DNA of 64,000 nt from a virus (IMGVR_UViG_3300005805_000072:12953-76952); one strand, 5' to 3'; shown: positions 1 through 64,000, numbered from the stretch's first letter. Notes: generated by a model from the sequence alone, not told the origin. Made by a program: numbers and translations.

Positions 1-324
1 AACCTACAGACAACTAAAGATCTCAGGGCAGTGGTGTATGGAACGTGGGATGTATCGGTTCTTGGAGATTACCGCGAGACGATCCTCGGTAACAAGTATA
101 CTCAGGTTTTTGGTGATTGTGTAACGGAGACGGATTCTGGTCGTGTTGCCATAAACTCTGCTGATGACATAATACTGAAGACCAAGACCGGCAAGAGCGA
201 TCTATTCCTGTCAGGCAAATCTACGAATATCAAGTTGAATTCTCTCTCGCGAATTGCTGCGGGGGCGGCAGATCCTGTCATAATTCCCGGTGTATATCCG
301 AATCCATTTGGAGTTAGTTTCTGA
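1..324 (+). CDS. gp5: C-terminal end of baseplate hub/spike protein (gp5-like), 5' truncated by the window
   Basis: Frame 1 is open from base 1 (NLQTTKDLRAVVYGTWDVSVLGDYRETILGNKYTQVFGD...). V.G....I.G periodicity resembles the gp5 beta-helix repeat; lies upstream of a PAAR gene and gp25. Confidence 0.6.
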   Translation, partial: NLQTTKDLRAVVYGTWDVSVLGDYRETILGNKYTQVFGDCVTETDSGRVAINSADDIILKTKTGKSDLFLSGKSTNIKLNSLSRIAAGAADPVIIPGVYPNPFGVSF

Positions 325-527
325 TGGCTTCGGCACCATTCACATGGAGAGGAATTTACGAACTAGAAACAGTCTATGTTCCCGGTGATGTGGTTTACTT
401 TATGGATGATGGATTCACATACGTCTGTGTAAAGGAAAGCATTTCAAATCCCCCATACCTAGAGAACTCTGGATTTGAACTTTTGGCTGGCTTCAATGTA
501 ATCTATTTGGATGGTGGAGGTTTCTGA
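324..527 (+). CDS. Small protein resembling a CBM5/12-like carbohydrate-binding module
   Basis: WRGIYELETVYVPGDVVYF..DGFTYVC...S.SNPP...FELLA matches the W...Y..GDVV.Y.G..Y.C pattern; TGATG coupling with neighbours. Confidence 0.5.
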   Translation: MASAPFTWRGIYELETVYVPGDVVYFMDDGFTYVCVKESISNPPYLENSGFELLAGFNVIYLDGGGF

Positions 528-793
528 TGGCATTTCTTGGAACCATAGGAAAATCAAAAGTGGGTGGGGGGGTCGTATTCACTGGCTCTCCCAACTGCAC
601 TGCCGATGATCTAAATGTGGTCATAGTAGGTAGTCTTGTTTCGTCGCATGGAATTAATGAACACGGCAAATCAAAGATGGTGACTGGAACTCCAACGGTT
701 GAGTGCAATGACCTACCCGTATGTGGTGAGGGAAGCATTGCCACCTGTGGAGACATAATGTTGACTATCAGCAGCGTTGAGGTTGGTCTATGA
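527..793 (+). CDS. PAAR-repeat spike tip protein (gp5.4-like)
   Basis: 88 aa with SHG...HG, VTGTPTVECNDLPVCGEGSIATCGD (PAAR-like repeats with His/Cys metal ligands); position after gp5. Confidence 0.75.
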   Translation: MAFLGTIGKSKVGGGVVFTGSPNCTADDLNVVIVGSLVSSHGINEHGKSKMVTGTPTVECNDLPVCGEGSIATCGDIMLTISSVEVGL

Positions 794-1668
794 TTCTTTC
801 AAACTACCCATCCATATTCGATGCGTCGAACTGCACGCTTATCTCACAACTGCTTCCACCAGGTCCGAAGAAATTCCTCAACGATTTCATGACGGGAAAT
901 TTGTTCAGAAATCCCGTCCAACAGGTTACTGAAGCACTCAAGGATGAAATCGGGAAAGCCCTATCATCCTCCGATTCCATAGCCGACTCCGACTTGCTTG
1001 AAGGACTTACCGGTGCATTTGGAGATTTGTCCGAGGCACTCAACGGTGTGAACACTGAGTTGAGTGCATATCTAAGACACACAAACAGACTCAGTGGAGT
1101 TGATCTGAGTCCTGGTGGAATATTGCCAACCGTTGACCGTATCATTGGTGTTCAGCAGACCTACAACAGCATAAAGGATTTACTCAAGGATCCCGACGAG
1201 AGATTGCAGGACAACTTCTCAAATGCATTCTCATCAATCAATCCACAGATTGTTGGACCATTCTTTGAGAACTTTGGGCAGAATATGAATCAGATAAACT
1301 CTGTCCTTGGAGAAGTAGAGTATCAACTTTCCATTGGTGGAGCCACGGCAGCGGCAGAGTTCGTTGGAGATATAAGAGAGTTGACAACAAACATCATCTC
1401 TTTTGAGAGCAATATCAGGACTCTGATAGACGGAGACATAAATGCATACAATCTTGCCCTTGCTGCTGTCGAGAGATATGCCATAGGAAACAGCCTGTTG
1501 TCAACCGCACTTGTTGATCCCTGCTTTGGTGCAAGGTTGATAAAGGAACTAATCACATCGCCCGATGCAAGTAAAACACTTGATGGCATTATTCAGGAGA
1601 GCAGTGGAGTGACTGGTCCTACTGGTGTACCAATAGACCTGATCGACTATATTCCAAGCCTACGATGA
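790..1668 (+). CDS. Hypothetical alpha-helical protein, probably virion-associated
   Basis: 292-aa ORF coupled to the PAAR gene by an ATGA overlap; no recognised motif. Confidence 0.7.
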   Translation: MILSNYPSIFDASNCTLISQLLPPGPKKFLNDFMTGNLFRNPVQQVTEALKDEIGKALSSSDSIADSDLLEGLTGAFGDLSEALNGVNTELSAYLRHTNRLSGVDLSPGGILPTVDRIIGVQQTYNSIKDLLKDPDERLQDNFSNAFSSINPQIVGPFFENFGQNMNQINSVLGEVEYQLSIGGATAAAEFVGDIRELTTNIISFESNIRTLIDGDINAYNLALAAVERYAIGNSLLSTALVDPCFGARLIKELITSPDASKTLDGIIQESSGVTGPTGVPIDLIDYIPSLR

Positions 1669-1778
1669 TGACCGAATATTCTTCACATGACAAGTCATAC
1701 ATATTTGGATTGGTCTGGGAAGTTTGCACAAATGCCTCATCATGATGGTAATCCCACCAAAATACCCCGAGAATCCCG

Positions 1779-2177
1779 ATGAAGAGCATAGTAAGACGTA
1801 ACCTATTCAAAGACCTTGATCTCGACTTCATGCCGCATCCGGTAACGGGAGACATCACGCAAAAGGTGGATGCCGAGGCAGTGAAGAGAGCCGTCCGCAA
1901 TCTCGTCCTCATGAACAAGTATGACAAACCGTTTCAGCCTCAGATTGATTCCCGAGTCACACGGTTGCTCTTTGAACCAGCAACTCCATTGGTTGCGCTT
2001 GCCCTGAGATCAAACATAATGGACATTCTTACGAGGTACGAGCCAAGGGCAAAGATAAACGATGTGGTTGTGTTGTTTAATGAGGAATACAATGCATTCA
2101 ATGTATCGGTGTCGTTCATGGTGATAAATTCGCGTGATGTATCCACCGTAAATGTAGCAATAGAAAGGTTTGCCTGA
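1779..2177 (+). CDS. gp25: Baseplate wedge subunit gp25
   Basis: DLDLDFMPHPVTGDI...DAEAVKRAVRNLVLMNKYDKPFQP...YEPRAKI is the typical gp25 signature. Confidence 0.93.
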   Translation: MKSIVRRNLFKDLDLDFMPHPVTGDITQKVDAEAVKRAVRNLVLMNKYDKPFQPQIDSRVTRLLFEPATPLVALALRSNIMDILTRYEPRAKINDVVVLFNEEYNAFNVSVSFMVINSRDVSTVNVAIERFA

Positions 2178-4021
2178 TGCCGAATCGCGCGCTGCTTCCA
2201 ATCACCAGAATAGACTTTGAGGGTATAAAGACAAACCTCAAGAACTATCTTGCGAACACAACAGAGTTCTCCGATTACGACTACGAAGGAGCAGGAATCA
2301 ACATCCTGCTCGACCTTCTTGCATACAATACCCACTACACGGCAATGTATGCAAACATGCTTGCTGCGGAATCTTTCATGGATTCCGCCTTGCTGAGAAA
2401 GTCCGTTGTCTCACTTGCAAAGAACCTTGGATACATTCCATTTTCATCTACTTCGGCAAAGGCAGTGGTATCCCTTCAATTCGGAGTTACATCCGGAGTT
2501 CCCAACTTGCTTCCAAAGGGAGTGGTTTTCACCGCTACGAAGGATGATGTGCAGTATTCCTTCACAACCACTCAGACGCATGAGATAGACAAGTCTGAGG
2601 TTCCATACAAGTGCGAAAATATTGAAATCCATCAGGGTTCCTTCTCTACATCTTCGTTCATATACGATGAGCAGAGCAACTCTACGAAATTTGAGATCCC
2701 ATTTCAGAACATAGACATAAGCACATTGAGCATCTATGTCCTTCGATCACCAAACGATCTTTCAAATGCCGATATATCGTGGAGAAAGAATACCGACTTC
2801 CTGAGCATAGACTCGACTAGCAAGGTCTATTTCATCACTGAAAACTATAAGGGAAAATATGAAGTTTCCTTTGGAGATGGAATCTTTGGAGTTAAACCAG
2901 AGAAGGGAAGTTACATCGTGGCAGTCTATCTGAAGACAGATGGATTGCTTGGAAATAACATAGGAACAACCATCACTGGACAATCTCAGTTCACGTTCTC
3001 AGGAATAGACGGAAACAACTATGGTGCGACTGTAAGCACGATCACCGCTTCATATGGTGGAGACAATCAGGAGTCTGTTGAGAACATACGGAGGACTGCT
3101 CCCAAATACTACCAGAGTCAGGATAGAGCAGTCACTGTACAGGACTATGAAAGCATAATCCTACGGGAATTCGGCGGTGCAAAGCAAGTTCGTGTGTGGG
3201 GAGGAGACGAAAACGATCCACCCGAATATGGAAAGGTTTTCATCTCCGTTCTTCCAAAGGCATCTCTTTATCTCAGCGATGCACAAAAGCAAAGTCTGAC
3301 TCGCAACATACTCGACAAAAAGAAGATAGTGTCGGTCACATCGGAGATAGTTGATCCAGACTACACATATATTCTCGTTGAGTGTTTTGCCACCTATGAC
3401 TCTTCAAAATCCTTTACTAGCGAGGGTTCGATAAAGGATTCGTTGAACTTTGCCATACAGAAGTATTCGATAAGCAGCCTTCTTTCTTTTGGTTCCCCCT
3501 TTAGGTATTCCACACTGTCGAGAATTCTCGATTTGTCGAGCAACTCAATGGTCAGCAACCGCATATCGACAAAACTAGCAAAGAAGGTCATCATTCAATA
3601 CGGAAAGACGAACTACTCAATGGACTTTGGGGCAAGGTTGTATCATCCAAATGACGGTGCTGCCCCCATAGTTTCAACATCGTTGTTCAAGCATCGCGAC
3701 AACTTCAACAACATACGCGACTGCATACTTGAGGACGATGGTTATGGAAACATTGCCCTATATGCCTTGTTTGGCAGATCCAAGGAAGTTCGTTTGCTCA
3801 TAAACGGAAAGATCGGAAAGATAAACTATGAAACAGGAAAGGTAAATCTTGTGGGATTTGCTCCAACTGGCAGCGGTTCTCTTCCATATATTCAGTTTAC
3901 CGTCATCCCCGATCAGAGATATGACATCATTCCCAAGAGAAATCAGGTTCTTGCTATCGATTCAAGTCTTCAGAATGCGATAATCATCACGATGGATGAT
4001 GCAGCCATCAGGAAAATCTAA
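2177..4021 (+). CDS. gp6: Baseplate wedge subunit gp6
   Basis: DFEGIKTNLKNYL...FSDYDYEGAGINILLDLLAYNTHY; ESVENIRRTAPKYYQSQDRAVTVQDY; GKVFIS. Confidence 0.95.
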   Translation: MPNRALLPITRIDFEGIKTNLKNYLANTTEFSDYDYEGAGINILLDLLAYNTHYTAMYANMLAAESFMDSALLRKSVVSLAKNLGYIPFSSTSAKAVVSLQFGVTSGVPNLLPKGVVFTATKDDVQYSFTTTQTHEIDKSEVPYKCENIEIHQGSFSTSSFIYDEQSNSTKFEIPFQNIDISTLSIYVLRSPNDLSNADISWRKNTDFLSIDSTSKVYFITENYKGKYEVSFGDGIFGVKPEKGSYIVAVYLKTDGLLGNNIGTTITGQSQFTFSGIDGNNYGATVSTITASYGGDNQESVENIRRTAPKYYQSQDRAVTVQDYESIILREFGGAKQVRVWGGDENDPPEYGKVFISVLPKASLYLSDAQKQSLTRNILDKKKIVSVTSEIVDPDYTYILVECFATYDSSKSFTSEGSIKDSLNFAIQKYSISSLLSFGSPFRYSTLSRILDLSSNSMVSNRISTKLAKKVIIQYGKTNYSMDFGARLYHPNDGAAPIVSTSLFKHRDNFNNIRDCILEDDGYGNIALYALFGRSKEVRLLINGKIGKINYETGKVNLVGFAPTGSGSLPYIQFTVIPDQRYDIIPKRNQVLAIDSSLQNAIIITMDDAAIRKI

Positions 4022-6033
4022 TGCCAGTAAGCCTTCCGCTTCTATTCTCAGGAGGATCAGGTGCAGCCGAGGTTCCGACCCTTGCGCTGTCTGAGGAATC
4101 TCCACGAATAATCAAGAGGTTTGGTCCCAGCAATCTCATTGTGGATCAGGTTCCTGATTTCATAAACAGAGATCATGAGACATTCAGGAAATTCATTGAG
4201 GCATACTATGAATGGCTAGAGCAGATCCAGAACCCGTTTGGAGTGATAGATTCCTTCTCAGAAAACATGGACATAGATCAAACTATTGGATTGTTCTTAG
4301 TTGATTTCCGTGAGATGTATCTGAAGGATTTTCCATACCAACTGGCAGTTGATGTCGATGGAAATGTGGTCAGTGAGGCTAATTTCCTCAAGAATGCAAG
4401 GAGTTTCTATGGTGCTAAGGGAACTGAAAAGGCTTTTCGGTTTCTCTTTCGCCTGATATACAATGTCACCTCCGAAGTAGCCTATCCCGGCAAGAACATA
4501 CTCAAATGCTCACATGGAAAATGGATAGAGCGAAAGTCGATAAAGACCACAAGTGCTGGTGGAACTGGAAACTATGCTATTGAGGGAAGTCAAGTATATC
4601 AGATTGATCCCGTCAATGGAAATGTCACAGCATCGGCAGTAGCATCTCATGTGATACAGTACGACAGGAACTACTACACAGTCACCGAGATATTCATCCG
4701 TGACCTAGTAGGAGAGTTTGATCGAAATCTTCCGCTGAAGTGCGATCTTTCCACCGGCACCATCAGCGAGACAATATACCCAGTCATAACAAGCATAGAA
4801 GTCATTGATGGGGGGTCGCTGTATCAGAAACACGATGATGTTGGCATAACAACAGCAGACGAAGGGCTTGGTGCATCTGCGGTCATCAATGGTGTAAATC
4901 GTGATGGCAAAGTCCTTGAGATAGGCATACTTGATTCTGGTGTTGGGTATACCAAGAATGCACAGGCAAGCATAACATCCAATACTGGGGATGGTTTGGT
5001 TGTCCTTAAGCCGGTCATAGGGGCAGTGACAAACTATGCGGGATTCTATGAGAATAACGATGGAAAGTTGAGTTCAAACAAGAAACTGTTTGATGCCGAC
5101 TATTATCAGGATTTTTCGTATGTGCTAAGAAGTGAGATTCATCTTGACGAGTATAAGGAACTATACAAGAAACTTGTGCATCCGGCTGGTTTCAAGATGT
5201 TCGGTGAAGTCCTGCTCAGTAGGAAACTCGTAGAATCTCTGCCATTTCATTCGGAGATGCAGAGGTATGAAAATGCATACATTGGACACTATACTCCGTA
5301 TCGCATGGGAACGACTGCCGACTTGTATACAGTCTATCCAGCAGGATTCAACCCGCGCGGCGATACCTACAGCACATACCAAAACTATGGGCAAACGGGA
5401 GGAAAGTTGTTTGTCAAGCCTGTTGGCTTTACCTTCTTGGCATCATCAACATGGCTGACTATAGGTGCAACTGGCGTGTGTGGGGATGGCATAACTGCCA
5501 GCGTGTTTGAGTTCAGATCTCTCAACAGCGGCGGAACCTATGGTGTTCTTCTTCTCAAGACCATAGACTTCAATACGGCTAGTGCAGGAGTAACGGGTGC
5601 AGGGTTCCTTGAAGGAGCAACATTCAGAATGTACTCGGACTCCGGTGTATACAATGCTGTGATCGACCGTGTTCGCTTTGGAACAGGCATTGTTCCTGAG
5701 ACAGGCGGATATACCCATGATGCACAGGGCAAGCCACTTGGCAAAACCCTCAGCGTCGAGGGATACATAGAAGCACAGGGATTTAGTTATGACTACTGGC
5801 GAGTCCACCACCACCCAAACATATGGGGTATCCGTGGCTTGACAGGCGTTTGGAACACTGGAACGGGAGCAGGGGCATCGTTTGGAGCGATGGCACTGAA
5901 TCCTTTCTTCCGCCTCCCTGTAGGATACCATTTCCACTCCGATCCATATGGAACATCATATGTCGGAACAACGGGAGATGGCAACGAGTATGGTCTAATC
6001 GAAAGCAATCAACTAACCTCACCGAACTTCTAA
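4021..6033 (+). CDS. gp7: Baseplate wedge initiator (gp7-like, cyanophage type)
   Basis: PDFINRDHETFRKFIEAYYEWLE; FYGAKGTEKAFRFLFRLIYN; DYYQDFSYVLRS...KKLVHPAGFKMFGE; lies between gp6 and gp8. Confidence 0.8.
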   Translation: MPVSLPLLFSGGSGAAEVPTLALSEESPRIIKRFGPSNLIVDQVPDFINRDHETFRKFIEAYYEWLEQIQNPFGVIDSFSENMDIDQTIGLFLVDFREMYLKDFPYQLAVDVDGNVVSEANFLKNARSFYGAKGTEKAFRFLFRLIYNVTSEVAYPGKNILKCSHGKWIERKSIKTTSAGGTGNYAIEGSQVYQIDPVNGNVTASAVASHVIQYDRNYYTVTEIFIRDLVGEFDRNLPLKCDLSTGTISETIYPVITSIEVIDGGSLYQKHDDVGITTADEGLGASAVINGVNRDGKVLEIGILDSGVGYTKNAQASITSNTGDGLVVLKPVIGAVTNYAGFYENNDGKLSSNKKLFDADYYQDFSYVLRSEIHLDEYKELYKKLVHPAGFKMFGEVLLSRKLVESLPFHSEMQRYENAYIGHYTPYRMGTTADLYTVYPAGFNPRGDTYSTYQNYGQTGGKLFVKPVGFTFLASSTWLTIGATGVCGDGITASVFEFRSLNSGGTYGVLLLKTIDFNTASAGVTGAGFLEGATFRMYSDSGVYNAVIDRVRFGTGIVPETGGYTHDAQGKPLGKTLSVEGYIEAQGFSYDYWRVHHHPNIWGIRGLTGVWNTGTGAGASFGAMALNPFFRLPVGYHFHSDPYGTSYVGTTGDGNEYGLIESNQLTSPNF

Positions 6034-6034
6034 A

Positions 6035-8359
6035 ATGGCAAACACCGCTCTAAAGTCCATATTCAAGACAGACCTGATCGAATTGATCAAGGATGTTTTA
6101 ACCGAAAGCAACCGCTACTATCTGTTTGTAAGCAGAGCAGAGCCATATGAGAACGATCCCAATACAACGGCAGTGGAGAGTGACACGAATCCTCCATCCA
6201 TACAGGAATCCTCGCGTCATGTCTATGACACGATGAGGCAGAGCATCTTCCTTAAGAGGATACAGAGAGACAACATCAAGTTGATTGTGCCGAGGATTGA
6301 TTGGACATATGGAACAGTGTACACGGCATATTCCGAAACCACCGACATGGGTGGCAAGGACTACTATGTGTTCACAACCGAGAACAACATCTACAAGTGC
6401 ATGGGTGCGAACGGGGCATCGACGGTCATGCCAACAGGCAAATCGACCAGTGTGATAAAACTATCAGATGGATATAGTTGGAAGTACATCTACAGTGTCC
6501 CCGAGGACTATCTGGGACATCTGACTCTCGACTACATTCCAGTCTTTCTTGCTGGTGAGGAATATCCTGATCAGAAAGAAGTACAGAATGCTGCAAAACC
6601 AGCATCGATAGACTATGTCTCCATGAATTCGAGCCTAAGCCCGACATTCTCAAAGATATACAAGAGCGAAAGATTCTTCACAAAGAACAACACGATAGAT
6701 GATCTTGGTCTGACATCAAACGCAGCAGGAAGCACGATAGTCACATTCAATTTTGCTGGTGAGGTGGATGATCCTGTCAATGGATATTGGAACAACTATG
6801 CCATTCATGTAACATCGGGACCAGGAATCGGTCAATACATGAGGATTGTTGATTTCAAGAAGGGCGGTAATGCTGGTGGGAGTTACTACTATGCCGAGGT
6901 ATATCCCGCCCTTGACAGGAAAGTTACTGCTCTTTCGGAGGTATCAGATCCATCGAATGCATCGAAGATGAAGATCGTTCCCTATGTCGTAATAGATGGG
7001 GATGGTGAAAATGGATCGATCATTCCGATCACATCGTTCTCCAAGAGGATAGTGAACGCGGTGGTTGCAAATTCTGGCAGAAACTACACTGCCGCAAAGC
7101 CAAGAGTGGTCAGTGACTCTGGAAGTGCAAGCATAGGGTCTCAGATAACAACATTCAATAATGCATTCACGGTCAGTCTATCCACCCCTCTTGGTCACGG
7201 CTACAGTGCCATAAAGGAATTCAATCCTGCAAGCCTGATGATAGTCACGGAACTGGATGGAACCGAAGATGGCAAGATGTCGGTTAGAAATGATTACAGG
7301 CAGTTTGGGTTGATAAAAAACCCATACTTGTATGGTGGTATGACTCTTGCTGGAGACGATCAGGAGTTTTCTCTGATGGCTAAGGTCATCAAGCAGCCAT
7401 CAAAGGGTGTGACCTACACTTTCTCCACATTTGCCACAGACAACTACATCATGGGCAAGGAAACAAGGGCAACTGCAAGAATCGTTGGAAGCGAAAAACT
7501 TCCTGGCTCAAGGTTCTATCGTTTGTTCCTTTCTGATGTTGTCGGAGACTTCAGATTCTCGGATGATGCATCAAGCAAGTCCCGTGTTTACTTTGGAAGC
7601 ACATTCACTGCTCCATTTGGAACAGGAGATGTTGCAAGACAGTATCAAAATCAGGTTGGTGCAACTCTTTCTGCATACGGAACAATATCGTCATACGATC
7701 TTTATGACAAGAGTTTGGTCATTGATACCACCTATGGTTCATTTACATCTGGCAAGGGCATTTATTTCGGAACCATTTCGGGATACACGCTCGAATCATC
7801 TCAAATAGTCAATATAGACGAAGAGTTTGGCGAACAACTCTTGCAGGTGTCATTTGGGGGAGTAAGTGGAAGCGAGTTCCTTACATTTGGCGAGGATGAG
7901 ATATTCGGACGAATGGCATCAACAGAACTCATACCAACGGTGACAAAAGATGCTGGTGAATATGACTTGACCACAAAAGTAACGATAGTGGCTGCAAGCC
8001 AGATGTCAGACGGAGTTCTTGCATCAAACTCAGCCGCAGATGGAACTATCTTGCAGACTGACAGCGATAGCCTTAGAAAAGTCACAGGAGACATCATCGA
8101 CTTCAAGGTTCCTGGTGGATTGGGATTTACCGGAACTCTCTACATGACAAACGTGAAGGGACAGTTCAACTCAACCGATCCCCTCAAGTTTACTCCATAT
8201 GGATCTACGGCAGAGAACTCGCTTGTTGTCACCATAGATTCAATCACCAATCCAGACATAAAGGTGGGATCTGGACAAGTGTTATACATAGAAAATGTAC
8301 GACCTATACAGAGAAATATCGAGCAATCCGAAGAGTTCAAGATTGTGATCGGTTTCTAG
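6035..8359 (+). CDS. gp8: Baseplate wedge subunit gp8
   Basis: IVPRIDWTYGTVYTAY; YYVFTTENNIYKC; DGYSWKYIY; NDYRQFGLIKNP; GSGQVLYIENVRPIQRNIEQSEEFKIVIGF. Confidence 0.9.
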   Translation: MANTALKSIFKTDLIELIKDVLTESNRYYLFVSRAEPYENDPNTTAVESDTNPPSIQESSRHVYDTMRQSIFLKRIQRDNIKLIVPRIDWTYGTVYTAYSETTDMGGKDYYVFTTENNIYKCMGANGASTVMPTGKSTSVIKLSDGYSWKYIYSVPEDYLGHLTLDYIPVFLAGEEYPDQKEVQNAAKPASIDYVSMNSSLSPTFSKIYKSERFFTKNNTIDDLGLTSNAAGSTIVTFNFAGEVDDPVNGYWNNYAIHVTSGPGIGQYMRIVDFKKGGNAGGSYYYAEVYPALDRKVTALSEVSDPSNASKMKIVPYVVIDGDGENGSIIPITSFSKRIVNAVVANSGRNYTAAKPRVVSDSGSASIGSQITTFNNAFTVSLSTPLGHGYSAIKEFNPASLMIVTELDGTEDGKMSVRNDYRQFGLIKNPYLYGGMTLAGDDQEFSLMAKVIKQPSKGVTYTFSTFATDNYIMGKETRATARIVGSEKLPGSRFYRLFLSDVVGDFRFSDDASSKSRVYFGSTFTAPFGTGDVARQYQNQVGATLSAYGTISSYDLYDKSLVIDTTYGSFTSGKGIYFGTISGYTLESSQIVNIDEEFGEQLLQVSFGGVSGSEFLTFGEDEIFGRMASTELIPTVTKDAGEYDLTTKVTIVAASQMSDGVLASNSAADGTILQTDSDSLRKVTGDIIDFKVPGGLGFTGTLYMTNVKGQFNSTDPLKFTPYGSTAENSLVVTIDSITNPDIKVGSGQVLYIENVRPIQRNIEQSEEFKIVIGF

Positions 8360-8371
8360 GAGCAATAGTAG

Positions 8372-11300
8372 ATGCCTTCTTACGATCCGAACCTGTTCAA
8401 TGTAAATCCATACTACGACGACTTCAATGAGGACAAGAAGTTCCTCCGCATGTTGTTCCGTCCCGGCTATTCTGTGCAATCTCGCGAACTTACGCAGTTG
8501 CAGACGATCTTGCAGAATCAAATAGAGCGTTTTGGAAACAACATCTTCAAGGATGGAAGTGTAATCATCGGTGGTCAGATCACCACACAGACCTTGAATT
8601 TTGTCAGATTGCTTCCACAGACCATCGCAACTGCCAATTCCCCGAAGGTCGAGAGTCTTTCCGCAGGAGACTTGATCGGATACAACATCATTCAGAGGAA
8701 CGCAACCGGTGATTCGCTGGCGAAGGCTAAGATTGTCAATGTGCTTCCTTCATATAGCGATTCAGATGACTATGTCATTGCTGTGATCAGTTATATGTCT
8801 GGCAATCAGTTCTCTGCTGGTGTCACAGCCGAGTGCGACAATCCCGATAAATTCTTCGTTGTTCAGACTGCTCCTAGCAGCACGACTGTTCCGCATAGGG
8901 GAAGTTGCAAAACCGTGGCAGTTGCCGAAGGCGTCTACTATGTGGATGGCTTTTTCGTCAAGACGGACAATCAACTTCAGGCAGCATATACGATAAGCAA
9001 CGAAGTACGACAGTTCAATCAGCCAACGGGGTCGATGGGTTTTGCCGTCAAATCCATAATAGTCTCCGAGAAGGAAGATTACACTCTTAAGGATCCTGCC
9101 AGTGGTAGTTACAACTACAATGCTCCTGGTTCCCACAGATTCAAGATAGAACTTGAACTGACTTTCTCTGAACTTGCCGAGCAACAGGATTTTGTTGAAC
9201 TTGTTCGTTATGCCGCAGGAGAGGTCATAAAGAAGTTCGATCAGACCCAATATCCCGAACTAGTAAAGTTGTTCGCACAGAGGACATATGACGAGAGAGG
9301 CAACTACATCGTCAAGCCTTTCTCAATTTCCATGCGAGAGAAAGATGACACTACGCTGATTGCTGAATTGGGGTCGGGCAAGGCATATGTCTTTGGACAT
9401 GAATATGAATCTGTGTTTAGGGATCAAATAGAAGTACCCAAGGCAAGATCTACTGCTGAGTATCAGGACATAGCCATACAGAATAGTTTCGAGAACTATG
9501 TCGTTGGCAAGTATAGAACTCAGGTTAACAACAATGGCACAGGTCCATACAACACCAGAATACTCCCTCTTCTGAATGGAAATGATGGAACAGAGCCAAT
9601 CCTTGTATACGGCATAAAGTCAAATGTTCCTCTTGCGAACTATCGTTCAACTGGATTCTCTGGTGCGATTTTCTCCGCTCGTCTTCATCGAATGGAATTT
9701 GCAAATTCATCCATCAACGACACTGCGTATGGTGGTGCTGCCAGCAGTGGAGTGACAGGAACCGATATGAAGGCTTATCTGTCTGATATACAGGTGTATC
9801 AGTCGGGCATAACTGGAACCGCAAATCAATTCGTAAACCTATTTGCAATAGATCAAGTAACAGGCTTGTCCACAAGAGTTCTGTTCGATCTTGTTACTTT
9901 GCGTGATGTCGATCCTTCAAGTGATTTGATTCTTCCCAAGTTCAACAATTTTGCAAATCAGCAGTTGATCTTCCCCTTGAATGGAAACACGCCAACCACA
10001 CAGATAAAGGATGTGGAGCGTGTGTCTTATGTCTACACGGTCTACAGGCAGTTCTTTGCTGATGCAAGCAATGATTTCAAGCCATCGGTTGCAATCGACC
10101 TTCCTTCTGATTTCAAGTGGTGTACGGGAGAAGGATTCACTCCGGGAAGTCAGGGATTGGATGCAGAACTAACGATAGACGAGCAGGATGAATACTATCT
10201 TGTCTTCAATGCTACTGCTACTGGAGCCACCAATCAAACTTCGGGTGGAATATTTCCGGGAATGATTTGGAGAATACGGGGTGGGACTCCAATTGACAGG
10301 GTCGTTTCTGGATTCTCTTTCTCATATCCAACCGCAAAGATCACAGATAATGGTGCATACATCAAGTTCACCAAAGCACTTGCTCCAGGTTCATATACGA
10401 TCATTGGCAAGGCAAAGGCAAACAATCAATACATCGATCAGGATCCGACCAATAAGATCAGAACAAAGACACTGACCTCGAAAACAGAGACTGTCACTAG
10501 TTCGATGAGTACCATTGACACCTACAAGAGGAAGATTCAGTATTCAACCGATGCTTCCAACAGCATTGTTTCCCTGTACTTCAATTTGGACAATGCAGAT
10601 GTGTTTTCAATAAACAGTATAACTGGCATAACAGGGCAGGACATACTGTATAAGTTTCAGTTTGATTCTGGTCAGAGAGACTCTGCATACCTTCTTGGTA
10701 GACTCTATGTTAAGCCAAAGTACATCAACGAATTCAAGACTAATGAGACTTTCACATTCACGGTGAACTATTCTTGCTTCTCTCATGAAGGTTATGGTCC
10801 GTTTGTGAAGGAGTCCTACAACGGTATAACGTATGACAATATTCCTGTGTTTGTGAGTCCTACATCTGGAAAATCCATCAATCTTTCGAATGCAATCGAC
10901 TTTAGACCCGTCGAGACCATTAGTGGCTTCCGCAACAATGGTTCAAGTGGTGCGGCAAGCAATATACCGATCATCGACTATGTCGGTGGATTCATTCCAA
11001 GCAACTACAGCATATCTACCGACTACATTGCATACTTGCCAAGAATAGACAAGTTGGTTATCTCGCGGAACATTGCTGCTGATGGCGATACAAGCACACT
11101 TCGCAGAATTCCTGGAATCGCAAGCGATAGCCCACAGATTCCAGAGGATCTGAATGAGTCCATGACTTTGTCGATTTTGAGCATACCAGCATACACGTTT
11201 AATCCAGATGATGTAAAGTCTGATTCAATCGGAAACAACAGGTTCACCATGAAGGACATTGCCAGAATGTCCAAGAGAGTTGATGAACTTGAGCAACATG

Positions 11301-14119
11301 CTGTATTGAGCGATGTTGAATCGAATGTGATCTACAAGGATATACAGACCTCTGAGGGAACCGATGCCATAAAGAGAGCGGTGCTTGTCGATACATTCGA
11401 TGGTCATTCCATAGGAGATGTCCTCAACTCAGACTATAGATGCTCCATAGACATCGAAAAGGGAGAATTGAAACCGTCTTTCGATTCAAATGCTTATGCT
11501 ATGGAATATGTCGGTAGTGACAGTGGCATTACATTGACATTGGATAACATACTCTGCGAGTCATATGTTCGTCATGAGACTCCTGTGGTGGAGCAAAACA
11601 AGGCAAGCAGCACACTTAAGGTCAATCCATTCGGCTTCCCGAACTGGGTTGGAAACATGGTCATAAGACCGCATGGTGATTTCTGGTATGACAAGGACTA
11701 TAGACCATCGATCAAGTCGAATGATTCCGGTGTGAATGATGCATGGGTTGCCGGAAAGATGGATGGCATCAATGGACACGGAAGCCAGTGGAACGATTGG
11801 GAAAGCCTATGGACAGGACTCTCGACAGAACTAACTGAAGCAGAGAGCAAGAAGAATGCAGAGTTCTTTGGAAAGAGTCGCGAGAAGGCTGTCGATAGTT
11901 CAAATGCCATTGAGAACAAGTGGTTCAACAAGTTGGGAATCTCTCGCGAGACCGATCTGGTGGATTCGATCAAGAACATCTATCAGACCGATTTCCGCAA
12001 GAAGGGATACTATGCCAATGTTTCCACCGACACGGTGATCAATACAAGCATTGTTCCCTACATGAGGGATGAGATCATCATCTTCAATGCATTCAACATG
12101 AAGCCAGGAACTCCTGTTCATGTCTTTGTTGACAATGTAAACATGAATGATTTGTGCTATCGCATAGCGGTTGATGGAGATGCTGCGGGTGGAACCGTGT
12201 ACATGCTCGGAACGACCTATGCGAATGGAGCCACTGGTTTCACGGGTCCGTTCGTGACCGATTCATTCAATGGATCACTTACGAATGTGGTGCTTGGAAT
12301 ACCGCGTGGTCTGTTTGAGGTGGGTGAAAAGATCATTCGCGTCATCGATGATCCAAACAACGATGTCGAGAATGCCACTACTGTTGCAGAGGCAGTGTTC
12401 TACTGCGGAGGAATCAAACAGCAGAACACCCTTGATGTTCAGTCTATCCGCTCACCCGAGATAAGGAGACAGACTCCAAACAGCAACAAGGTAGTATCCA
12501 CCCCTCTGTACAGGAAGAAGAACATCAACACCATCAAGTACAACAACTGGGTGGATCCGATGTCTCAGACCTTTGAGATCAGCGACGATCTCTATCCAAA
12601 TGGAATGTATGCAGAAAGCGTTGATCTATACTTTGCATCTATAGATCCAGAGTTGCCCGTTACAATCAGCATATGCCCCGTGATAAACGGTCTGCCGCAT
12701 ACCTCCGTGGTTCTTCCTTTCAGCACAGTGGTCAAGAATCCTTATCAGTTGGTCTATGATCCAAGTACGCCAAAGGCTACTACATTCAAGTTTTCGACTC
12801 CGGTGTTCCTCGCACCCGGCGAATATGCCATCATGGTTCATACGAATAGCACAAGATATTCGGTGTTCGTTGCAAGCATTGGCGAAGTAGACATGGAAAC
12901 TGACGAAAGAATCTCATCGACATTGTCGAAGGGTTCTCTCTTCAAGTCGCAGAATAATTCCGAGAGTTCTGGAGACAATAATACCGACTTGATGTTCAAG
13001 TTGTACAGATGTCAGTTCTCAACCAATGGAAATGGAATCAGAAACTTCTCCATACAAACCATTGAGGATGAAGACGCAGATCCGCTTAATGCTGTAGGAG
13101 TGCTTCAGCCAAACCTGTTCATGTTCACTCCAGAAGATGTGACTGTCACTTCCTCGCAACTTGGCGTTCCTGGTAGGTCATATCCGTTCAACAACAGCAG
13201 AAATCTTTCGTTGATAGAGCCTCTTGAGGAAATCAGCGATACCTCATTGGTTACATACGACATATCCACAAAGAATACCAGCAATGGTGTCAATACTTTC
13301 ATGGTTGATATGGATAGAACCAACTTGATTGCAATTTCATACATCATAACCGATGGACAGAATAGCCGCACAGTTGAGGAAAACCCAAACGCATTTAGAC
13401 CAAGAAGAAAGAAGGTCAAGCGAGGTGCATTTGGACTTGGTGGATTGCTTGTGGGTGCTGTACTTGGATTTGTTACTTTTGGTGCAGCACTGGCGGTTAC
13501 AACCACCACATTTATTGTCGCTCCTATTATCAGTCCCCTCCCTGTTGCTATTTATGGAACTGCCTTCAATACTCTAGCCGCTGCAATAGGTGGAGTTGGA
13601 GGAGGTGTGGTTGGTGCTGGCTTGACCCGTAGAGGCAGAAAGAAATGGACATATGGCAAGAAACTTCTTGTTCCAGACTACACCACCAATCCACTTGAGG
13701 AACAGTCCCTCATAAATGCCGAATCGGACAATACTGCAAGGTACATAACCCGATCAGTGCAGATTCCCAATGGACTGAGGGCAAAGGAACTCAAGGTCTA
13801 CTTTGATGCAAACATTCCAAATAGTGCATCTGTCAAGGTATATGCAAAGACTATTGATTCCACTCAGTTCTCCAAAGAGATTGAGGAAAACCCATATCAG
13901 TTGATGACTGAAGAAAACTTCAGTGCATTTGTCGGAGCAGTTCAGGAAAGTCAGACCAGTCAGGGATATTCCGTGAATGAGTATGACTACAGGGAAGCCG
14001 CATATTCGATTGTTCCCGATATCTCATTCAACACATTCGTTGTAAAGATCGTCATGTATACCACAAACGAAACCAGGGTTCCCACCATCAAGAATCTCAG
14101 GATAGTGGCAGTTGAATGA
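8372..14119 (+). CDS. Giant baseplate/tail structural protein (DUF4815/VrlC-like)
   Basis: NVNPYYDDF...LFRPGYSVQSRELTQLQTILQNQIERFG N-terminus; RTYDERGNYIVKPF; YLPRIDKL; DPMSQTF; C-terminal VPTIKNLRIVA. Confidence 0.85.
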   Translation: MPSYDPNLFNVNPYYDDFNEDKKFLRMLFRPGYSVQSRELTQLQTILQNQIERFGNNIFKDGSVIIGGQITTQTLNFVRLLPQTIATANSPKVESLSAGDLIGYNIIQRNATGDSLAKAKIVNVLPSYSDSDDYVIAVISYMSGNQFSAGVTAECDNPDKFFVVQTAPSSTTVPHRGSCKTVAVAEGVYYVDGFFVKTDNQLQAAYTISNEVRQFNQPTGSMGFAVKSIIVSEKEDYTLKDPASGSYNYNAPGSHRFKIELELTFSELAEQQDFVELVRYAAGEVIKKFDQTQYPELVKLFAQRTYDERGNYIVKPFSISMREKDDTTLIAELGSGKAYVFGHEYESVFRDQIEVPKARSTAEYQDIAIQNSFENYVVGKYRTQVNNNGTGPYNTRILPLLNGNDGTEPILVYGIKSNVPLANYRSTGFSGAIFSARLHRMEFANSSINDTAYGGAASSGVTGTDMKAYLSDIQVYQSGITGTANQFVNLFAIDQVTGLSTRVLFDLVTLRDVDPSSDLILPKFNNFANQQLIFPLNGNTPTTQIKDVERVSYVYTVYRQFFADASNDFKPSVAIDLPSDFKWCTGEGFTPGSQGLDAELTIDEQDEYYLVFNATATGATNQTSGGIFPGMIWRIRGGTPIDRVVSGFSFSYPTAKITDNGAYIKFTKALAPGSYTIIGKAKANNQYIDQDPTNKIRTKTLTSKTETVTSSMSTIDTYKRKIQYSTDASNSIVSLYFNLDNADVFSINSITGITGQDILYKFQFDSGQRDSAYLLGRLYVKPKYINEFKTNETFTFTVNYSCFSHEGYGPFVKESYNGITYDNIPVFVSPTSGKSINLSNAIDFRPVETISGFRNNGSSGAASNIPIIDYVGGFIPSNYSISTDYIAYLPRIDKLVISRNIAADGDTSTLRRIPGIASDSPQIPEDLNESMTLSILSIPAYTFNPDDVKSDSIGNNRFTMKDIARMSKRVDELEQHAVLSDVESNVIYKDIQTSEGTDAIKRAVLVDTFDGHSIGDVLNSDYRCSIDIEKGELKPSFDSNAYAMEYVGSDSGITLTLDNILCESYVRHETPVVEQNKASSTLKVNPFGFPNWVGNMVIRPHGDFWYDKDYRPSIKSNDSGVNDAWVAGKMDGINGHGSQWNDWESLWTGLSTELTEAESKKNAEFFGKSREKAVDSSNAIENKWFNKLGISRETDLVDSIKNIYQTDFRKKGYYANVSTDTVINTSIVPYMRDEIIIFNAFNMKPGTPVHVFVDNVNMNDLCYRIAVDGDAAGGTVYMLGTTYANGATGFTGPFVTDSFNGSLTNVVLGIPRGLFEVGEKIIRVIDDPNNDVENATTVAEAVFYCGGIKQQNTLDVQSIRSPEIRRQTPNSNKVVSTPLYRKKNINTIKYNNWVDPMSQTFEISDDLYPNGMYAESVDLYFASIDPELPVTISICPVINGLPHTSVVLPFSTVVKNPYQLVYDPSTPKATTFKFSTPVFLAPGEYAIMVHTNSTRYSVFVASIGEVDMETDERISSTLSKGSLFKSQNNSESSGDNNTDLMFKLYRCQFSTNGNGIRNFSIQTIEDEDADPLNAVGVLQPNLFMFTPEDVTVTSSQLGVPGRSYPFNNSRNLSLIEPLEEISDTSLVTYDISTKNTSNGVNTFMVDMDRTNLIAISYIITDGQNSRTVEENPNAFRPRRKKVKRGAFGLGGLLVGAVLGFVTFGAALAVTTTTFIVAPIISPLPVAIYGTAFNTLAAAIGGVGGGVVGAGLTRRGRKKWTYGKKLLVPDYTTNPLEEQSLINAESDNTARYITRSVQIPNGLRAKELKVYFDANIPNSASVKVYAKTIDSTQFSKEIEENPYQLMTEENFSAFVGAVQESQTSQGYSVNEYDYREAAYSIVPDISFNTFVVKIVMYTTNETRVPTIKNLRIVAVE

Positions 14120-14310
14120 TGAAGTATACCCGAGACAAATCCTCTGGCGCACTGATCATTCACAATCCCGAGAAGGAGAAGGAAATACTCTTTCGCAGGG
14201 GAGTGGATAAAGAACTAAAGGCTTTGAGGGAAGAGATAAATACATTGAAGAAGCAAGTACAGGAACTATTAGCAGAGAGAAACTCAGATGCCGACAGGTC
14301 CAGCCAATAG
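14116..14310 (+). CDS. Small coiled-coil protein following the DUF4815-like gene
   Basis: YTRDKSSGALII then heptad LKALREEINTLKKQVQELL; ATGA coupling. Confidence 0.65.
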   Translation: MMKYTRDKSSGALIIHNPEKEKEILFRRGVDKELKALREEINTLKKQVQELLAERNSDADRSSQ

Positions 14311-16867
14311 CAGTTACATAATCCCACCCCTCACCTTGTCGGATACCATGTATGAGTGGTACACGCTCACGAACAATGAGATCATAGACAAGTTGAACCG
14401 CCTCAAGGTCTATGAGGTGGCTGGTGATACTGGCATAGCGGTAAATACCAACGACAGTGGTGTGGCAACCGTCTATCTTGCAGAAATTATTCCTGGTCCG
14501 CATACCTTCACAGGAAACATCACATTTGATGGAACCGTTACGACTGTAAATACCAATCTCGTCACTATAGACGACTACAACCTCGTACTTGGTGCGGTTG
14601 GAACGGGAGGAACTGGTGGCACAAGCGATAATGTGATAACAGATGCGGGTGGCGGCGGCATAATAATCGCTGGTTCATGTGGCGACAAGTATTTCCTGTG
14701 GAAGGGATTTGAGGGGACAAGGACATACAGTGGATGGCGAATCAGCGATGCTCTTGCCTTCACTGGAGATGCCAAGTTCTACTCTAAGAACAACAAGTTC
14801 ATCTTCTCCGAAGGTGATGATGCAACCCCTGCTTCTCGCGTCACTATGTCAACATACAGCGGTGGTGCAACCGTTGATGTTGAGACATACTTTGATTCAC
14901 CAGGAACAACATATGGAACCTTGTCCATGTTGGACGATGGCTCATCCCGAGTCATAAATGGTTCAATCATCAAGCGGTTCTCCGTGCCTGCTGGTGGAAT
15001 AACAGGAATAGGTCTTACCTTTGGAATGGTGGTTAGGCACGATGTAAACAGCGGAGGTATAACCCTTGCAAGGGCAAATACCGTTGCAAATGCCGAATCA
15101 ATTGGCGTGGCAGTCAATCTGAACTTTGCCTCAAGTTATGTCGATGTAAATCTACTTGGATATGTCAGCGGAAACTTCAGTGGTGCTATAGCAAGTGCTG
15201 ATGGGGTGACTAGTCTTGGCACAGGTGAATTCTACTTCCTCTCTGAAAATGAGAGCGGAAAGATAACCAAGAATGCTCCGAGCGTCACAGGACAGGTCAG
15301 GAAGCCGATTCTTTATGCACTTGGAAGCAATCAGGCAATGGTGATGAACTATGTCGGCAACAAGATTGTCGATACTGATGCCATCTATTCCAAGTTGAAT
15401 GCATCTACGGTTATCATAAAGCATGAACCAGGATTGTTCAGCATCGGTGATACTGTGAGGTTTGAAGAAGGCATCACCGCAAACGACAGACCATTCGGTT
15501 CATATGTGAAGGCATCGAATAGCAGCACTGAGGTTGCCGAGGCACTTGGAATCATATCCAAGATCAACTATGGTGGAAACTCTGCTGCATCATTGATGAC
15601 TGTGTCGGGATACATCGATCTTGCTGCATCTGGCAGGACATTCTCTCCAGGCATGGTCTACTTCGTTGGTTTCGATCCAGGAACTCTTGTAGACACCCCT
15701 CCATTGACTGTAAACTCGGTCAGAAAACCGATGATGGTTGCAGTCACGCCAACGGCGGGTATAGTTCAGAACTACGTCGGTCTCATAGTCACCACCAATA
15801 CAGACACAGGAACAAGCATATTGATTCCTCGCGGTGGATCTGGTTTCAGAAACAAGTTGATCAATGGAAACTTCGATTTTTGGCAGAGAGGCACGACCTT
15901 CTCGTTCGTCAACACAATAACAGAGCCAAATCGCTACACTGCTGATAGATGGAAACTCATAAACACCGGAGCAGCGGCAGAAGACAGACTTGCCGTATCT
16001 GTGAACCGATTGAAACTTGGAGTTGGGGAGATCAGCGATTCCACAGTTCATTCCAAGTACGGACTTGAGTTCAATATTGGCACTGGTGGATATGCCAGCG
16101 ATTCAGCCACATATTTGTTCCAAAGAATTGAGGGAATAGAGCATATGCCAAAGGGATATGCCACACTATCCTTCTATGTAAAGTCAACAACCGATCTGGC
16201 AAAACTTGGAGTTTCATTCAGAAGAGACTTTGGTGGTGGAACGGCACCAGACTATCAGTTCACTGGAGTAGAAAAGAACTCGCAGAAGAATGCTGGTATA
16301 GTGGTTAGTGTTCCTAGCGACAGGTGGCTAAAAGTCAGTCATACCTTTGAACTTCCAGATTCAACTAATGGACTTATTGGTACAAGCGGAACGGATGGAC
16401 CTGAGATCAGGTTCTTTATCCGCGCTGGATCGAACCTGGTTGGTTCGACAGCAGATGTGCGTGAGGCTATAAATCCTAATCTTTCTGGTGTGAACAACTA
16501 CAAGATATACCTTGCACAGGTTCAATTTGAGTATGGTCAGGATGCCAGCCTGTTTGAACTTAACGATCCCACATCGGAGTTCAACCGATGCCTGAGATAC
16601 TATCAGACGACAAACAGCGACACACCATTCAGAAATATAACAGATGGAAACTCAAATGCATTGAATGATGATTCGATACCATTTGACTCCACCGACATAG
16701 TAGTTCGTTATCCCGTTGAGATACGAGATCCGGACAACTGCACGATAACGATGAAGTCGCAGCCATCTTTCACACAAACCACGATCACCAAGTCCAAGAA
16801 GGGTTTCAAGACAACCAAGGCAGGTGGAACTGTGAACCTAAACTACGAAGTGGAATCTGAACTCTAA
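14288..16867 (+). CDS. Tail fibre / structural protein
   Basis: N-terminal fibre motif (LTLSDTMYEW...NEII; TVNTNLVTIDD..L.LG), two internal beta-sandwich repeats, RNKLINGNFDFWQRG...RYTADRW module common in phage fibres. Confidence 0.75.
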   Translation: MPTGPANSSYIIPPLTLSDTMYEWYTLTNNEIIDKLNRLKVYEVAGDTGIAVNTNDSGVATVYLAEIIPGPHTFTGNITFDGTVTTVNTNLVTIDDYNLVLGAVGTGGTGGTSDNVITDAGGGGIIIAGSCGDKYFLWKGFEGTRTYSGWRISDALAFTGDAKFYSKNNKFIFSEGDDATPASRVTMSTYSGGATVDVETYFDSPGTTYGTLSMLDDGSSRVINGSIIKRFSVPAGGITGIGLTFGMVVRHDVNSGGITLARANTVANAESIGVAVNLNFASSYVDVNLLGYVSGNFSGAIASADGVTSLGTGEFYFLSENESGKITKNAPSVTGQVRKPILYALGSNQAMVMNYVGNKIVDTDAIYSKLNASTVIIKHEPGLFSIGDTVRFEEGITANDRPFGSYVKASNSSTEVAEALGIISKINYGGNSAASLMTVSGYIDLAASGRTFSPGMVYFVGFDPGTLVDTPPLTVNSVRKPMMVAVTPTAGIVQNYVGLIVTTNTDTGTSILIPRGGSGFRNKLINGNFDFWQRGTTFSFVNTITEPNRYTADRWKLINTGAAAEDRLAVSVNRLKLGVGEISDSTVHSKYGLEFNIGTGGYASDSATYLFQRIEGIEHMPKGYATLSFYVKSTTDLAKLGVSFRRDFGGGTAPDYQFTGVEKNSQKNAGIVVSVPSDRWLKVSHTFELPDSTNGLIGTSGTDGPEIRFFIRAGSNLVGSTADVREAINPNLSGVNNYKIYLAQVQFEYGQDASLFELNDPTSEFNRCLRYYQTTNSDTPFRNITDGNSNALNDDSIPFDSTDIVVRYPVEIRDPDNCTITMKSQPSFTQTTITKSKKGFKTTKAGGTVNLNYEVESEL

Positions 16868-16877
16868 AGAGGCATAA

Positions 16878-18740
16878 ATGGGATATAGCGCATTCGATCC
16901 AGTAGCACTTGCAGACACCCGTTCAGTCAAGAACAAGATAGATGTCGGAGGAATAACATCCGACGTTCTGGCTGTTGGCGATGTGATTCGATACGATCCC
17001 GAGACAGACACATACATGAAGGCGCAAGCCAACAATGATGTGAATGCCAACTTCATCGGAGTTGTCGAGTCGGTCGATGGAACCAGCATCACTGTGGTTT
17101 ACTCTGGTGAAATATCCTTGCCCGATACAGTCATGTCATTGGTTGCGGGGTATACTGGAGCGCAGGTTTTCTATCTTTCCGACACACAGGAAGGAAAGTT
17201 GACTACCACGGCTCCAAGCAGCCCCGCAAGCATAATCAAACCCGTGATCATATCAATGGGAACCGTTCAAGATGGCATTCCATCTGGCGCACAGGGAACC
17301 GTTGATGGAATTGTCGTAAACTCATTGGGAACCAAGATCAGCGGAGATTCAACGGTTGATCTAAGTGATATACAGCCCGTTGGATCAGTCCTTGCCTTTG
17401 CAGGAAAGACTGGAGATATTCCAGCGGGATGGGACATCTGCGATGGTGGGTATCTAAGCACAACGACATATTCCGATCTATATGGAGCATTGAACTACGG
17501 AAAGTTGTATGGGTTCAAGCAACTGGTAAACCTTCAGAAGGTTACTGCCAGTGGAAGCGGCATAGTCAACATAAACAATCTGATAGGAAGTCAGTTCTTG
17601 GTGACAAGAGCAGGTCTGTCCGATTCATTCCGTTGCACCGTGCTGAGTGGAACAGTCTCAGGAACATCAATCACAAGTGCCGTTGTCGAGGTTGATCCAA
17701 ACTATGTCAATGGAGGATATCACGACTCCGAGTTGCAAAACGGAGATCTCTGTCGTTTCTATATTGATGGTGAGATTTTTGATGCGGTTTATTCCGTTAC
17801 AAACACCCCCGCAAAGACAGAATTCAAGAAACCCGACTTGAGAGCAAGATTCATCATTGGTTCCTCACGCGGTTATACCGGTCAAGAGAATACTGCATTC
17901 AGCACATATACAGTGGGTCAGTTCGGTGGCGAAGAGTTTCATACTCTTCTTGCTAATGAGATGCCAATTCATGCACACGGAATCACCTGGACACTTGAAC
18001 TTGCTGGAAGCGTGGGTGCCACACACGATCTCTATACCGAGGAATCGGGAGCGCATACGCATCTTGGAAGACCATTCTCGAATGGTCGAGATCCAAATAA
18101 CTCTGCGAATGGTGTTGGAATTAGAGGAGATCTTCAGCCTGGAGATCCTCCTCCAACCAATGAAAGTTCGAACATCACCACCGAAGCGGGAAGTCACGTT
18201 CACAACATTCGCGGAAACATCTATGTAAGTGCGACTGATTTGCTCCCAACGTTTGATTTCGGAGTTCAAAATGCAGGAGCAAATCTAGCCCACAACAATG
18301 TACCACAACACATTGTCATGTACTGGATCATCAAGACCCGCAAGGATTCATATGCCAAGATATACAAACTGGGTCCGTCTGGTGGTGGAGCAATCGTGGC
18401 AAGAAACACAGCAAAGAGATGGGTTCGTGCCACAAGTGGAACGGGATGCACCACCGACATCGGCTATGGAACATGGGGAATATCAAGGGCTTCTCAAGGC
18501 AACTATGTCTTTACCCATGATATGCTCACCGATCTAGGTGCCACTGGTGCAACTCAATACATAGTTGAGGCAACTGTGACTAAATCTGGATCGGGTCTTA
18601 CACAGATGTTTGTTGCCAATCCCTATAATCTAGGTGGAGTGACATTCGGTGTCATGATCTACGACATAATAGGGGCAACTCATAGTGACAATTTTCAGTA
18701 TCTCAATCTGACCTTGTATGGTGGCGGAACTGCCCTCTGA
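16878..18740 (+). CDS. Tail fibre protein with phage tail-collar domain
   Basis: PVGSVLAFAG...PAGWDICDG...YSDLYGAL...PDLRARFIIG...GGEEFHTLLANEMPIHAH...HNNVPQHIVMYWIIK. Confidence 0.85.
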   Translation: MGYSAFDPVALADTRSVKNKIDVGGITSDVLAVGDVIRYDPETDTYMKAQANNDVNANFIGVVESVDGTSITVVYSGEISLPDTVMSLVAGYTGAQVFYLSDTQEGKLTTTAPSSPASIIKPVIISMGTVQDGIPSGAQGTVDGIVVNSLGTKISGDSTVDLSDIQPVGSVLAFAGKTGDIPAGWDICDGGYLSTTTYSDLYGALNYGKLYGFKQLVNLQKVTASGSGIVNINNLIGSQFLVTRAGLSDSFRCTVLSGTVSGTSITSAVVEVDPNYVNGGYHDSELQNGDLCRFYIDGEIFDAVYSVTNTPAKTEFKKPDLRARFIIGSSRGYTGQENTAFSTYTVGQFGGEEFHTLLANEMPIHAHGITWTLELAGSVGATHDLYTEESGAHTHLGRPFSNGRDPNNSANGVGIRGDLQPGDPPPTNESSNITTEAGSHVHNIRGNIYVSATDLLPTFDFGVQNAGANLAHNNVPQHIVMYWIIKTRKDSYAKIYKLGPSGGGAIVARNTAKRWVRATSGTGCTTDIGYGTWGISRASQGNYVFTHDMLTDLGATGATQYIVEATVTKSGSGLTQMFVANPYNLGGVTFGVMIYDIIGATHSDNFQYLNLTLYGGGTAL

Positions 18741-18749
18741 GGAGTATAA

Positions 18750-20603
18750 ATGGGAGAATTCTCAGCACATAATGTAACCCTTCCCGCTGGTTCACGGTTT
18801 CCAATCGTGAATCAACAGGTGTACTATGTTGCACCGTGGGGAAACGATGCGGAAAATTCTGGCATAAGTGAGAATTCGCCGTTCAGAACTCCCGCGCGGG
18901 CAATAGAAGCCCTTGGCGACAAGGTGATAACTGAAAGTGGTTTTGTAACCATAAAGTTCGCTCCAGGCATCTATGATCTTGACGAACAACTTGTATTGGA
19001 TCACCCACAGGGAAATCGTATAGCATTTGTTGGTGCCGAGCCTGAGATACTTCTCTTACAGTACGTCAGCGACTATTTCACAACAGGCTTCACCGCTGAT
19101 GGATTTGCAAAATACTATTCCGGAGTGACTCATGGAATCACTCTTGCTTGTGTCAGACCAAGCGACAGCACGGTTTATCAGGCAATAACTCCAAGCAACC
19201 CTCTTGGTGTGTTTCACAAGGTTTCTGGTTGTGGAGTTGTCATAGAGGACTTCGATCTCGTTCATTCGGACAACTATAATCCCGCATATTACTATTCGGC
19301 ATATCCATTCAATGCAAGGAACAATTTGCCAAGACAGGGTTGCTTGCTTGGCAGCCACATATTGATGGGAGTAAGTGGTGCAAGCGGCTGTGGCAGTGTC
19401 ATACAGATACAGTCCTCAATTCGCGATGATTGGTTTTCTATTCCACATGGAAACTCGGCATCATGGAGTGCGATGTTTGGAAATGCACAATCAGGAATAT
19501 CCCATTATTCTGCAACCCACAATGGCAACTCGGCTGATCGTACAGAAACTGTAACAAATACATGGTTTCAAAGAGGAAACTCTTTTGGTGGATTGCATTT
19601 CAAGACTCATTTCCAAAGCAACATTCCGGTTGGATACTATGGGTTGAATGAAACCACGGGAGTTCCAAATGGAGCATCAGCAAACATAAAGGGTGCAACA
19701 TTTCCGATATTCAGTCCCAGAGGGGGAACTGCTGTATTCACATATAGGGATGTTGCAGGATTCGTGAATGTTGGGGGTGATTATTCTGGACGATTCACCG
19801 CAACAGGACCAGCGGGAACTTTTCTCAATGATGGTGTATCATTCGGAAAAAACTATCACGAACATTTCCCCGTTGCAGGAAGGGCAGGGATTGGCGATTC
19901 GGGTTCATGGGGAACCGTTAATGCAAATCGCGTAACTGTCAAGATCATTCCAACGGTATTCCGTAGGTTTGGAAACATCCTCAAGATCGGTTCGGGTGGA
20001 ATGAGGAAGATAAAGAACATCTTCTTTGATGGCAAAGACATGCCATCCCACTACAAGTTGGTTGGAAACAGCGAGACGGGATACAGCAACAAGTATGGTG
20101 TCTATGCTGTCAGTGCAACTCTGGGCGAAGTTGTTAACAACGAACCAAGTGATCTTGGCATAGGTCTGTTCAGTAACTGCGGTATGAAGGATTTCCATGT
20201 TGCATTCTATGCGGATCGCGGAACGGATGCCTACCTCGGAAAACTAGTTGCATCAAACTGCACATATGGAATACTTGCAAACAACAGATCAAGCATCAGC
20301 ACAGTTGGAAGCGTATGCACAGGTATGGCATCCACTGGTTTCGGAGCATTTACTTCATCGAACATGGTTGCAGATAGATGCTTTGCTTCTTTCGTGGGGC
20401 AGTCACATGTGACCATTCGCTTGAAATCTGTTCCTACTGGAACTACGTTGGACGACAACTCGTACAATATAGGTCAGACATTTGCAAGTCCGGATGGAAA
20501 GATAAAGGGAACTGTCTGGGATTGGGATCCAAGGGACAAGACCCTTGTGATAGCAGTCAGGGCTGGAATGTTTGAAGCAGCAGACGCAATATTGCAAGGA
20601 TAA
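18750..20603 (+). CDS. Beta-helix (pectate-lyase-like) tailspike/receptor-binding protein, N-terminal part
   Basis: YYVAPWGNDAENSG..ENSPFRT...AI; IKFAPGIYDL; beta-helix rungs YGVYAVSA, YGILANNRSSIST, GFGAFTSSNM. Confidence 0.7.
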   Translation: MGEFSAHNVTLPAGSRFPIVNQQVYYVAPWGNDAENSGISENSPFRTPARAIEALGDKVITESGFVTIKFAPGIYDLDEQLVLDHPQGNRIAFVGAEPEILLLQYVSDYFTTGFTADGFAKYYSGVTHGITLACVRPSDSTVYQAITPSNPLGVFHKVSGCGVVIEDFDLVHSDNYNPAYYYSAYPFNARNNLPRQGCLLGSHILMGVSGASGCGSVIQIQSSIRDDWFSIPHGNSASWSAMFGNAQSGISHYSATHNGNSADRTETVTNTWFQRGNSFGGLHFKTHFQSNIPVGYYGLNETTGVPNGASANIKGATFPIFSPRGGTAVFTYRDVAGFVNVGGDYSGRFTATGPAGTFLNDGVSFGKNYHEHFPVAGRAGIGDSGSWGTVNANRVTVKIIPTVFRRFGNILKIGSGGMRKIKNIFFDGKDMPSHYKLVGNSETGYSNKYGVYAVSATLGEVVNNEPSDLGIGLFSNCGMKDFHVAFYADRGTDAYLGKLVASNCTYGILANNRSSISTVGSVCTGMASTGFGAFTSSNMVADRCFASFVGQSHVTIRLKSVPTGTTLDDNSYNIGQTFASPDGKIKGTVWDWDPRDKTLVIAVRAGMFEAADAILQG

Positions 20604-20609
20604 ACGATC

Positions 20610-21644
20610 ATGCCCACGGGACTAGGAACAGCAACTTCAGGTGGAAATGGATCTTCCAGCGGAGGACAACCGGGTGATCCAACCGATTCGGGAACCGATG
20701 TCGGAAATGGCTCACAGGAGAGCGGTGGAACCACCGTGATATCCACGGGTAACGGTCCAACTACTGGATATTCATATGATGTGATCAACATCTATGGTGG
20801 GGTTGGAAGTGCATATCTTGCTCTCAATAACTCCAATGTGTCATGCAACTCCTCGGTGGGCGTGTTCAATCGAAACAATACATTTGCAGCAATCAATACA
20901 TCAACTGGAAACTTCTCCAACTGCTGTTCTTATGCAGCAAATCAGGGATTCATTGCATATGATTCCTCCAAGGTCGCCACCTATTTTTGCACGGCAACAC
21001 TATCTGCAAGCAACTATCGCTGCATAGCAGCATCCTCTCTTTACTGCAATCTTTCTGCCTCGGTCTTCCCAATAATCTATGGAACATATGTCTCCAACAC
21101 ATCGTCATTTGTGTCCAATGAATACGAGACTATGACGATGATTTTTGCATCAAATGCACCAACACCAACACACTTCAGAAGCGCACAGAACTCTTTCTGC
21201 ACAAACAACTCAAATAGCCTAACAACAAAGACAACAGCAGGTCTGTCTGGTCCTGTGCTGAACAGCAAGAACATCAGCCTCATATGGTCTCAGATATGGA
21301 GAAATCCGATAACCAATGCAGGATTTCCACTGACCAATCAAACTGGTCAGGGGGTGAATCCTTATAGCACTCCTGCACCAGCAAGTTACAGATATGTCCC
21401 AATGGTTCAATCGGTGGACTATTTCCAACTACCATTTAGTTCTGCAAACGGCAATTTTCGTCCGGGTGAAATTGATACATCTGCTATTGTCACTGTTTAT
21501 TCACAGGGAAGAAACTGCTACACATCTGTAAAATCAACAGTTGATGGTCATATGTTCCCACCGGAGGATGGTAGCGGAGCAATAGCAGCAGACGCCCTTC
21601 AAGGCGTATTTAATGTTACCAGTTTGCTTGCAACACTCACATGA
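20610..21644 (+). CDS. Beta-helix protein, in frame with the preceding ORF
   Basis: Gly/Ser linker then rungs AYLALNNSNVSC, FAAINTSTGNFSNC, GFIAYDSSKVAT; AAGGA 9 nt upstream of the ATG. Confidence 0.65.
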   Translation: MPTGLGTATSGGNGSSSGGQPGDPTDSGTDVGNGSQESGGTTVISTGNGPTTGYSYDVINIYGGVGSAYLALNNSNVSCNSSVGVFNRNNTFAAINTSTGNFSNCCSYAANQGFIAYDSSKVATYFCTATLSASNYRCIAASSLYCNLSASVFPIIYGTYVSNTSSFVSNEYETMTMIFASNAPTPTHFRSAQNSFCTNNSNSLTTKTTAGLSGPVLNSKNISLIWSQIWRNPITNAGFPLTNQTGQGVNPYSTPAPASYRYVPMVQSVDYFQLPFSSANGNFRPGEIDTSAIVTVYSQGRNCYTSVKSTVDGHMFPPEDGSGAIAADALQGVFNVTSLLATLT

Positions 21645-21662
21645 GATTAGGGGAAAGTAAAA

Positions 21663-23636
21663 ATGGGATATAGGCTCTGCACATTCGATCAAACTGGCAA
21701 GTTGACCTCGGTATCACCAATGTCGGTAGACAGCAACATCGACATGGTTTTTCCCTTTGTTGGTTTGAATCCTGGCACATATTCTTTTGTGGATGATTCG
21801 ATATTGTCGGCAGAAGCGATAGACAATCTTGGGGACAACTCAGAGGTTCTCACCATCAATGATGGAGCAGATGTCAGGACACGAAATCCATCGGTTAGAT
21901 CCCTCTATGATCCCAGAGTTGATGTCACCTTGTTCATGCCAAATCCACTGCCTTATTTCGTTCGTGGGACAAATATCATACAGGATCTCACAAAAGTCAC
22001 AGCAGTTGGAAATGTTATAGCCCCCGAAACCAAGCCTATTCATAGCGATACCGTTTACAAGTTTCCACCATGCTCGGGCAAATTCACCAAAAGCAGCATA
22101 GGATATACGGGTGGATATCTCTATATCACAAACCTCTCCAAGTTGGCAAGAGTTGGGGGATATACTGCTCCACACAACAATATCGGAGTTGGACTCACAT
22201 ATTCATGGGCAGTGGAGTTGTTCTTCTATCCAACAGGAACGGGATCTAACTTTACTCTATTGCAGAAGGGAAGATCGGGAACTGCGGCTAACTGGAAATT
22301 AGGATATGACAATTCGGCTGGACAACTTCAGTTTGCATGGCAATCATATGGTAACACAAGTGGCTACAACTACACTCAGAATATAGTCAGCACCGCAGGA
22401 ATGACTGTGAATACATGGCATCATGTTGCCGTTGCAATGGTTAGAAATGGAGCGGGTGTCTGCTATCAGATGTCTGGTTATTTCAATGGAGTCAACAGGT
22501 TCTCTTTGGGAGTGACTGCTAGTACCACACCCGAAGTCCGCTATGATCATGGTCTATATGTCGGCAACACTCCAGAAGGAACCGAGTCATTTAGTGGATA
22601 CATTGACTCAATCAGAATATTGGAATCTCCGGGTACAGGTGGTTTGTTCGGACCAAGCGGTTATGGCTTCCTTCCATTCGGAGGAGGAACGCTCGGAGTT
22701 CCCACCTTATCAGGATTCACTCGTTCATCACAAACCGCTGCAATACTGAACTTTAACAACCTTCCCAACAGTACCGATTTCTATGTCGAAAGCCTCGACT
22801 TCATCAGTGGTGTGGTCTCCACTATCAAAAATCTCACACTTGATGCAACTGGTGTCACTGGCTATGAAATTGCTGAAGTTGGAGTCAAAGATGTCGTGAG
22901 GTGGACGATTGGATATACGGCAGGAGCAACGGGTTATTCGGATCCAACGGGATTCACCACAAACTATGGAGCAATATGTAACCCGTTTGTGGACACAACT
23001 TCTCAAGGAAGCACAGTAAACAATCATGGGTATGACTATGCATTCTCACTGAGTGGAGTATATGATAACAATCCATCATTGAATGTCTATCAGGTCAACT
23101 ATAGGAATGATCTGAGATATGATTTTGGTCTTGAGATTCTCACCATGATCGAAGGAATTGCAGGAAACACTGGATCATCTGGATCGATATTTGCTCCTCA
23201 GTTCGGAAAAAATCCATTCTACAGGCTGTTCAATGGAGCAACCGGTGCGTGTGGAAATTGCTATGGAGTCGGATTGGCACACAATTCACTCTTCATAAAT
23301 CCAGCGGATAACACCACCATGAATTACATAATGAACAACGGATATCTTGTTACGCAGGGAATATGCTCTGCAAGTTATTCATTCAAGGATGGAAGAGGTC
23401 TTACAAGGAACCTGACCGCAACCGACATAAGCAATTTGCGCTTTGACATAATGGAGTATCAGAACAAGATTGTGACTGGATATAGGGGAGTAAAGGATCA
23501 GATAGAAGCAGCAGCAACACCCACTGAGGTGAAGTTGGCAAGAAAGAACAAGACATACAACAATACCTTTGGTGCCGGACTCGACACAGCAATACTCGGA
23601 CCAAAGGATAGTGGAGGAAGCCTCTCCCTAGAATGA
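21663..23636 (+). CDS. LamG/concanavalin-A-like domain virion protein
   Basis: WAVELFFYP...WKLGY...TWHHVAVAMVRNG...YFNGV...LYVGN...FSGYIDSIRI. Confidence 0.8.
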   Translation: MGYRLCTFDQTGKLTSVSPMSVDSNIDMVFPFVGLNPGTYSFVDDSILSAEAIDNLGDNSEVLTINDGADVRTRNPSVRSLYDPRVDVTLFMPNPLPYFVRGTNIIQDLTKVTAVGNVIAPETKPIHSDTVYKFPPCSGKFTKSSIGYTGGYLYITNLSKLARVGGYTAPHNNIGVGLTYSWAVELFFYPTGTGSNFTLLQKGRSGTAANWKLGYDNSAGQLQFAWQSYGNTSGYNYTQNIVSTAGMTVNTWHHVAVAMVRNGAGVCYQMSGYFNGVNRFSLGVTASTTPEVRYDHGLYVGNTPEGTESFSGYIDSIRILESPGTGGLFGPSGYGFLPFGGGTLGVPTLSGFTRSSQTAAILNFNNLPNSTDFYVESLDFISGVVSTIKNLTLDATGVTGYEIAEVGVKDVVRWTIGYTAGATGYSDPTGFTTNYGAICNPFVDTTSQGSTVNNHGYDYAFSLSGVYDNNPSLNVYQVNYRNDLRYDFGLEILTMIEGIAGNTGSSGSIFAPQFGKNPFYRLFNGATGACGNCYGVGLAHNSLFINPADNTTMNYIMNNGYLVTQGICSASYSFKDGRGLTRNLTATDISNLRFDIMEYQNKIVTGYRGVKDQIEAAATPTEVKLARKNKTYNNTFGAGLDTAILGPKDSGGSLSLE

Positions 23637-23920
23637 GAAACTTTCGCAGATCAGGTGATGTATTGTTCGTGAATGGAGAGCAGTTTGCTCTATCTGATCT
23701 CCTAATGCTATACCCCGATTATAGTCATGTTGACAAGCAGATTCACTATTATGATGGGAAAAAGCACTATGTCTCGGACGGCGTCAATCAGCGGGGATGT
23801 CCCATTCCATATCCGCTCGCAGAGGAACTTTCAACTCGCTTGCCAGAACTAAGAATGTGCAAGAGCCAGCGTATCAACGACCATAAGTATTTTGAGAATC
23901 TTCGTAATGCAGGGAGGTAA
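23633..23920 (+). CDS. Hypothetical protein
   Basis: 95-aa ORF coupled (ATGA) to the LamG gene and abutting gp13. Confidence 0.6.
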   Translation: MRNFRRSGDVLFVNGEQFALSDLLMLYPDYSHVDKQIHYYDGKKHYVSDGVNQRGCPIPYPLAEELSTRLPELRMCKSQRINDHKYFENLRNAGR

Positions 23921-23922
23921 AA

Positions 23923-24693
23923 ATGGCAATCGCTTCAAGAGAAGATCTCAAGGACTATGCACTTCGCAGGCTCGGCTTTCCCGTCATCGAAATCAATGTC
24001 GATGATGCTCAGGTCGAAGACCGTATTGACGATGCATTGCAGTTCTTTTCACAGTACCATTTCGATGGTATTGAACGAGCATACCTCCCTTATGTCATAA
24101 CGCAGAATGACATAACCAACAAGTACATAGACACGAACCAAATCCCCACAGGTTCAAGCGGTGGTGAGATTGTAACTATCACAAAGGTTCATGTCATCAA
24201 TCAGGCAATGCAGGGCGGTATGTTCAGCGTTCAGTACCAACTGATGTTGAACGACTATTTCAATGGATTCCTCACCGGTACATCCAACCTCAACTACTAT
24301 GACACAACGAAGCAGTATCTATCCTTGCTACAGTTGATCCTCAATCCCGACAAGAATGTGGAGTTCAGCAGAGTCACGAACAAACTGAAACTCGAAACGG
24401 ATTGGTCTGTGACTTTCAATGTCGGGGACAAAATATTGGTCGAGGCATTTGTTGCCTTGAATCCAGAAACCTACCCCGAAATATACAATGACATTCTGCT
24501 GAAGAAGTATGTTACCGCTATGATAAAGAGACAGTGGGCTGCAAACCTCAGCAAGTTCTCCAACATCCCCCTTCCTGGTGGGGCAAAGTTCGATGCTGCC
24601 ACCATGTATACCGATGCTGTCACCGAACTAAATCAGATAGAGGATACCGTTCAGAGCAAGTATGAACTTCCTGTTGATTTCATGGTGGGCTGA
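23923..24693 (+). CDS. gp13: Neck protein gp13
   Basis: SREDLKDYALRRLGFPVIEINVDDAQVEDRIDDALQFFSQYHFDG; KRQWAANLSKF..IPLPGG. Confidence 0.93.
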   Translation: MAIASREDLKDYALRRLGFPVIEINVDDAQVEDRIDDALQFFSQYHFDGIERAYLPYVITQNDITNKYIDTNQIPTGSSGGEIVTITKVHVINQAMQGGMFSVQYQLMLNDYFNGFLTGTSNLNYYDTTKQYLSLLQLILNPDKNVEFSRVTNKLKLETDWSVTFNVGDKILVEAFVALNPETYPEIYNDILLKKYVTAMIKRQWAANLSKFSNIPLPGGAKFDAATMYTDAVTELNQIEDTVQSKYELPVDFMVG

Positions 24694-25547
24694 TGGCACG
24701 GAACAACTATTTCAAAGTCTCCTCTCGCGAATCTAACCTCTTCGATCAACTCGTCCGCGAGCAGATCAAGATCTATGGGTTCGATGTCCACTATATCTTT
24801 CGCAAGTTTCAGAATCTTGATGCTCTATTCGGAGAAGATCCTACTTCCAAGTTCGACAAGAGTTTTCAGATTGAAATGTTCGTCAGCAACTATGAGTTCT
24901 TTGAATCTCTCGGAAGAGTGATTGACAAGTTTGGAATAAACCTACAGGACTCCGTTACCCTCATGGTTTCCAAGAACAGGTTCAGCGAGGAAAGCATCAA
25001 GTATGGAACCGATTTGCTTCCACAAGAAGGCGATCTCATTTACTTTCCCGAATATGGTGGTCTGTTTGAAATCAAGTTCGTCAATGCAAGAAACTCGTTC
25101 TTTGCCTACGAACTGTCCTGTGATCGCTTCCGCTACTCGGCAGAGCAGATCGACACGGAGATTGCGGAAGTCGATCAGATCGAAGAGAATCTCATCACGC
25201 CTATAAACTCCTATACTCTTGCAACCACTGGTGTCACATTCTACGAAGGTGAGAAGATATACCAAGGTGCAAGCCTTGGAAGCAGCACATATAGTGGCGT
25301 GGTGGTCAACTTCGACTCTGTGACGAATACAGTCAAGGTGCGCTCTGAGGTTGGAACAGCATCGTCCATCCTTCCCTTGCGCGGCGATAGTTCGAATACA
25401 GTGGTGTTCTATGACAACAAGGATGAAACCGAAGAGAACTACATCGAATCGAACAATGATGATACAAATGTAATCGAACTTGAGAGGGCAGAAAAAGACT
25501 TGATCGATTTCAGCGATAAAGATCCCTTCTCGGAGGGCAACTACTGA
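24693..25547 (+). CDS. gp14: Neck protein gp14
   Basis: LVREQIKIYGFDVHYI; LFGEDPTSKF; PQEGDLIYFP; DFSDKDPFSE. Confidence 0.92.
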   Translation: MARNNYFKVSSRESNLFDQLVREQIKIYGFDVHYIFRKFQNLDALFGEDPTSKFDKSFQIEMFVSNYEFFESLGRVIDKFGINLQDSVTLMVSKNRFSEESIKYGTDLLPQEGDLIYFPEYGGLFEIKFVNARNSFFAYELSCDRFRYSAEQIDTEIAEVDQIEENLITPINSYTLATTGVTFYEGEKIYQGASLGSSTYSGVVVNFDSVTNTVKVRSEVGTASSILPLRGDSSNTVVFYDNKDETEENYIESNNDDTNVIELERAEKDLIDFSDKDPFSEGNY

Positions 25548-26203
25548 TGTTTGACTACTTCTACAACGGAAGCATACGGAAACTTGTCGTTGGATTCGGC
25601 TCCCTGTTCAATGAGATATACATCTCAAGAAACCTACCCGAAGGGATCGTCAAGAAGATAAAGGTTCCAATCTCATACGGTCCAAAGGAAAAGTTCTACA
25701 GGAAGATAGTGGAACTTGATGAGGGTGGAGACAGGAATGCCGTGGAGAACATCCTTCCCCGCATAGGCTTTGAGATAACATCGATGACCTATGATGGAAG
25801 CAGAAAGTTGAACAGCCTCAATCGTTCATATACAAACAGAAACGAAGCAAATCAAACCATGTCGTATTCATACAATGAGGTTCCATACAACTTTGAGTTT
25901 AACCTGCATGTCATGGCTAGAAACATTGAGGATGGATATCAGATAGTGGAGCAGATACTTCCTTATTTCACACCCGATTTCACGATAACGATGAACTTCA
26001 CTGAAATCGACAAAAAGGTTGATGTTCCAATCATTTTGAATTCGGTTGTTCCAACCGACGAGTTTGAGGGAGACATGATGACGCGAAGGTTGCTCACTCA
26101 TACTTTCTCGTTCACCGCAAAGTCATACATCTTCAGCAAGATAACTACATCGGGTCTAATCCGTGAGATCAAACTCACCTTTCAGGAATTGGTGGATGAC
26201 TGA
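25547..26203 (+). CDS. gp15: Tail sheath stabiliser/terminator gp15
   Basis: YFYNGSIRKLVVGFGSLFN; KVPISYGPKEKF; LPRIGFE; QIVEQILPYFTP. Confidence 0.93.
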   Translation: MFDYFYNGSIRKLVVGFGSLFNEIYISRNLPEGIVKKIKVPISYGPKEKFYRKIVELDEGGDRNAVENILPRIGFEITSMTYDGSRKLNSLNRSYTNRNEANQTMSYSYNEVPYNFEFNLHVMARNIEDGYQIVEQILPYFTPDFTITMNFTEIDKKVDVPIILNSVVPTDEFEGDMMTRRLLTHTFSFTAKSYIFSKITTSGLIREIKLTFQELVDD

Positions 26204-28614
26204 TGACAGGCGAACAGAACCTAGATGGCTTTCTCTCAAACTACCGCATCATCACTGAAACTGTTGAAGCGTATGATATAACCACAGAGAGAACCTACAA
26301 TGTGGTCAACATATCACTTGAGCAGAAGAAGCAGAAACCAAAGGTATATTTCACCCGTGGTGCTGTTCCATATCTCTGTCCAACAGAAAACAACAATGCA
26401 TTTGTATTGGGAATATCTGGTGGCATAACAGCCGATCATGCCAACTTTCTGGCGGGAACGACATACCTCAGAAGCCTTGGCATGGAGATGTTCTATGATC
26501 TCAACGAGGTCAGGGATGCTGAATACGGAACCGTAAAATACACTCCAGGTCAGCAGAACATGTACGGAGCATTCAAGGTTCTATTTGACAACTACAGGGT
26601 TCTATCCGAATATCCCGTCTTCTACAGCATCACGGGTGCAAATGATCCTTACCCAGTATCCTCCTTCTCAGGTATCACTGAGAGAGGAGCATCGGCTGGT
26701 TGCTATACCCTTGTGAACTTCGGGGGAACGATCACACCATTTCAGTTGATGTTCAATGCATCGTCATTGGGCATATCCCACAACAATGGTCTTCCCACGG
26801 GAACGGGTGGCAATCCCCTCTACTTCGGTCTTCCGATATATCAGGGAGTAACTGCCGCAATCAAATCAATGTATTTCACTCCAAACATACATGCATCGTT
26901 GATACGAAACATCACTTTGCTTGGTTCCTATGGAGTGACATTCGTTGGCTATCTAGCCAACTTAAATCCATATCAGCAGTTCATCAAGTTTGCCGATGAT
27001 GATTTCCAAGACACACAGACTAATCTGGTCGCTAGGTATCTTGGAAGCACGGGTAATCCTGCATGGATTTCTGAACTGAAAAGATTCGCTGGTTCCACTG
27101 CTCTTGCATACAACTTGATTGGCTATGAACTATCAAAGGATTTCATCGATAGGTTCATGCAAGAAATCAAACTCTATCCTGCCAAGTATGGCATGGGTAG
27201 AAACTCATACAACATAGGTCATCTATACCTACCCTATGCGACTGAGATTCTTGGTTGGTCTGCATTGATACCTACGCCAGGAGTTGCAACCGATGCAACT
27301 GGTCCTTATGCTCCTGCTGGAGACTACTATGTGACTCGTCTTGCGGGATTGACCGTTTATCCTGCACCATCTGGATACACCTACAGTGTGGGAGTATCGG
27401 GATGGCAGACCTATCGCTATGCAACTGGTCTGACCACACAATATTTCAATGACTATTTCATGCTTGGCGGTCCCTCTGCGGCAGCATCGGCAACATACGA
27501 GGCATCAAGAATACTCCCTGTTAATATACTGACTTACTTCCAAGACACAGCGGCAGGACTTGGTCCTGATGGCAAGACGATGGATTTTCTTCATTCATAT
27601 TACTATGATCTCTATCAGGAGACGGTAAAGTACGGTGGTTATCTCTATGCAAATGTATACCCAATCAACTTCATTCCAAGATTCAATCCATTGATACCCG
27701 TTCAGAATGTGGGAACATATTCAGCCTTGAACACACGGGCAAGACGCGATTGCACGATCCATCCTGATTTCGGTATTACATCGAACGAGAGAAAGTACAA
27801 TCTGAAGCAGTCAATGGCAGCGACCATTAAGGCAGCAACCAGAACCTGGAAGTTGATGCTCGACAATGTTCAAAAATACAACTATCGAATCATGCCTGTG
27901 ATTCGTGGAAGGAGCGAGGATCTAGACTTGACTCGCGGTGGTTCTGTCCCGTATTCGCCAAGCGATTTTGTTCAGTACATAATAGAACCGCTGTTCTCTG
28001 GCGATGTTCCTGCAAATGGATTCATCTTCGTGGACGATGTTCATGAGAGACTGTTGAACGACTTCTACTATGGAAACATCGGAAGATCGGCAGCAGAGTA
28101 TTCTGCTGTCATAACCAACGGAGGTGTATCGGGAGCCAGCATACCGACATCATTCATCCGTGGGCTTGAGACATACTTCTTCAATCTTGAGGAACTACAA
28201 GATAACATGTCTTATAGAGGCTATCTTGTTGATCTTGGTCTCACGATGGCAAACGACAACCTTAATGAATACTCCACCGTTTTGAACTCAGGAAGATTCA
28301 GTGATTACAGGGTCTTTGAATCAAACACCTCACCATATGGAGGAAACACTCAAATCCCATATGGAAATACCTACGAATTCAGATGGTATCTTGTTCCATT
28401 GAGATCCGATTGCATTATGAGTACGAATCAAGAACTTCGCAGCAGATGGTTATCTAGTACAAACAACAACATTGATACAGCCTATCGAATCATGCGAGAT
28501 GCATATTTTGAACTGACGAAGCAGCAACTTGCTGCCGCATATGCATATTTCAACAGTTCGAACATAACTACATTTGTAGAGTACAGGGCTACTGATAAAG
28601 CGATTGGAAGGTAG
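26203..28614 (+). CDS. Hypothetical 803-aa Tyr/Gly-rich protein
   Basis: Long uninterrupted ORF coupled to gp15 (TGATG); no recognised family. Confidence 0.75.
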   Translation: MTGEQNLDGFLSNYRIITETVEAYDITTERTYNVVNISLEQKKQKPKVYFTRGAVPYLCPTENNNAFVLGISGGITADHANFLAGTTYLRSLGMEMFYDLNEVRDAEYGTVKYTPGQQNMYGAFKVLFDNYRVLSEYPVFYSITGANDPYPVSSFSGITERGASAGCYTLVNFGGTITPFQLMFNASSLGISHNNGLPTGTGGNPLYFGLPIYQGVTAAIKSMYFTPNIHASLIRNITLLGSYGVTFVGYLANLNPYQQFIKFADDDFQDTQTNLVARYLGSTGNPAWISELKRFAGSTALAYNLIGYELSKDFIDRFMQEIKLYPAKYGMGRNSYNIGHLYLPYATEILGWSALIPTPGVATDATGPYAPAGDYYVTRLAGLTVYPAPSGYTYSVGVSGWQTYRYATGLTTQYFNDYFMLGGPSAAASATYEASRILPVNILTYFQDTAAGLGPDGKTMDFLHSYYYDLYQETVKYGGYLYANVYPINFIPRFNPLIPVQNVGTYSALNTRARRDCTIHPDFGITSNERKYNLKQSMAATIKAATRTWKLMLDNVQKYNYRIMPVIRGRSEDLDLTRGGSVPYSPSDFVQYIIEPLFSGDVPANGFIFVDDVHERLLNDFYYGNIGRSAAEYSAVITNGGVSGASIPTSFIRGLETYFFNLEELQDNMSYRGYLVDLGLTMANDNLNEYSTVLNSGRFSDYRVFESNTSPYGGNTQIPYGNTYEFRWYLVPLRSDCIMSTNQELRSRWLSSTNNNIDTAYRIMRDAYFELTKQQLAAAYAYFNSSNITTFVEYRATDKAIGR

Positions 28615-28619
28615 ATATC

Positions 28620-29099
28620 ATGAGCAAGATGGATGAAAATCTTTCGGAGATTCTCAATATGGATCCCGAGCCGAAGCCCCTTGCAGTCAAGCCACCGAAT
28701 GCCATTGAGGTCAAGGTGGACATGGACGATGCAGACAAGGACTTTCAGAAGGCTAGGGAAAACCTCAAGGAACTTGTCAACCTTGGATTCCAAGCAATTG
28801 ATGGAGTCCTAAAGGTTGCAAGCGAGGGAGATTCTCCCCGTGCCTATGAAGTGGTCGCGCAGATGATCAAGGCAGTAGCCGAGACGAACAAAGATCTCGT
28901 TGAACTGCATCAGCGCATGAAGACCATCAAGCAGGACAAGTACGAGCAGAAGACCGTCAACAATACGACGAATGCCATCTTTCTTGGCTCAACCAAGGAA
29001 CTACAGGAACTCATCAATCCCAAGCGTAGTTTTGCAAAGGCAATGACCGAGACTACTGCGATCATAGATGAATCGAAGAAGATGCTCGAAAATGGCTGA
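28620..29099 (+). CDS. gp16: Terminase small subunit
   Basis: DADKDFQKARENL...SPRAYEVVAQMIKAVAETNKDL...NNTTNAIFLGSTKELQELI; directly upstream of gp17. Confidence 0.85.
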   Translation: MSKMDENLSEILNMDPEPKPLAVKPPNAIEVKVDMDDADKDFQKARENLKELVNLGFQAIDGVLKVASEGDSPRAYEVVAQMIKAVAETNKDLVELHQRMKTIKQDKYEQKTVNNTTNAIFLGSTKELQELINPKRSFAKAMTETTAIIDESKKMLENG

Positions 29100-30750
29100 A
29101 GACAAGACATCCAAAAACTATCTCGGCAACCCAAACCTCAAGGCAACCGATGTCAAGATCAACTGGACAAAGGAACAACTTGAGGAGTATGCCCATTGTG
29201 CAAGAGATCCGATCTATTTCATTCAGAAGTATGTGAAGATCATCTCCCTTGATAAGGGTCTTGTTCCTTTTGAACTTTATGACTTTCAAGAGGAGATGGT
29301 GAGGACAATTCATAGCAACAGGTTCGTCATTGCCAAGTTGCCCCGTCAGAGCGGCAAGTCCACCACGGTCACAGCATACATGCTGCATTACATCCTGTTC
29401 AATCAGAGCGTGAATGTAGCCATACTAGCCAACAAACTCAGCACGGCTAGGGAACTATTGTCACGCCTCAAGTTGGCATACGAGTATCTTCCCAAGTGGT
29501 TGCAGCAAGGTGTACTTGAATGGAACAAGGGATCGATTCAACTTGAGAACGGTTCAAAGGTTCTTGCTTCAGCAACATCCTCTAGTGCCGTCCGTGGTGG
29601 ATCTTTCAACATGATCTTCCTTGACGAGTTTGCCTATGTTCCTCAGAATGTGGCAGAGGAGTTCTTCTCCTCCGTCTATCCCACCATCTCGTCGGGTCAG
29701 GAAACGAAGGTATTCATAGTCTCGACTCCACACGGTATGAATCTGTACTATAAGTTGTGGACGGATGCATCGAATGGAAGAAACTCATACATTCCAATCG
29801 ATGTCCATTGGTCGGATGTTCCTGGCAGGGATGAGAAGTGGAAACAGGAGACGATTGCAAATACCTCGGAGGAACAGTTCCGCACAGAGTTTGAGTGTGA
29901 CTTTGTCGGCTCGGTTCATACTCTGATAGCACCTTCCAAGTTGAAGACCCTTGCATATGTGGATCCCGTCTTCAAGAACGGAGAAGGGTTCAAGGTCTAT
30001 GCCAAGCCAGAGGAAAAGCATATCTACGTCATAACCGTCGATGTCTCTCGCGGTACGGGTCAGGACTATTCAGCATTCAGCATTGTAGACATCACTACCG
30101 CTCCATACAAACTAGTAGCCACTTTCAGAAACAATACCATGTCCCCGATGGTCTTTCCAAATGCCATCCATGTTGCCGCAAAGCAATACAACAATGCCCA
30201 TGTGCTTGTCGAGGTCAATGACATGGGTGGACAGGTAGCGGACATACTGCACAGTGAACTTGAGTACGAGAACCTGTTGTCTTCCACCATGCGTGGCAGG
30301 AAAGGTCAGGTTCTTGACGGAGGATTTGGCTCAGGCACTAGTCAGTTTGGTGTAAGGACAACCGAAGTGGTAAAGAGGTCTGGTTGCTCCATCCTCAAGT
30401 CCCTTGTGGAGTCGGACAGGCTGCTGATACAGGATTTCGATGTCATAAAAGAACTGTTTGCTTTTGTTGCCAAGAAGAACTCGTTTGAAGCCGAGACGGG
30501 ATACAACGATGACTTGGTGATGACGCTCGTACTATTCGGGTGGCTATCCACCCAACCATACTTCAAGGATCTTTCCTCCTTGGACATCCGAAAAGACATC
30601 TATCAGGACACGATCAGTAAACTTGAAGACGAGATGACCCCCTTTGGATTTGTGGATGACGGAATAGATGAACCCGTTCCCGAGAAGACCGAGATGGACG
30701 GAGCAGCATGGTGGAAAGATAGGGAAGCGGAAAAATTTGGTTGGTATTGA
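29092..30750 (+). CDS. gp17: Terminase large subunit (start moved to ATG 29092)
   Basis: YLGNPNLK; Walker A PRQSGKST; Walker B IFLDEFAY; nuclease TVDVSRG...DDLVM. Confidence 0.97.
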   Translation: MAEDKTSKNYLGNPNLKATDVKINWTKEQLEEYAHCARDPIYFIQKYVKIISLDKGLVPFELYDFQEEMVRTIHSNRFVIAKLPRQSGKSTTVTAYMLHYILFNQSVNVAILANKLSTARELLSRLKLAYEYLPKWLQQGVLEWNKGSIQLENGSKVLASATSSSAVRGGSFNMIFLDEFAYVPQNVAEEFFSSVYPTISSGQETKVFIVSTPHGMNLYYKLWTDASNGRNSYIPIDVHWSDVPGRDEKWKQETIANTSEEQFRTEFECDFVGSVHTLIAPSKLKTLAYVDPVFKNGEGFKVYAKPEEKHIYVITVDVSRGTGQDYSAFSIVDITTAPYKLVATFRNNTMSPMVFPNAIHVAAKQYNNAHVLVEVNDMGGQVADILHSELEYENLLSSTMRGRKGQVLDGGFGSGTSQFGVRTTEVVKRSGCSILKSLVESDRLLIQDFDVIKELFAFVAKKNSFEAETGYNDDLVMTLVLFGWLSTQPYFKDLSSLDIRKDIYQDTISKLEDEMTPFGFVDDGIDEPVPEKTEMDGAAWWKDREAEKFGWY

Positions 30751-30766
30751 GCAAATACTCAAATTC

Positions 30767-30773
30767 ATACATA
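30767..30773 (+). promoter_or_regulatory. Variant late promoter ATACATA upstream of gp18 copy 1 (same heptamer at 38919-38925 before gp22 and 1697-1703 before gp25)
   Basis: ATACATA recurs in three intergenic gaps before structural genes; one mismatch to ATAAATA. Confidence 0.45.
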
Positions 30774-30799
30774 TGAAGTAGATTCATCGGGAGAAACAA

Positions 30800-32716
30800 A
30801 TGAGCAGACTACCTGTACAACTCAGCCCTGGTGTGAATTATTCGGAAATCGACATAACCACGGTTGTTCCAAATGTTGCAACGACAATTGGAGCATTCGC
30901 GGGTGTCTTTCAATGGGGACCAGCGGAAAAAGTAACCACAGTTACTTCGGAAGATAACCTAGTCACCGTTTTCGGAAAGCCTCTAAGCACAGAAGAGGGT
31001 ATAGATTTCCATTGTGCCGCAAACTTCCTACAGTATGGAAGAAACCTAAAGGTAGTACGAGTCATCGGCTCAAACGAAACCACTGCCAATAGCGCAGGTA
31101 TTACGGGTGTACAATACCTAAACGAGGATGACTTCTTTGCCAGAAGTGACGAACTTACTTCTCCTTTCTATGCTCGTTATCCAGGAGTTTTAGGAAATTC
31201 CCTGAAAGTTGTTCTTCTTGATGATAATGGTCAGGCAAACCTGACGGTTGGTGCCACCGCAGCGGTTGGATCAACAACCATCAAGTTCACCACTGCTCTA
31301 GGTGGAACTGCTGAAGAAAATGACAAACTCATCTTTCAGACATCGAACTTCTCACAAGTCTTCCAAATTGATTCGGCATCGGGCTTGACGGCAACACTAA
31401 AGACCGTGGTTGCAAGCACCATTCCAAATGGAGCAACAGTAATCTTCCGTAGCAAGTATGCGGATTTGTTCCCAATATCTGCCGATACAAGCACACAGTC
31501 AACCAACCTTGGCGGAAGCAATGACGAGTTGAATGTTGTTGTTGTGGATGAAGATGGTCTTTTCACAGGAACAGAAGGCGTTGTTCTTGAGACATATCAG
31601 AATGTCTCAAAGGCATATGATGCAAAGAACAATGATGGCGCACCAAACTATATCGGTGCAGTTCTAAACAACAACTCCAACTATATCTGGGCTGGAGATG
31701 TGGAGTCTCTTTGGGGTGCTGCGACTCAAGAATCCATCACGACTGACTTCGGTGACATAACAACGGGATTCACGGCAGCAGGAGTGTCTACTTACGGAAT
31801 GACCGGAGCAGCCGAAGGAACCAACAATAGCAACCGCCTCTATATCGGTGGATACAGCAAGTTCCTAGACAAGGAGAGTGTGGACATATCGCTTCTCATT
31901 GCAGGACGGGCGGGTGGAGACGACTTTGCCGAGACAAACATCAAGTTGCTTCGTGACTTGGTAAATGATCGTAAGGATTGCGTGTTGTTCATCTCACCAA
32001 AACTACAGAATGTACTTAACAAGTCTCAATTGGCTGCAACCAATGCAACCATAACAACACGAAATGCATACGATATCAACTCATCATATGTCGTCATGGA
32101 CAGTGGATGGAAGTACATTTATGACAAGTACAATGACAAGTTCCGCTATATTCCACTTAACGCAGACATCGCTGGTCTGTGTGCAAGAAGCGAATTCAAC
32201 ACACAGGCATGGTACTCGCCAGCAGGTCTCAATAGAGGAATCATAAAGAATGTCATCAAGTTGGCATTCAATCCAGATCAATCCTCACGCGATCTTCTTT
32301 ATGTCGCTGGTGTGAATCCTGTGGTAACATTCAGCGGAGAGGGAACTGTTCTTTACGGCGACAAGACCATGTTGAAGAAGCCAAGTGCATTCGACCGCAT
32401 CAATGTCCGTAGGCTGTTCATCACCCTTGAAAAGGCTATATCAACTGCCTCTAAATACTCATTGTTTGAGTTCAATGATGAGTTTACCAGATCGCAGTTC
32501 CGCAACCTTGTCGTTCCATATCTAAGAAGCGTGCAGTCACAGAGAGGCATCATCGATTTCAAGGTGGTCTGCGACGAGACCAACAATACTGGATCGGTCA
32601 TAGATGCCAATCAGTTCGTGGCAGACATCTATATCAAGCCGAACAGAAGCGTAAACTTCATTCAGTTGAACTTCATTGCCACAAGAACAGACAGCAACTT
32701 CACTGAGATCATCTAA
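30800..32716 (+). CDS. gp18: Tail sheath protein, copy 1
   Basis: LSPGVNYSEID; FQWGPAE; ARYPGVLGN; SGWKYIYDKYND; WYSPAGLNRG; SAFDRINVRRLF; IKPNRSVNFIQLNFIA. Confidence 0.95.
   Translation: MSRLPVQLSPGVNYSEIDITTVVPNVATTIGAFAGVFQWGPAEKVTTVTSEDNLVTVFGKPLSTEEGIDFHCAANFLQYGRNLKVVRVIGSNETTANSAGITGVQYLNEDDFFARSDELTSPFYARYPGVLGNSLKVVLLDDNGQANLTVGATAAVGSTTIKFTTALGGTAEENDKLIFQTSNFSQVFQIDSASGLTATLKTVVASTIPNGATVIFRSKYADLFPISADTSTQSTNLGGSNDELNVVVVDEDGLFTGTEGVVLETYQNVSKAYDAKNNDGAPNYIGAVLNNNSNYIWAGDVESLWGAATQESITTDFGDITTGFTAAGVSTYGMTGAAEGTNNSNRLYIGGYSKFLDKESVDISLLIAGRAGGDDFAETNIKLLRDLVNDRKDCVLFISPKLQNVLNKSQLAATNATITTRNAYDINSSYVVMDSGWKYIYDKYNDKFRYIPLNADIAGLCARSEFNTQAWYSPAGLNRGIIKNVIKLAFNPDQSSRDLLYVAGVNPVVTFSGEGTVLYGDKTMLKKPSAFDRINVRRLFITLEKAISTASKYSLFEFNDEFTRSQFRNLVVPYLRSVQSQRGIIDFKVVCDETNNTGSVIDANQFVADIYIKPNRSVNFIQLNFIATRTDSNFTEII
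32654..32686 (+). repeat. 33-nt exact repeat shared by the two sheath genes (other copy 35495-35527); also 30 nt at 32377-32406/35218-35247 and 23 nt at 32489-32511/35330-35352
   Basis: aacttcattcagttgaacttcattgccacaaga read at both loci; gaagccaagtgcattcgaccgcatcaatgt and agatcgcagttccgcaaccttgt likewise. Confidence 0.9.
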
Positions 32717-32725
32717 GGAGATACA

Positions 32726-35557
32726 ATGGCTAATCCCATTCCAACGCAACTTAGCCCAGGCGTAAATGTTTCGGAGATTGATCTATCGACATTTATTGCC
32801 GAAGAATCGCCAAATGTGGGCGGCATGGCAGGTGTCTTCAATTGGGGACCATGCCTTGTAGGAACAAGAGTCACCACGGAAAGTGACCTTGCTTCCATCT
32901 TTGGAAAGCCAACTCTTGATCAATTTGATGTAAACACCAACATTGATTTCAATGCTGCTGCAAACTTCCTGCGCTACTCCAACAACCTCAAGGTTGTTCG
33001 CATCTTGCAGGATGGGGATTACAATGCAGTATCAACTGATGTGGGAGTAACCTGGATCAATAGCGTGACATACCCAACCATCAAGAACGAGGATGAATTT
33101 CGCGATCTTGGTGGATTCTCTGGCAATGCTGGCATTGAGACCAAGTCATACTTCAAGGCAAGATATCCTGGAAACTTTGGAAATGGGCTTGCTGTTGTTG
33201 TCTTTGATGGAACCACAGCAGAAAGCATACCCGTTGGCGGTGGTATAGGATACAGGGACTACACACTGTCTGGTGGCTATGCCAATGTAGCGACTCTATC
33301 GGGAGTCAGTTATGGTGTAGGAGGAGTAACATTTCAAGCATCCCGTGTCATAGAAGTAGAAGATGGTGCAGATAAAAATGGCGCGCCTATCTTTAGGAAA
33401 ATAGTCACACCCATAGGCTCGGCAAGTGGTTATACATTTTCTACATTCAACTGGTATATGCTCACCTTTGACATACCAGATAGTTTCAACAGTGCAAATG
33501 AGTTCATAAGCAACTTCGTTGATAATGGCAAATTCCTTTATGCCACTGGCACTACAACTGAAAATCGAACTGCAATGGAGAATGGCAATAATCCAAATGG
33601 AAATAATGGAAATCTGTTGCCTCTGAGGGCATTTGCTCCGAGTTACAATGGAAGGGAAACGAATCCATATGTTGAATTTGGAATACCGAACTTTACGGCA
33701 GATGGATCTGGAATAAGGGTATTGATTGCACCAACACCTAACGCTCCTAAGAAGGTAGATTTCTTCTTCCCTGCATTTGATGGCACAAACATCAATGTAT
33801 TCATACCAGGACAAACATATTCATTTGGTAGTCCTGTGGGAGATGCAAGAGTATGGACAACAAGTGTTGTAGACTCAACATCCCACCCTTCGCACTTCTC
33901 TTTGTTTAATATCGGAGATAATTTTGGTGATTACACTGGTAACTATGTTGATCCAAATGATGATGTACCCTGGGGAAATGTCGCACAAAGATTCATGCGC
34001 TACATTCAAGTTTGGTCTGGTGTTGGAAATCTCATAGACGGGGCTGCTGCTGGCAACGGGCTTGGTTGGGCGAATCTCATCGGAATAACTGGAACAAGAG
34101 AGATCAGGACTCTTTCCGAGAGCGGCGTTCTTGGAATCGCAGCAATCAATTTTGATTCCGGTGGTGGTATCACGGGCATCAGAAGAAACTTTGGAAATGG
34201 AATAGTCCAAATAGGCGATTTGCTCGGAACTTCCACAACCACTGTAGAAGAATCCTACGAATCAACTCGCATATTTGACAAGATGCCAGGAACATCAAGG
34301 TATGCAGAGGCAGTCGGCGGAAGCAATGATGAGATCAGTATTGCAGTGATTGATGTTGGAGGAAAGTTCGGACCAAGAGGAGGAATTCTTGAGAAGTTTG
34401 AACTCCTTTCCAAGGCAACTGATGCCAAGAACCTTGATGGTCAGCCAATCTACTACAAGGACTACATCAATCAGAATTCTTCCTATGTCTATCTGACAAG
34501 AGCATTCGGTTTCACTGGCGGTGGAACAAACAGTTCAGATGCAACCACGGCATTCGGTGACATCTATACGAATTACTCTAGTGGAGGACTCACTTACAAC
34601 CGCACGGGATTCTATGATGCCTCATTCGACTTCGGTGAATCTAGCATCAATGCTGTATCAGCACAAGAACTCGCGGCAGGATATTCGGTGTTCCTAAACG
34701 ACGATGATGCTGCCGATGTTCTTTTCCTTCCCGAGTCAAGCGTATCTGATGATCAGAGTGGAGACTTGACCACCGTGGAACAGTTGATCTACGAAAATGT
34801 GATACAGCCAAGGAAGGACACTATACTTGTCATTCCTACTCCACCTCCTGCACCCTCAAGTAGACAGTCATCTTTCATTGCAACGAATGCAATCACCTAT
34901 CGCAAGAGCGGTCTTCAGTTGCCAGCGAATTCCTATACGGTTCTTGTGGCAGGAAGAAAACTCTACTTCGATGCATTCAATGCTCAAACAAGAAGAATGT
35001 CTCTTTCATCCGATGTCGCTGGCATCATGTGCGCTCAGGAACTTTATTGGGAATCTCCAGCCGGATTTGCAAGAGGAAATCTCAAGAATGCCATCAGGCT
35101 TGAGACCAACTTCACCAAGGCAGATCGTGATGAACTCTACAGAAATCAGATCAATTTCTTCGTCAACTTCAATGATGGCGGCGGAAATGTCCTTCTTGGA
35201 GACAAGACTCTGCTGACGAAGCCAAGTGCATTCGACCGCATCAATGTACGAAGAGTATTCATTGCCATAGAGAAGGCAATATCTAAGTCTGCCAAGTATT
35301 CGCTCTTTGAATTCAATGATGAGTTCACAAGATCGCAGTTCCGCAACCTTGTTGCTCCATTCCTTGCAAGCCTTGCTGGAAGAAGAGCAATCGCAGATTA
35401 CAAGGTTGTCTGCGATGAGACAAACAATACAAGTTCGGTAATCGATGCGAATCAATTCGTTGCCGATATCTACATCAAGCCATTGAAGTCCATCAACTTC
35501 ATTCAGTTGAACTTCATTGCCACAAGATCCGATCAAAATCTCACCACGATAGAATAA
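32726..35557 (+). CDS. gp18: Tail sheath protein, copy 2 (943 aa, large internal insertion)
   Basis: LSPGVNVSEID; FNWGP; ARYPGNFGN; WESPAGFARG; SAFDRINVRRVF; IKPLKSINFIQLNFIA. Confidence 0.92.
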   Translation: MANPIPTQLSPGVNVSEIDLSTFIAEESPNVGGMAGVFNWGPCLVGTRVTTESDLASIFGKPTLDQFDVNTNIDFNAAANFLRYSNNLKVVRILQDGDYNAVSTDVGVTWINSVTYPTIKNEDEFRDLGGFSGNAGIETKSYFKARYPGNFGNGLAVVVFDGTTAESIPVGGGIGYRDYTLSGGYANVATLSGVSYGVGGVTFQASRVIEVEDGADKNGAPIFRKIVTPIGSASGYTFSTFNWYMLTFDIPDSFNSANEFISNFVDNGKFLYATGTTTENRTAMENGNNPNGNNGNLLPLRAFAPSYNGRETNPYVEFGIPNFTADGSGIRVLIAPTPNAPKKVDFFFPAFDGTNINVFIPGQTYSFGSPVGDARVWTTSVVDSTSHPSHFSLFNIGDNFGDYTGNYVDPNDDVPWGNVAQRFMRYIQVWSGVGNLIDGAAAGNGLGWANLIGITGTREIRTLSESGVLGIAAINFDSGGGITGIRRNFGNGIVQIGDLLGTSTTTVEESYESTRIFDKMPGTSRYAEAVGGSNDEISIAVIDVGGKFGPRGGILEKFELLSKATDAKNLDGQPIYYKDYINQNSSYVYLTRAFGFTGGGTNSSDATTAFGDIYTNYSSGGLTYNRTGFYDASFDFGESSINAVSAQELAAGYSVFLNDDDAADVLFLPESSVSDDQSGDLTTVEQLIYENVIQPRKDTILVIPTPPPAPSSRQSSFIATNAITYRKSGLQLPANSYTVLVAGRKLYFDAFNAQTRRMSLSSDVAGIMCAQELYWESPAGFARGNLKNAIRLETNFTKADRDELYRNQINFFVNFNDGGGNVLLGDKTLLTKPSAFDRINVRRVFIAIEKAISKSAKYSLFEFNDEFTRSQFRNLVAPFLASLAGRRAIADYKVVCDETNNTSSVIDANQFVADIYIKPLKSINFIQLNFIATRSDQNLTTIE

Positions 35558-35560
35558 ATA
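35554..35560 (+). promoter_or_regulatory. gp55-type late promoter upstream of gp19
   Basis: ATAAATA overlapping the sheath-2 stop codon; resembles T4 TATAAATA. Confidence 0.6.
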
Positions 35561-35579
35561 GGGTAAGAGGGAGAACTAG

Positions 35580-36149
35580 ATGAACATCAGAAATTTTGCC
35601 AACTCATTCACTGGAGCAGGTGTAAAGCCAACACTATTCGAGGTACAGGGAAGAATCGGTGGAACTGAAAGTCCATTGACTCCCTTCCTTGTCCGTGCTG
35701 CATCGCTGCCAGGAACCGCATTGGGAACGATTGAGGTTCCTTATCGTGGTCGTAGATTGAAGGTTCCTGGAGACCGTGTGTTCTCAGATTGGACTATTTC
35801 GATCTACAATGACAGCAAGTTCCAGTTGAGAACATTGTTTGAACTATGGGTTGATGGTATTCAGTCCATGCAGAGAAATGTCGCGGCAAATGAGTTTGTG
35901 AATTTCTCACAGCCAATCTTCTGCGATTGGACTGTCAATCAACTCGACAGAACCGGAAAGCCGGTCAAGGCATATACGCTTGTAGGCTGCTTCCCAACAG
36001 ATATTTCTGCAATTGATTTGAGTTACGATGCAACGGATCAGATTGAGGAGTTCTCAGTCACCCTATCGTACTCCTACTTCACTTCGAACACTGGTACTCC
36101 AGACGCAACGCCGCTTCCAACACTCACGCAACTCACTCCTGGTGGTTGA
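35580..36149 (+). CDS. gp19: Tail tube protein
   Basis: FLVRAASLPGTALGTIEVPYRGRRLKVPGDRVFSDWTISIYND; FPTDISAIDLSYD...IEEFSVTLSY. Confidence 0.95.
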   Translation: MNIRNFANSFTGAGVKPTLFEVQGRIGGTESPLTPFLVRAASLPGTALGTIEVPYRGRRLKVPGDRVFSDWTISIYNDSKFQLRTLFELWVDGIQSMQRNVAANEFVNFSQPIFCDWTVNQLDRTGKPVKAYTLVGCFPTDISAIDLSYDATDQIEEFSVTLSYSYFTSNTGTPDATPLPTLTQLTPGG

Positions 36150-36173
36150 TGACTTTTTTTATCGGAGAGATAG

Positions 36174-37847
36174 ATGGCATTTGAACTTTTTGGTTATTCT
36201 ATAGGCAAGGTCGGCAAGGCACCTCCGAGTCAGAGGAACGAGGAAATCACAGCAAACGCATCGTTTGCTCCTCCCTCCTACGATGATGGTGCCTTGCCTG
36301 TCACTTCGGGCGTATACTTCAGTTCATACATGGATTTCGATGGTGGCATAAAGGCTACCAGCGACATGATTCGCAAGTATCGCGAGATGTCACTTTATCC
36401 CGAAGTCGAGATGGCAATCGCAGACATCTGCGATGAATCGATTGTCTATGATGACAGCAACAGCCCCGTCGAGATAAAGATCGATGACAAGCGCATACCT
36501 CCAAAGATCAAGGAAAAGATAGAAGTCGAGTTTGATGAGATTCTTCGACTCCTAAAGTTCCAAGACAAAGGTTACGAGATCTTCCGAAAGTGGTACATAG
36601 ACGGAAGACTCTACTATCACAAGATCATAGACAAGGACAATCCCAAGCAAGGTCTTGTGGAACTCCGACCGATTGAAGCAACAAACATCCGCAAGGTCAG
36701 GAACATCACCAAGAAGAAAGACCAAAAGACGAGTGCAGAGGTCGTGTCCAAGGTCGATGAGTTCTTCATCTACAATGAGCGTGAAGAAAACATCACAACA
36801 ACAGCAGCGTATACCCCAGCAACTCCGCTCAAGGGAGTCAAGATCGCTCCAGATTCAATCTGCTATGTTCATAGCGGATTGTTCGATGCTGGCAAGAAAA
36901 GAGTTCTCTCCTACATCCACAAGGCATTGAAGCCAATGAATCAGTTGAAGATGGTCGAGGATGCACTTGTCATCTATCGTCTATCTCGCGCTCCTGAGCG
37001 AAGAGTCTTCTATGTCGATGTCGGCAATCTCCCGAAGGCAAAAGCAGAGCAGTATCTCAAGGAGATCATGAACCGCTATCGAAACAAGTTGGTCTATGAT
37101 GCATCCACGGGAGAGATGAAGGACGAACGAAGACACATGAGCATGTTGGAGGACTTCTGGATGCCTCGCCGCGAAGGTGGCAAGGGAACCGAAGTGACCA
37201 CTCTTCCTGGTGGACAGAATCTTGGTCAGATGGACGATGTGCTTTACTTCCAGAAGAAACTATACAAGTCTCTCAATGTCCCCATCTCCCGCCTTGAAAC
37301 CGATCAAAACGGCTTCAACATGGGAAGACAGGCAGAGATCACCAGAGACGAACTGAAGTTCTTCCGCTTCATTGAAAGACTCCGTAAGAAGTTCTCTGAA
37401 CTGTTCCGCGAACTCCTCAAGACTCAGTTGATTCTTAAGGGAGTCATCACCAAGGACGATTGGGAATACATTCATCCGAATCTTGAGTTCCGTTTCCGCA
37501 AGGATTCCTACTTCACTGAAGCCAAGGATAACGAGATACTCACAAATAGATACAATCTCGTCACGACAGCAGATGCACATATCGGCAAGTATTTCTCCAA
37601 GAAGTACATTCAGAAGACCATTCTTCGCATGACCAATGAAGAGATAGCGGACATCGAAAATGAGATTCAGTCTGAGAAGGAAACCGATCCAAACGCCGCA
37701 GTGCCAACCTCGGTTTCTACTCAAGTCACGACTCAGCAGATGACTGGCGACATTCAGATGCAGCAGCAGATGCAGCAGATGCAGCATCAGTCGGATCTAG
37801 AACAAGAGGCAGAGAAGGAAAAAAAGCCAGCAAAGAAGAAAGCCTAA
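36174..37847 (+). CDS. gp20: Portal protein
   Basis: FRKWYIDGRLYYHK; EDALVIYRLSRAPERRVFYVDVGNLPKAKAEQYL; MLEDFWMPRREGGKGTEVTTLPGGQNLG. Confidence 0.97.
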   Translation: MAFELFGYSIGKVGKAPPSQRNEEITANASFAPPSYDDGALPVTSGVYFSSYMDFDGGIKATSDMIRKYREMSLYPEVEMAIADICDESIVYDDSNSPVEIKIDDKRIPPKIKEKIEVEFDEILRLLKFQDKGYEIFRKWYIDGRLYYHKIIDKDNPKQGLVELRPIEATNIRKVRNITKKKDQKTSAEVVSKVDEFFIYNEREENITTTAAYTPATPLKGVKIAPDSICYVHSGLFDAGKKRVLSYIHKALKPMNQLKMVEDALVIYRLSRAPERRVFYVDVGNLPKAKAEQYLKEIMNRYRNKLVYDASTGEMKDERRHMSMLEDFWMPRREGGKGTEVTTLPGGQNLGQMDDVLYFQKKLYKSLNVPISRLETDQNGFNMGRQAEITRDELKFFRFIERLRKKFSELFRELLKTQLILKGVITKDDWEYIHPNLEFRFRKDSYFTEAKDNEILTNRYNLVTTADAHIGKYFSKKYIQKTILRMTNEEIADIENEIQSEKETDPNAAVPTSVSTQVTTQQMTGDIQMQQQMQQMQHQSDLEQEAEKEKKPAKKKA

Positions 37848-37850
37848 ATA
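37844..37850 (+). promoter_or_regulatory. Late promoter upstream of the prohead core gene
   Basis: CTAAATA at the gene junction. Confidence 0.55.
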
Positions 37851-37855
37851 TCTAA

Positions 37856-38254
37856 ATGGAGAATCACATGAACCCATCAAATGACCTCATCAGGGCAATA
37901 GTTGACGAAGACTTCGTCTCTGCCAAGGAACTGACCAACAACCTCATCTTTACTGCCGTAGCCGATGTTCTTGACGATGCAAAGAGAGAGGTTGCAGCAG
38001 AACTCTTCAGCGAGTGCGAAACTTGTGGTGATGATGTAAGCGAAGCAAAGATGTCTGCCAATCGCTATGGCGGTGGAAAGCCATTCAATTGGAATAAGCC
38101 ACATCCCTCACTTGCCAAGAAAGATTTTGACGGAGATGGGGAGGTCGAGACTCCTAAAGATGAAGTCCACGGCTCTCACATCAATGCTGCGGTCGAGGCA
38201 GGAAGACTGACACCAAGACAGGCTTCGCGGACAAAGAACAAGGGCAAGTATTGA
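37856..38254 (+). CDS. Prohead core-like small protein (gp67/68 position); start may be ATG 37868
   Basis: DLIRAIVDEDFVSAKEL...VLDDAKREVAAELF N-terminus resembles the small gene between gp20 and gp21 in cyanophage-type genomes; C-terminal DFDGDGEVE motif. Confidence 0.6.
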   Translation: MENHMNPSNDLIRAIVDEDFVSAKELTNNLIFTAVADVLDDAKREVAAELFSECETCGDDVSEAKMSANRYGGGKPFNWNKPHPSLAKKDFDGDGEVETPKDEVHGSHINAAVEAGRLTPRQASRTKNKGKY

Positions 38255-38265
38255 AAGGAAACTCC

Positions 38266-38913
38266 ATGCTGCTGATCACAGAACACAAGGAAGACAACAT
38301 TCAGACTCTCGTTGAGGATGCTGGCAGTGGCAAGAAGAACTACTTCATCCGTGGCATCTTCATGGAGTCGGAACTTGTCAACAAGAATGGTCGTAGATAT
38401 CCCTCCGAGATAATGGAGCGGGAAGTCAACAACTACAACAAGAACTACATTGAGACTAGCCGTTCTCTTGGTGAACTTGGGCATCCACAAGGTCCAACCC
38501 TCAATCTAGACCGAGTCTGCCATATCATCAAGGAAATGAAGATGGACGGAAACATCGTCTATGGCAAGGCAAAGATTCTCGACACCCCCTACGGAAACAT
38601 CGTCAAGAACCTGATCGATGAGGGTGTTCGTCTTGGCGTTTCATCACGCGGCATGGGTTCACTCAAGCAAGTCAATGGAATCAATGAAGTACAGGATGAT
38701 TTCAGCCTTGCTACCGTGGACATAGTCGCTGATCCATCAGCCCCAAATGCCTTTGTAAATGGCATCATGGAAGGCAAGGAATGGGTCTGGAACAATGGAA
38801 TCCTACAGGAAAAGCAGATTGCCTCTTACAAAAAGACCATAAAGAAGGCAAATGTCAGGGAACTAGAAGAAGCAAAGTTGGAAGTCTTCAAGGACTTCAT
38901 TTCCAAACTTTAA
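38266..38913 (+). CDS. gp21: Prohead protease (start at ATG 38266, AAGGA upstream)
   Basis: NKNGRRYP; SLGELGHPQGPTLNLDRVCH; LGVSSRGMGSL; DIVADPSAPNAFV. Confidence 0.96.
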   Translation: MLLITEHKEDNIQTLVEDAGSGKKNYFIRGIFMESELVNKNGRRYPSEIMEREVNNYNKNYIETSRSLGELGHPQGPTLNLDRVCHIIKEMKMDGNIVYGKAKILDTPYGNIVKNLIDEGVRLGVSSRGMGSLKQVNGINEVQDDFSLATVDIVADPSAPNAFVNGIMEGKEWVWNNGILQEKQIASYKKTIKKANVRELEEAKLEVFKDFISKL

Positions 38914-38948
38914 GATTTATACATATGGGAAGATAAAGGAGATTTCTC

Positions 38949-40094
38949 ATGCCACAGCCAGAAGAGTTTTTCGAAGAAGAAGAGATCCTTGAGGACACCA
39001 CTCCTGCCAACGAGGAAGAGGTTGACGAGGATGATTACATCGATGAGGATGAAGAAGAACTAGACTTCGAGGATGAGGAAGAACTCACCGAAGATGAGGA
39101 TTCCGAAGAGGAAGAACTCATTGACGAGGATGAGGAATCCGACGAAGAAGATGTCAGCGAGGAGTATGAGGTTGTCGCAACAAGCGATACCGATACCGAC
39201 TTCGGCGGTGGCAAGCCAAAGAGGTGGGCGCAGCCCGATGACAAGTCTGGCATCAACAAGGGAACGATTGCCTCAAAGGTTCCCTTCAAGGGCAAGGCAA
39301 AGATTCCCGACAAGTCCGACTTCACCATGAGCGAGCATGTTGCTGCCATGTTTGATGGAGAGGAACTGTCAGAGGAGTTCAAGAACAAGGCAGTTGCAGT
39401 GTTCGAAGCAGCCATCAATGAGCGTTACGATGCAATCGTCTCGCGCCTTGAGGAAGCCTATGAGCAGACAATCGAAGAGAACACCGTGAAGATTCTTGAT
39501 GAACTCTCATCGCGTGTCAATGACTACATCTCGTACATCGCTGAGGAATGGCTCAAGGAGAACCGTCTTGTTGTCGAGAGCGGCATCAAGACTGAGATTG
39601 CCGAGAACTTCCTCAATGGTATGCGCGAGATCTTCGAAGAGAACTATATTCAGGTTCCAGAGGAGAAGGTCGATCTTGTTGCCGAAATGGAAGACGAGAA
39701 CGACGAACTCAAGGACGAAATCAATGAGCGCGTTGCAGAGAACATGGAACTCCGCAAGGAAATCCTTGCACTCCGCTGCGATGACATCTTTGAGTCGTAT
39801 TGCGATGGTCTAGCGGATACTCAGGTTGAGAAACTCCGCACTCTCGCAGAAGGCATTGAGTTTGACTCAGAGGAAGTCTTCGCAGACAAACTCGCAGTCC
39901 TCAAGGAATCATATTTCGGAAATGCTCGACGGGTCCGCAAGCCAGCATCGGCTTCAATGGATCTTGTCGAGGAGATCGTTCTAGATTCGGGTGAAGATGA
40001 GGCAAATCTCCAAGAACAGGAGAAGTCCTCAGTCAATCCAATCATGGAACATTACACATCAGCACTATCTCGTAAAGGTTTAAAGAACAGGTAA
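38949..40094 (+). CDS. gp22: Prohead scaffold protein
   Basis: LSEEFKNKAVAVFEAAI; YIAEEWLKENRLVVESGIKTEIAENFLNGMREIFEENYIQVPEEKVDLV; acidic N-terminus. Confidence 0.93.
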   Translation: MPQPEEFFEEEEILEDTTPANEEEVDEDDYIDEDEEELDFEDEEELTEDEDSEEEELIDEDEESDEEDVSEEYEVVATSDTDTDFGGGKPKRWAQPDDKSGINKGTIASKVPFKGKAKIPDKSDFTMSEHVAAMFDGEELSEEFKNKAVAVFEAAINERYDAIVSRLEEAYEQTIEENTVKILDELSSRVNDYISYIAEEWLKENRLVVESGIKTEIAENFLNGMREIFEENYIQVPEEKVDLVAEMEDENDELKDEINERVAENMELRKEILALRCDDIFESYCDGLADTQVEKLRTLAEGIEFDSEEVFADKLAVLKESYFGNARRVRKPASASMDLVEEIVLDSGEDEANLQEQEKSSVNPIMEHYTSALSRKGLKNR

Positions 40095-40119
40095 TACACC
40101 TGTACAAGGAGAAAATACA

Positions 40120-41589
40120 ATGGGAACTTTTTCACTAGTAGAACAACTTGAGAGCAAGTGGCAGCCCGTCATGGAGCATGACAGCCTCTCGCCTATCAAG
40201 GATAACTATCGCCGTGCAGTCACGGCAATCCTCCTGGAGAACCAGGAGCAAGCACTTCGCGAAGCAGCACCAGCCAACAATGTTGGTGCCGCAGGCGCAC
40301 TAACTTACGATGGTGGTAACGGACTCGCAGGCTACGATCCCATCCTCATCTCGCTCGTTCGTCGCGCAATGCCAAACCTAATGGCATATGATGTTGCATC
40401 GGTTCAGCCAATGACCTCGCCAACTGGACTCATCTTCGCAATGAAGTCGAAGTACAACGGCAGGACAGATACCGAAGCCCTCATGCAGGAAGCATTCACT
40501 AGATTCTCCGGAACAACTGGCTACACAGGTGGTCTTGGTCCAACTGGTGAAGCCTCTTATACTGGCGACCCAATCTTCGGCTTTACGGGTTCAACAAATC
40601 CAAACGGAAACATTGGTTGGGAGCCTGGCTATGGAATGAGCCGCGAAATCGGTGAAAACCTCGGTGATGCTTCTAACAGCGATTTCAACACGATGGCATT
40701 CACCATTGAGCGTGCATCGGTCACTGCAAAGACTCGCGCACTCAAGGCAGAGTACACCATCGAACTCGCTCAGGATCTCAAGGCTATTCACGGTCTTGAT
40801 GCCGAAACCGAACTCGCCAACATTCTCAGCACGGAAATCCTTGCTGAAATCAACCGCGAGACAGTTCGTTCGATCTATGCAACCGCAGTTCTTGGCGCAC
40901 AGAATAACGATCTCTTCTACAAGAGTGGCGTAACATATAACTTTGTCACTGGTGCTTCTAGCACAGGAACAGCAGGTGCTGATTTCTTCAATCCAGGTGG
41001 CGTTTATGACCTCATCAAGGACTCTGATGGTCGTTGGTCGGCAGAGAAGTTCCGCGGACTCATGTTCCAGATTGAGCGCGAGGCAAACACCATTGCCAAG
41101 CAGACCCGTCGTGGAAAGGGCAACTTCATCATCTGCTCGTCGGATGTTGCTTCTGCCCTTGCAATGGGTGGCTTCCTTAACATCAGCCCAGCACTCAATG
41201 TCAACCTTGATGTCGATGACACTGGCAATACCTTCGTCGGTGTTCTCAATGGCAAGATCAAGGTCTATGTTGATCCCTACTCGGGCGTTGGTCTTAACAC
41301 CTCTGCCCGCGACTTCGTGTGCGTTGGATACAAGGGAACTTCGCCATACGATGCAGGACTCTTCTACTGCCCCTACATCCCACTACAGATGGTTCGTGCA
41401 ATCAATCCAAGCACCTTCCAGCCCAAGATCGGGTTCAAGACCCGCTACGGCATGGCAGTGAATCCATTGCTTGCAGTCAATCAGCCTTCAACCAATGTGG
41501 ATGTTGCAAGCAACTACCGCAAGAACATCTACTACCGCATCTTCCGCGTGGATAACCTCCACGGAGTTGCTCAGAACTACGTCGGCTAA
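40120..41589 (+). CDS. gp23: Major capsid protein
   Basis: YDPILISLVRRAMPNLMAYDVASVQPMTSPTGLIFAM; TAKTRALKAEYTIELAQDLKAIHGLDAETELANILSTEI; FQPKIGFKTRYG. Confidence 0.98.
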   Translation: MGTFSLVEQLESKWQPVMEHDSLSPIKDNYRRAVTAILLENQEQALREAAPANNVGAAGALTYDGGNGLAGYDPILISLVRRAMPNLMAYDVASVQPMTSPTGLIFAMKSKYNGRTDTEALMQEAFTRFSGTTGYTGGLGPTGEASYTGDPIFGFTGSTNPNGNIGWEPGYGMSREIGENLGDASNSDFNTMAFTIERASVTAKTRALKAEYTIELAQDLKAIHGLDAETELANILSTEILAEINRETVRSIYATAVLGAQNNDLFYKSGVTYNFVTGASSTGTAGADFFNPGGVYDLIKDSDGRWSAEKFRGLMFQIEREANTIAKQTRRGKGNFIICSSDVASALAMGGFLNISPALNVNLDVDDTGNTFVGVLNGKIKVYVDPYSGVGLNTSARDFVCVGYKGTSPYDAGLFYCPYIPLQMVRAINPSTFQPKIGFKTRYGMAVNPLLAVNQPSTNVDVASNYRKNIYYRIFRVDNLHGVAQNYVG

Positions 41590-41612
41590 TAGCCGTAGTT
41601 CTAATGATCACG

Positions 41613-41648
41613 AAGTCGGGGGGAGAAATCCCCCCGACTTTCTTTTTG
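41613..41648 (+). terminator. Rho-independent terminator after gp23
   Basis: Perfect 12-bp stem AAGTCGGGGGGA / TCCCCCCGACTT with GAAA loop, followed by TCTTTTT. Confidence 0.9.
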
Positions 41649-41652
41649 GGAG

Positions 41653-41659
41653 ATAAATA
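41653..41659 (+). promoter_or_regulatory. Late promoter upstream of gp3
   Basis: ATAAATA directly after the gp23 terminator. Confidence 0.6.
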
Positions 41660-41664
41660 GAGAT

Positions 41665-42219
41665 ATGACTAGCAGCCAATACAACATACCTCTCATAAAT
41701 CAGACAGGTCTGAACTATAATCCGATCATTCGTGATGCTGATACCACGAATCCGATGTTGGACACTCATTTCAAGTTGACCTTTAGTAGAATCCCGAACA
41801 TGACATTTTGGTGTACATCGGTGAACATACCATCAATAAGTATCGGTGACATAGCCATTCCAAACAAGTTTCTTCCCCTTCATGTTCCTGGTTCATCCAT
41901 TCAAGAGGAAGATTTCAAGATATCATTCATCGTGGATGAGGAATTTTCAAACTGGAATGAGATATACAAATGGATGCATCAGATAGTTCCATTCGAAGAC
42001 TTTACTGAGATACTCAAGAATGATGCAAACTATTATTCTGATGCAACCATCCATTGTCTCAATAGCGCAAAGAGACCAAATGTAAACTTTGTCTTTCATA
42101 AGTTGTTTCCCGTATCAATCGATGGGTTTGACTTGAGTACAATGCTTACCGATAGCAGCCCAATCACTATAAATGCCACATTCTCATATGAATCGTTTTC
42201 AATGATGAAGGCTACTTGA
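41665..42219 (+). CDS. gp3: Tail completion / tube terminator protein (gp3-like)
   Basis: FKLTFSRIPNMTFWCTSVNIPSISIG; FIVDEEFSNWNEIYKWM; LFPVSIDG; position after gp23. Confidence 0.8.
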   Translation: MTSSQYNIPLINQTGLNYNPIIRDADTTNPMLDTHFKLTFSRIPNMTFWCTSVNIPSISIGDIAIPNKFLPLHVPGSSIQEEDFKISFIVDEEFSNWNEIYKWMHQIVPFEDFTEILKNDANYYSDATIHCLNSAKRPNVNFVFHKLFPVSIDGFDLSTMLTDSSPITINATFSYESFSMMKAT

Positions 42220-42243
42220 CTTATTCAAAGACTGTGCTATAGT
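42216..42243 (+). promoter_or_regulatory. Sigma70-type promoter of uvsY (probably leaderless)
   Basis: TTGACT-N16-TATAGT with TG extension; ATG begins 7 nt after the -10 box. Confidence 0.7.
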
Positions 42244-42249
42244 TTTGTC

Positions 42250-42684
42250 ATGGATATTGATACAATCAAGAAGATGGTCGAACAGGACATGCAGATAGAT
42301 GACCTGAACCTCGACCTAGAATCCCTCAAGACTCCACAACTTCACGGCAAGTACCTCAATCTGTTACATGAGGAATCTCTTGTCCTACACAAGTATCACA
42401 TTCAACAGAAGGAACTCCGTAGACTCAAGTGGGAATACTACTTGGGCAAACTGGATCAGGAAACCCTTGACGAGAAGGGTTGGCAACCTTTTGGTCTGAA
42501 GATTCTTCGCACGGACATCGATGTATACCTTGAGTCGGACAAGGATCTCCTGTCTCTTGAGGCTCGGATACACTATCAGCGCGAGAAGGTCAAGTACCTT
42601 GAATCAGTGCTACAGGGATTGGGTCGCCGTGGGTGGGACATCAAATCCGCAATCGAATGGAAGAAGTTCATGAGTGGTGCCTGA
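42250..42684 (+). CDS. uvsY: Recombination mediator UvsY
   Basis: DMQIDDLNLDLESLKTPQLHGKYL; WEYYLGK; RGWDIKSAIEWKKFMSG. Confidence 0.92.
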   Translation: MDIDTIKKMVEQDMQIDDLNLDLESLKTPQLHGKYLNLLHEESLVLHKYHIQQKELRRLKWEYYLGKLDQETLDEKGWQPFGLKILRTDIDVYLESDKDLLSLEARIHYQREKVKYLESVLQGLGRRGWDIKSAIEWKKFMSGA

Positions 42685-43184
42685 TGAAGATCGTCACAGA
42701 AGGCATTCACAGGGTCTACCTTCGTCAGGCATACATCCATGCACAGTCACGAAGCGAAGATCCCAATACACAGAATGGGGCTTTGATTGTATTTCCATCA
42801 TCGGGAATCATAGCAGCAGATGCAAACCGCTATCCATCCATCCACGAACCCGCATATCAGAAGAAATATGACTACATCGAACATGCTGAAAGAGCAGTGA
42901 TATATCGGTGCGTTAGCAAGGGACTCACTACGCTCAACACGCATCTGTATTGTCCATTTATTGCCTGTCCAGAATGTGCAAGGGCAATCGTCATGGCAGG
43001 AATACGCAGGGTGGTTGGTCACAAGACCATTTGGGACATTATCCCTGATAGATGGAAGCCCAAGTGCAACATCGGAGTAAACATCCTTGAGGGAGCGGGG
43101 GTCGAGGTTCTGCTCTATCAGGGAAAGGTTTTGAACGAGGGAGAGTTCAAGATTAGGTTCAACGGAGAAGACATAGAACCATAA
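42684..43184 (+). CDS. dCMP deaminase-like zinc-dependent deaminase (start at ATG 42684)
   Basis: SEDPNTQNGALIV; HAE and CPEC zinc motifs; ARAIVMAGIRRVV. Confidence 0.85.
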   Translation: MKIVTEGIHRVYLRQAYIHAQSRSEDPNTQNGALIVFPSSGIIAADANRYPSIHEPAYQKKYDYIEHAERAVIYRCVSKGLTTLNTHLYCPFIACPECARAIVMAGIRRVVGHKTIWDIIPDRWKPKCNIGVNILEGAGVEVLLYQGKVLNEGEFKIRFNGEDIEP

Positions 43185-43187
43185 ATA
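43181..43187 (+). promoter_or_regulatory. Late promoter upstream of uvsW
   Basis: ATAAATA at the junction, 5 nt before the ATG. Confidence 0.55.
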
Positions 43188-43192
43188 TCTGC

Positions 43193-44683
43193 ATGGATAC
43201 ATTGGTTCTTGAAGATGTTGATTCCGTGTTTATCCGTGTGCGTTGTGAGAGGGGAACCGCTAAGGAGTTGAGCGACTGCTTCTCCTTCAAGGTTCCAAAC
43301 CACAAGTACATGTCGCGCTTCCGCAAGACGCGGTGGAGTGGCGATATCAAACTATACAACATAGGCAAGGCAACGATCTACCGAGGTCTGAAGAACTATG
43401 TCACGAAGTTCGCAGCAGACCGTGGCTATCATGTCGAGAACAATCTAACTCCATCCAACAAGATTCCCCTCAGCCCCGATGATGTTGATGCATTGTTTGA
43501 GCGATGTGTTGGAAAGGCATCGGGCATTTCCTCTCTGCACGATCATCAGCGGGATGCCATCGTCAAGGCAACAGAAACATCTAGAATCCTCCTGGTATCT
43601 CCGACAGGCAGCGGCAAGTCGATGATCATCTACCTGCTGGTGAGGCATCTGCTTGAAAATACAGAGGGCAAGGTATTGATCGTCGTTCCAACGATAGGTC
43701 TTGTCACTCAGATGGCAAGCGATTTTGAACTCTATGCCAAGGGAACGGATTGGAAAGTCTCCAAGAACTGCCATGCAATCCATGCAGGAAAAGACAAGGA
43801 CACGAACAAGCGTGTGGTGATTACTACATGGCAATCCATCTTCAAGCAACCGAGATCATGGTTTGATCAGTTCTCTGCTGCATTCGGGGACGAGTGCCAT
43901 ATGTTCAAGGCAAAGTCACTTAGCGGAATCATGGAGAAACTTGTCAACTGCAATCATAGGATCGGAACGACAGGCACACTTGATGGAATGCAATGTCACA
44001 AGTTGATAATCGAAGGTCTGTTTGGTCCTTCCTATCATGTCACTTCCACCAAGAAACTGATCGACAAGAACATACTGTCAAGCCTAAAGATAGACGCAAT
44101 CCTCCTTCAGTACAATGAGGAGGACAGACGCACCATGAGCAAGCATAACTATAGTGACGAGATGCTGTGGCTCGTTCATAATGCCAAGAGAAACAAGTTC
44201 ATAACGGATCTAGCCCATACGCTCAAGGGCAATACATTGATTCTTTTTCAGTATGTTGAGAAGCACGGCAAGGTTCTATATGACCTCGCAAGAAAGAATG
44301 ACAAGCGAAAGGTATTCTTTGTTCATGGTGGGACGGATGTGGAGGATCGCGAGGCTGTACGCAAGATCCTTGAGGAGAATGACTCTTGCATTGTGGTTGC
44401 ATCGTATGGTACATTCTCGACGGGTATTTCGATAAAGAGACTGCACAACATCATATTCGCATCGCCAAGCAAGTCGAGGATACGAGTATTGCAGTCGATA
44501 GGAAGACAACTGCGCGTTTCGGAACACAAGCAGTTTGCAAAGTTGTACGATATTGGAGATGATCTATCATGGAAGACAAGAAAGAATCACACTCTTCGGC
44601 ATTTCTCCGAAAGAATCAAAATCTATCGGTCGGAAAAGTTCGAGTTTCGACCGATCATGCTAAAGATGGAGAACCTCCAATGA
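43193..44683 (+). CDS. uvsW: SF2 helicase UvsW
   Basis: SPTGSGKS; DECH; FASPSKSRIRVLQSIGRQLR. Confidence 0.96.
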   Translation: MDTLVLEDVDSVFIRVRCERGTAKELSDCFSFKVPNHKYMSRFRKTRWSGDIKLYNIGKATIYRGLKNYVTKFAADRGYHVENNLTPSNKIPLSPDDVDALFERCVGKASGISSLHDHQRDAIVKATETSRILLVSPTGSGKSMIIYLLVRHLLENTEGKVLIVVPTIGLVTQMASDFELYAKGTDWKVSKNCHAIHAGKDKDTNKRVVITTWQSIFKQPRSWFDQFSAAFGDECHMFKAKSLSGIMEKLVNCNHRIGTTGTLDGMQCHKLIIEGLFGPSYHVTSTKKLIDKNILSSLKIDAILLQYNEEDRRTMSKHNYSDEMLWLVHNAKRNKFITDLAHTLKGNTLILFQYVEKHGKVLYDLARKNDKRKVFFVHGGTDVEDREAVRKILEENDSCIVVASYGTFSTGISIKRLHNIIFASPSKSRIRVLQSIGRQLRVSEHKQFAKLYDIGDDLSWKTRKNHTLRHFSERIKIYRSEKFEFRPIMLKMENLQ

Positions 44684-45429
44684 AGGACTATATTCTCATC
44701 AAGTTGAGATCTGGCGAGGAAATCATCGCAAACCTGATGTCAAAAAACAGGAATGGGATCAAGGTTCTTCGTCCGATGCAGATACGCCAGGTTCCATTCA
44801 TGGATCATCTCACTGGTTCCCTAAAGGCTGCTGTGGTGATGGAGAACTGGATAGGCAGGACAAATGAGAATGAAGTCACCATACCTAACAACTGGATTGG
44901 AATCAAAATGCCCCCATCGCAGGAGGTGATTGATGCCTATGAAAAGTACATGATTCGGGAAGATACCCCCGTTGAGTCAGTCAAGGTAGATCCTCCCCTG
45001 TCTGAAAAGGAAGCAAGTGAGTTCAAGCGTCTTGAGGACGAGATGAGCAAGATGCTTTCTGATATGGCTACGAACGCAGGAATATCTCCACCTCAAATGG
45101 AGGGGATGGACAAGTTCATGGCAAGCATGGACAAGCAGGACAGCAAGGATACCGTGATAGTCAACTTCATGTTTCCTGCGAATGTCTTCAAGAACATGAT
45201 GGAAGAGGGTCTGATAGAGGACTTCCTTACTGCTGGATTGTCATATCAGGATGACAATGGCGATGACTCGGATGAGGACGATCTTGAGGATGATGTTGAC
45301 CTCAAGCCAAAGCCTAAGAAGAAAGACAAGTCCATCAAAGAGAACAATATCGATCTGAATGAGAAGGGTGACGAGCCGTGGGGGAATAGTTATCGTGATT
45401 GGAGTTCCAATCCCAATGACTATCTCTAA
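44680..45429 (+). CDS. Hypothetical protein with Sm-like N-terminal domain and acidic tail (start at ATG 44680)
   Basis: ILIKLRSGEEIIA...W.....NEVTIP pattern typical of the gene between uvsW and gp55. Confidence 0.7.
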   Translation: MKDYILIKLRSGEEIIANLMSKNRNGIKVLRPMQIRQVPFMDHLTGSLKAAVVMENWIGRTNENEVTIPNNWIGIKMPPSQEVIDAYEKYMIREDTPVESVKVDPPLSEKEASEFKRLEDEMSKMLSDMATNAGISPPQMEGMDKFMASMDKQDSKDTVIVNFMFPANVFKNMMEEGLIEDFLTAGLSYQDDNGDDSDEDDLEDDVDLKPKPKKKDKSIKENNIDLNEKGDEPWGNSYRDWSSNPNDYL

Positions 45430-45459
45430 GAACACTTCTTGATCAAACCCGACACAGTC

Positions 45460-45488
45460 AAGTTACCAATCTCGTTTTCATCTGTCAA
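45460..45488 (-). promoter_or_regulatory. Candidate antisense sigma70 promoter
   Basis: Minus strand reads TTGACA-N17-TAACTT with TGn extension, inside the 145-bp intergenic gap. Confidence 0.45.
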
Positions 45489-45518
45489 CAACATTCGAGA
45501 AGAATCTAAAGTGGCTCC

Positions 45519-45546
45519 TTGCTTTCGTCCGATGACGGTGTACTAT
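45519..45546 (+). promoter_or_regulatory. Sigma70-type promoter of gp55
   Basis: TTGCTT-N16-TACTAT followed by AAGGAG RBS. Confidence 0.6.
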
Positions 45547-45574
45547 GTTCTCACAAGCAAAGGAGATAACATGA

Positions 45575-46141
45575 ATGAGTGACAGCCACTATATCGACAA
45601 CAAGGTGTTCTATGCGGAAATGGTGAAGTGGAAGAAGGAATGGAACAAGGCTCAAAAGGCTAATCTTCCTCTTCCTCCCGTGACGAACTACATCGGGCAA
45701 TGCTTCCTCACCATCGCAGAGCGTCTTTCGTACAGACCAAACTTCATCAACTATCCATATCGCGACGAGATGGTGGGGGACGGCATAGAGAACTGCCTGA
45801 TGTATGCGGCAAACTTCAATCCCCGCAAGTCAAAGAATCCGTTCTCGTATTTCACACAGATCATCTACTATGCCTTCGTTCGCAGGATACAGAAGGAAAA
45901 GAAGCAGAACTACATCAAGTTCAAGAGCATTGAACTTGCCCATGCACACGGCAGAATCCCAAAGTGGCTGAGTGACATCTACCATGACGAGCAGAAGGTG
46001 CAGGAGTTCTTCAAGTCTTTGTCCCTCACTGACCTTGACCTAGAGAACTTTGAAGGCAAGAAGAAAGAAAAAGAAGTCGCGGTGGCAGTCAAGCCTGAGA
46101 AGCCAAAGAAGAAGACCACCAAAAAGAAGCCAAAGAAATGA
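45575..46141 (+). CDS. gp55: Late-transcription sigma factor
   Basis: HYIDNKVFY; YIGQCFLTIAERLSYRPNFINYPYRDEMVGDGIENCLMY; NPFSYFTQIIYYAFVRRIQKEKKQ. Confidence 0.96.
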   Translation: MSDSHYIDNKVFYAEMVKWKKEWNKAQKANLPLPPVTNYIGQCFLTIAERLSYRPNFINYPYRDEMVGDGIENCLMYAANFNPRKSKNPFSYFTQIIYYAFVRRIQKEKKQNYIKFKSIELAHAHGRIPKWLSDIYHDEQKVQEFFKSLSLTDLDLENFEGKKKEKEVAVAVKPEKPKKKTTKKKPKK

Positions 46142-47190
46142 AGATTGCAATCGTAACAGACACGCACTTCGGATTCAAGAATGACTCGCCAATCTTTCTT
46201 GAGGCTTACCTCAACTTCTTTGAGGAGCAGTTCTTTCCCTATCTTCTCAAGAACAACATCAAGACTGTCATTCACATGGGGGACATTCTTGACCGCAGGA
46301 AGTACATCAACTTCAACACCCTGCGGCAGGTTCGAAAGAGGTTCACGAACTGGTTCGTGGAGAATGGAATAGAAGTCCATTGTGTGATTGGAAACCATGA
46401 CTGCTATTGGAAGAACACCAATGAGGTCAACTCAGTCGTGGAGATATTCGGAGATCACTTCAAGGTCTATGAGAATCCCACCGATGTAATCCTTGACGGG
46501 ATGATCTGTGGATTTGTTCCCTGGATATCGAAGGAGAATGCTGCTGAGATTGAGGAATACATCCGTCATAGCGATGCCGACTGCCTATTTGGACATTTTG
46601 AGATCACGGGGTATGAGGTGGTGAGGGGAGTCAAGCATGAGGGTGGGCTTGATCCAAGCATACTTCAGAGGTTCAAGACCGTCTATTCGGGGCATTTCCA
46701 CTGCAAGCAGCAGAGTGGAAATGTGAACTATCTTGGCAATCCATATCAGATGTTCTTCTCTGAGGTGGATGAGGTCAGGGGATTCCATGTGCTTGAAACG
46801 GTGGATGGTTCGATTGAGTTCATTGAGAACGATAAGAAACTATACCGCAGGGTATCCTATGATCTTGGCTTGGATGAGAATGGGCATGGAAACTTCAACT
46901 TCTTAAAGTACAAGAACTGCTTTGTTAGGTTGGTCGTGACCTCAAAGAAGAATCAGCCCAAGTTCGACATGTTCTGTGACCGTCTCTTTGAGGCAGGGAT
47001 CTATGACCTACAGATAGTCGAGAAGACCGAGCAAGAGGCTCCCGAGGAAGATGTGTATCTTTCCGACAAGGAACTTTCAAAGAACACAGTAGACCTTATG
47101 GACTCCTATATCGATGAACTCAAGATCGATGGTGGGAGCGATCTGAAGAACCTTATGCGGGAGATCTATACTGAAAGTTTGTCTGTCTAG
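46138..47190 (+). CDS. gp47: Recombination endonuclease (Mre11/SbcD-like)
   Basis: VTDTHFG; HMGDILD; IGNHD; SGHFH; YLGNPY. Confidence 0.96.
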   Translation: MKIAIVTDTHFGFKNDSPIFLEAYLNFFEEQFFPYLLKNNIKTVIHMGDILDRRKYINFNTLRQVRKRFTNWFVENGIEVHCVIGNHDCYWKNTNEVNSVVEIFGDHFKVYENPTDVILDGMICGFVPWISKENAAEIEEYIRHSDADCLFGHFEITGYEVVRGVKHEGGLDPSILQRFKTVYSGHFHCKQQSGNVNYLGNPYQMFFSEVDEVRGFHVLETVDGSIEFIENDKKLYRRVSYDLGLDENGHGNFNFLKYKNCFVRLVVTSKKNQPKFDMFCDRLFEAGIYDLQIVEKTEQEAPEEDVYLSDKELSKNTVDLMDSYIDELKIDGGSDLKNLMREIYTESLSV

Positions 47191-47194
47191 TTTC

Positions 47195-47201
47195 CTAAAT
47201 A
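47195..47201 (+). promoter_or_regulatory. Late promoter heading the island between gp47 and gp46
   Basis: CTAAATA just after the gp47 stop. Confidence 0.55.
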
Positions 47202-47219
47202 TTGGAAACTGGAGGACAG

Positions 47220-48053
47220 ATGGACAGGAATATTCGCGAGGATCTTCGCAAATGGTTCAGTAAATCCCACCCCGAGGGTGGATGGAAGCGCATCAACAGC
47301 AAGGGAGAGGCAATCGGTCCCTGTGCGCGTGAACCTGGCGAGCCAAAGCCAAAGTGCATGTCCAACAGGAAGCGGCGGCAACTTTCCAAAAGGAAGAGAG
47401 CCGCTGCTGTCCGTACCAAACGAGAACATGATCCGAATCCCGAAAGGCAGGGTAAGCCCATTAACGTATCAAACTTTGGAAAAGGCAGAATAAGCGAAGA
47501 ATATGTCATTGATCCCAAGAACGATCTGATCGAATCGATGGATCTTCTGCTTGAGAAGAACAAGCCAACAAGCCCCGACAAGTGGGAGGATTGTGTCTCA
47601 CAAGCCCGATCCAAGTTCGATGTCTATCCATCGGCATATGCGAACGGATGGGCTGCTCAGTGCTATAAGCGCAAGGGTGGCAAGTGGAAGTCAATCGATG
47701 AAGAAAAGTTGTCTTTCCTTTCGTTCATTGATAAAGATGAGATTCTCTATGAGATGATGGAGTCTGCTGACAAGGATAGTATGCCTTGCAACAAACCAAG
47801 GACTTCAACCAGCGCGGGTAAGAAGAAAATGGTGAAGGCTTGTGAGGGCGGTCAGGAAAAGATCGTTCACTACGGGGCAAGTGGATATGGTCACAACTAT
47901 TCTCCTGCTGCAAGAAAGTCTTTCCGTGCGCGTCATTCCTGTGGTGAGAAAAAGAGCAAGTTAGGGGCGCAGTATTGGGCTTGCAAGGATCTTTGGGCTG
48001 GCAAGGGTGGATCGACAAAGTCTTGTCCCGAGGGTAGAAAGTGCAAATATTGA
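47220..48053 (+). CDS. Basic Cys-rich multi-module hypothetical protein (start at ATG 47220)
   Basis: GGAGG RBS at 47211-47215 after late motif CTAAATA; modules LRKWF...GPCAR...KPKC, KFDVYPSAYANGWAAQCYKRKGGKW, KIVHYG...KSFRARHSC...YWAC. Confidence 0.75.
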   Translation: MDRNIREDLRKWFSKSHPEGGWKRINSKGEAIGPCAREPGEPKPKCMSNRKRRQLSKRKRAAAVRTKREHDPNPERQGKPINVSNFGKGRISEEYVIDPKNDLIESMDLLLEKNKPTSPDKWEDCVSQARSKFDVYPSAYANGWAAQCYKRKGGKWKSIDEEKLSFLSFIDKDEILYEMMESADKDSMPCNKPRTSTSAGKKKMVKACEGGQEKIVHYGASGYGHNYSPAARKSFRARHSCGEKKSKLGAQYWACKDLWAGKGGSTKSCPEGRKCKY

Positions 48054-48068
48054 TTTAAGGATAATCCA

Positions 48069-48506
48069 ATGGCATTGACTAATCAAGATTTCACGATTGA
48101 AAAGGGAGCATCCTTCATCCTTGAGTTTGAACTCACACAGGATGACGGGACTTCCCTTGAACTGGCAAAGTTGAATGGATACAACTCATACGAACTGAAG
48201 GATTACTCCTTTCGCACTCAGTTTCGAAAGTCAAAATACCGTGGAATCACCGCGATATACACCATGTCAACCACCAACCTGTTGCAGATAGATGAAGAGC
48301 AGATGGGGAGGACAACCGATGGCTTCTATGTGATTGCATCGAAGCCAGGATATGTCAGGTTCGTCCTTACTCCATCCACAACAGCAAGCATCAAGTATGG
48401 TGATTATTTTTATGACATAGAGGTTGTTCGTGGAACAACAGGAAACTACGAAGTCACGAAGGCATTGTCTGGTCGAATGTCGATACAAGAGGAAGCCACC
48501 AAATAG
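48069..48506 (+). CDS. Beta-sandwich structural protein, paralogue 1
   Basis: DFTIEKGASFILEF...FRTQFRKS...LTPSTTASIKYGDYFYDIEV...LSGRMSIQEEATK. Confidence 0.7.
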   Translation: MALTNQDFTIEKGASFILEFELTQDDGTSLELAKLNGYNSYELKDYSFRTQFRKSKYRGITAIYTMSTTNLLQIDEEQMGRTTDGFYVIASKPGYVRFVLTPSTTASIKYGDYFYDIEVVRGTTGNYEVTKALSGRMSIQEEATK

Positions 48507-48515
48507 AGGAATATC

Positions 48516-48962
48516 ATGGCAGCACTGAACATCGACTTTACCATTGAGCAGGGTTCGACCTTTGTACTTGAGTTTCAAGTCTTTGATGACCTTCTACAGC
48601 CTCTTGGAATGCTTGAGTCCTATGTTGATGACTTCGGCACTCTTCTCTATGACTTCACCAACTACAAAGCAAGGATGAAGATAAAGAAGACAAAGTACAG
48701 GACTCCCGAGTTGTATGTTTGCGGAACTACTATGAACTACATCGTTCAACCAGGTTCCACCGCAGGATTTGTTTCTGATGGAATATACTTCGTCGGTGGT
48801 TCAACTGGTTCGATGCGGGTTGTGATTACGTCGGATTCTACTGCTTCATTCAAGGGAGGCAGGTATTTCTATGACCTTGAACTTGTTGAAGATGATGGTG
48901 GAGAGATAGTGTCCAAACTATTGTCGGGAAAATTTGAAGTCGAGGCAGAGGCAACCAGATGA
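48516..48962 (+). CDS. Beta-sandwich structural protein, paralogue 2
   Basis: DFTIEQGSTFVLEF...ARMKIKKT...ITSDSTASFKGGRYFYDLEL...LLSGKFEVEAEATR; colinear with the previous ORF. Confidence 0.7.
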   Translation: MAALNIDFTIEQGSTFVLEFQVFDDLLQPLGMLESYVDDFGTLLYDFTNYKARMKIKKTKYRTPELYVCGTTMNYIVQPGSTAGFVSDGIYFVGGSTGSMRVVITSDSTASFKGGRYFYDLELVEDDGGEIVSKLLSGKFEVEAEATR

Positions 48963-51328
48963 AGATACGAAACATAAGAGTATTGAACAACTACAAGGTA
49001 AAGTTGACCAATGCAAAACTGTCTGATGTAGACGCAACGCGCAGCATAGTTGCAGAGCAGGGAACCAGATCTCCAACCATTCCGACGAATAATGTCACAG
49101 AGGCTCCTGTTACCTTTCAGCAGAAATTTGACATAGTGTTCAAGTATCTCATGAATAGATACGAGCCTGGTTGGTCGGGAGCGGATTTAACTGCTGGTAG
49201 AACCGCAACAATGCAGTTGTTGGGAGTTTCTGCTGGAATTAATCCATTGATTCTTGGTGGTACTGTCGAGACATCATTCAACTATACGACAAATGGGGAT
49301 GATGGTTGGTTTGACCCTTTGACTTATCCAAGAAACTTTGCAACTGCTGTGAGAACAGCATACAAGAGACTTGAACGAGCAAGGAACCCTCAAAGAGCAT
49401 CAAGCAAGTTTGTGGAGTACAATCTCAACAGTATTGTTTCTCAAGACTTTTTGTTTCAGGGTGGTAATGCGTTCTTTGGATTTCATCCAAACTTTGAGTG
49501 GTATCCAGCAACTTCTTTACCATATCAGTTGTACATGGGATACGAAGACAACTACAAGAATGGAGTTCAACGGTGTGTGTTGCACAGCCCTTATGGGAAC
49601 TTCACTAGCCCGATGAATGTCCTTGCTGGAAACTGGAGAAGATTGCCTTGGCTGTCGGACAGATATACCGCAGAGTCTTTTCAGTTTGATATGTACTTGT
49701 TGTCACAGGAAAAGACAACTATCAGGGATTTGCTCACCGATTCAACCATCACGCGAAATCCCAATCTTGGCATCTTGGTGGATGGTGTAACCGACACATA
49801 TCTGAATACTTCCTATGCTGGAGTGTGTTTCGAAGCAGGAACGCTTTCCAAGATTCCTTTTGATGACTACGGCAGAACTGGTGGTGGTTATGGGGAAAAT
49901 GAGGCTGTTGTTGGTTCTCCTTGGATAAGATTCCCCGAAGGAATCACCTATCCGGGTTGGTGGGGACCAGGAAGAGCAGGGTTGTGCTTTGCTTATGGTG
50001 ATCTTGTTCTCTATGATGGTCAGACTTTTCCAAATCAACCTCAGTCATTTGCATCATTGGCAAAACCTCCGATGTCTAATTCTATTGGTCTTTGCTTTGC
50101 CTATGGGGAAGCACTGCTCAACTCATTGAATGCTCTTTCAACAGCATGGGGAAATTCAATGGAATTCATAGCATATCTTGGTTGCATTCCATATGGAACG
50201 GGAACCGAGATGCGAATACCATTCGCTCTTTACAAAGATCCTCTTGTTCCCGAAAATGAAAGGTACTTCAAGTGGAGACTTGATGCCTCTGTATCTCACT
50301 GGAAGGAAAAGTTCAAATCGCCGTTCGATGGCTTTGCTCATGTTTTCATGGATGCCAGTTCTATCATAGAAAGAACTTATCATAAATGGCAACCATCGGG
50401 GTATACGTTCTGGACTAACATCACCAATGCTGGTACGAGTTATGTCGAGAACATTCCCGTGAAATGGGCTAGAGATCAATACAACTACACCTATGGAAAC
50501 TCTGGACCCAATCCGAACCGTGGCGTTGTCTATGGCATTGAGACATTTGCTCAATACATGTTCAAGGACGATGTTAGTTACTTCAATCCAAACAGGAATG
50601 ATCAGCGTAGATTCAATGGAGACACAGAACCAAGACACTGGGCTTTGGACTCAGACATTGCCTGTGCCTTGTTCTCCACTTCCCATGACATTCTTCTAGG
50701 TCAACGAAAATGGGGACTGACATATTCAAACTCCGTTTGGGGAATGGGGGTTTGTGGTAATACTTCACTTGGCGAAATCTTCACGAACTGCTCGCCCGAG
50801 GCACTAACAGATACAAACAAGTCTGCAATGAGCGGATTCCCTTGCTTCTATAACACATTTATCGAAGTGAAGGATAACGGAGATATTAAGTGGAAGGGTA
50901 TTCCGAACACCACGTTTGAGCAACCAAGTACAGGAAGAATACCTTGGGTTAATGATCGCAGATTCAGATTGTTCTATCTGTATCCAACAATGCTTGCCTT
51001 GAATGCCACAGTGATGGATCATTTCCATGATGGCTATGGATATTACAACTACTTCAATCGTTCTGGTTGGTTTGATATTCGACTTGGCAATTTTCTTGCA
51101 AGTCAAATGGAGACGCGACAACTTGGCAACATAGTTGCAAATCTTCCATTCCCAAACAGAAGAACTCCAACCACCCCACCACAAAACTTCTGGAACGGAA
51201 ATGCAAGGACATCTGAGTTTGAACTTCTCTATGCCTGTATGAAGGGTGGAATCACTGGTGGATTGGATTCTTTGCACTTCTCTGAACTGTATGTCGATCT
51301 TGAAGCAGCGGGTGCAACTGGATTCTGA
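48959..51328 (+). CDS. Hypothetical 789-aa aromatic-rich protein
   Basis: Long ORF coupled (ATGA) to the previous gene; no recognised family. Confidence 0.75.
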   Translation: MKIRNIRVLNNYKVKLTNAKLSDVDATRSIVAEQGTRSPTIPTNNVTEAPVTFQQKFDIVFKYLMNRYEPGWSGADLTAGRTATMQLLGVSAGINPLILGGTVETSFNYTTNGDDGWFDPLTYPRNFATAVRTAYKRLERARNPQRASSKFVEYNLNSIVSQDFLFQGGNAFFGFHPNFEWYPATSLPYQLYMGYEDNYKNGVQRCVLHSPYGNFTSPMNVLAGNWRRLPWLSDRYTAESFQFDMYLLSQEKTTIRDLLTDSTITRNPNLGILVDGVTDTYLNTSYAGVCFEAGTLSKIPFDDYGRTGGGYGENEAVVGSPWIRFPEGITYPGWWGPGRAGLCFAYGDLVLYDGQTFPNQPQSFASLAKPPMSNSIGLCFAYGEALLNSLNALSTAWGNSMEFIAYLGCIPYGTGTEMRIPFALYKDPLVPENERYFKWRLDASVSHWKEKFKSPFDGFAHVFMDASSIIERTYHKWQPSGYTFWTNITNAGTSYVENIPVKWARDQYNYTYGNSGPNPNRGVVYGIETFAQYMFKDDVSYFNPNRNDQRRFNGDTEPRHWALDSDIACALFSTSHDILLGQRKWGLTYSNSVWGMGVCGNTSLGEIFTNCSPEALTDTNKSAMSGFPCFYNTFIEVKDNGDIKWKGIPNTTFEQPSTGRIPWVNDRRFRLFYLYPTMLALNATVMDHFHDGYGYYNYFNRSGWFDIRLGNFLASQMETRQLGNIVANLPFPNRRTPTTPPQNFWNGNARTSEFELLYACMKGGITGGLDSLHFSELYVDLEAAGATGF

Positions 51329-51337
51329 TCAAACGAC

Positions 51338-51365
51338 TTGACATACACAAATCGGGGTGTATGAT
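51338..51365 (+). promoter_or_regulatory. Sigma70-type promoter of the denV-like gene (probably leaderless)
   Basis: TTGACA-N16-TATGAT; ATG begins 7 nt after the -10 box; no RBS. Confidence 0.75.
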
Positions 51366-51371
51366 TGAGCC

Positions 51372-51890
51372 ATGAACATCTTCGTTCTCAATGCAAATCC
51401 GATTCTTGCTGCCGAAGACATGTGCGACAAGCATGTTGTCAAGATGATCGTGGAAGGTTGTCAGATGCTTTCCACCATACACCGCATGGCAGGTAGTCAT
51501 GTCGTATATGCTCCTGTGTACCTGTATAAGCAATCTTTCACCAATCATCCGTGTACGGTGTGGGCAAGACAGTCGTTTGACAACTACTTGTGGCTTGCTC
51601 GTCATACCCACAAACTTTCCTTGGAATATACCCGTAGGTACGGAAAGATTCATAAATCACACGACATGACGAGTTGGTTCCTTCGTGTCATACCACACTC
51701 CGTAGGAACAGCAGACATGACCCCATTCGCACAGGCAATGCCTGATCAATACAAGCATTCAAATGCGGTGATTGCCTACAGACAATACTATCTTGGAGAA
51801 AAAGCAAGGTTTGCAAAATGGAAAGACGGAAATGTTCCTGCTTGGTTTCAGCAGAAAAATCCAATGATCGGTCTAGAGGTTCCTGCATAG
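51372..51890 (+). CDS. Pyrimidine-dimer DNA glycosylase / endonuclease V-like protein
   Basis: MNIFVL..NP..AA..MCDKHVVKM..E..QMLST; NHPCTVWAR; TPFAQAMP...AYRQYY. Confidence 0.8.
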   Translation: MNIFVLNANPILAAEDMCDKHVVKMIVEGCQMLSTIHRMAGSHVVYAPVYLYKQSFTNHPCTVWARQSFDNYLWLARHTHKLSLEYTRRYGKIHKSHDMTSWFLRVIPHSVGTADMTPFAQAMPDQYKHSNAVIAYRQYYLGEKARFAKWKDGNVPAWFQQKNPMIGLEVPA

Positions 51891-51908
51891 ATAGTGTTGG
51901 AGTGATCG

Positions 51909-53633
51909 ATGATAGTCTTTGAGAAAATTCGTTGGAAGAACTTCCTTTCATACGGAAACTACTTCACGCAGATGTCTCTGAACAAGTCAGAGATGACTCT
52001 GATGTGTGGCGAGAATGGCGCGGGAAAGACCACCTTTCTTGATGCCATATGCTTCTGCCTCTTCGGAAAACCATTCCGCAATATCAACATCCCACAGTTG
52101 CCAAACAGCATCAATGGCAAGGATTGCATCGTTGAATGCGAGTTTAGCATTGGTTCCAACAAGTATCTCGTTCGCCGTGGTCTGAATCCAAAGGTGTTTG
52201 AGATATACAAGAATGGAACTTTGATGGATCAGGATTCAAAGTCCAAGGACTATCAGAAGATGCTTGAGGAACAGATTCTCAAGATGTCTGCGAAATCTTT
52301 CTGTCAGGTTGTGATTCTTGGCAGCACCAACTACATTCCGTTCATGCGCCTTCCCGCAGCAGACCGTCGCCTGATTGTCGAGTCTCTTCTTGACATCGGA
52401 GTGTTCTCTGCGATGAATGTCGTGCTGAAGAATCGGCTTGCGGGAAACAAGGAAGATATTCGCAACTGCGAGACTTCAATGGAGATACTTGAAAGCAAGG
52501 TCGATGGTCAGAGAAAGTATCTTAACATGCTTGAGGAGAAGAGTCGATCCTCGCTTGAGAGCCTTGAGGAAGAACTCGCGAAGAACATTGAGAATAAAAA
52601 CACCTTGTCTGCAATCTGCACGAAGGGTGGAAACATCCTCGCCACGCTGACGAAGAACCGTGATCTCTATCGCAAGAAGATAGGAAACATATCAGATCTG
52701 AAGAAGATCAGGAATAGCCTAGACAAGAAGATAGATGGGTTGGACATGGAGATATCTCTCTACATGACCACCAAGGAGATGCCATGTCCTTCCTGTGGAA
52801 GGGAGATGACGGACGAGCATCGTCAGAAGGAAATCGATCTCAAGAAAGCCAAGCGAGACGAAGTGAATCGTGCATTGGTGGATATTGATGGCAAGATTGC
52901 AAGTGAGAACGCATTCATTCTTGACAACAAACTCGACAAGGTTGAGGAAGAGTTCAACAAGTTTCAGACCATACTGAACGATCACAGGCAGAAACTTGGC
53001 GTTGCTGAGAAGATGATCGAACGGCTGTCTTCTGACATTGAGAAGATAAAGAAGTCTCAGCAGTCCCTTGAGGACGAGCAGACTGTTCTTGAGGAACTAC
53101 AGGACAAGTCTGATGCAAGCAAGCGAAGTCTTGCAGAGAAGCAGCATGAGCAGAAGTTGCTTGGTTCTGCACAGGTTATTCTCAAGGACAGCGGCATCAA
53201 GACAAAGATAATCCGCCACTATCTTCCAATCATGAACAAGTTGATCAATCATCACCTTGCTTGCATGGATTTCTTCGTGCAGTTCAACCTTGACGAAAAC
53301 TTCGATGAAACCATTAAGTCCCGCCACAGAGATGAGTTCACCTATGCATCGTTCAGCGAAGGCGAGAAGATGCGTATCGATCTGTCGCTGCTGCTTGCAT
53401 GGCGTGAGATTGCAAGACTGAAGAATAGCACCAACTGCAACCTGTTGGTTCTTGATGAAGTCTTTGACTCAAGCCTTGATGGAACGGGCATGGATGAGTT
53501 CATGAAGTTGCTCAAGGCAATGGGGGCTAGATGCAACATCTTCGTGATCTCTCACAAGAGCGATCAGTTGATGGATAAGTTTCAAGAAGTCCTTACCTTC
53601 AAGAAGAAGAACAACTTCAGCAGGATGCAATGA
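51909..53633 (+). CDS. gp46: Recombination ATPase (Rad50/SbcC-like)
   Basis: GENGAGKTT; CPSC zinc hook; FSEGEKMRIDL; LVLDEVFDSSLD. Confidence 0.96.
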   Translation: MIVFEKIRWKNFLSYGNYFTQMSLNKSEMTLMCGENGAGKTTFLDAICFCLFGKPFRNINIPQLPNSINGKDCIVECEFSIGSNKYLVRRGLNPKVFEIYKNGTLMDQDSKSKDYQKMLEEQILKMSAKSFCQVVILGSTNYIPFMRLPAADRRLIVESLLDIGVFSAMNVVLKNRLAGNKEDIRNCETSMEILESKVDGQRKYLNMLEEKSRSSLESLEEELAKNIENKNTLSAICTKGGNILATLTKNRDLYRKKIGNISDLKKIRNSLDKKIDGLDMEISLYMTTKEMPCPSCGREMTDEHRQKEIDLKKAKRDEVNRALVDIDGKIASENAFILDNKLDKVEEEFNKFQTILNDHRQKLGVAEKMIERLSSDIEKIKKSQQSLEDEQTVLEELQDKSDASKRSLAEKQHEQKLLGSAQVILKDSGIKTKIIRHYLPIMNKLINHHLACMDFFVQFNLDENFDETIKSRHRDEFTYASFSEGEKMRIDLSLLLAWREIARLKNSTNCNLLVLDEVFDSSLDGTGMDEFMKLLKAMGARCNIFVISHKSDQLMDKFQEVLTFKKKNNFSRMQ

Positions 53634-54079
53634 TGCACAAGTATATTAGAAACAGATTCACAAAGGCATGGCAGTTTGCCGATGCTCATCTTTCCCGTGG
53701 CATTGGGAATGCAAAAATCCCCGAGGAAGTGAAGGATATCCGTGAGATATCCTGCCACGGTTCCGAAGAACTCAACCTTCCCCCTTGCGAGGGCAGGGGT
53801 GAGAGCAAGAAGTTCAAAGATTCGTATGTCTGCGAGGCTTGTGGTTGTGGAGATTTCTCCCATACTCAACTCAAGAACCTTTCCGAAAGTCACTATTCAA
53901 AACTTGACTACCCACGCATCTTCTGCCCAAAGCAGATGCCTGGATTCAGCAACTATGTTCCACTAACCATTTTGGAGAATGATATGAGAAAGAAGTTGAT
54001 CGAAGAGACATTTGGTGTAGAGTACCTCAAGCAACTGCACGATAGAAAGGAGACTGACAGTGGGCAAGGAGTGGAATGA
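53630..54079 (+). CDS. Hypothetical Cys-containing protein
   Basis: Coupled to gp46; SCHG...PPC...CEACGCGD...FCP suggests metal binding. Confidence 0.65.
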   Translation: MMHKYIRNRFTKAWQFADAHLSRGIGNAKIPEEVKDIREISCHGSEELNLPPCEGRGESKKFKDSYVCEACGCGDFSHTQLKNLSESHYSKLDYPRIFCPKQMPGFSNYVPLTILENDMRKKLIEETFGVEYLKQLHDRKETDSGQGVE

Positions 54080-54254
54080 CAACGACTTCAGCGGACTAGA
54101 CAGGCAACACTCGACTTCAAGGGGTCGAAAGCATGAACGCAGGGGTCAAAGGCATGACCGCAAGCACCACATGAAAGATCTCAAGGACATGGTAAACAAT
54201 GGTGAGGATATCGAAACTGACGATATCATGGACTCTTTTGAGGATGAACAATGA
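54060..54254 (+). CDS. Small hypothetical protein (basic middle, acidic end)
   Basis: GTG start with AAGGAG 7 nt upstream; ATGA coupling to gp45. Confidence 0.6.
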   Translation: MGKEWNDNDFSGLDRQHSTSRGRKHERRGQRHDRKHHMKDLKDMVNNGEDIETDDIMDSFEDEQ

Positions 54255-54928
54255 AGATCAGCAAGAAGACATTTGACATTCTGAAGAACTTTTCGGGGAT
54301 TCGCTCTTCCATCTATGTTGACAAGGGGAACACGATTCGCACTGTTTCTCCTGCCAAGAACATCATGGCAGAGGTGAAGGTGGATGAATCGTTTCCCAAG
54401 CCGTTCGCAATCTTCGATCTTGGCAAGTTCATTGCCACGACGAGCCTGTTCAACGAGCCTGACTATGAGTTTGATGACAAGTATGTTGTCGTGAACTCAC
54501 AAAGAGGTGGAGCGGTTCAATACTTCTATGCCGACGAGAAGTTGGTCGAAAAGGCAAACAAGACCATCAAGATGCCCGACCTCACGGCAGAGTTTCAACT
54601 TTCTGCATCGGAGATTGCAGAGATTCAGAAGGCAGCATCAGTCCTGCAACTCGACACTATCTGCATCAGGAACAATCTACCCGCTGATGGGATTGAGATC
54701 GTTGCATTCGACCGCAAGATCGGCTTGAACAGCACATCTAACACCTACAAGGTTCCGATCAAGGCAAAGAAGGCAGAGCCAAATCTTTCGGTCTACATCG
54801 ACATTGATCTGATGAAGATGCTCTCCGATGATTATTCCGTTGAGGTTGGCGGCAGTGCTGTTGCCAAGTTTGTTGGAAACAAGAATGGCGTTACTTATTG
54901 GATTGCCCTTCGTTCTGATTCAAAGTAA
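54251..54928 (+). CDS. gp45: Sliding clamp
   Basis: MKISKKTFDILKNFSGI; FPKPFAIFDLGKF; YWIAL. Confidence 0.94.
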   Translation: MKISKKTFDILKNFSGIRSSIYVDKGNTIRTVSPAKNIMAEVKVDESFPKPFAIFDLGKFIATTSLFNEPDYEFDDKYVVVNSQRGGAVQYFYADEKLVEKANKTIKMPDLTAEFQLSASEIAEIQKAASVLQLDTICIRNNLPADGIEIVAFDRKIGLNSTSNTYKVPIKAKKAEPNLSVYIDIDLMKMLSDDYSVEVGGSAVAKFVGNKNGVTYWIALRSDSK

Positions 54929-54938
54929 GGAGTGAACA

Positions 54939-55886
54939 ATGCTTGCCACGGAAGAATACCTGTGGTCAGAGAAGTATCGTCCGCGCCGTATCGCGGATTG
55001 TGTTTTGCCCGAAGACATTCTCAAGACATTTGAGGAAAGCCTAGAGAAGGGACAGTTGCAGAATCTGCTGCTGTCGGGTGGTCCTGGTGTGGGAAAGACA
55101 ACGGTTGCCAAGGCACTGTGCGACGAACTTGGTGCCGATTGGATCATCATCAACTGCTCTGAAGACGGCAACATCGATACTCTCCGTACAAGAATCCGAG
55201 AGTTTGCTAGTGCCGTTTCCTTTACGGGTGGAAACAAGGTGGTCATCCTTGACGAGTTCGACTACTCCAATCCACAGTCTATGCAACCAGCCCTTCGTGG
55301 GTTCATGGAGGAGTTTTCCAAGAACTGTCGTTTCATTCTGACTTGCAACTACAAGAATCGCATCATTCAGCCTCTGCATTCCCGATGCACGGTGATCGAT
55401 TTTCGTATCCCCTCTACCGAGAAGCCTAATATGGCAAAGCAGATGCACAAGCGCGTCTGCTCCATTCTTGACACGGAGGGAATCGAATACGACAACAAGG
55501 TGATTGCCGAACTCGTCATGCGTAGGTTTCCTGACTTCCGTAGGCTCATCAATGACCTACAGAAGTATGCCTTGAGTGGCAAGATCGATGTTGGTATTCT
55601 TGGAACGACTGCATCCGACAAGGTCAATGACCTCATCGGGTTCATGAAGAAGAAGGAGTTTGGAAGCATTCGCAAGTGGGTGGCAAACAACATCGACAAC
55701 GATCATGTCGGCTTGTATCGCACCATCTATGATGGTCTGTATGACTTCCTTGAGCCTCAGTCCATTCCACAGGCAATCCTGACCCTAGCGGACTATCAGT
55801 ACAAGGCAGCATTCGTTGCCGATCAGGAGATCAATACGATGGCTTGCCTGAGTGAACTGATGGTTTCCTGCGAGTTCAAGAAATGA
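54939..55886 (+). CDS. gp44: Clamp loader ATPase subunit
   Basis: LWSEKYRP; GPGVGKT; ILDEFD; PLHSRC; FVADQEIN. Confidence 0.96.
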   Translation: MLATEEYLWSEKYRPRRIADCVLPEDILKTFEESLEKGQLQNLLLSGGPGVGKTTVAKALCDELGADWIIINCSEDGNIDTLRTRIREFASAVSFTGGNKVVILDEFDYSNPQSMQPALRGFMEEFSKNCRFILTCNYKNRIIQPLHSRCTVIDFRIPSTEKPNMAKQMHKRVCSILDTEGIEYDNKVIAELVMRRFPDFRRLINDLQKYALSGKIDVGILGTTASDKVNDLIGFMKKKEFGSIRKWVANNIDNDHVGLYRTIYDGLYDFLEPQSIPQAILTLADYQYKAAFVADQEINTMACLSELMVSCEFKK

Positions 55887-56284
55887 ACGACAACCCATTC
55901 GATTTCCTAAACAGCATCAATCAGACCAAGGTGAACCTGATCCGAGATGAGGGTAGGGGAGCATCCGAGTATGCTCCCTACCTGATGAACAAGGGCTTGT
56001 CTCAGTTTCCCGATACGATCATGCAAGCAAATGTCATGAATCAGAGGGGGTTCCTTGACAAGCAGATGCAGTATGAATATCTGCTTCACTCTATTCGCCC
56101 AAGGAAAAGATTCTCCAAGTGGGCAAAGAAGGAAGATGCAGAGTTGATACAGGGCATATGCGACCTGTTTGGCTGCTCTGATAAGAAGGCAGAGGAGATT
56201 CGGGACATCCTAGGTCAGAAGTTGATCGGTAAACTCATCAAGGATCGTGAGAAGGCAGTCGGAGGTATCCAAAATGCTAAATAA
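55883..56284 (+). CDS. gp62: Clamp loader small subunit
   Basis: PFDFLNSINQTK; YAPYLMNKGLSQFPDT; QYEYLLHSIRPRKRFSKW. Confidence 0.92.
   Translation: MNDNPFDFLNSINQTKVNLIRDEGRGASEYAPYLMNKGLSQFPDTIMQANVMNQRGFLDKQMQYEYLLHSIRPRKRFSKWAKKEDAELIQGICDLFGCSDKKAEEIRDILGQKLIGKLIKDREKAVGGIQNAK
56277..56283 (+). promoter_or_regulatory. Late-type promoter upstream of regA and the GT2 cassette
   Basis: CTAAATA overlapping the gp62 stop. Confidence 0.45.
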
Positions 56285-56325
56285 TCCAGAATGTTCTATC
56301 ATGCTGATTGATTGGCGAGGATACT

Positions 56326-56742
56326 ATGGAAAAGAGAATATTGGATCTCAAGGTCGAAGACCTTTTGGAGATCACACTAAAGACAGAGGACGACTTCCTC
56401 AAGGTACGCGAAACCCTGACTAGGATCGGGGTATCCTCCAAGAAGGAAAACAAGTTGTACCAAAGTTGTCATATACTCCACAAAAGAGGTAAGTTCTACA
56501 TCGTGCATTTCAAGGAACTGTTCGCATTGGACGGGCTTCCAACTGATATCGATGATACAGACATTGGACGAAGGAACACTATTGCCAATCTTCTTGAAGA
56601 GTGGGGTCTAGTCGATATCGTTGATCCAAAGAAAGCAAGTGAACCGATAGTGTCTCTTGCACAGATGAAAATAATCCCATTCAAAGACAAGCAGAACTGG
56701 GAACTTGTACCTAAATACCATATAGGTAAGAAGAAGCCCTGA
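56326..56742 (+). CDS. regA: Translational repressor RegA (start at ATG 56326)
   Basis: DDFLKVRETLTRIGV; LYQSCHILHKRGKFYIVHFKELFALDG; RRNTIANLLEEWGL. Confidence 0.96.
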   Translation: MEKRILDLKVEDLLEITLKTEDDFLKVRETLTRIGVSSKKENKLYQSCHILHKRGKFYIVHFKELFALDGLPTDIDDTDIGRRNTIANLLEEWGLVDIVDPKKASEPIVSLAQMKIIPFKDKQNWELVPKYHIGKKKP

Positions 56743-56761
56743 CCCAAAAGGAATATACATT

Positions 56762-58024
56762 ATGCGTCCAACTGTTACACTATGCATGATCGTGAAGAAC
56801 GAGTCTCATATCATTCACGAATGTCTGAACTCAGTCTACAAGTACATCGATTACTGGGTCATCTGCGACACAGGTTCCACTGACAATACCAAACAGATCA
56901 TCACCGACTTCTTCAAGGAAAAGGGCATTCCTGGTGAGATCCATGACCATGAGTGGAAGAACTTTGGTCACAATCGCACACTTGCATTCAAGGCAGCAGA
57001 GGGCAAGGCAGACTATGCCTGGGTGATCGATGCAGACGATTACCTTGAGGGTGAACTCATCCTCCCACCCAATACGAATGTTGACAGTTATGCCCTGCGG
57101 ATCAAGCGTGGATCATTCTTCTGGTGGCGCAATCAGGTGTTCAAGTTGGATTGCAACTGGGAATACAAGGGTGTTCTACACGAATATGCCGCTTGTCAGA
57201 AGCAAAATCCCATCATCAGCAAACTTGAGGGCAACTACAACATCTGCGCCCGTACAATGGGTGGTGCAAGAAATGTAGGCATTACTCCTACGGAGAAGTA
57301 CAGTCGAGATGCTGTGATTCTTGAGGAGGCAATGAAGGAAGATCCAACCAATACCCGCCATCAGTTCTATCTTGCTCAGTCCTACTTCGATTCTCAGCAG
57401 TGGGAGAAGTCAGCGGAGGCATATCAGAAGCGAGTAGAGATGGGTGGATGGGAAGAAGAGGTCTTCTACTCCCTGTACCGCATCGCAATGATTGCGGCAA
57501 TCACCAACAAGCAGTTTGGCGAGATCAAGGAGAAGTTCCTCATGGCATGGAACTATCGTCCCATACGAGCCGAACCGCTGTATCATATTGCCAAGATGTA
57601 CCGCCTCATCAATCAGCCTCGCCTTTCATATCTCTATGCAAAGATGGCAAAGACCATGCCATATCCCCACTTTGACATCTTGTTCATCGATGATGATATC
57701 TACAAGTGGCAGATCGATGATGAGATCGCTGCCACTGCTTTCTACCTTCATCGCTATGATGAGGGGCTTGCAGCAGGAAGATCATTGCTTTTGAATCCCC
57801 TTTATCCAGAATCTGAACGACCAAGGATGGAGATGAATCTCAAGTTGTATGAGCAACGAATGGTTGAATCGGCGGGTATGATCGCTGCCATGAAAGCAAA
57901 GGAAGCACAACCTATACCGACAAATGCAGTTGTTTCAAACAACAAGGTTGAAGAGGAACAGCGCAGGGAAAACCTCAAGCGGCTTCTCAATCGCAAGAAG
58001 GATCGCAAGTCCAAGAGCCGTTGA
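56762..58024 (+). CDS. Family 2 glycosyltransferase with TPR repeats
   Basis: LCMIVKNE...CDTGSTDNT...NFGHNRT...VIDADD (DXD); LHE; TPR motifs HQFYLAQSYFD, VFYSLYRIA, RAEPLYHIAK. Confidence 0.9.
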   Translation: MRPTVTLCMIVKNESHIIHECLNSVYKYIDYWVICDTGSTDNTKQIITDFFKEKGIPGEIHDHEWKNFGHNRTLAFKAAEGKADYAWVIDADDYLEGELILPPNTNVDSYALRIKRGSFFWWRNQVFKLDCNWEYKGVLHEYAACQKQNPIISKLEGNYNICARTMGGARNVGITPTEKYSRDAVILEEAMKEDPTNTRHQFYLAQSYFDSQQWEKSAEAYQKRVEMGGWEEEVFYSLYRIAMIAAITNKQFGEIKEKFLMAWNYRPIRAEPLYHIAKMYRLINQPRLSYLYAKMAKTMPYPHFDILFIDDDIYKWQIDDEIAATAFYLHRYDEGLAAGRSLLLNPLYPESERPRMEMNLKLYEQRMVESAGMIAAMKAKEAQPIPTNAVVSNNKVEEEQRRENLKRLLNRKKDRKSKSR

Positions 58025-58041
58025 ACTGAAGGGTCTATATC

Positions 58042-58542
58042 ATGTTGAAGGTGTTCAAAACCAACCCCAATGCTATCATTCCAACATTTGCCACCGCAGA
58101 ATCTGCATGTTTCGATCTCTATGCCTGTCTAAAAGGTGTTGAGAAGATAAAGTGCTATACTCGCATGAACGAGCCTATTGAACTCGACTGCGTGGATAAG
58201 ATAGAGATTCCTGCTGAGTTTCGAGTATTGATTCCCACAGGTTTGATATTCGATATTCCCTACGGTCATTCTGTCAGAATCTATCCTCGTTCTGGACTTT
58301 CTTTCAAGTTTGGGCTTGTAACTCAGAACTGCGAGGGTATAGTTGATTCCGACTATGTCGAGGAGTGCTTCCTGCTTCTCAAGAACGATTCTTTGTCCCG
58401 CGTCACCATCGATCATGGAATGCGTGTGGCACAGGGAGAACTCGTCAAGAACTATGGATACAACTTGATCATGTTGAGTGACGAAAGACCACAGAAGAGG
58501 ACAACCCGCAATGGCGGTTTTGGAAGTACAGGCGTGAACTAA
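58042..58542 (+). CDS. dut: Trimeric dUTPase
   Basis: SACFDL; PRSG; GIVDSDY; RVAQ; RNGGFGSTG. Confidence 0.92.
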   Translation: MLKVFKTNPNAIIPTFATAESACFDLYACLKGVEKIKCYTRMNEPIELDCVDKIEIPAEFRVLIPTGLIFDIPYGHSVRIYPRSGLSFKFGLVTQNCEGIVDSDYVEECFLLLKNDSLSRVTIDHGMRVAQGELVKNYGYNLIMLSDERPQKRTTRNGGFGSTGVN

Positions 58543-58547
58543 TCATA

Positions 58548-58928
58548 ATGGAGAAACAAATGACCCGAGAAGAACTGCTTAAGCATCATGAGGTTCTCTG
58601 CAAGCAAGCGCGTGATCTCATGGACAAGAAGAACAGAGACTATGCAGGAAACGATGGCAAGGAGCCATTCGCAAACTTCACCCGAGTCGAGGCAATGGGT
58701 ATCTGCTCTACTGAGCAGGGTTTCATGGTTCGTCTCACTGACAAGATGAGCCGCCTATCATCGATCCTTGAATCGGGAAACAACCATGTAAAAGATGAAT
58801 CTTTTGAGGATACTATGGTTGATGTAATCAACTACATCGTTCTTCTCTCTGCCTACAGGCAGGACAAGAGGATAAAGGCTCAGTATGGTGAATCTCTATT
58901 CAACTGCACAACAAGGGAACTATCGTGA
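58548..58928 (+). CDS. DUF1599 / nucleotide-modification-associated domain 1-like protein
   Basis: KKNRDYAG...FANF...RLTDKMSRL...VKDESFEDTMVDVINY pattern. Confidence 0.7.
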   Translation: MEKQMTREELLKHHEVLCKQARDLMDKKNRDYAGNDGKEPFANFTRVEAMGICSTEQGFMVRLTDKMSRLSSILESGNNHVKDESFEDTMVDVINYIVLLSAYRQDKRIKAQYGESLFNCTTRELS

Positions 58929-59188
58929 ACAACTTTCGACCGATTGGCAAGAATGTCATGCTTGAGCGAGATTTCGGTGGACAAAAGACCACCGAAGCAG
59001 GAATCATCTACAACGAGAAGGTAACTACCAAACTCGTATGGTCAAAGGTGATTGCCGTGGGTGAAGGTGTCAGGGGAGACATTAAGCCTGGTGATCGTGC
59101 ATTGTGGGACATAACGCAGTGCAGGGGAAAGCAATATGACAAGTATGATGTGATTGACGAAGAACACATCTACATGGTAGAAAGATGA
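58925..59188 (+). CDS. groES: GroES-like co-chaperonin
   Basis: FRPIGKNVMLER...TTEAGII...VIAVGEG...IKPGDR...IDEEHI; GTG start. Confidence 0.75.
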   Translation: MNNFRPIGKNVMLERDFGGQKTTEAGIIYNEKVTTKLVWSKVIAVGEGVRGDIKPGDRALWDITQCRGKQYDKYDVIDEEHIYMVER

Positions 59189-59934
59189 ACACACAGAGGA
59201 TCATGCAGGGTGATTGGCAGAGTGTGATCCCAACCATTTCAGATGAAAGCATAGATTTTGTCTACATCGATCCTCCCTATTATTGTCAACGAGATTTTGG
59301 CGAGTTTGATGATAGGTGGGATTCGGTCGAGCAGTATGCTAAGTTTCTAGAAAACTCATTCTTGGCAGTCAAGTCAAAGATGAAGCAGTCTGCAAATATT
59401 TGTGTTCATGTCGATTGGCACGCATCACACTACGTTCGTCTTGCATTGGATTCTGTCTTTGGATATGAAAACTTCAGAAATGAGATAATCTGGTGCTATT
59501 CGTCGGGTGGTGCAAGCAAGAATCATTTCTCTCGCAAGCATGACAACCTATTTGTGTATTGCATGAATACCGACAAAGCAAAGTTCAATGTTCTTCGTGA
59601 ACCATATCCCCGCGACTATGGGGATAGACCAGGATTCCATCCCGAAGGCAGGATCATGAACGATTGGTGGCAGATCGGCATTCTGTCAACGACTGCAAAA
59701 GAAAGAACAGGATACCCTACTCAAAAACCTTTGGAACTTATGCAAAGGCTCATACGAGCATACACCGATGAAGGTGATACAGTGTTTGACTATTATTGTG
59801 GATCGGGGACTACGGCTGTTGCTGCAAAGATGCTAGGTAGGGGATTCATCGCATCGGATAAGAATCCAAATGCCATACTTCTTGCAACCGAGAGAACTGA
59901 TGCTATAGTTTCCCTTGAAGGAGAACTTTTTTGA
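59185..59934 (+). CDS. N6/N4 DNA methyltransferase 1 (beta class)
   Basis: YIDPPY; NEIIWCY; GYPTQKPLELM; DYYCGSGTT. Confidence 0.92.
   Translation: MNTQRIMQGDWQSVIPTISDESIDFVYIDPPYYCQRDFGEFDDRWDSVEQYAKFLENSFLAVKSKMKQSANICVHVDWHASHYVRLALDSVFGYENFRNEIIWCYSSGGASKNHFSRKHDNLFVYCMNTDKAKFNVLREPYPRDYGDRPGFHPEGRIMNDWWQIGILSTTAKERTGYPTQKPLELMQRLIRAYTDEGDTVFDYYCGSGTTAVAAKMLGRGFIASDKNPNAILLATERTDAIVSLEGELF
59882..59909 (+). promoter_or_regulatory. Sigma70-type promoter for methyltransferase 2, inside the 3' end of methyltransferase 1
   Basis: TTGCAA-N16-TATAGT with TG extension, then GAAGGAG RBS and TTG start. Confidence 0.6.
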
Positions 59935-60869
59935 ACACACACAAGATCATACAGGGAGACTGCCGTGAAGCACTCAAGCAAGTGGCTGACGAATCTGTTC
60001 ATACTTGCGTTACCTCACCTCCGTACTTCGGACTTCGTGACTACGGAGGGGGAGAGGGAGAGATCGGATCCGAGCAAGAAGTCGAGGAATATGTCAAGGC
60101 AATGGTTGATGTATTCCGTGAAGTTCGCCGTTGTCTTCGTCCTGATGGCACTCTGTGGCTGAACCTTGGTGACTCGTACATGGCTCAGAAGAATGTCGCT
60201 CCTCCCCCACAGACAATCGGTGGGCAGAGAGACATGCCTTCGTTCATTCCTGGCAATCGCAGGGATCAGAGAGGTCTGAAGCACAAGGATCTCATCGGCA
60301 TCCCTTGGCGGGTTGCATTTGCCCTGCAAGCGGATGGTTGGTGGTTGCGTCAGGATATCATTTGGTCAAAGCCAAATCCGATGCCCGAGTCCGTCACAGA
60401 TCGCTGCACAAAGTCGCATGAGTACATATTCCTTCTCTCCAAGAAGTCTCATTACTACTATGACCATGAGGCAATCAAAGAAGATGCAAAGTGGGAACGA
60501 TGGGGAAATCAAACCGTTGTCAAGGAGCAGCAGGGTACTGCATCTTGGATTGGTTCCAAGACCAAGGAGGAACTACAGGCAATGGGAAAGAAGAACAAGC
60601 GTTCCGTTTGGACTGTGAATACCAAGGGATACAAGGGAGCGCATTTCGCAGTCTATCCGAAGAATCTTATACTTCCCTGTATTCTTGCAGGATGCCCCGA
60701 AGGTGGAACCGTGATGGATCCATTCACGGGATCGGGAACCACAGCAGTCGTTGCTCTTGAGAACAACAGGAATTTTGTGGGAACGGAACTGAATCCCGAA
60801 TACATTCAGTTGGCAGAGAACAGAATCAAAGAAGAGATACCGACAACCCTTGCATCCGTGATGCATTGA
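59931..60869 (+). CDS. N4/N6 DNA methyltransferase 2 (beta class)
   Basis: VTSPPY; QDIIWSKPNPMPESVTDRCTKSHEYIFL; HFAVYP; DPFTGSGTT. Confidence 0.93.
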   Translation: MNTHKIIQGDCREALKQVADESVHTCVTSPPYFGLRDYGGGEGEIGSEQEVEEYVKAMVDVFREVRRCLRPDGTLWLNLGDSYMAQKNVAPPPQTIGGQRDMPSFIPGNRRDQRGLKHKDLIGIPWRVAFALQADGWWLRQDIIWSKPNPMPESVTDRCTKSHEYIFLLSKKSHYYYDHEAIKEDAKWERWGNQTVVKEQQGTASWIGSKTKEELQAMGKKNKRSVWTVNTKGYKGAHFAVYPKNLILPCILAGCPEGGTVMDPFTGSGTTAVVALENNRNFVGTELNPEYIQLAENRIKEEIPTTLASVMH

Positions 60870-60877
60870 GGTATACT
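60850..60877 (+). promoter_or_regulatory. Sigma70-type promoter for methyltransferase 3, overlapping the end of methyltransferase 2
   Basis: TTGCAT-N16-TATACT; ATG 8 nt downstream, no RBS. Confidence 0.6.
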
Positions 60878-60885
60878 ATCGTGTA

Positions 60886-61632
60886 ATGACTATGGAACTG
60901 AACAAGATCCATTTGGGTGACTGCTTGGAAGTCATGAAGACTTTCCCTGATGACTCCGTGGATTTGATTGTTACATCTCCCCCGTACAACAACTGGCGGA
61001 ATAGAAGAACTCAGGCAAACCGAAGTTCCTATTGGAAGCGTACCAACATCGTGTACGAGAATCATACAGACAAGCAATCAGACGATGAATACGAGCAGGG
61101 GCAAATAGAAGTTCTAAATGAGATGATCCGTATTCTGAAGCCAACGGGAACGATCTGCTACAATCACAAGGATCGCATCTTCAACTTTGAGGTTACAACT
61201 CCACTTTCCTGGATACTAAAGTCCAATGCGATTTATCGTCAGCGGATCACATGGGATCGGTGTGGGATGCAAGCCTACAATCCTGTACGGTTCTACCGCG
61301 TTGAAGAGGATATCTATATCCTTGGAAAACAGGCAAAGGGGTTCAAGTGGAACAAGGATGCGGCTAAGTACCTGTCTATATGGAGAATACCACCCAACCG
61401 AAACATCTATGAACACAATGCAACCTTTCCGGAGGAGATAGTGAAAAGATGTGTGACAGCATTCACTAATGTTGGGGATGTTGTCTTGGATCCCTACAAT
61501 GGAACTGGAACCACAACAAAAGTCGCTTCGGATATGGACAGGCATTACATTGGCATAGACATATCTGAGAAGTATAACAAGACGGCAACGGAAAGAGTCC
61601 AACAGAACCTAAAGGGAGTAGTGGGACAATGA
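60886..61632 (+). CDS. N4/N6 DNA methyltransferase 3 (beta class)
   Basis: VTSPPYN; HNATFPEE; DPYNGTGTT; YIGIDISEKY. Confidence 0.92.
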   Translation: MTMELNKIHLGDCLEVMKTFPDDSVDLIVTSPPYNNWRNRRTQANRSSYWKRTNIVYENHTDKQSDDEYEQGQIEVLNEMIRILKPTGTICYNHKDRIFNFEVTTPLSWILKSNAIYRQRITWDRCGMQAYNPVRFYRVEEDIYILGKQAKGFKWNKDAAKYLSIWRIPPNRNIYEHNATFPEEIVKRCVTAFTNVGDVVLDPYNGTGTTTKVASDMDRHYIGIDISEKYNKTATERVQQNLKGVVGQ

Positions 61633-64000
61633 AGTTCTACACGAATGTCGCCATTCGCGGCAATCGCATTCTACATCGTGGCTACCACAACGGCACTCCA
61701 TTCACTGAAGAGGAGATGTTCAAGCCTTCCCTGTTCGTCCTCAGCAAGAGGGGTGAGGTATGGAAGACCTTGGACGGCAAGGCAGTCGAGCCGATTGTCT
61801 TCGATGACATAGACTCCGCACGGGAGTTCGTTGACAAGTATCGGGATGTTCAGTCCTATCCGATCTATGGCAACACTGACTATCTCTATCAGTTCATCGG
61901 TGAGGAGTATCCCTCCGAGATTCACTATGACATGAACCTGATGAAGATTGCCTACCTCGACATCGAAACCGAGTCGGAGGAGGGCTTTCCCAACATAGAG
62001 ACTGCAAACGAGCGCGTGAATGTAATCACGCTCATCGTCGGCAAGAAGAAGTACACCTTTGCCCTTGGCAAGGTGGACAAGTCTAAGATGCCAGGCGATG
62101 TTCTCGTAAACCTCTATGAGAACGAGGAGCAGATGCTTGGCGACTTCATGCTCACATGGCAGTCGCTTGGCATCGACATCATCACGGGATGGAATGTTCA
62201 GTTCTTCGACATTCCCTATCTTGTCCACAGGATGAACCGTCTGTTTGGTGAATCCTTTGCCAAGAAGTTCTCACCGTGGGGCAAGTTGAAGGATCGCAAG
62301 GTCGAGATCAATGGCAGGGACAACATTGCCTATGATATCGTTGGCATCAACATGCTCGACTATTATGATCTCTACAAGAAGTTCACATATGTCACCCGAG
62401 AGACTTACAAGTTGGGTCACATTGCCCAGGTGGAACTAGGAGAAACCAAGGTTGCATATCAGGAACATGACAACTTTGCCGACTTCTATCGTAATGATTT
62501 CACGAAGTTCGTGCAGTACAACATACAGGACACGATCCTCGTACAGAAACTTGAAGCCAAGTTGAGGCTTCTTGAACTAGCAGTCTCCCTTGCCTATTCC
62601 GCGAAGGTGAACATGCAGGATGTGTTCTCTCAGGTCAGGACATGGGAGCAGATCATCTATCACCATCTTCATGCAAAGAAGATCGTGATTCCCCCAAAGA
62701 AGAAAGGAAAGAAGGATGCGTCATTCGAAGGTGCGTATGTCAAGGATCCGCAAGTCGGTATGCGGAAATGGGTTGTCTCGTTCGACCTCGACTCTCTATA
62801 TCCCCATCTCATCATGCAGTACAACCTGTCACCCGAAACGAAGACGGCTGACGGGTTACGCCGTGGAATCATACCTTCGTCGGTACTACAAGGATCTGCA
62901 ACATTCACAGAACTCATTGGTTCTGCCCAAGAAAGAAACCTCTGTCTTGCTGCAAATGGTACGACTTATCGAAGGGATGTTCGTGGATTTCTCCCAGAAC
63001 TCATGGACACCATGTACAAGCAGCGCAAGGAGTACAAGAGGCTCATGCTTGAAGCCAAGGCTGCTCTCAAACAACTACCTGTGGATGCGACTGAAGAGGA
63101 TAGAGAGAATCTACGACTCGCGATTTCTAAGTATCACAACTTCCAACTCGTCCGCAAGATCCAACTCAATTCCGCCTTCGGTGCCGTTGGAAACGAATGG
63201 TTCCGTTACTACGATGAGGAAATTGCTGAGGCTATCACCCTATCGGGGCAGTTGTCGGTGCAATGGGTTGAGAAGGATCTGAATCAGTATCTCAACAAGG
63301 CAAACGGCACCGAAGATGTGGATTATGTGATTGCAATCGACACAGACTCCGTCTATCTGAACCTTGGTCCGCTTGTGTCGAAGGTGATGCCGAACGAGAA
63401 GGACGAGCAGAAGATCACGCAGTTCATTGACAAGGCATCCAACGAGGCAATTCAGAAGGTCATCAACAAGTCCTATGATCGCCTTGCAGAGTACATGAAT
63501 GCGTATGAGAACAAGATGCGTATGAAGCGGGAGTCCATTGCTTCATCGGGCATTTGGACTGCAAAGAAGCGGTACATGCTAAATGTTCGCATGGGCGAGG
63601 AGAATGTTTATCTAAAGGTTCCAGAACTCAAGATCATGGGCATTGAGACTGCGCGTTCCTCCACACCAGAGGTTGTTCGCAATGCCCTCAAGGAAGCCAT
63701 CTCAATCGTCATGAACAAGGACGAGGGTCATGTGCAGCAGTTCGTCACGACCTTTAGGAATGTATTCAAGAGCCTTCCGCCAGAGAAGATCGCATTCCCC
63801 AGAAGTTGCAATGGACTGAAGGAATATGGCGACCCATCGATGATCTACAAGAAGGGAACTCCAATCGCAACAAAGGGTTCCCTGCTATTCAACTACAACC
63901 TCAAGAAGAACAAGTTGGGTGGGAAGTATCAGGAGATCCGAGAAGGAGACAAGATAAAGTTCCTGTATCTCAAGACACCCAATCCATTGCATGAGAAGGT
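61629..64000 (+). CDS. gp43: Family B DNA polymerase, 3' truncated by the window (absent from the ORF track)
   Basis: Manual translation from ATG 61629: MKFYTNVAIRGNRILHRG; exonuclease YLDIETE; WVVSFDLDSLYPHLIMQYNLSPET; KIQLNSAFGAVGN; IDTDSVY; KKRY. Confidence 0.97.
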   Translation, partial: MKFYTNVAIRGNRILHRGYHNGTPFTEEEMFKPSLFVLSKRGEVWKTLDGKAVEPIVFDDIDSAREFVDKYRDVQSYPIYGNTDYLYQFIGEEYPSEIHYDMNLMKIAYLDIETESEEGFPNIETANERVNVITLIVGKKKYTFALGKVDKSKMPGDVLVNLYENEEQMLGDFMLTWQSLGIDIITGWNVQFFDIPYLVHRMNRLFGESFAKKFSPWGKLKDRKVEINGRDNIAYDIVGINMLDYYDLYKKFTYVTRETYKLGHIAQVELGETKVAYQEHDNFADFYRNDFTKFVQYNIQDTILVQKLEAKLRLLELAVSLAYSAKVNMQDVFSQVRTWEQIIYHHLHAKKIVIPPKKKGKKDASFEGAYVKDPQVGMRKWVVSFDLDSLYPHLIMQYNLSPETKTADGLRRGIIPSSVLQGSATFTELIGSAQERNLCLAANGTTYRRDVRGFLPELMDTMYKQRKEYKRLMLEAKAALKQLPVDATEEDRENLRLAISKYHNFQLVRKIQLNSAFGAVGNEWFRYYDEEIAEAITLSGQLSVQWVEKDLNQYLNKANGTEDVDYVIAIDTDSVYLNLGPLVSKVMPNEKDEQKITQFIDKASNEAIQKVINKSYDRLAEYMNAYENKMRMKRESIASSGIWTAKKRYMLNVRMGEENVYLKVPELKIMGIETARSSTPEVVRNALKEAISIVMNKDEGHVQQFVTTFRNVFKSLPPEKIAFPRSCNGLKEYGDPSMIYKKGTPIATKGSLLFNYNLKKNKLGGKYQEIREGDKIKFLYLKTPNPLHEK

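Follow-up and report, generated by a model that had tools for sequence, protein, structure and literature searches.

Organization of the virion genes and the glycosyltransferase locus

The window that we analysed, a 64,000-nucleotide stretch of DNA from an uncultured T4-like phage, encodes a large set of virion proteins and, at 56762-58024 (+), a 420-aa GT2 (GT-A) glycosyltransferase with a C-terminal TPR-like helical domain. The gene lies in the replication module, between regA (56308-56742, identified by phrog_242) and dUTPase, next to three DNA methyltransferases and the DNA polymerase and with a clamp loader gene among its neighbours. A CTAAATA element, a candidate T4-type late promoter -10 box, is found at 56711-56717 (+), 51 nt upstream of the glycosyltransferase start, and a second CTAAATA is found at 56277-56283 (+), upstream of regA. 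The sequence-only reading that prompted this work had noted the element upstream of regA, but not the closer one. Eight of 11 plus-strand TAAATA copies lie within about 60 nt upstream of gene starts (fibre, tube and others), and the TAAATA late-type element that lies 45-51 nt upstream of the glycosyltransferase gene is placed as it is before the tube and fibre genes.

That reading had counted G-[AVILFYMT]-T tripeptides by hand in exposed structural proteins and had proposed that G-x-T is a Thr O-glycosylation sequon for this enzyme, which coats the particle with sugar. The observation held: its counts are exact, with 12 in the LamG protein, six in sheath 1, nine in sheath 2, four in gp23, and none in tube, portal, scaffold, terminase, gp46 and gp47. 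The interpretation is partly supported, as described below.

G-x-T is over-represented in virion proteins

To determine if the G-x-T count exceeds what composition alone would give, which had been named in advance as a test of the idea, we compared observed counts with those in shuffled proteins. In the 17 large virion proteins of the window, G-x-T with any x is rank 1 of all 400 gapped (a-x-b) residue pairs, with 167 observed against 90.2 expected (z 8.6). It remains rank 1 when shuffling is confined to 40-residue or 20-residue local stretches (z 8.7 and 7.9), and the excess holds under a dipeptide-preserving shuffle (167 against 94.9, z 7.9). In the remaining proteins of the window, there is no excess (24 against 26.8). 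Codon usage at the motif matches the background and GGNNNNAC is enriched only in codon phase 0; thus, the effect is at the protein level. Nor is it due to paralogy, since apart from the two sheath paralogues and one short fibre stretch, the enriched proteins share no detectable similarity. Isolated sites read G-[I/A/V]-T-[G/F/A], with charged residues depleted nearby.

The strongest carrier is a baseplate wedge or virion structural protein of the PF23786 family at 4021-6033 (+), with PHROG baseplate and virion structural hits, in which we find 16 G-x-T against 5.5 expected, and 11 against 2.6 (z 5.3) when x is restricted to the hydrophobic subset; 120 homologues of this protein have a pooled ratio of about 2. 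The 657-aa LamG (concanavalin-like) protein in the fibre region at 21663-23636 (+), which matches Pfam Laminin_G_3, has 17 against 7.8 (12 against 3.7 for hydrophobic x, z 4.6), and an 803-aa orphan virion-module protein at 26203-28614 (+), with no Pfam or PHROG family, has 16 against 5.8 (10 against 3.1, z 4.2). The tail fibre protein at 14288-16867 (+; phrog_4492) has 16 against 9.9, the tail fibre or collar-domain protein at 16878-18740 (+; Pfam Collar) has 13 against 7.7 (10 against 3.7, z 3.5), and the 1915-aa giant baseplate or structural protein at 8372-14119 (+; phrog_358) has 16 against 10.7 (12 against 5.0, z 3.2). A 789-aa orphan protein at 48959-51328 (+), also without a family, has 12 against 5.5, the baseplate wedge protein at 6035-8359 (+; phrog_438) has 9 against 6.1, and a 292-aa protein at the start of the baseplate module, at 790-1668 (+), has 4 against 1.4 (3 against 0.6 for hydrophobic x). 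The 617-aa fibre-region protein at 18750-20603 (+) has only 7 against 5.2 here, but its orthologue in G001, the closest relative of the window, has 13 against 5.4.

The sites are placed on outward-facing parts of these proteins where we could examine this. In tail sheath paralogue 1 (30800-32716, +), all 8 G-x-T sites fall at residues 100-333, the domain I/II-equivalent outer insert (3.4 expected), and none fall in the core (1.4 expected); in tail sheath paralogue 2 (32726-35557, +), which has a large outer insert, all 11 fall at residues 107-621 of that insert (6.5 expected) and none in the core (1.1 expected). In the major capsid protein gp23 (40120-41589, +), which has 8 against 3.8, an alignment shows that most sites lie in two clade-variable Gly/Thr-rich loops, although with hydrophobic x gp23 alone is not significant (4 against 1.9). 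Exposure of the sites on structural models had also been proposed as a check; solvent exposure was not computed, and the model of the 4021-6033 protein has a pLDDT of only 59.6, but in that model 12 of 16 motif Thr are in coil.

The excess is found in genomes that carry the enzyme

If G-x-T sites are substrates of the glycosyltransferase, relatives that lack the enzyme would be expected to lack the enrichment, a prediction that had been set out beforehand. We therefore compared six genomes that carry the enzyme (the window and five larger genomes, G001-G005) with six complete or near-complete T4-like genomes in which its absence was checked (Mosig, Melnitz, DLP_6, S-RIM2 and two IMG/VR genomes), and with the T4 structural set. 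In all six carriers, G-x-T is rank 1, at 1.49-1.69x in proteins of 400 aa or more, while the six genomes without the enzyme and the T4 set show 0.91-1.11x. The signal is specific to spacing, orientation and Thr: pooled over the clade, GxT is 1.60x, but TxG, GT, GxxT, GxS, AxT and NxT at gaps 0-5 are 0.8-1.3x, and GxT in the genomes without the enzyme is 1.02x. Isolated, non-tandem sites alone are at 1.37-1.63x, with z of 5-8 in every carrier. The isolated extended motif G[IVA]T[GAF] is at 3.0-6.4x in carriers and 0.87-1.83x in the others, but as the motif was derived from the carrier clade, that half of the comparison is circular.

The association between enzyme and motif has limits. The main weakness is that the six carriers form one clade with 0.99 support, so that co-occurrence of enzyme, sugar genes and motif counts as a single evolutionary event, and no clade member without the enzyme was found to break that confound. 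Three unrelated phages with homologues of 33-38% identity show no proteome-wide excess; isolated sites in Tunturi_5 are at 1.00x, and the megaphage signals come from a few repetitive proteins. Some single proteins of genomes without the enzyme reach about 2x, including the Melnitz gp7-like protein and the gp23 proteins of G006 and G007; thus gp23 alone does not separate the two groups. Conservation of sites between orthologues is only modestly above that of control pairs, and is also raised in the Mosig-Melnitz pair, which lacks the enzyme. Enrichment of a short motif on outer domains, together with co-occurrence with the transferase, is what would be expected of a sequon such as N-x-S/T, or D-S/T-A/I/L/V/M/T in Bacteroidota, but since the co-occurrence is one phylogenetic event that independent lineages do not reproduce, these observations leave undecided whether G-x-T is such a sequon. 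Every computational check that the sequence-only reading had named came out in the direction it predicted, although solvent exposure itself was not computed.

The enzyme resembles peptide and protein glycosyltransferases

The GT2 plus TPR annotation made from sequence alone is confirmed. The protein matches the GT2 profile Pfam PF00535 at 54 bits (cut-off 23.3 bits) over residues 7-99, with weak TPR matches, and both D36-T-G-S-x-D41 and I89-D90-A-D92-D93, which include the nucleotide-binding residues and the DxD motif, are invariant in 30 homologues of 51-88% identity. An AF2 model (pLDDT 88.6) has helices from 176 to 418, and a Foldseek search with this model gave SunS and ThuS (PDB 7MSN, 7MSK) as full-length top hits, over 391-397 columns at E values of 7e-17 to 4e-16 and TM of 0.57-0.58, followed by teichoic-acid glycosyltransferases at about 1e-8. 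In a sequence search of the PDB, the best match was GmaR, the flagellin O-GlcNAc transferase and MogR anti-repressor of Listeria monocytogenes (PDB 22AO; PMC9638930), at 1.7e-14 over residues 1-98, with ThuS/SunS at 1e-5.

SunS, which is encoded by the B. subtilis SPbeta prophage, and ThuS have the same architecture, a GT-A domain with DxD followed by a TPR-like helical domain, and glycosylate a residue in a Gly-rich flexible loop of a ribosomal polypeptide in the cytoplasm. However, identity to them is only 16-20%, and although the SunS family TIGR04195 is the best NCBIfam model, the score of 43.9 bits, with only residues 3-95 aligned, is far below the 350-bit equivalog cut-off. Moreover, no glycocin precursor peptide, thiol-disulfide oxidoreductase or export genes lie nearby, and the proposed acceptor is Thr on many large virion proteins rather than Cys or Ser on one bacteriocin. 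GmaR, a bacterial gene product, is likewise a GT2 plus TPR protein, and O-glycosylates Ser/Thr on the exposed surface of a self-assembling structural protein, flagellin, in the cytoplasm; no sequon is known to us for it. The solved chain covers 204 residues only, and only the N-terminal domain was compared; the phage has no flagellin, and MogR binding was not assayed.

G001-G005 each hold sugar-pathway and further glycosyltransferase genes within about 10-20 kb of the enzyme, which could not be seen from the window. These include GT10 fucosyltransferase-like, GT25, GT2 and GT1-like enzymes, GDP-mannose 4,6-dehydratase, epimerases and a sugar C-methyltransferase. The six genomes without the enzyme hold none, apart from one weak SDR-type hit in Mosig. 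Thus the relatives encode glycosyltransferases together with nucleotide-sugar enzymes, as expected for a virus-encoded glycosylation system, but only the GT2-TPR enzyme is present in the window itself; its contig ends before the place where G001 has the sugar genes, and the island is not shown for this phage.

A candidate virion O-glycosylation system

We consider it somewhat more likely than not that these genes constitute a phage-encoded virion O-glycosylation system, in which the GT2-TPR enzyme is a cytoplasmic protein glycosyltransferase of the SunS/ThuS/GmaR architecture and the initiating enzyme. In this view, the GT-A domain would transfer a sugar from a nucleotide sugar and the TPR-like domain would hold the acceptor polypeptide, with a preference for Thr in an uncharged, Gly-flanked context, G-[I/A/V]-T-[G/F/A]. 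Selection would have multiplied this context on solvent-facing loops and outer domains of baseplate, fibre, sheath and capsid proteins, and in relatives the neighbouring glycosyltransferases and nucleotide-sugar enzymes would extend and diversify the glycan. Our analysis demonstrates the motif excess and its specificity, its restriction to virion proteins, to outer sheath domains and to genomes with the enzyme, the fold relatives and intact DxD motif of the enzyme, and the sugar gene islands; that the enzyme acts on these Thr residues, which sugar is used, and any effect on adsorption, stability or recognition, which was not tested, are inferred. The location of the gene in the replication module, beside dUTPase and three DNA methyltransferases, counts against this reading. 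No glycan or modified Thr has been observed; virion proteins were not examined biochemically, and no isolate is known, as no phage record in the collection searched carries a close homologue. The particles of this clade are nonetheless probably sugar-coated at these sites.

Alternatively, the motif and the enzyme may be unrelated, with G-x-T a clade-specific habit of these virion proteins (a loop or turn-to-strand motif, a carbohydrate-binding surface, or a target of some other modification) and the glycosyltransferase and sugar islands acting on something else, such as the host envelope or a single dedicated substrate. Because motif and enzyme arose on one branch, any other trait of that branch fits equally well; in addition, the PF23786 family keeps its ratio of about 2 across the 120 homologues with several column-conserved G-x-T positions, the Melnitz homologue, from a genome without the enzyme, is at 1.97x, and distant homologues of the enzyme in other phages are not accompanied by a broad signal. 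Nevertheless, we consider this reading unlikely, although it is the foremost alternative, since the excess is spread over at least 12 proteins without detectable similarity, is absent from orthologous modules of six related genomes, is specific to Thr and to spacing, and avoids the sheath cores. Furthermore, about half the sites turn over between proteomes of 64% identity, which a fixed structural motif would not do, and the closest structural relatives of the enzyme all act on polypeptides. That the excess is a statistical or compositional artefact was tested and is not supported: virion proteins are rich in Gly and Thr and gp23 alone is not significant, but G-x-T is rank 1 under four different null models with z of at least 7.9, replicates in five further genomes and is absent in seven controls, such that we regard this possibility as remote.

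It is also possible, but less likely, that the substrate is narrow and that most isolated sites are unmodified, the enzyme acting only on collagen-like (G-x-T)n stretches or on one partner protein. Thr in the Y position of Gly-X-Y is the O-glycosylation site in the GXT repeats of Bacillus BclA and in Riftia cuticle collagen. Tandem (G-x-T)n runs are strongly over-represented in carriers, up to 11 triplets in G001 and 9 in G004, and also in Tunturi_5; a collagen-repeat fibre protein is among the nine clade-specific genes; a 136-152 aa ORF with 6 G-x-T directly follows the enzyme in G002-G005; and gp23 carries five consecutive Gly-X-Y triplets. However, most sites here are isolated, and the enrichment of isolated sites in every carrier would be left unexplained; the window has only five two-triplet runs and its subclade lacks the small downstream ORF. 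A role of the enzyme and the sugar islands in hypermodification of phage DNA, as in glycosylated hydroxymethyl-pyrimidines, rather than of proteins might be suggested by the location of the gene beside DNA methyltransferases and the DNA polymerase, and GT-A enzymes that glycosylate phage DNA are known and often neighbour epimerases and second glycosyltransferases (bioRxiv 10.1101/2023.12.21.572611). We consider this very unlikely: no thymidylate-synthase/dCMP-hydroxymethylase family member was found in G001-G005, in a search in which positive controls were detected, and no Tet_JBP match was found, although this is weak evidence because the control was silent. Moreover, the DNA-acting GT-A enzymes of that study match TarP, JGT and a PBCV-1 capsid glycosyltransferase best, while this enzyme matches SunS and ThuS best and carries a TPR-like domain that the study does not mention, and a role in DNA modification does not explain the G-x-T excess.

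Implications for phage biology

Virion glycosylation is documented for a few mycobacteriophages and for giant viruses, but not for T4-like phages, and no dispersed sequon is known for a phage. In mycobacteriophages of the Che8, Corndog and Myrna type, phage-encoded glycosyltransferases are thought to decorate capsid and tail proteins of the phage's own virion (a cluster F1 phage has two putative glycosyltransferases; PMC11256854). These are siphoviruses of actinobacteria with different glycosyltransferase families, in which the modification, shown experimentally (Freeman et al. 2023), sits on Ser/Thr-rich C-terminal extensions rather than on a short sequon dispersed over a dozen proteins; here, no modification is shown. 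Chloroviruses and mimiviruses encode nucleotide-sugar enzymes (GDP-mannose 4,6-dehydratase, epimerases) together with several glycosyltransferases and glycosylate their own capsid or fibres in the cytoplasm (PMC4691112), but these are eukaryotic viruses with N-linked atypical sequons or fibre glycans and unrelated enzymes.

At its fullest, which we judge about as likely as not, our interpretation is that a deep, environmentally widespread and so far uncultured clade of T4-like phages coats its baseplate, fibres, sheath and capsid with O-glycans attached at a simple sequon, G-[I/A/V]-T-[G/F/A], written by a SunS/GmaR-type GT2-TPR enzyme and extended by variable phage-encoded glycan islands. This would be the first sequon-directed, virion-wide protein glycosylation system in a tailed phage, and a case in which a glycosylation code was read from proteome statistics alone; ranking all gapped residue pairs against shuffles, genome by genome, is a cheap screen for other hidden modification codes. 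It would also supply a compact enzyme-plus-tag pair, a 420-aa glycosyltransferase and a 4-residue motif, for cytoplasmic O-glycosylation of recombinant proteins. More than 100 IMG/VR contigs encode the enzyme; thus, if the reading holds, a large group of environmental myoviruses carries a sugar coat, which could affect adsorption, protease and grazing resistance, aggregation, recognition by host defences or antibodies, and the behaviour of phage particles in water columns.

Structural context of the window

The window is the late and replication region of a T4-like myovirus on a 76,952-bp viral contig. It contains baseplate wedge genes, a giant structural protein, fibres, a LamG protein, neck proteins and terminase, two tandem sheath genes, tube, portal, protease, scaffold and gp23, followed by UvsW, gp46/47, clamp loader, regA, the GT2-TPR gene (a family 2 glycosyltransferase with a TPR-like domain), dUTPase, three DNA methyltransferases and the start of the DNA polymerase. 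The three methyltransferases (59185-61632) are tandem paralogues of phrog_67 and lie between dUTPase and the DNA polymerase. The nearest isolates are the pelagimyophage Mosig and the Methylophilales phage Melnitz, at about 55% gp23 identity, and no isolate in the phage collection searched has a close homologue of the glycosyltransferase.

G-x-T is over-represented in the virion proteins

The sequence-only reading had counted Gly-hydrophobic-Thr triplets by hand in the virion proteins, and we find that those counts are exact; its observation is confirmed and considerably strengthened. One condition it had set was that the excess should exceed what Gly and Thr composition alone would give. We ranked all 400 residue pairs separated by one position against shuffled sequences, which provides an unbiased and stronger test. 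G-x-T ranks first in the 17 large virion proteins, with 167 observed against 90 expected (z 8.6). It is still first when residues are shuffled only within 40- or 20-residue windows, and the count is still 167 against 94.9 (z 7.9) when dipeptide content is preserved. The other 41 ORFs of the window show 24 against 26.8.

We considered whether the excess might have an origin in DNA sequence or codon use, and rejected this idea: Gly and Thr codons inside the motif are used as elsewhere, and the DNA pattern is enriched only in codon phase 0, so this is selection on protein sequence. Similarly, paralogous repeats were rejected as the source, because the proteins concerned share no detectable similarity, apart from the two sheaths and one short fibre stretch.

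The signal is narrow. Pooled over the large proteins of the clade, GxT is 1.60x, but GT, TG, TxG, GxxT to GxxxxxT, GxS, AxT and NxT are all 0.8-1.3x. The middle residue favours I, A and V, position +3 favours G, F and A, and K, R, E and D are depleted on both sides. Some sites form collagen-like (G-x-T)n runs, which reach 11 triplets in G001 and 9 in G004 (two of the relatives encoding the enzyme, described below), but such runs were rejected as the whole signal in this clade, because isolated sites alone are 1.37-1.63x (z 5-8).

Location of the sites within virion proteins

In both sheath paralogues, all 19 sites lie between the Gp18_domIII_N and Phage_sheath_1 Pfam domains, a region that corresponds in T4 gp18 to the outward-facing domains I and II, and none lies in the conserved inner core, where 2.5 are expected. 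The two sheath genes (30800-35557) are complete and tandem, encode 638 and 943 aa and are followed by one tube gene; their cores are 41-46% identical and their outer inserts are unrelated. In gp23, most sites lie in two Gly/Thr-rich variable loops whose exact site positions differ between relatives. Tube, portal, scaffold, protease and terminase have none. Mapping of the sites on AlphaFold models had been put forward beforehand as a check on surface exposure, but the model of the strongest carrier (4021-6033) was too poor for this (pLDDT 59.6) and gave only the secondary-structure context, without solvent exposure. It places 12 of 16 motif Thr in coil.

The excess is found in the genomes that encode the enzyme

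If the motif is tied to the enzyme, related phages without the enzyme were expected to lack the enrichment, a comparison that the sequence-only reading had itself named as a test. To carry it out, we obtained whole genomes of five IMG/VR relatives that encode the enzyme (G001-G005), at 51-56% (G001-G005) enzyme identity to the copy of G003 and 76% (G001) or about 55% (G002-G005) to that of the window. We also obtained six T4-like genomes that do not encode it: Mosig, Melnitz, Stenotrophomonas DLP_6, S-RIM2 and two IMG/VR genomes, one of them complete; absence of the enzyme was verified. The T4 structural set was added as a further control. In every carrier, G-x-T is rank 1 of 400, at 1.49-1.69x in proteins of 400 aa or more and z 5-8.5, while in every genome without the enzyme it is 0.91-1.11x, at rank 40-311. 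In the complete genome G003, the excess sits in baseplate, fibre, sheath and other G/T-rich virion proteins. It is not in terminase, portal, the 851-aa ORF at 75254-77809 (not annotated here; possibly the DNA polymerase) or the RNR-like protein.

Core-gene trees place the six carriers in one clade (0.99 support), with all genomes lacking the enzyme outside it; the enzyme, the sugar genes and the motif may therefore have arisen once, and the association has an effective sample size of one. We searched for clade members without the enzyme through regA synteny and found none: every close relative with enough downstream DNA has the enzyme right after regA, and the two long regA-bearing contigs without it (G006 and G007) fall outside the clade and show no enrichment. 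Single proteins from genomes without the enzyme can reach 2x, and gp23 was rejected as a discriminator because several gp23 proteins from genomes without the enzyme reach about 2x. Similarly, conservation of sites between orthologue pairs is only modestly above control pairs and is also raised in the Mosig-Melnitz pair, which lacks the enzyme, and is thus not discriminating.

To determine if the association is reproduced in independent lineages, we examined three unrelated phages with 33-38% identical homologues of the enzyme, none of which shows a broad excess. The jumbo phage Tunturi_5 (PP885688.1; loci L163-L178 of our sequence set), with a 38%-identical homologue, has strongly over-represented tandem (G-x-T)n runs (65 sites against 5.5 expected, runs up to 11) but isolated sites at 1.00x, so that tandem runs explain its whole signal. 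The megaphages LR745206 and LR756501 (33-35% identity, 400 kb sampled from each) give 1.17x and 1.04x overall, and their 2.6x for the extended motif comes from 'DITGVTAGA' and 'GSSGITGSS' repeats in a few proteins. In LR756501.1, giant proteins of 2816, 2372 and 1664 aa (102894-124287, loci L290-L291) are built of 'GSSGITGSS'-type Gly-X-Y repeats, and GxS, TxG and SxT have z above 20 in this genome, which encodes a 35%-identical GT2-TPR homologue. These phages give no independent support and no refutation, since acceptor specificity may differ.

The enzyme resembles SunS and ThuS in its predicted structure

Pfam finds a GT2 domain plus weak TPR matches in the enzyme, and the best PDB sequence matches are GmaR, the Listeria flagellin O-GlcNAc transferase, then ThuS and SunS. 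An AlphaFold model built on 30 homologues (pLDDT 88.6) shows a GT-A domain followed by about 240 residues of paired helices. The top six Foldseek hits of this model are SunS and ThuS, of which the four full-length chains align over the whole length (E about 1e-16) and two are truncated SunS entries; they are far ahead of TarS, TarP and RmlT. The DxD and nucleotide-binding residues are invariant. However, the enzyme is not a SunS equivalog (43.9 bits against a 350-bit cut-off) and has no glycocin neighbours, and it therefore resembles this group in mechanism without belonging to a glycocin system; complexes of the enzyme with substrates were not modelled. In the close subclade, the glycosyltransferase ends in a conserved, strongly basic tail (57900-58021; consensus LLNRKKDRKxKSR) that more distant homologues lack.

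The position of TAAATA elements bears on the timing of expression. TAAATA is not over-represented overall, but 8 of its 11 plus-strand copies (14237, 35555, 37845, 41654, 43182, 47196, 56278 and 56712) lie within about 60 nt upstream of gene starts, including a fibre gene, the tube gene, regA and the glycosyltransferase itself (56711-56717). This fits a T4-type late -10 element and is probably that of this phage, although the assignment rests on position only.

Sugar-pathway genes accompany the enzyme in the larger genomes

Nine genes of G003 are present in at least three of the four other large enzyme-carrying genomes (G001, G002, G004 and G005) and in none of the six without it: the GT2-TPR, a GDP-mannose 4,6-dehydratase, an epimerase/dehydratase, a sugar C-methyltransferase, a collagen-repeat protein, an RNR-like protein, a dUTPase variant and two unknowns. 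The collagen-repeat protein (741 aa; L101:4317-6542, G003 84317-86542) carries Pfam Collagen triple-helix repeats and 18 G-x-T. The RNR-like protein (640 aa; L101:9343-11265, G003 89343-91265) is class II (B12-type) ribonucleotide-reductase-like and is 78-94% identical among the relatives that carry the enzyme.

In G003, the 12 kb immediately upstream of the GT2-TPR holds, in order, a GT47-like protein, a methyltransferase, GT25, a GT10 fucosyltransferase, the C-methyltransferase, two epimerases, a second GT2, a GT1-like protein and an SDR dehydratase, and a GDP-mannose 4,6-dehydratase lies 12 kb further on (L099:16061 to L100:9260, G003 56061-69260, and L101:1095-2135). G001, G002, G004 and G005 each have a comparable but not identical set within 10-20 kb of the enzyme. 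In G001, the closest relative of the window, the set lies where the contig of the window has already ended, and the island is therefore inferred, not shown, for this phage. Directly downstream of the GT2-TPR in G002-G005 is an ORF of 136-152 aa with no family (L100:9260-9718 in G003), of which the G003 copy has 6 G-x-T in 152 aa. It could be a dedicated substrate or partner, but the subclade of the window lacks it and has dUTPase there instead.

Interpretation

The analysis itself shows the excess of the motif, its narrowness, its placement in the sheath and gp23 and its co-occurrence with the enzyme; that the enzyme modifies these Thr residues is an inference. Among the alternatives, it remains possible, though rather unlikely, that G-x-T is a structural motif unrelated to the enzyme. 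A narrower substrate, either the collagen-like G-x-T repeats or the small G-x-T-rich ORF downstream of the enzyme in G002-G005, also remains possible but is more doubtful. A role in modifying DNA with sugars is unlikely: no ThyA/dCMP-hydroxymethylase homologue exists in G001-G005, in a search with working controls, no Tet_JBP match was found (although the control for this search was silent), and known DNA-acting GT-A enzymes have other structural relatives.

The proposal of the sequence-only reading, that G-x-T is a Thr O-glycosylation sequon for the GT2-TPR, is thus partly supported: it is the best-supported explanation, and we consider it somewhat more likely than not, but it is unproven. 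Literature searches found no report of a G-x-T sequon or of glycosylated T4-like virions. Relative to known phage and giant-virus virion glycosylation, what would be new is a short dispersed Thr sequon read by a SunS/GmaR-type enzyme in a T4-like lineage.
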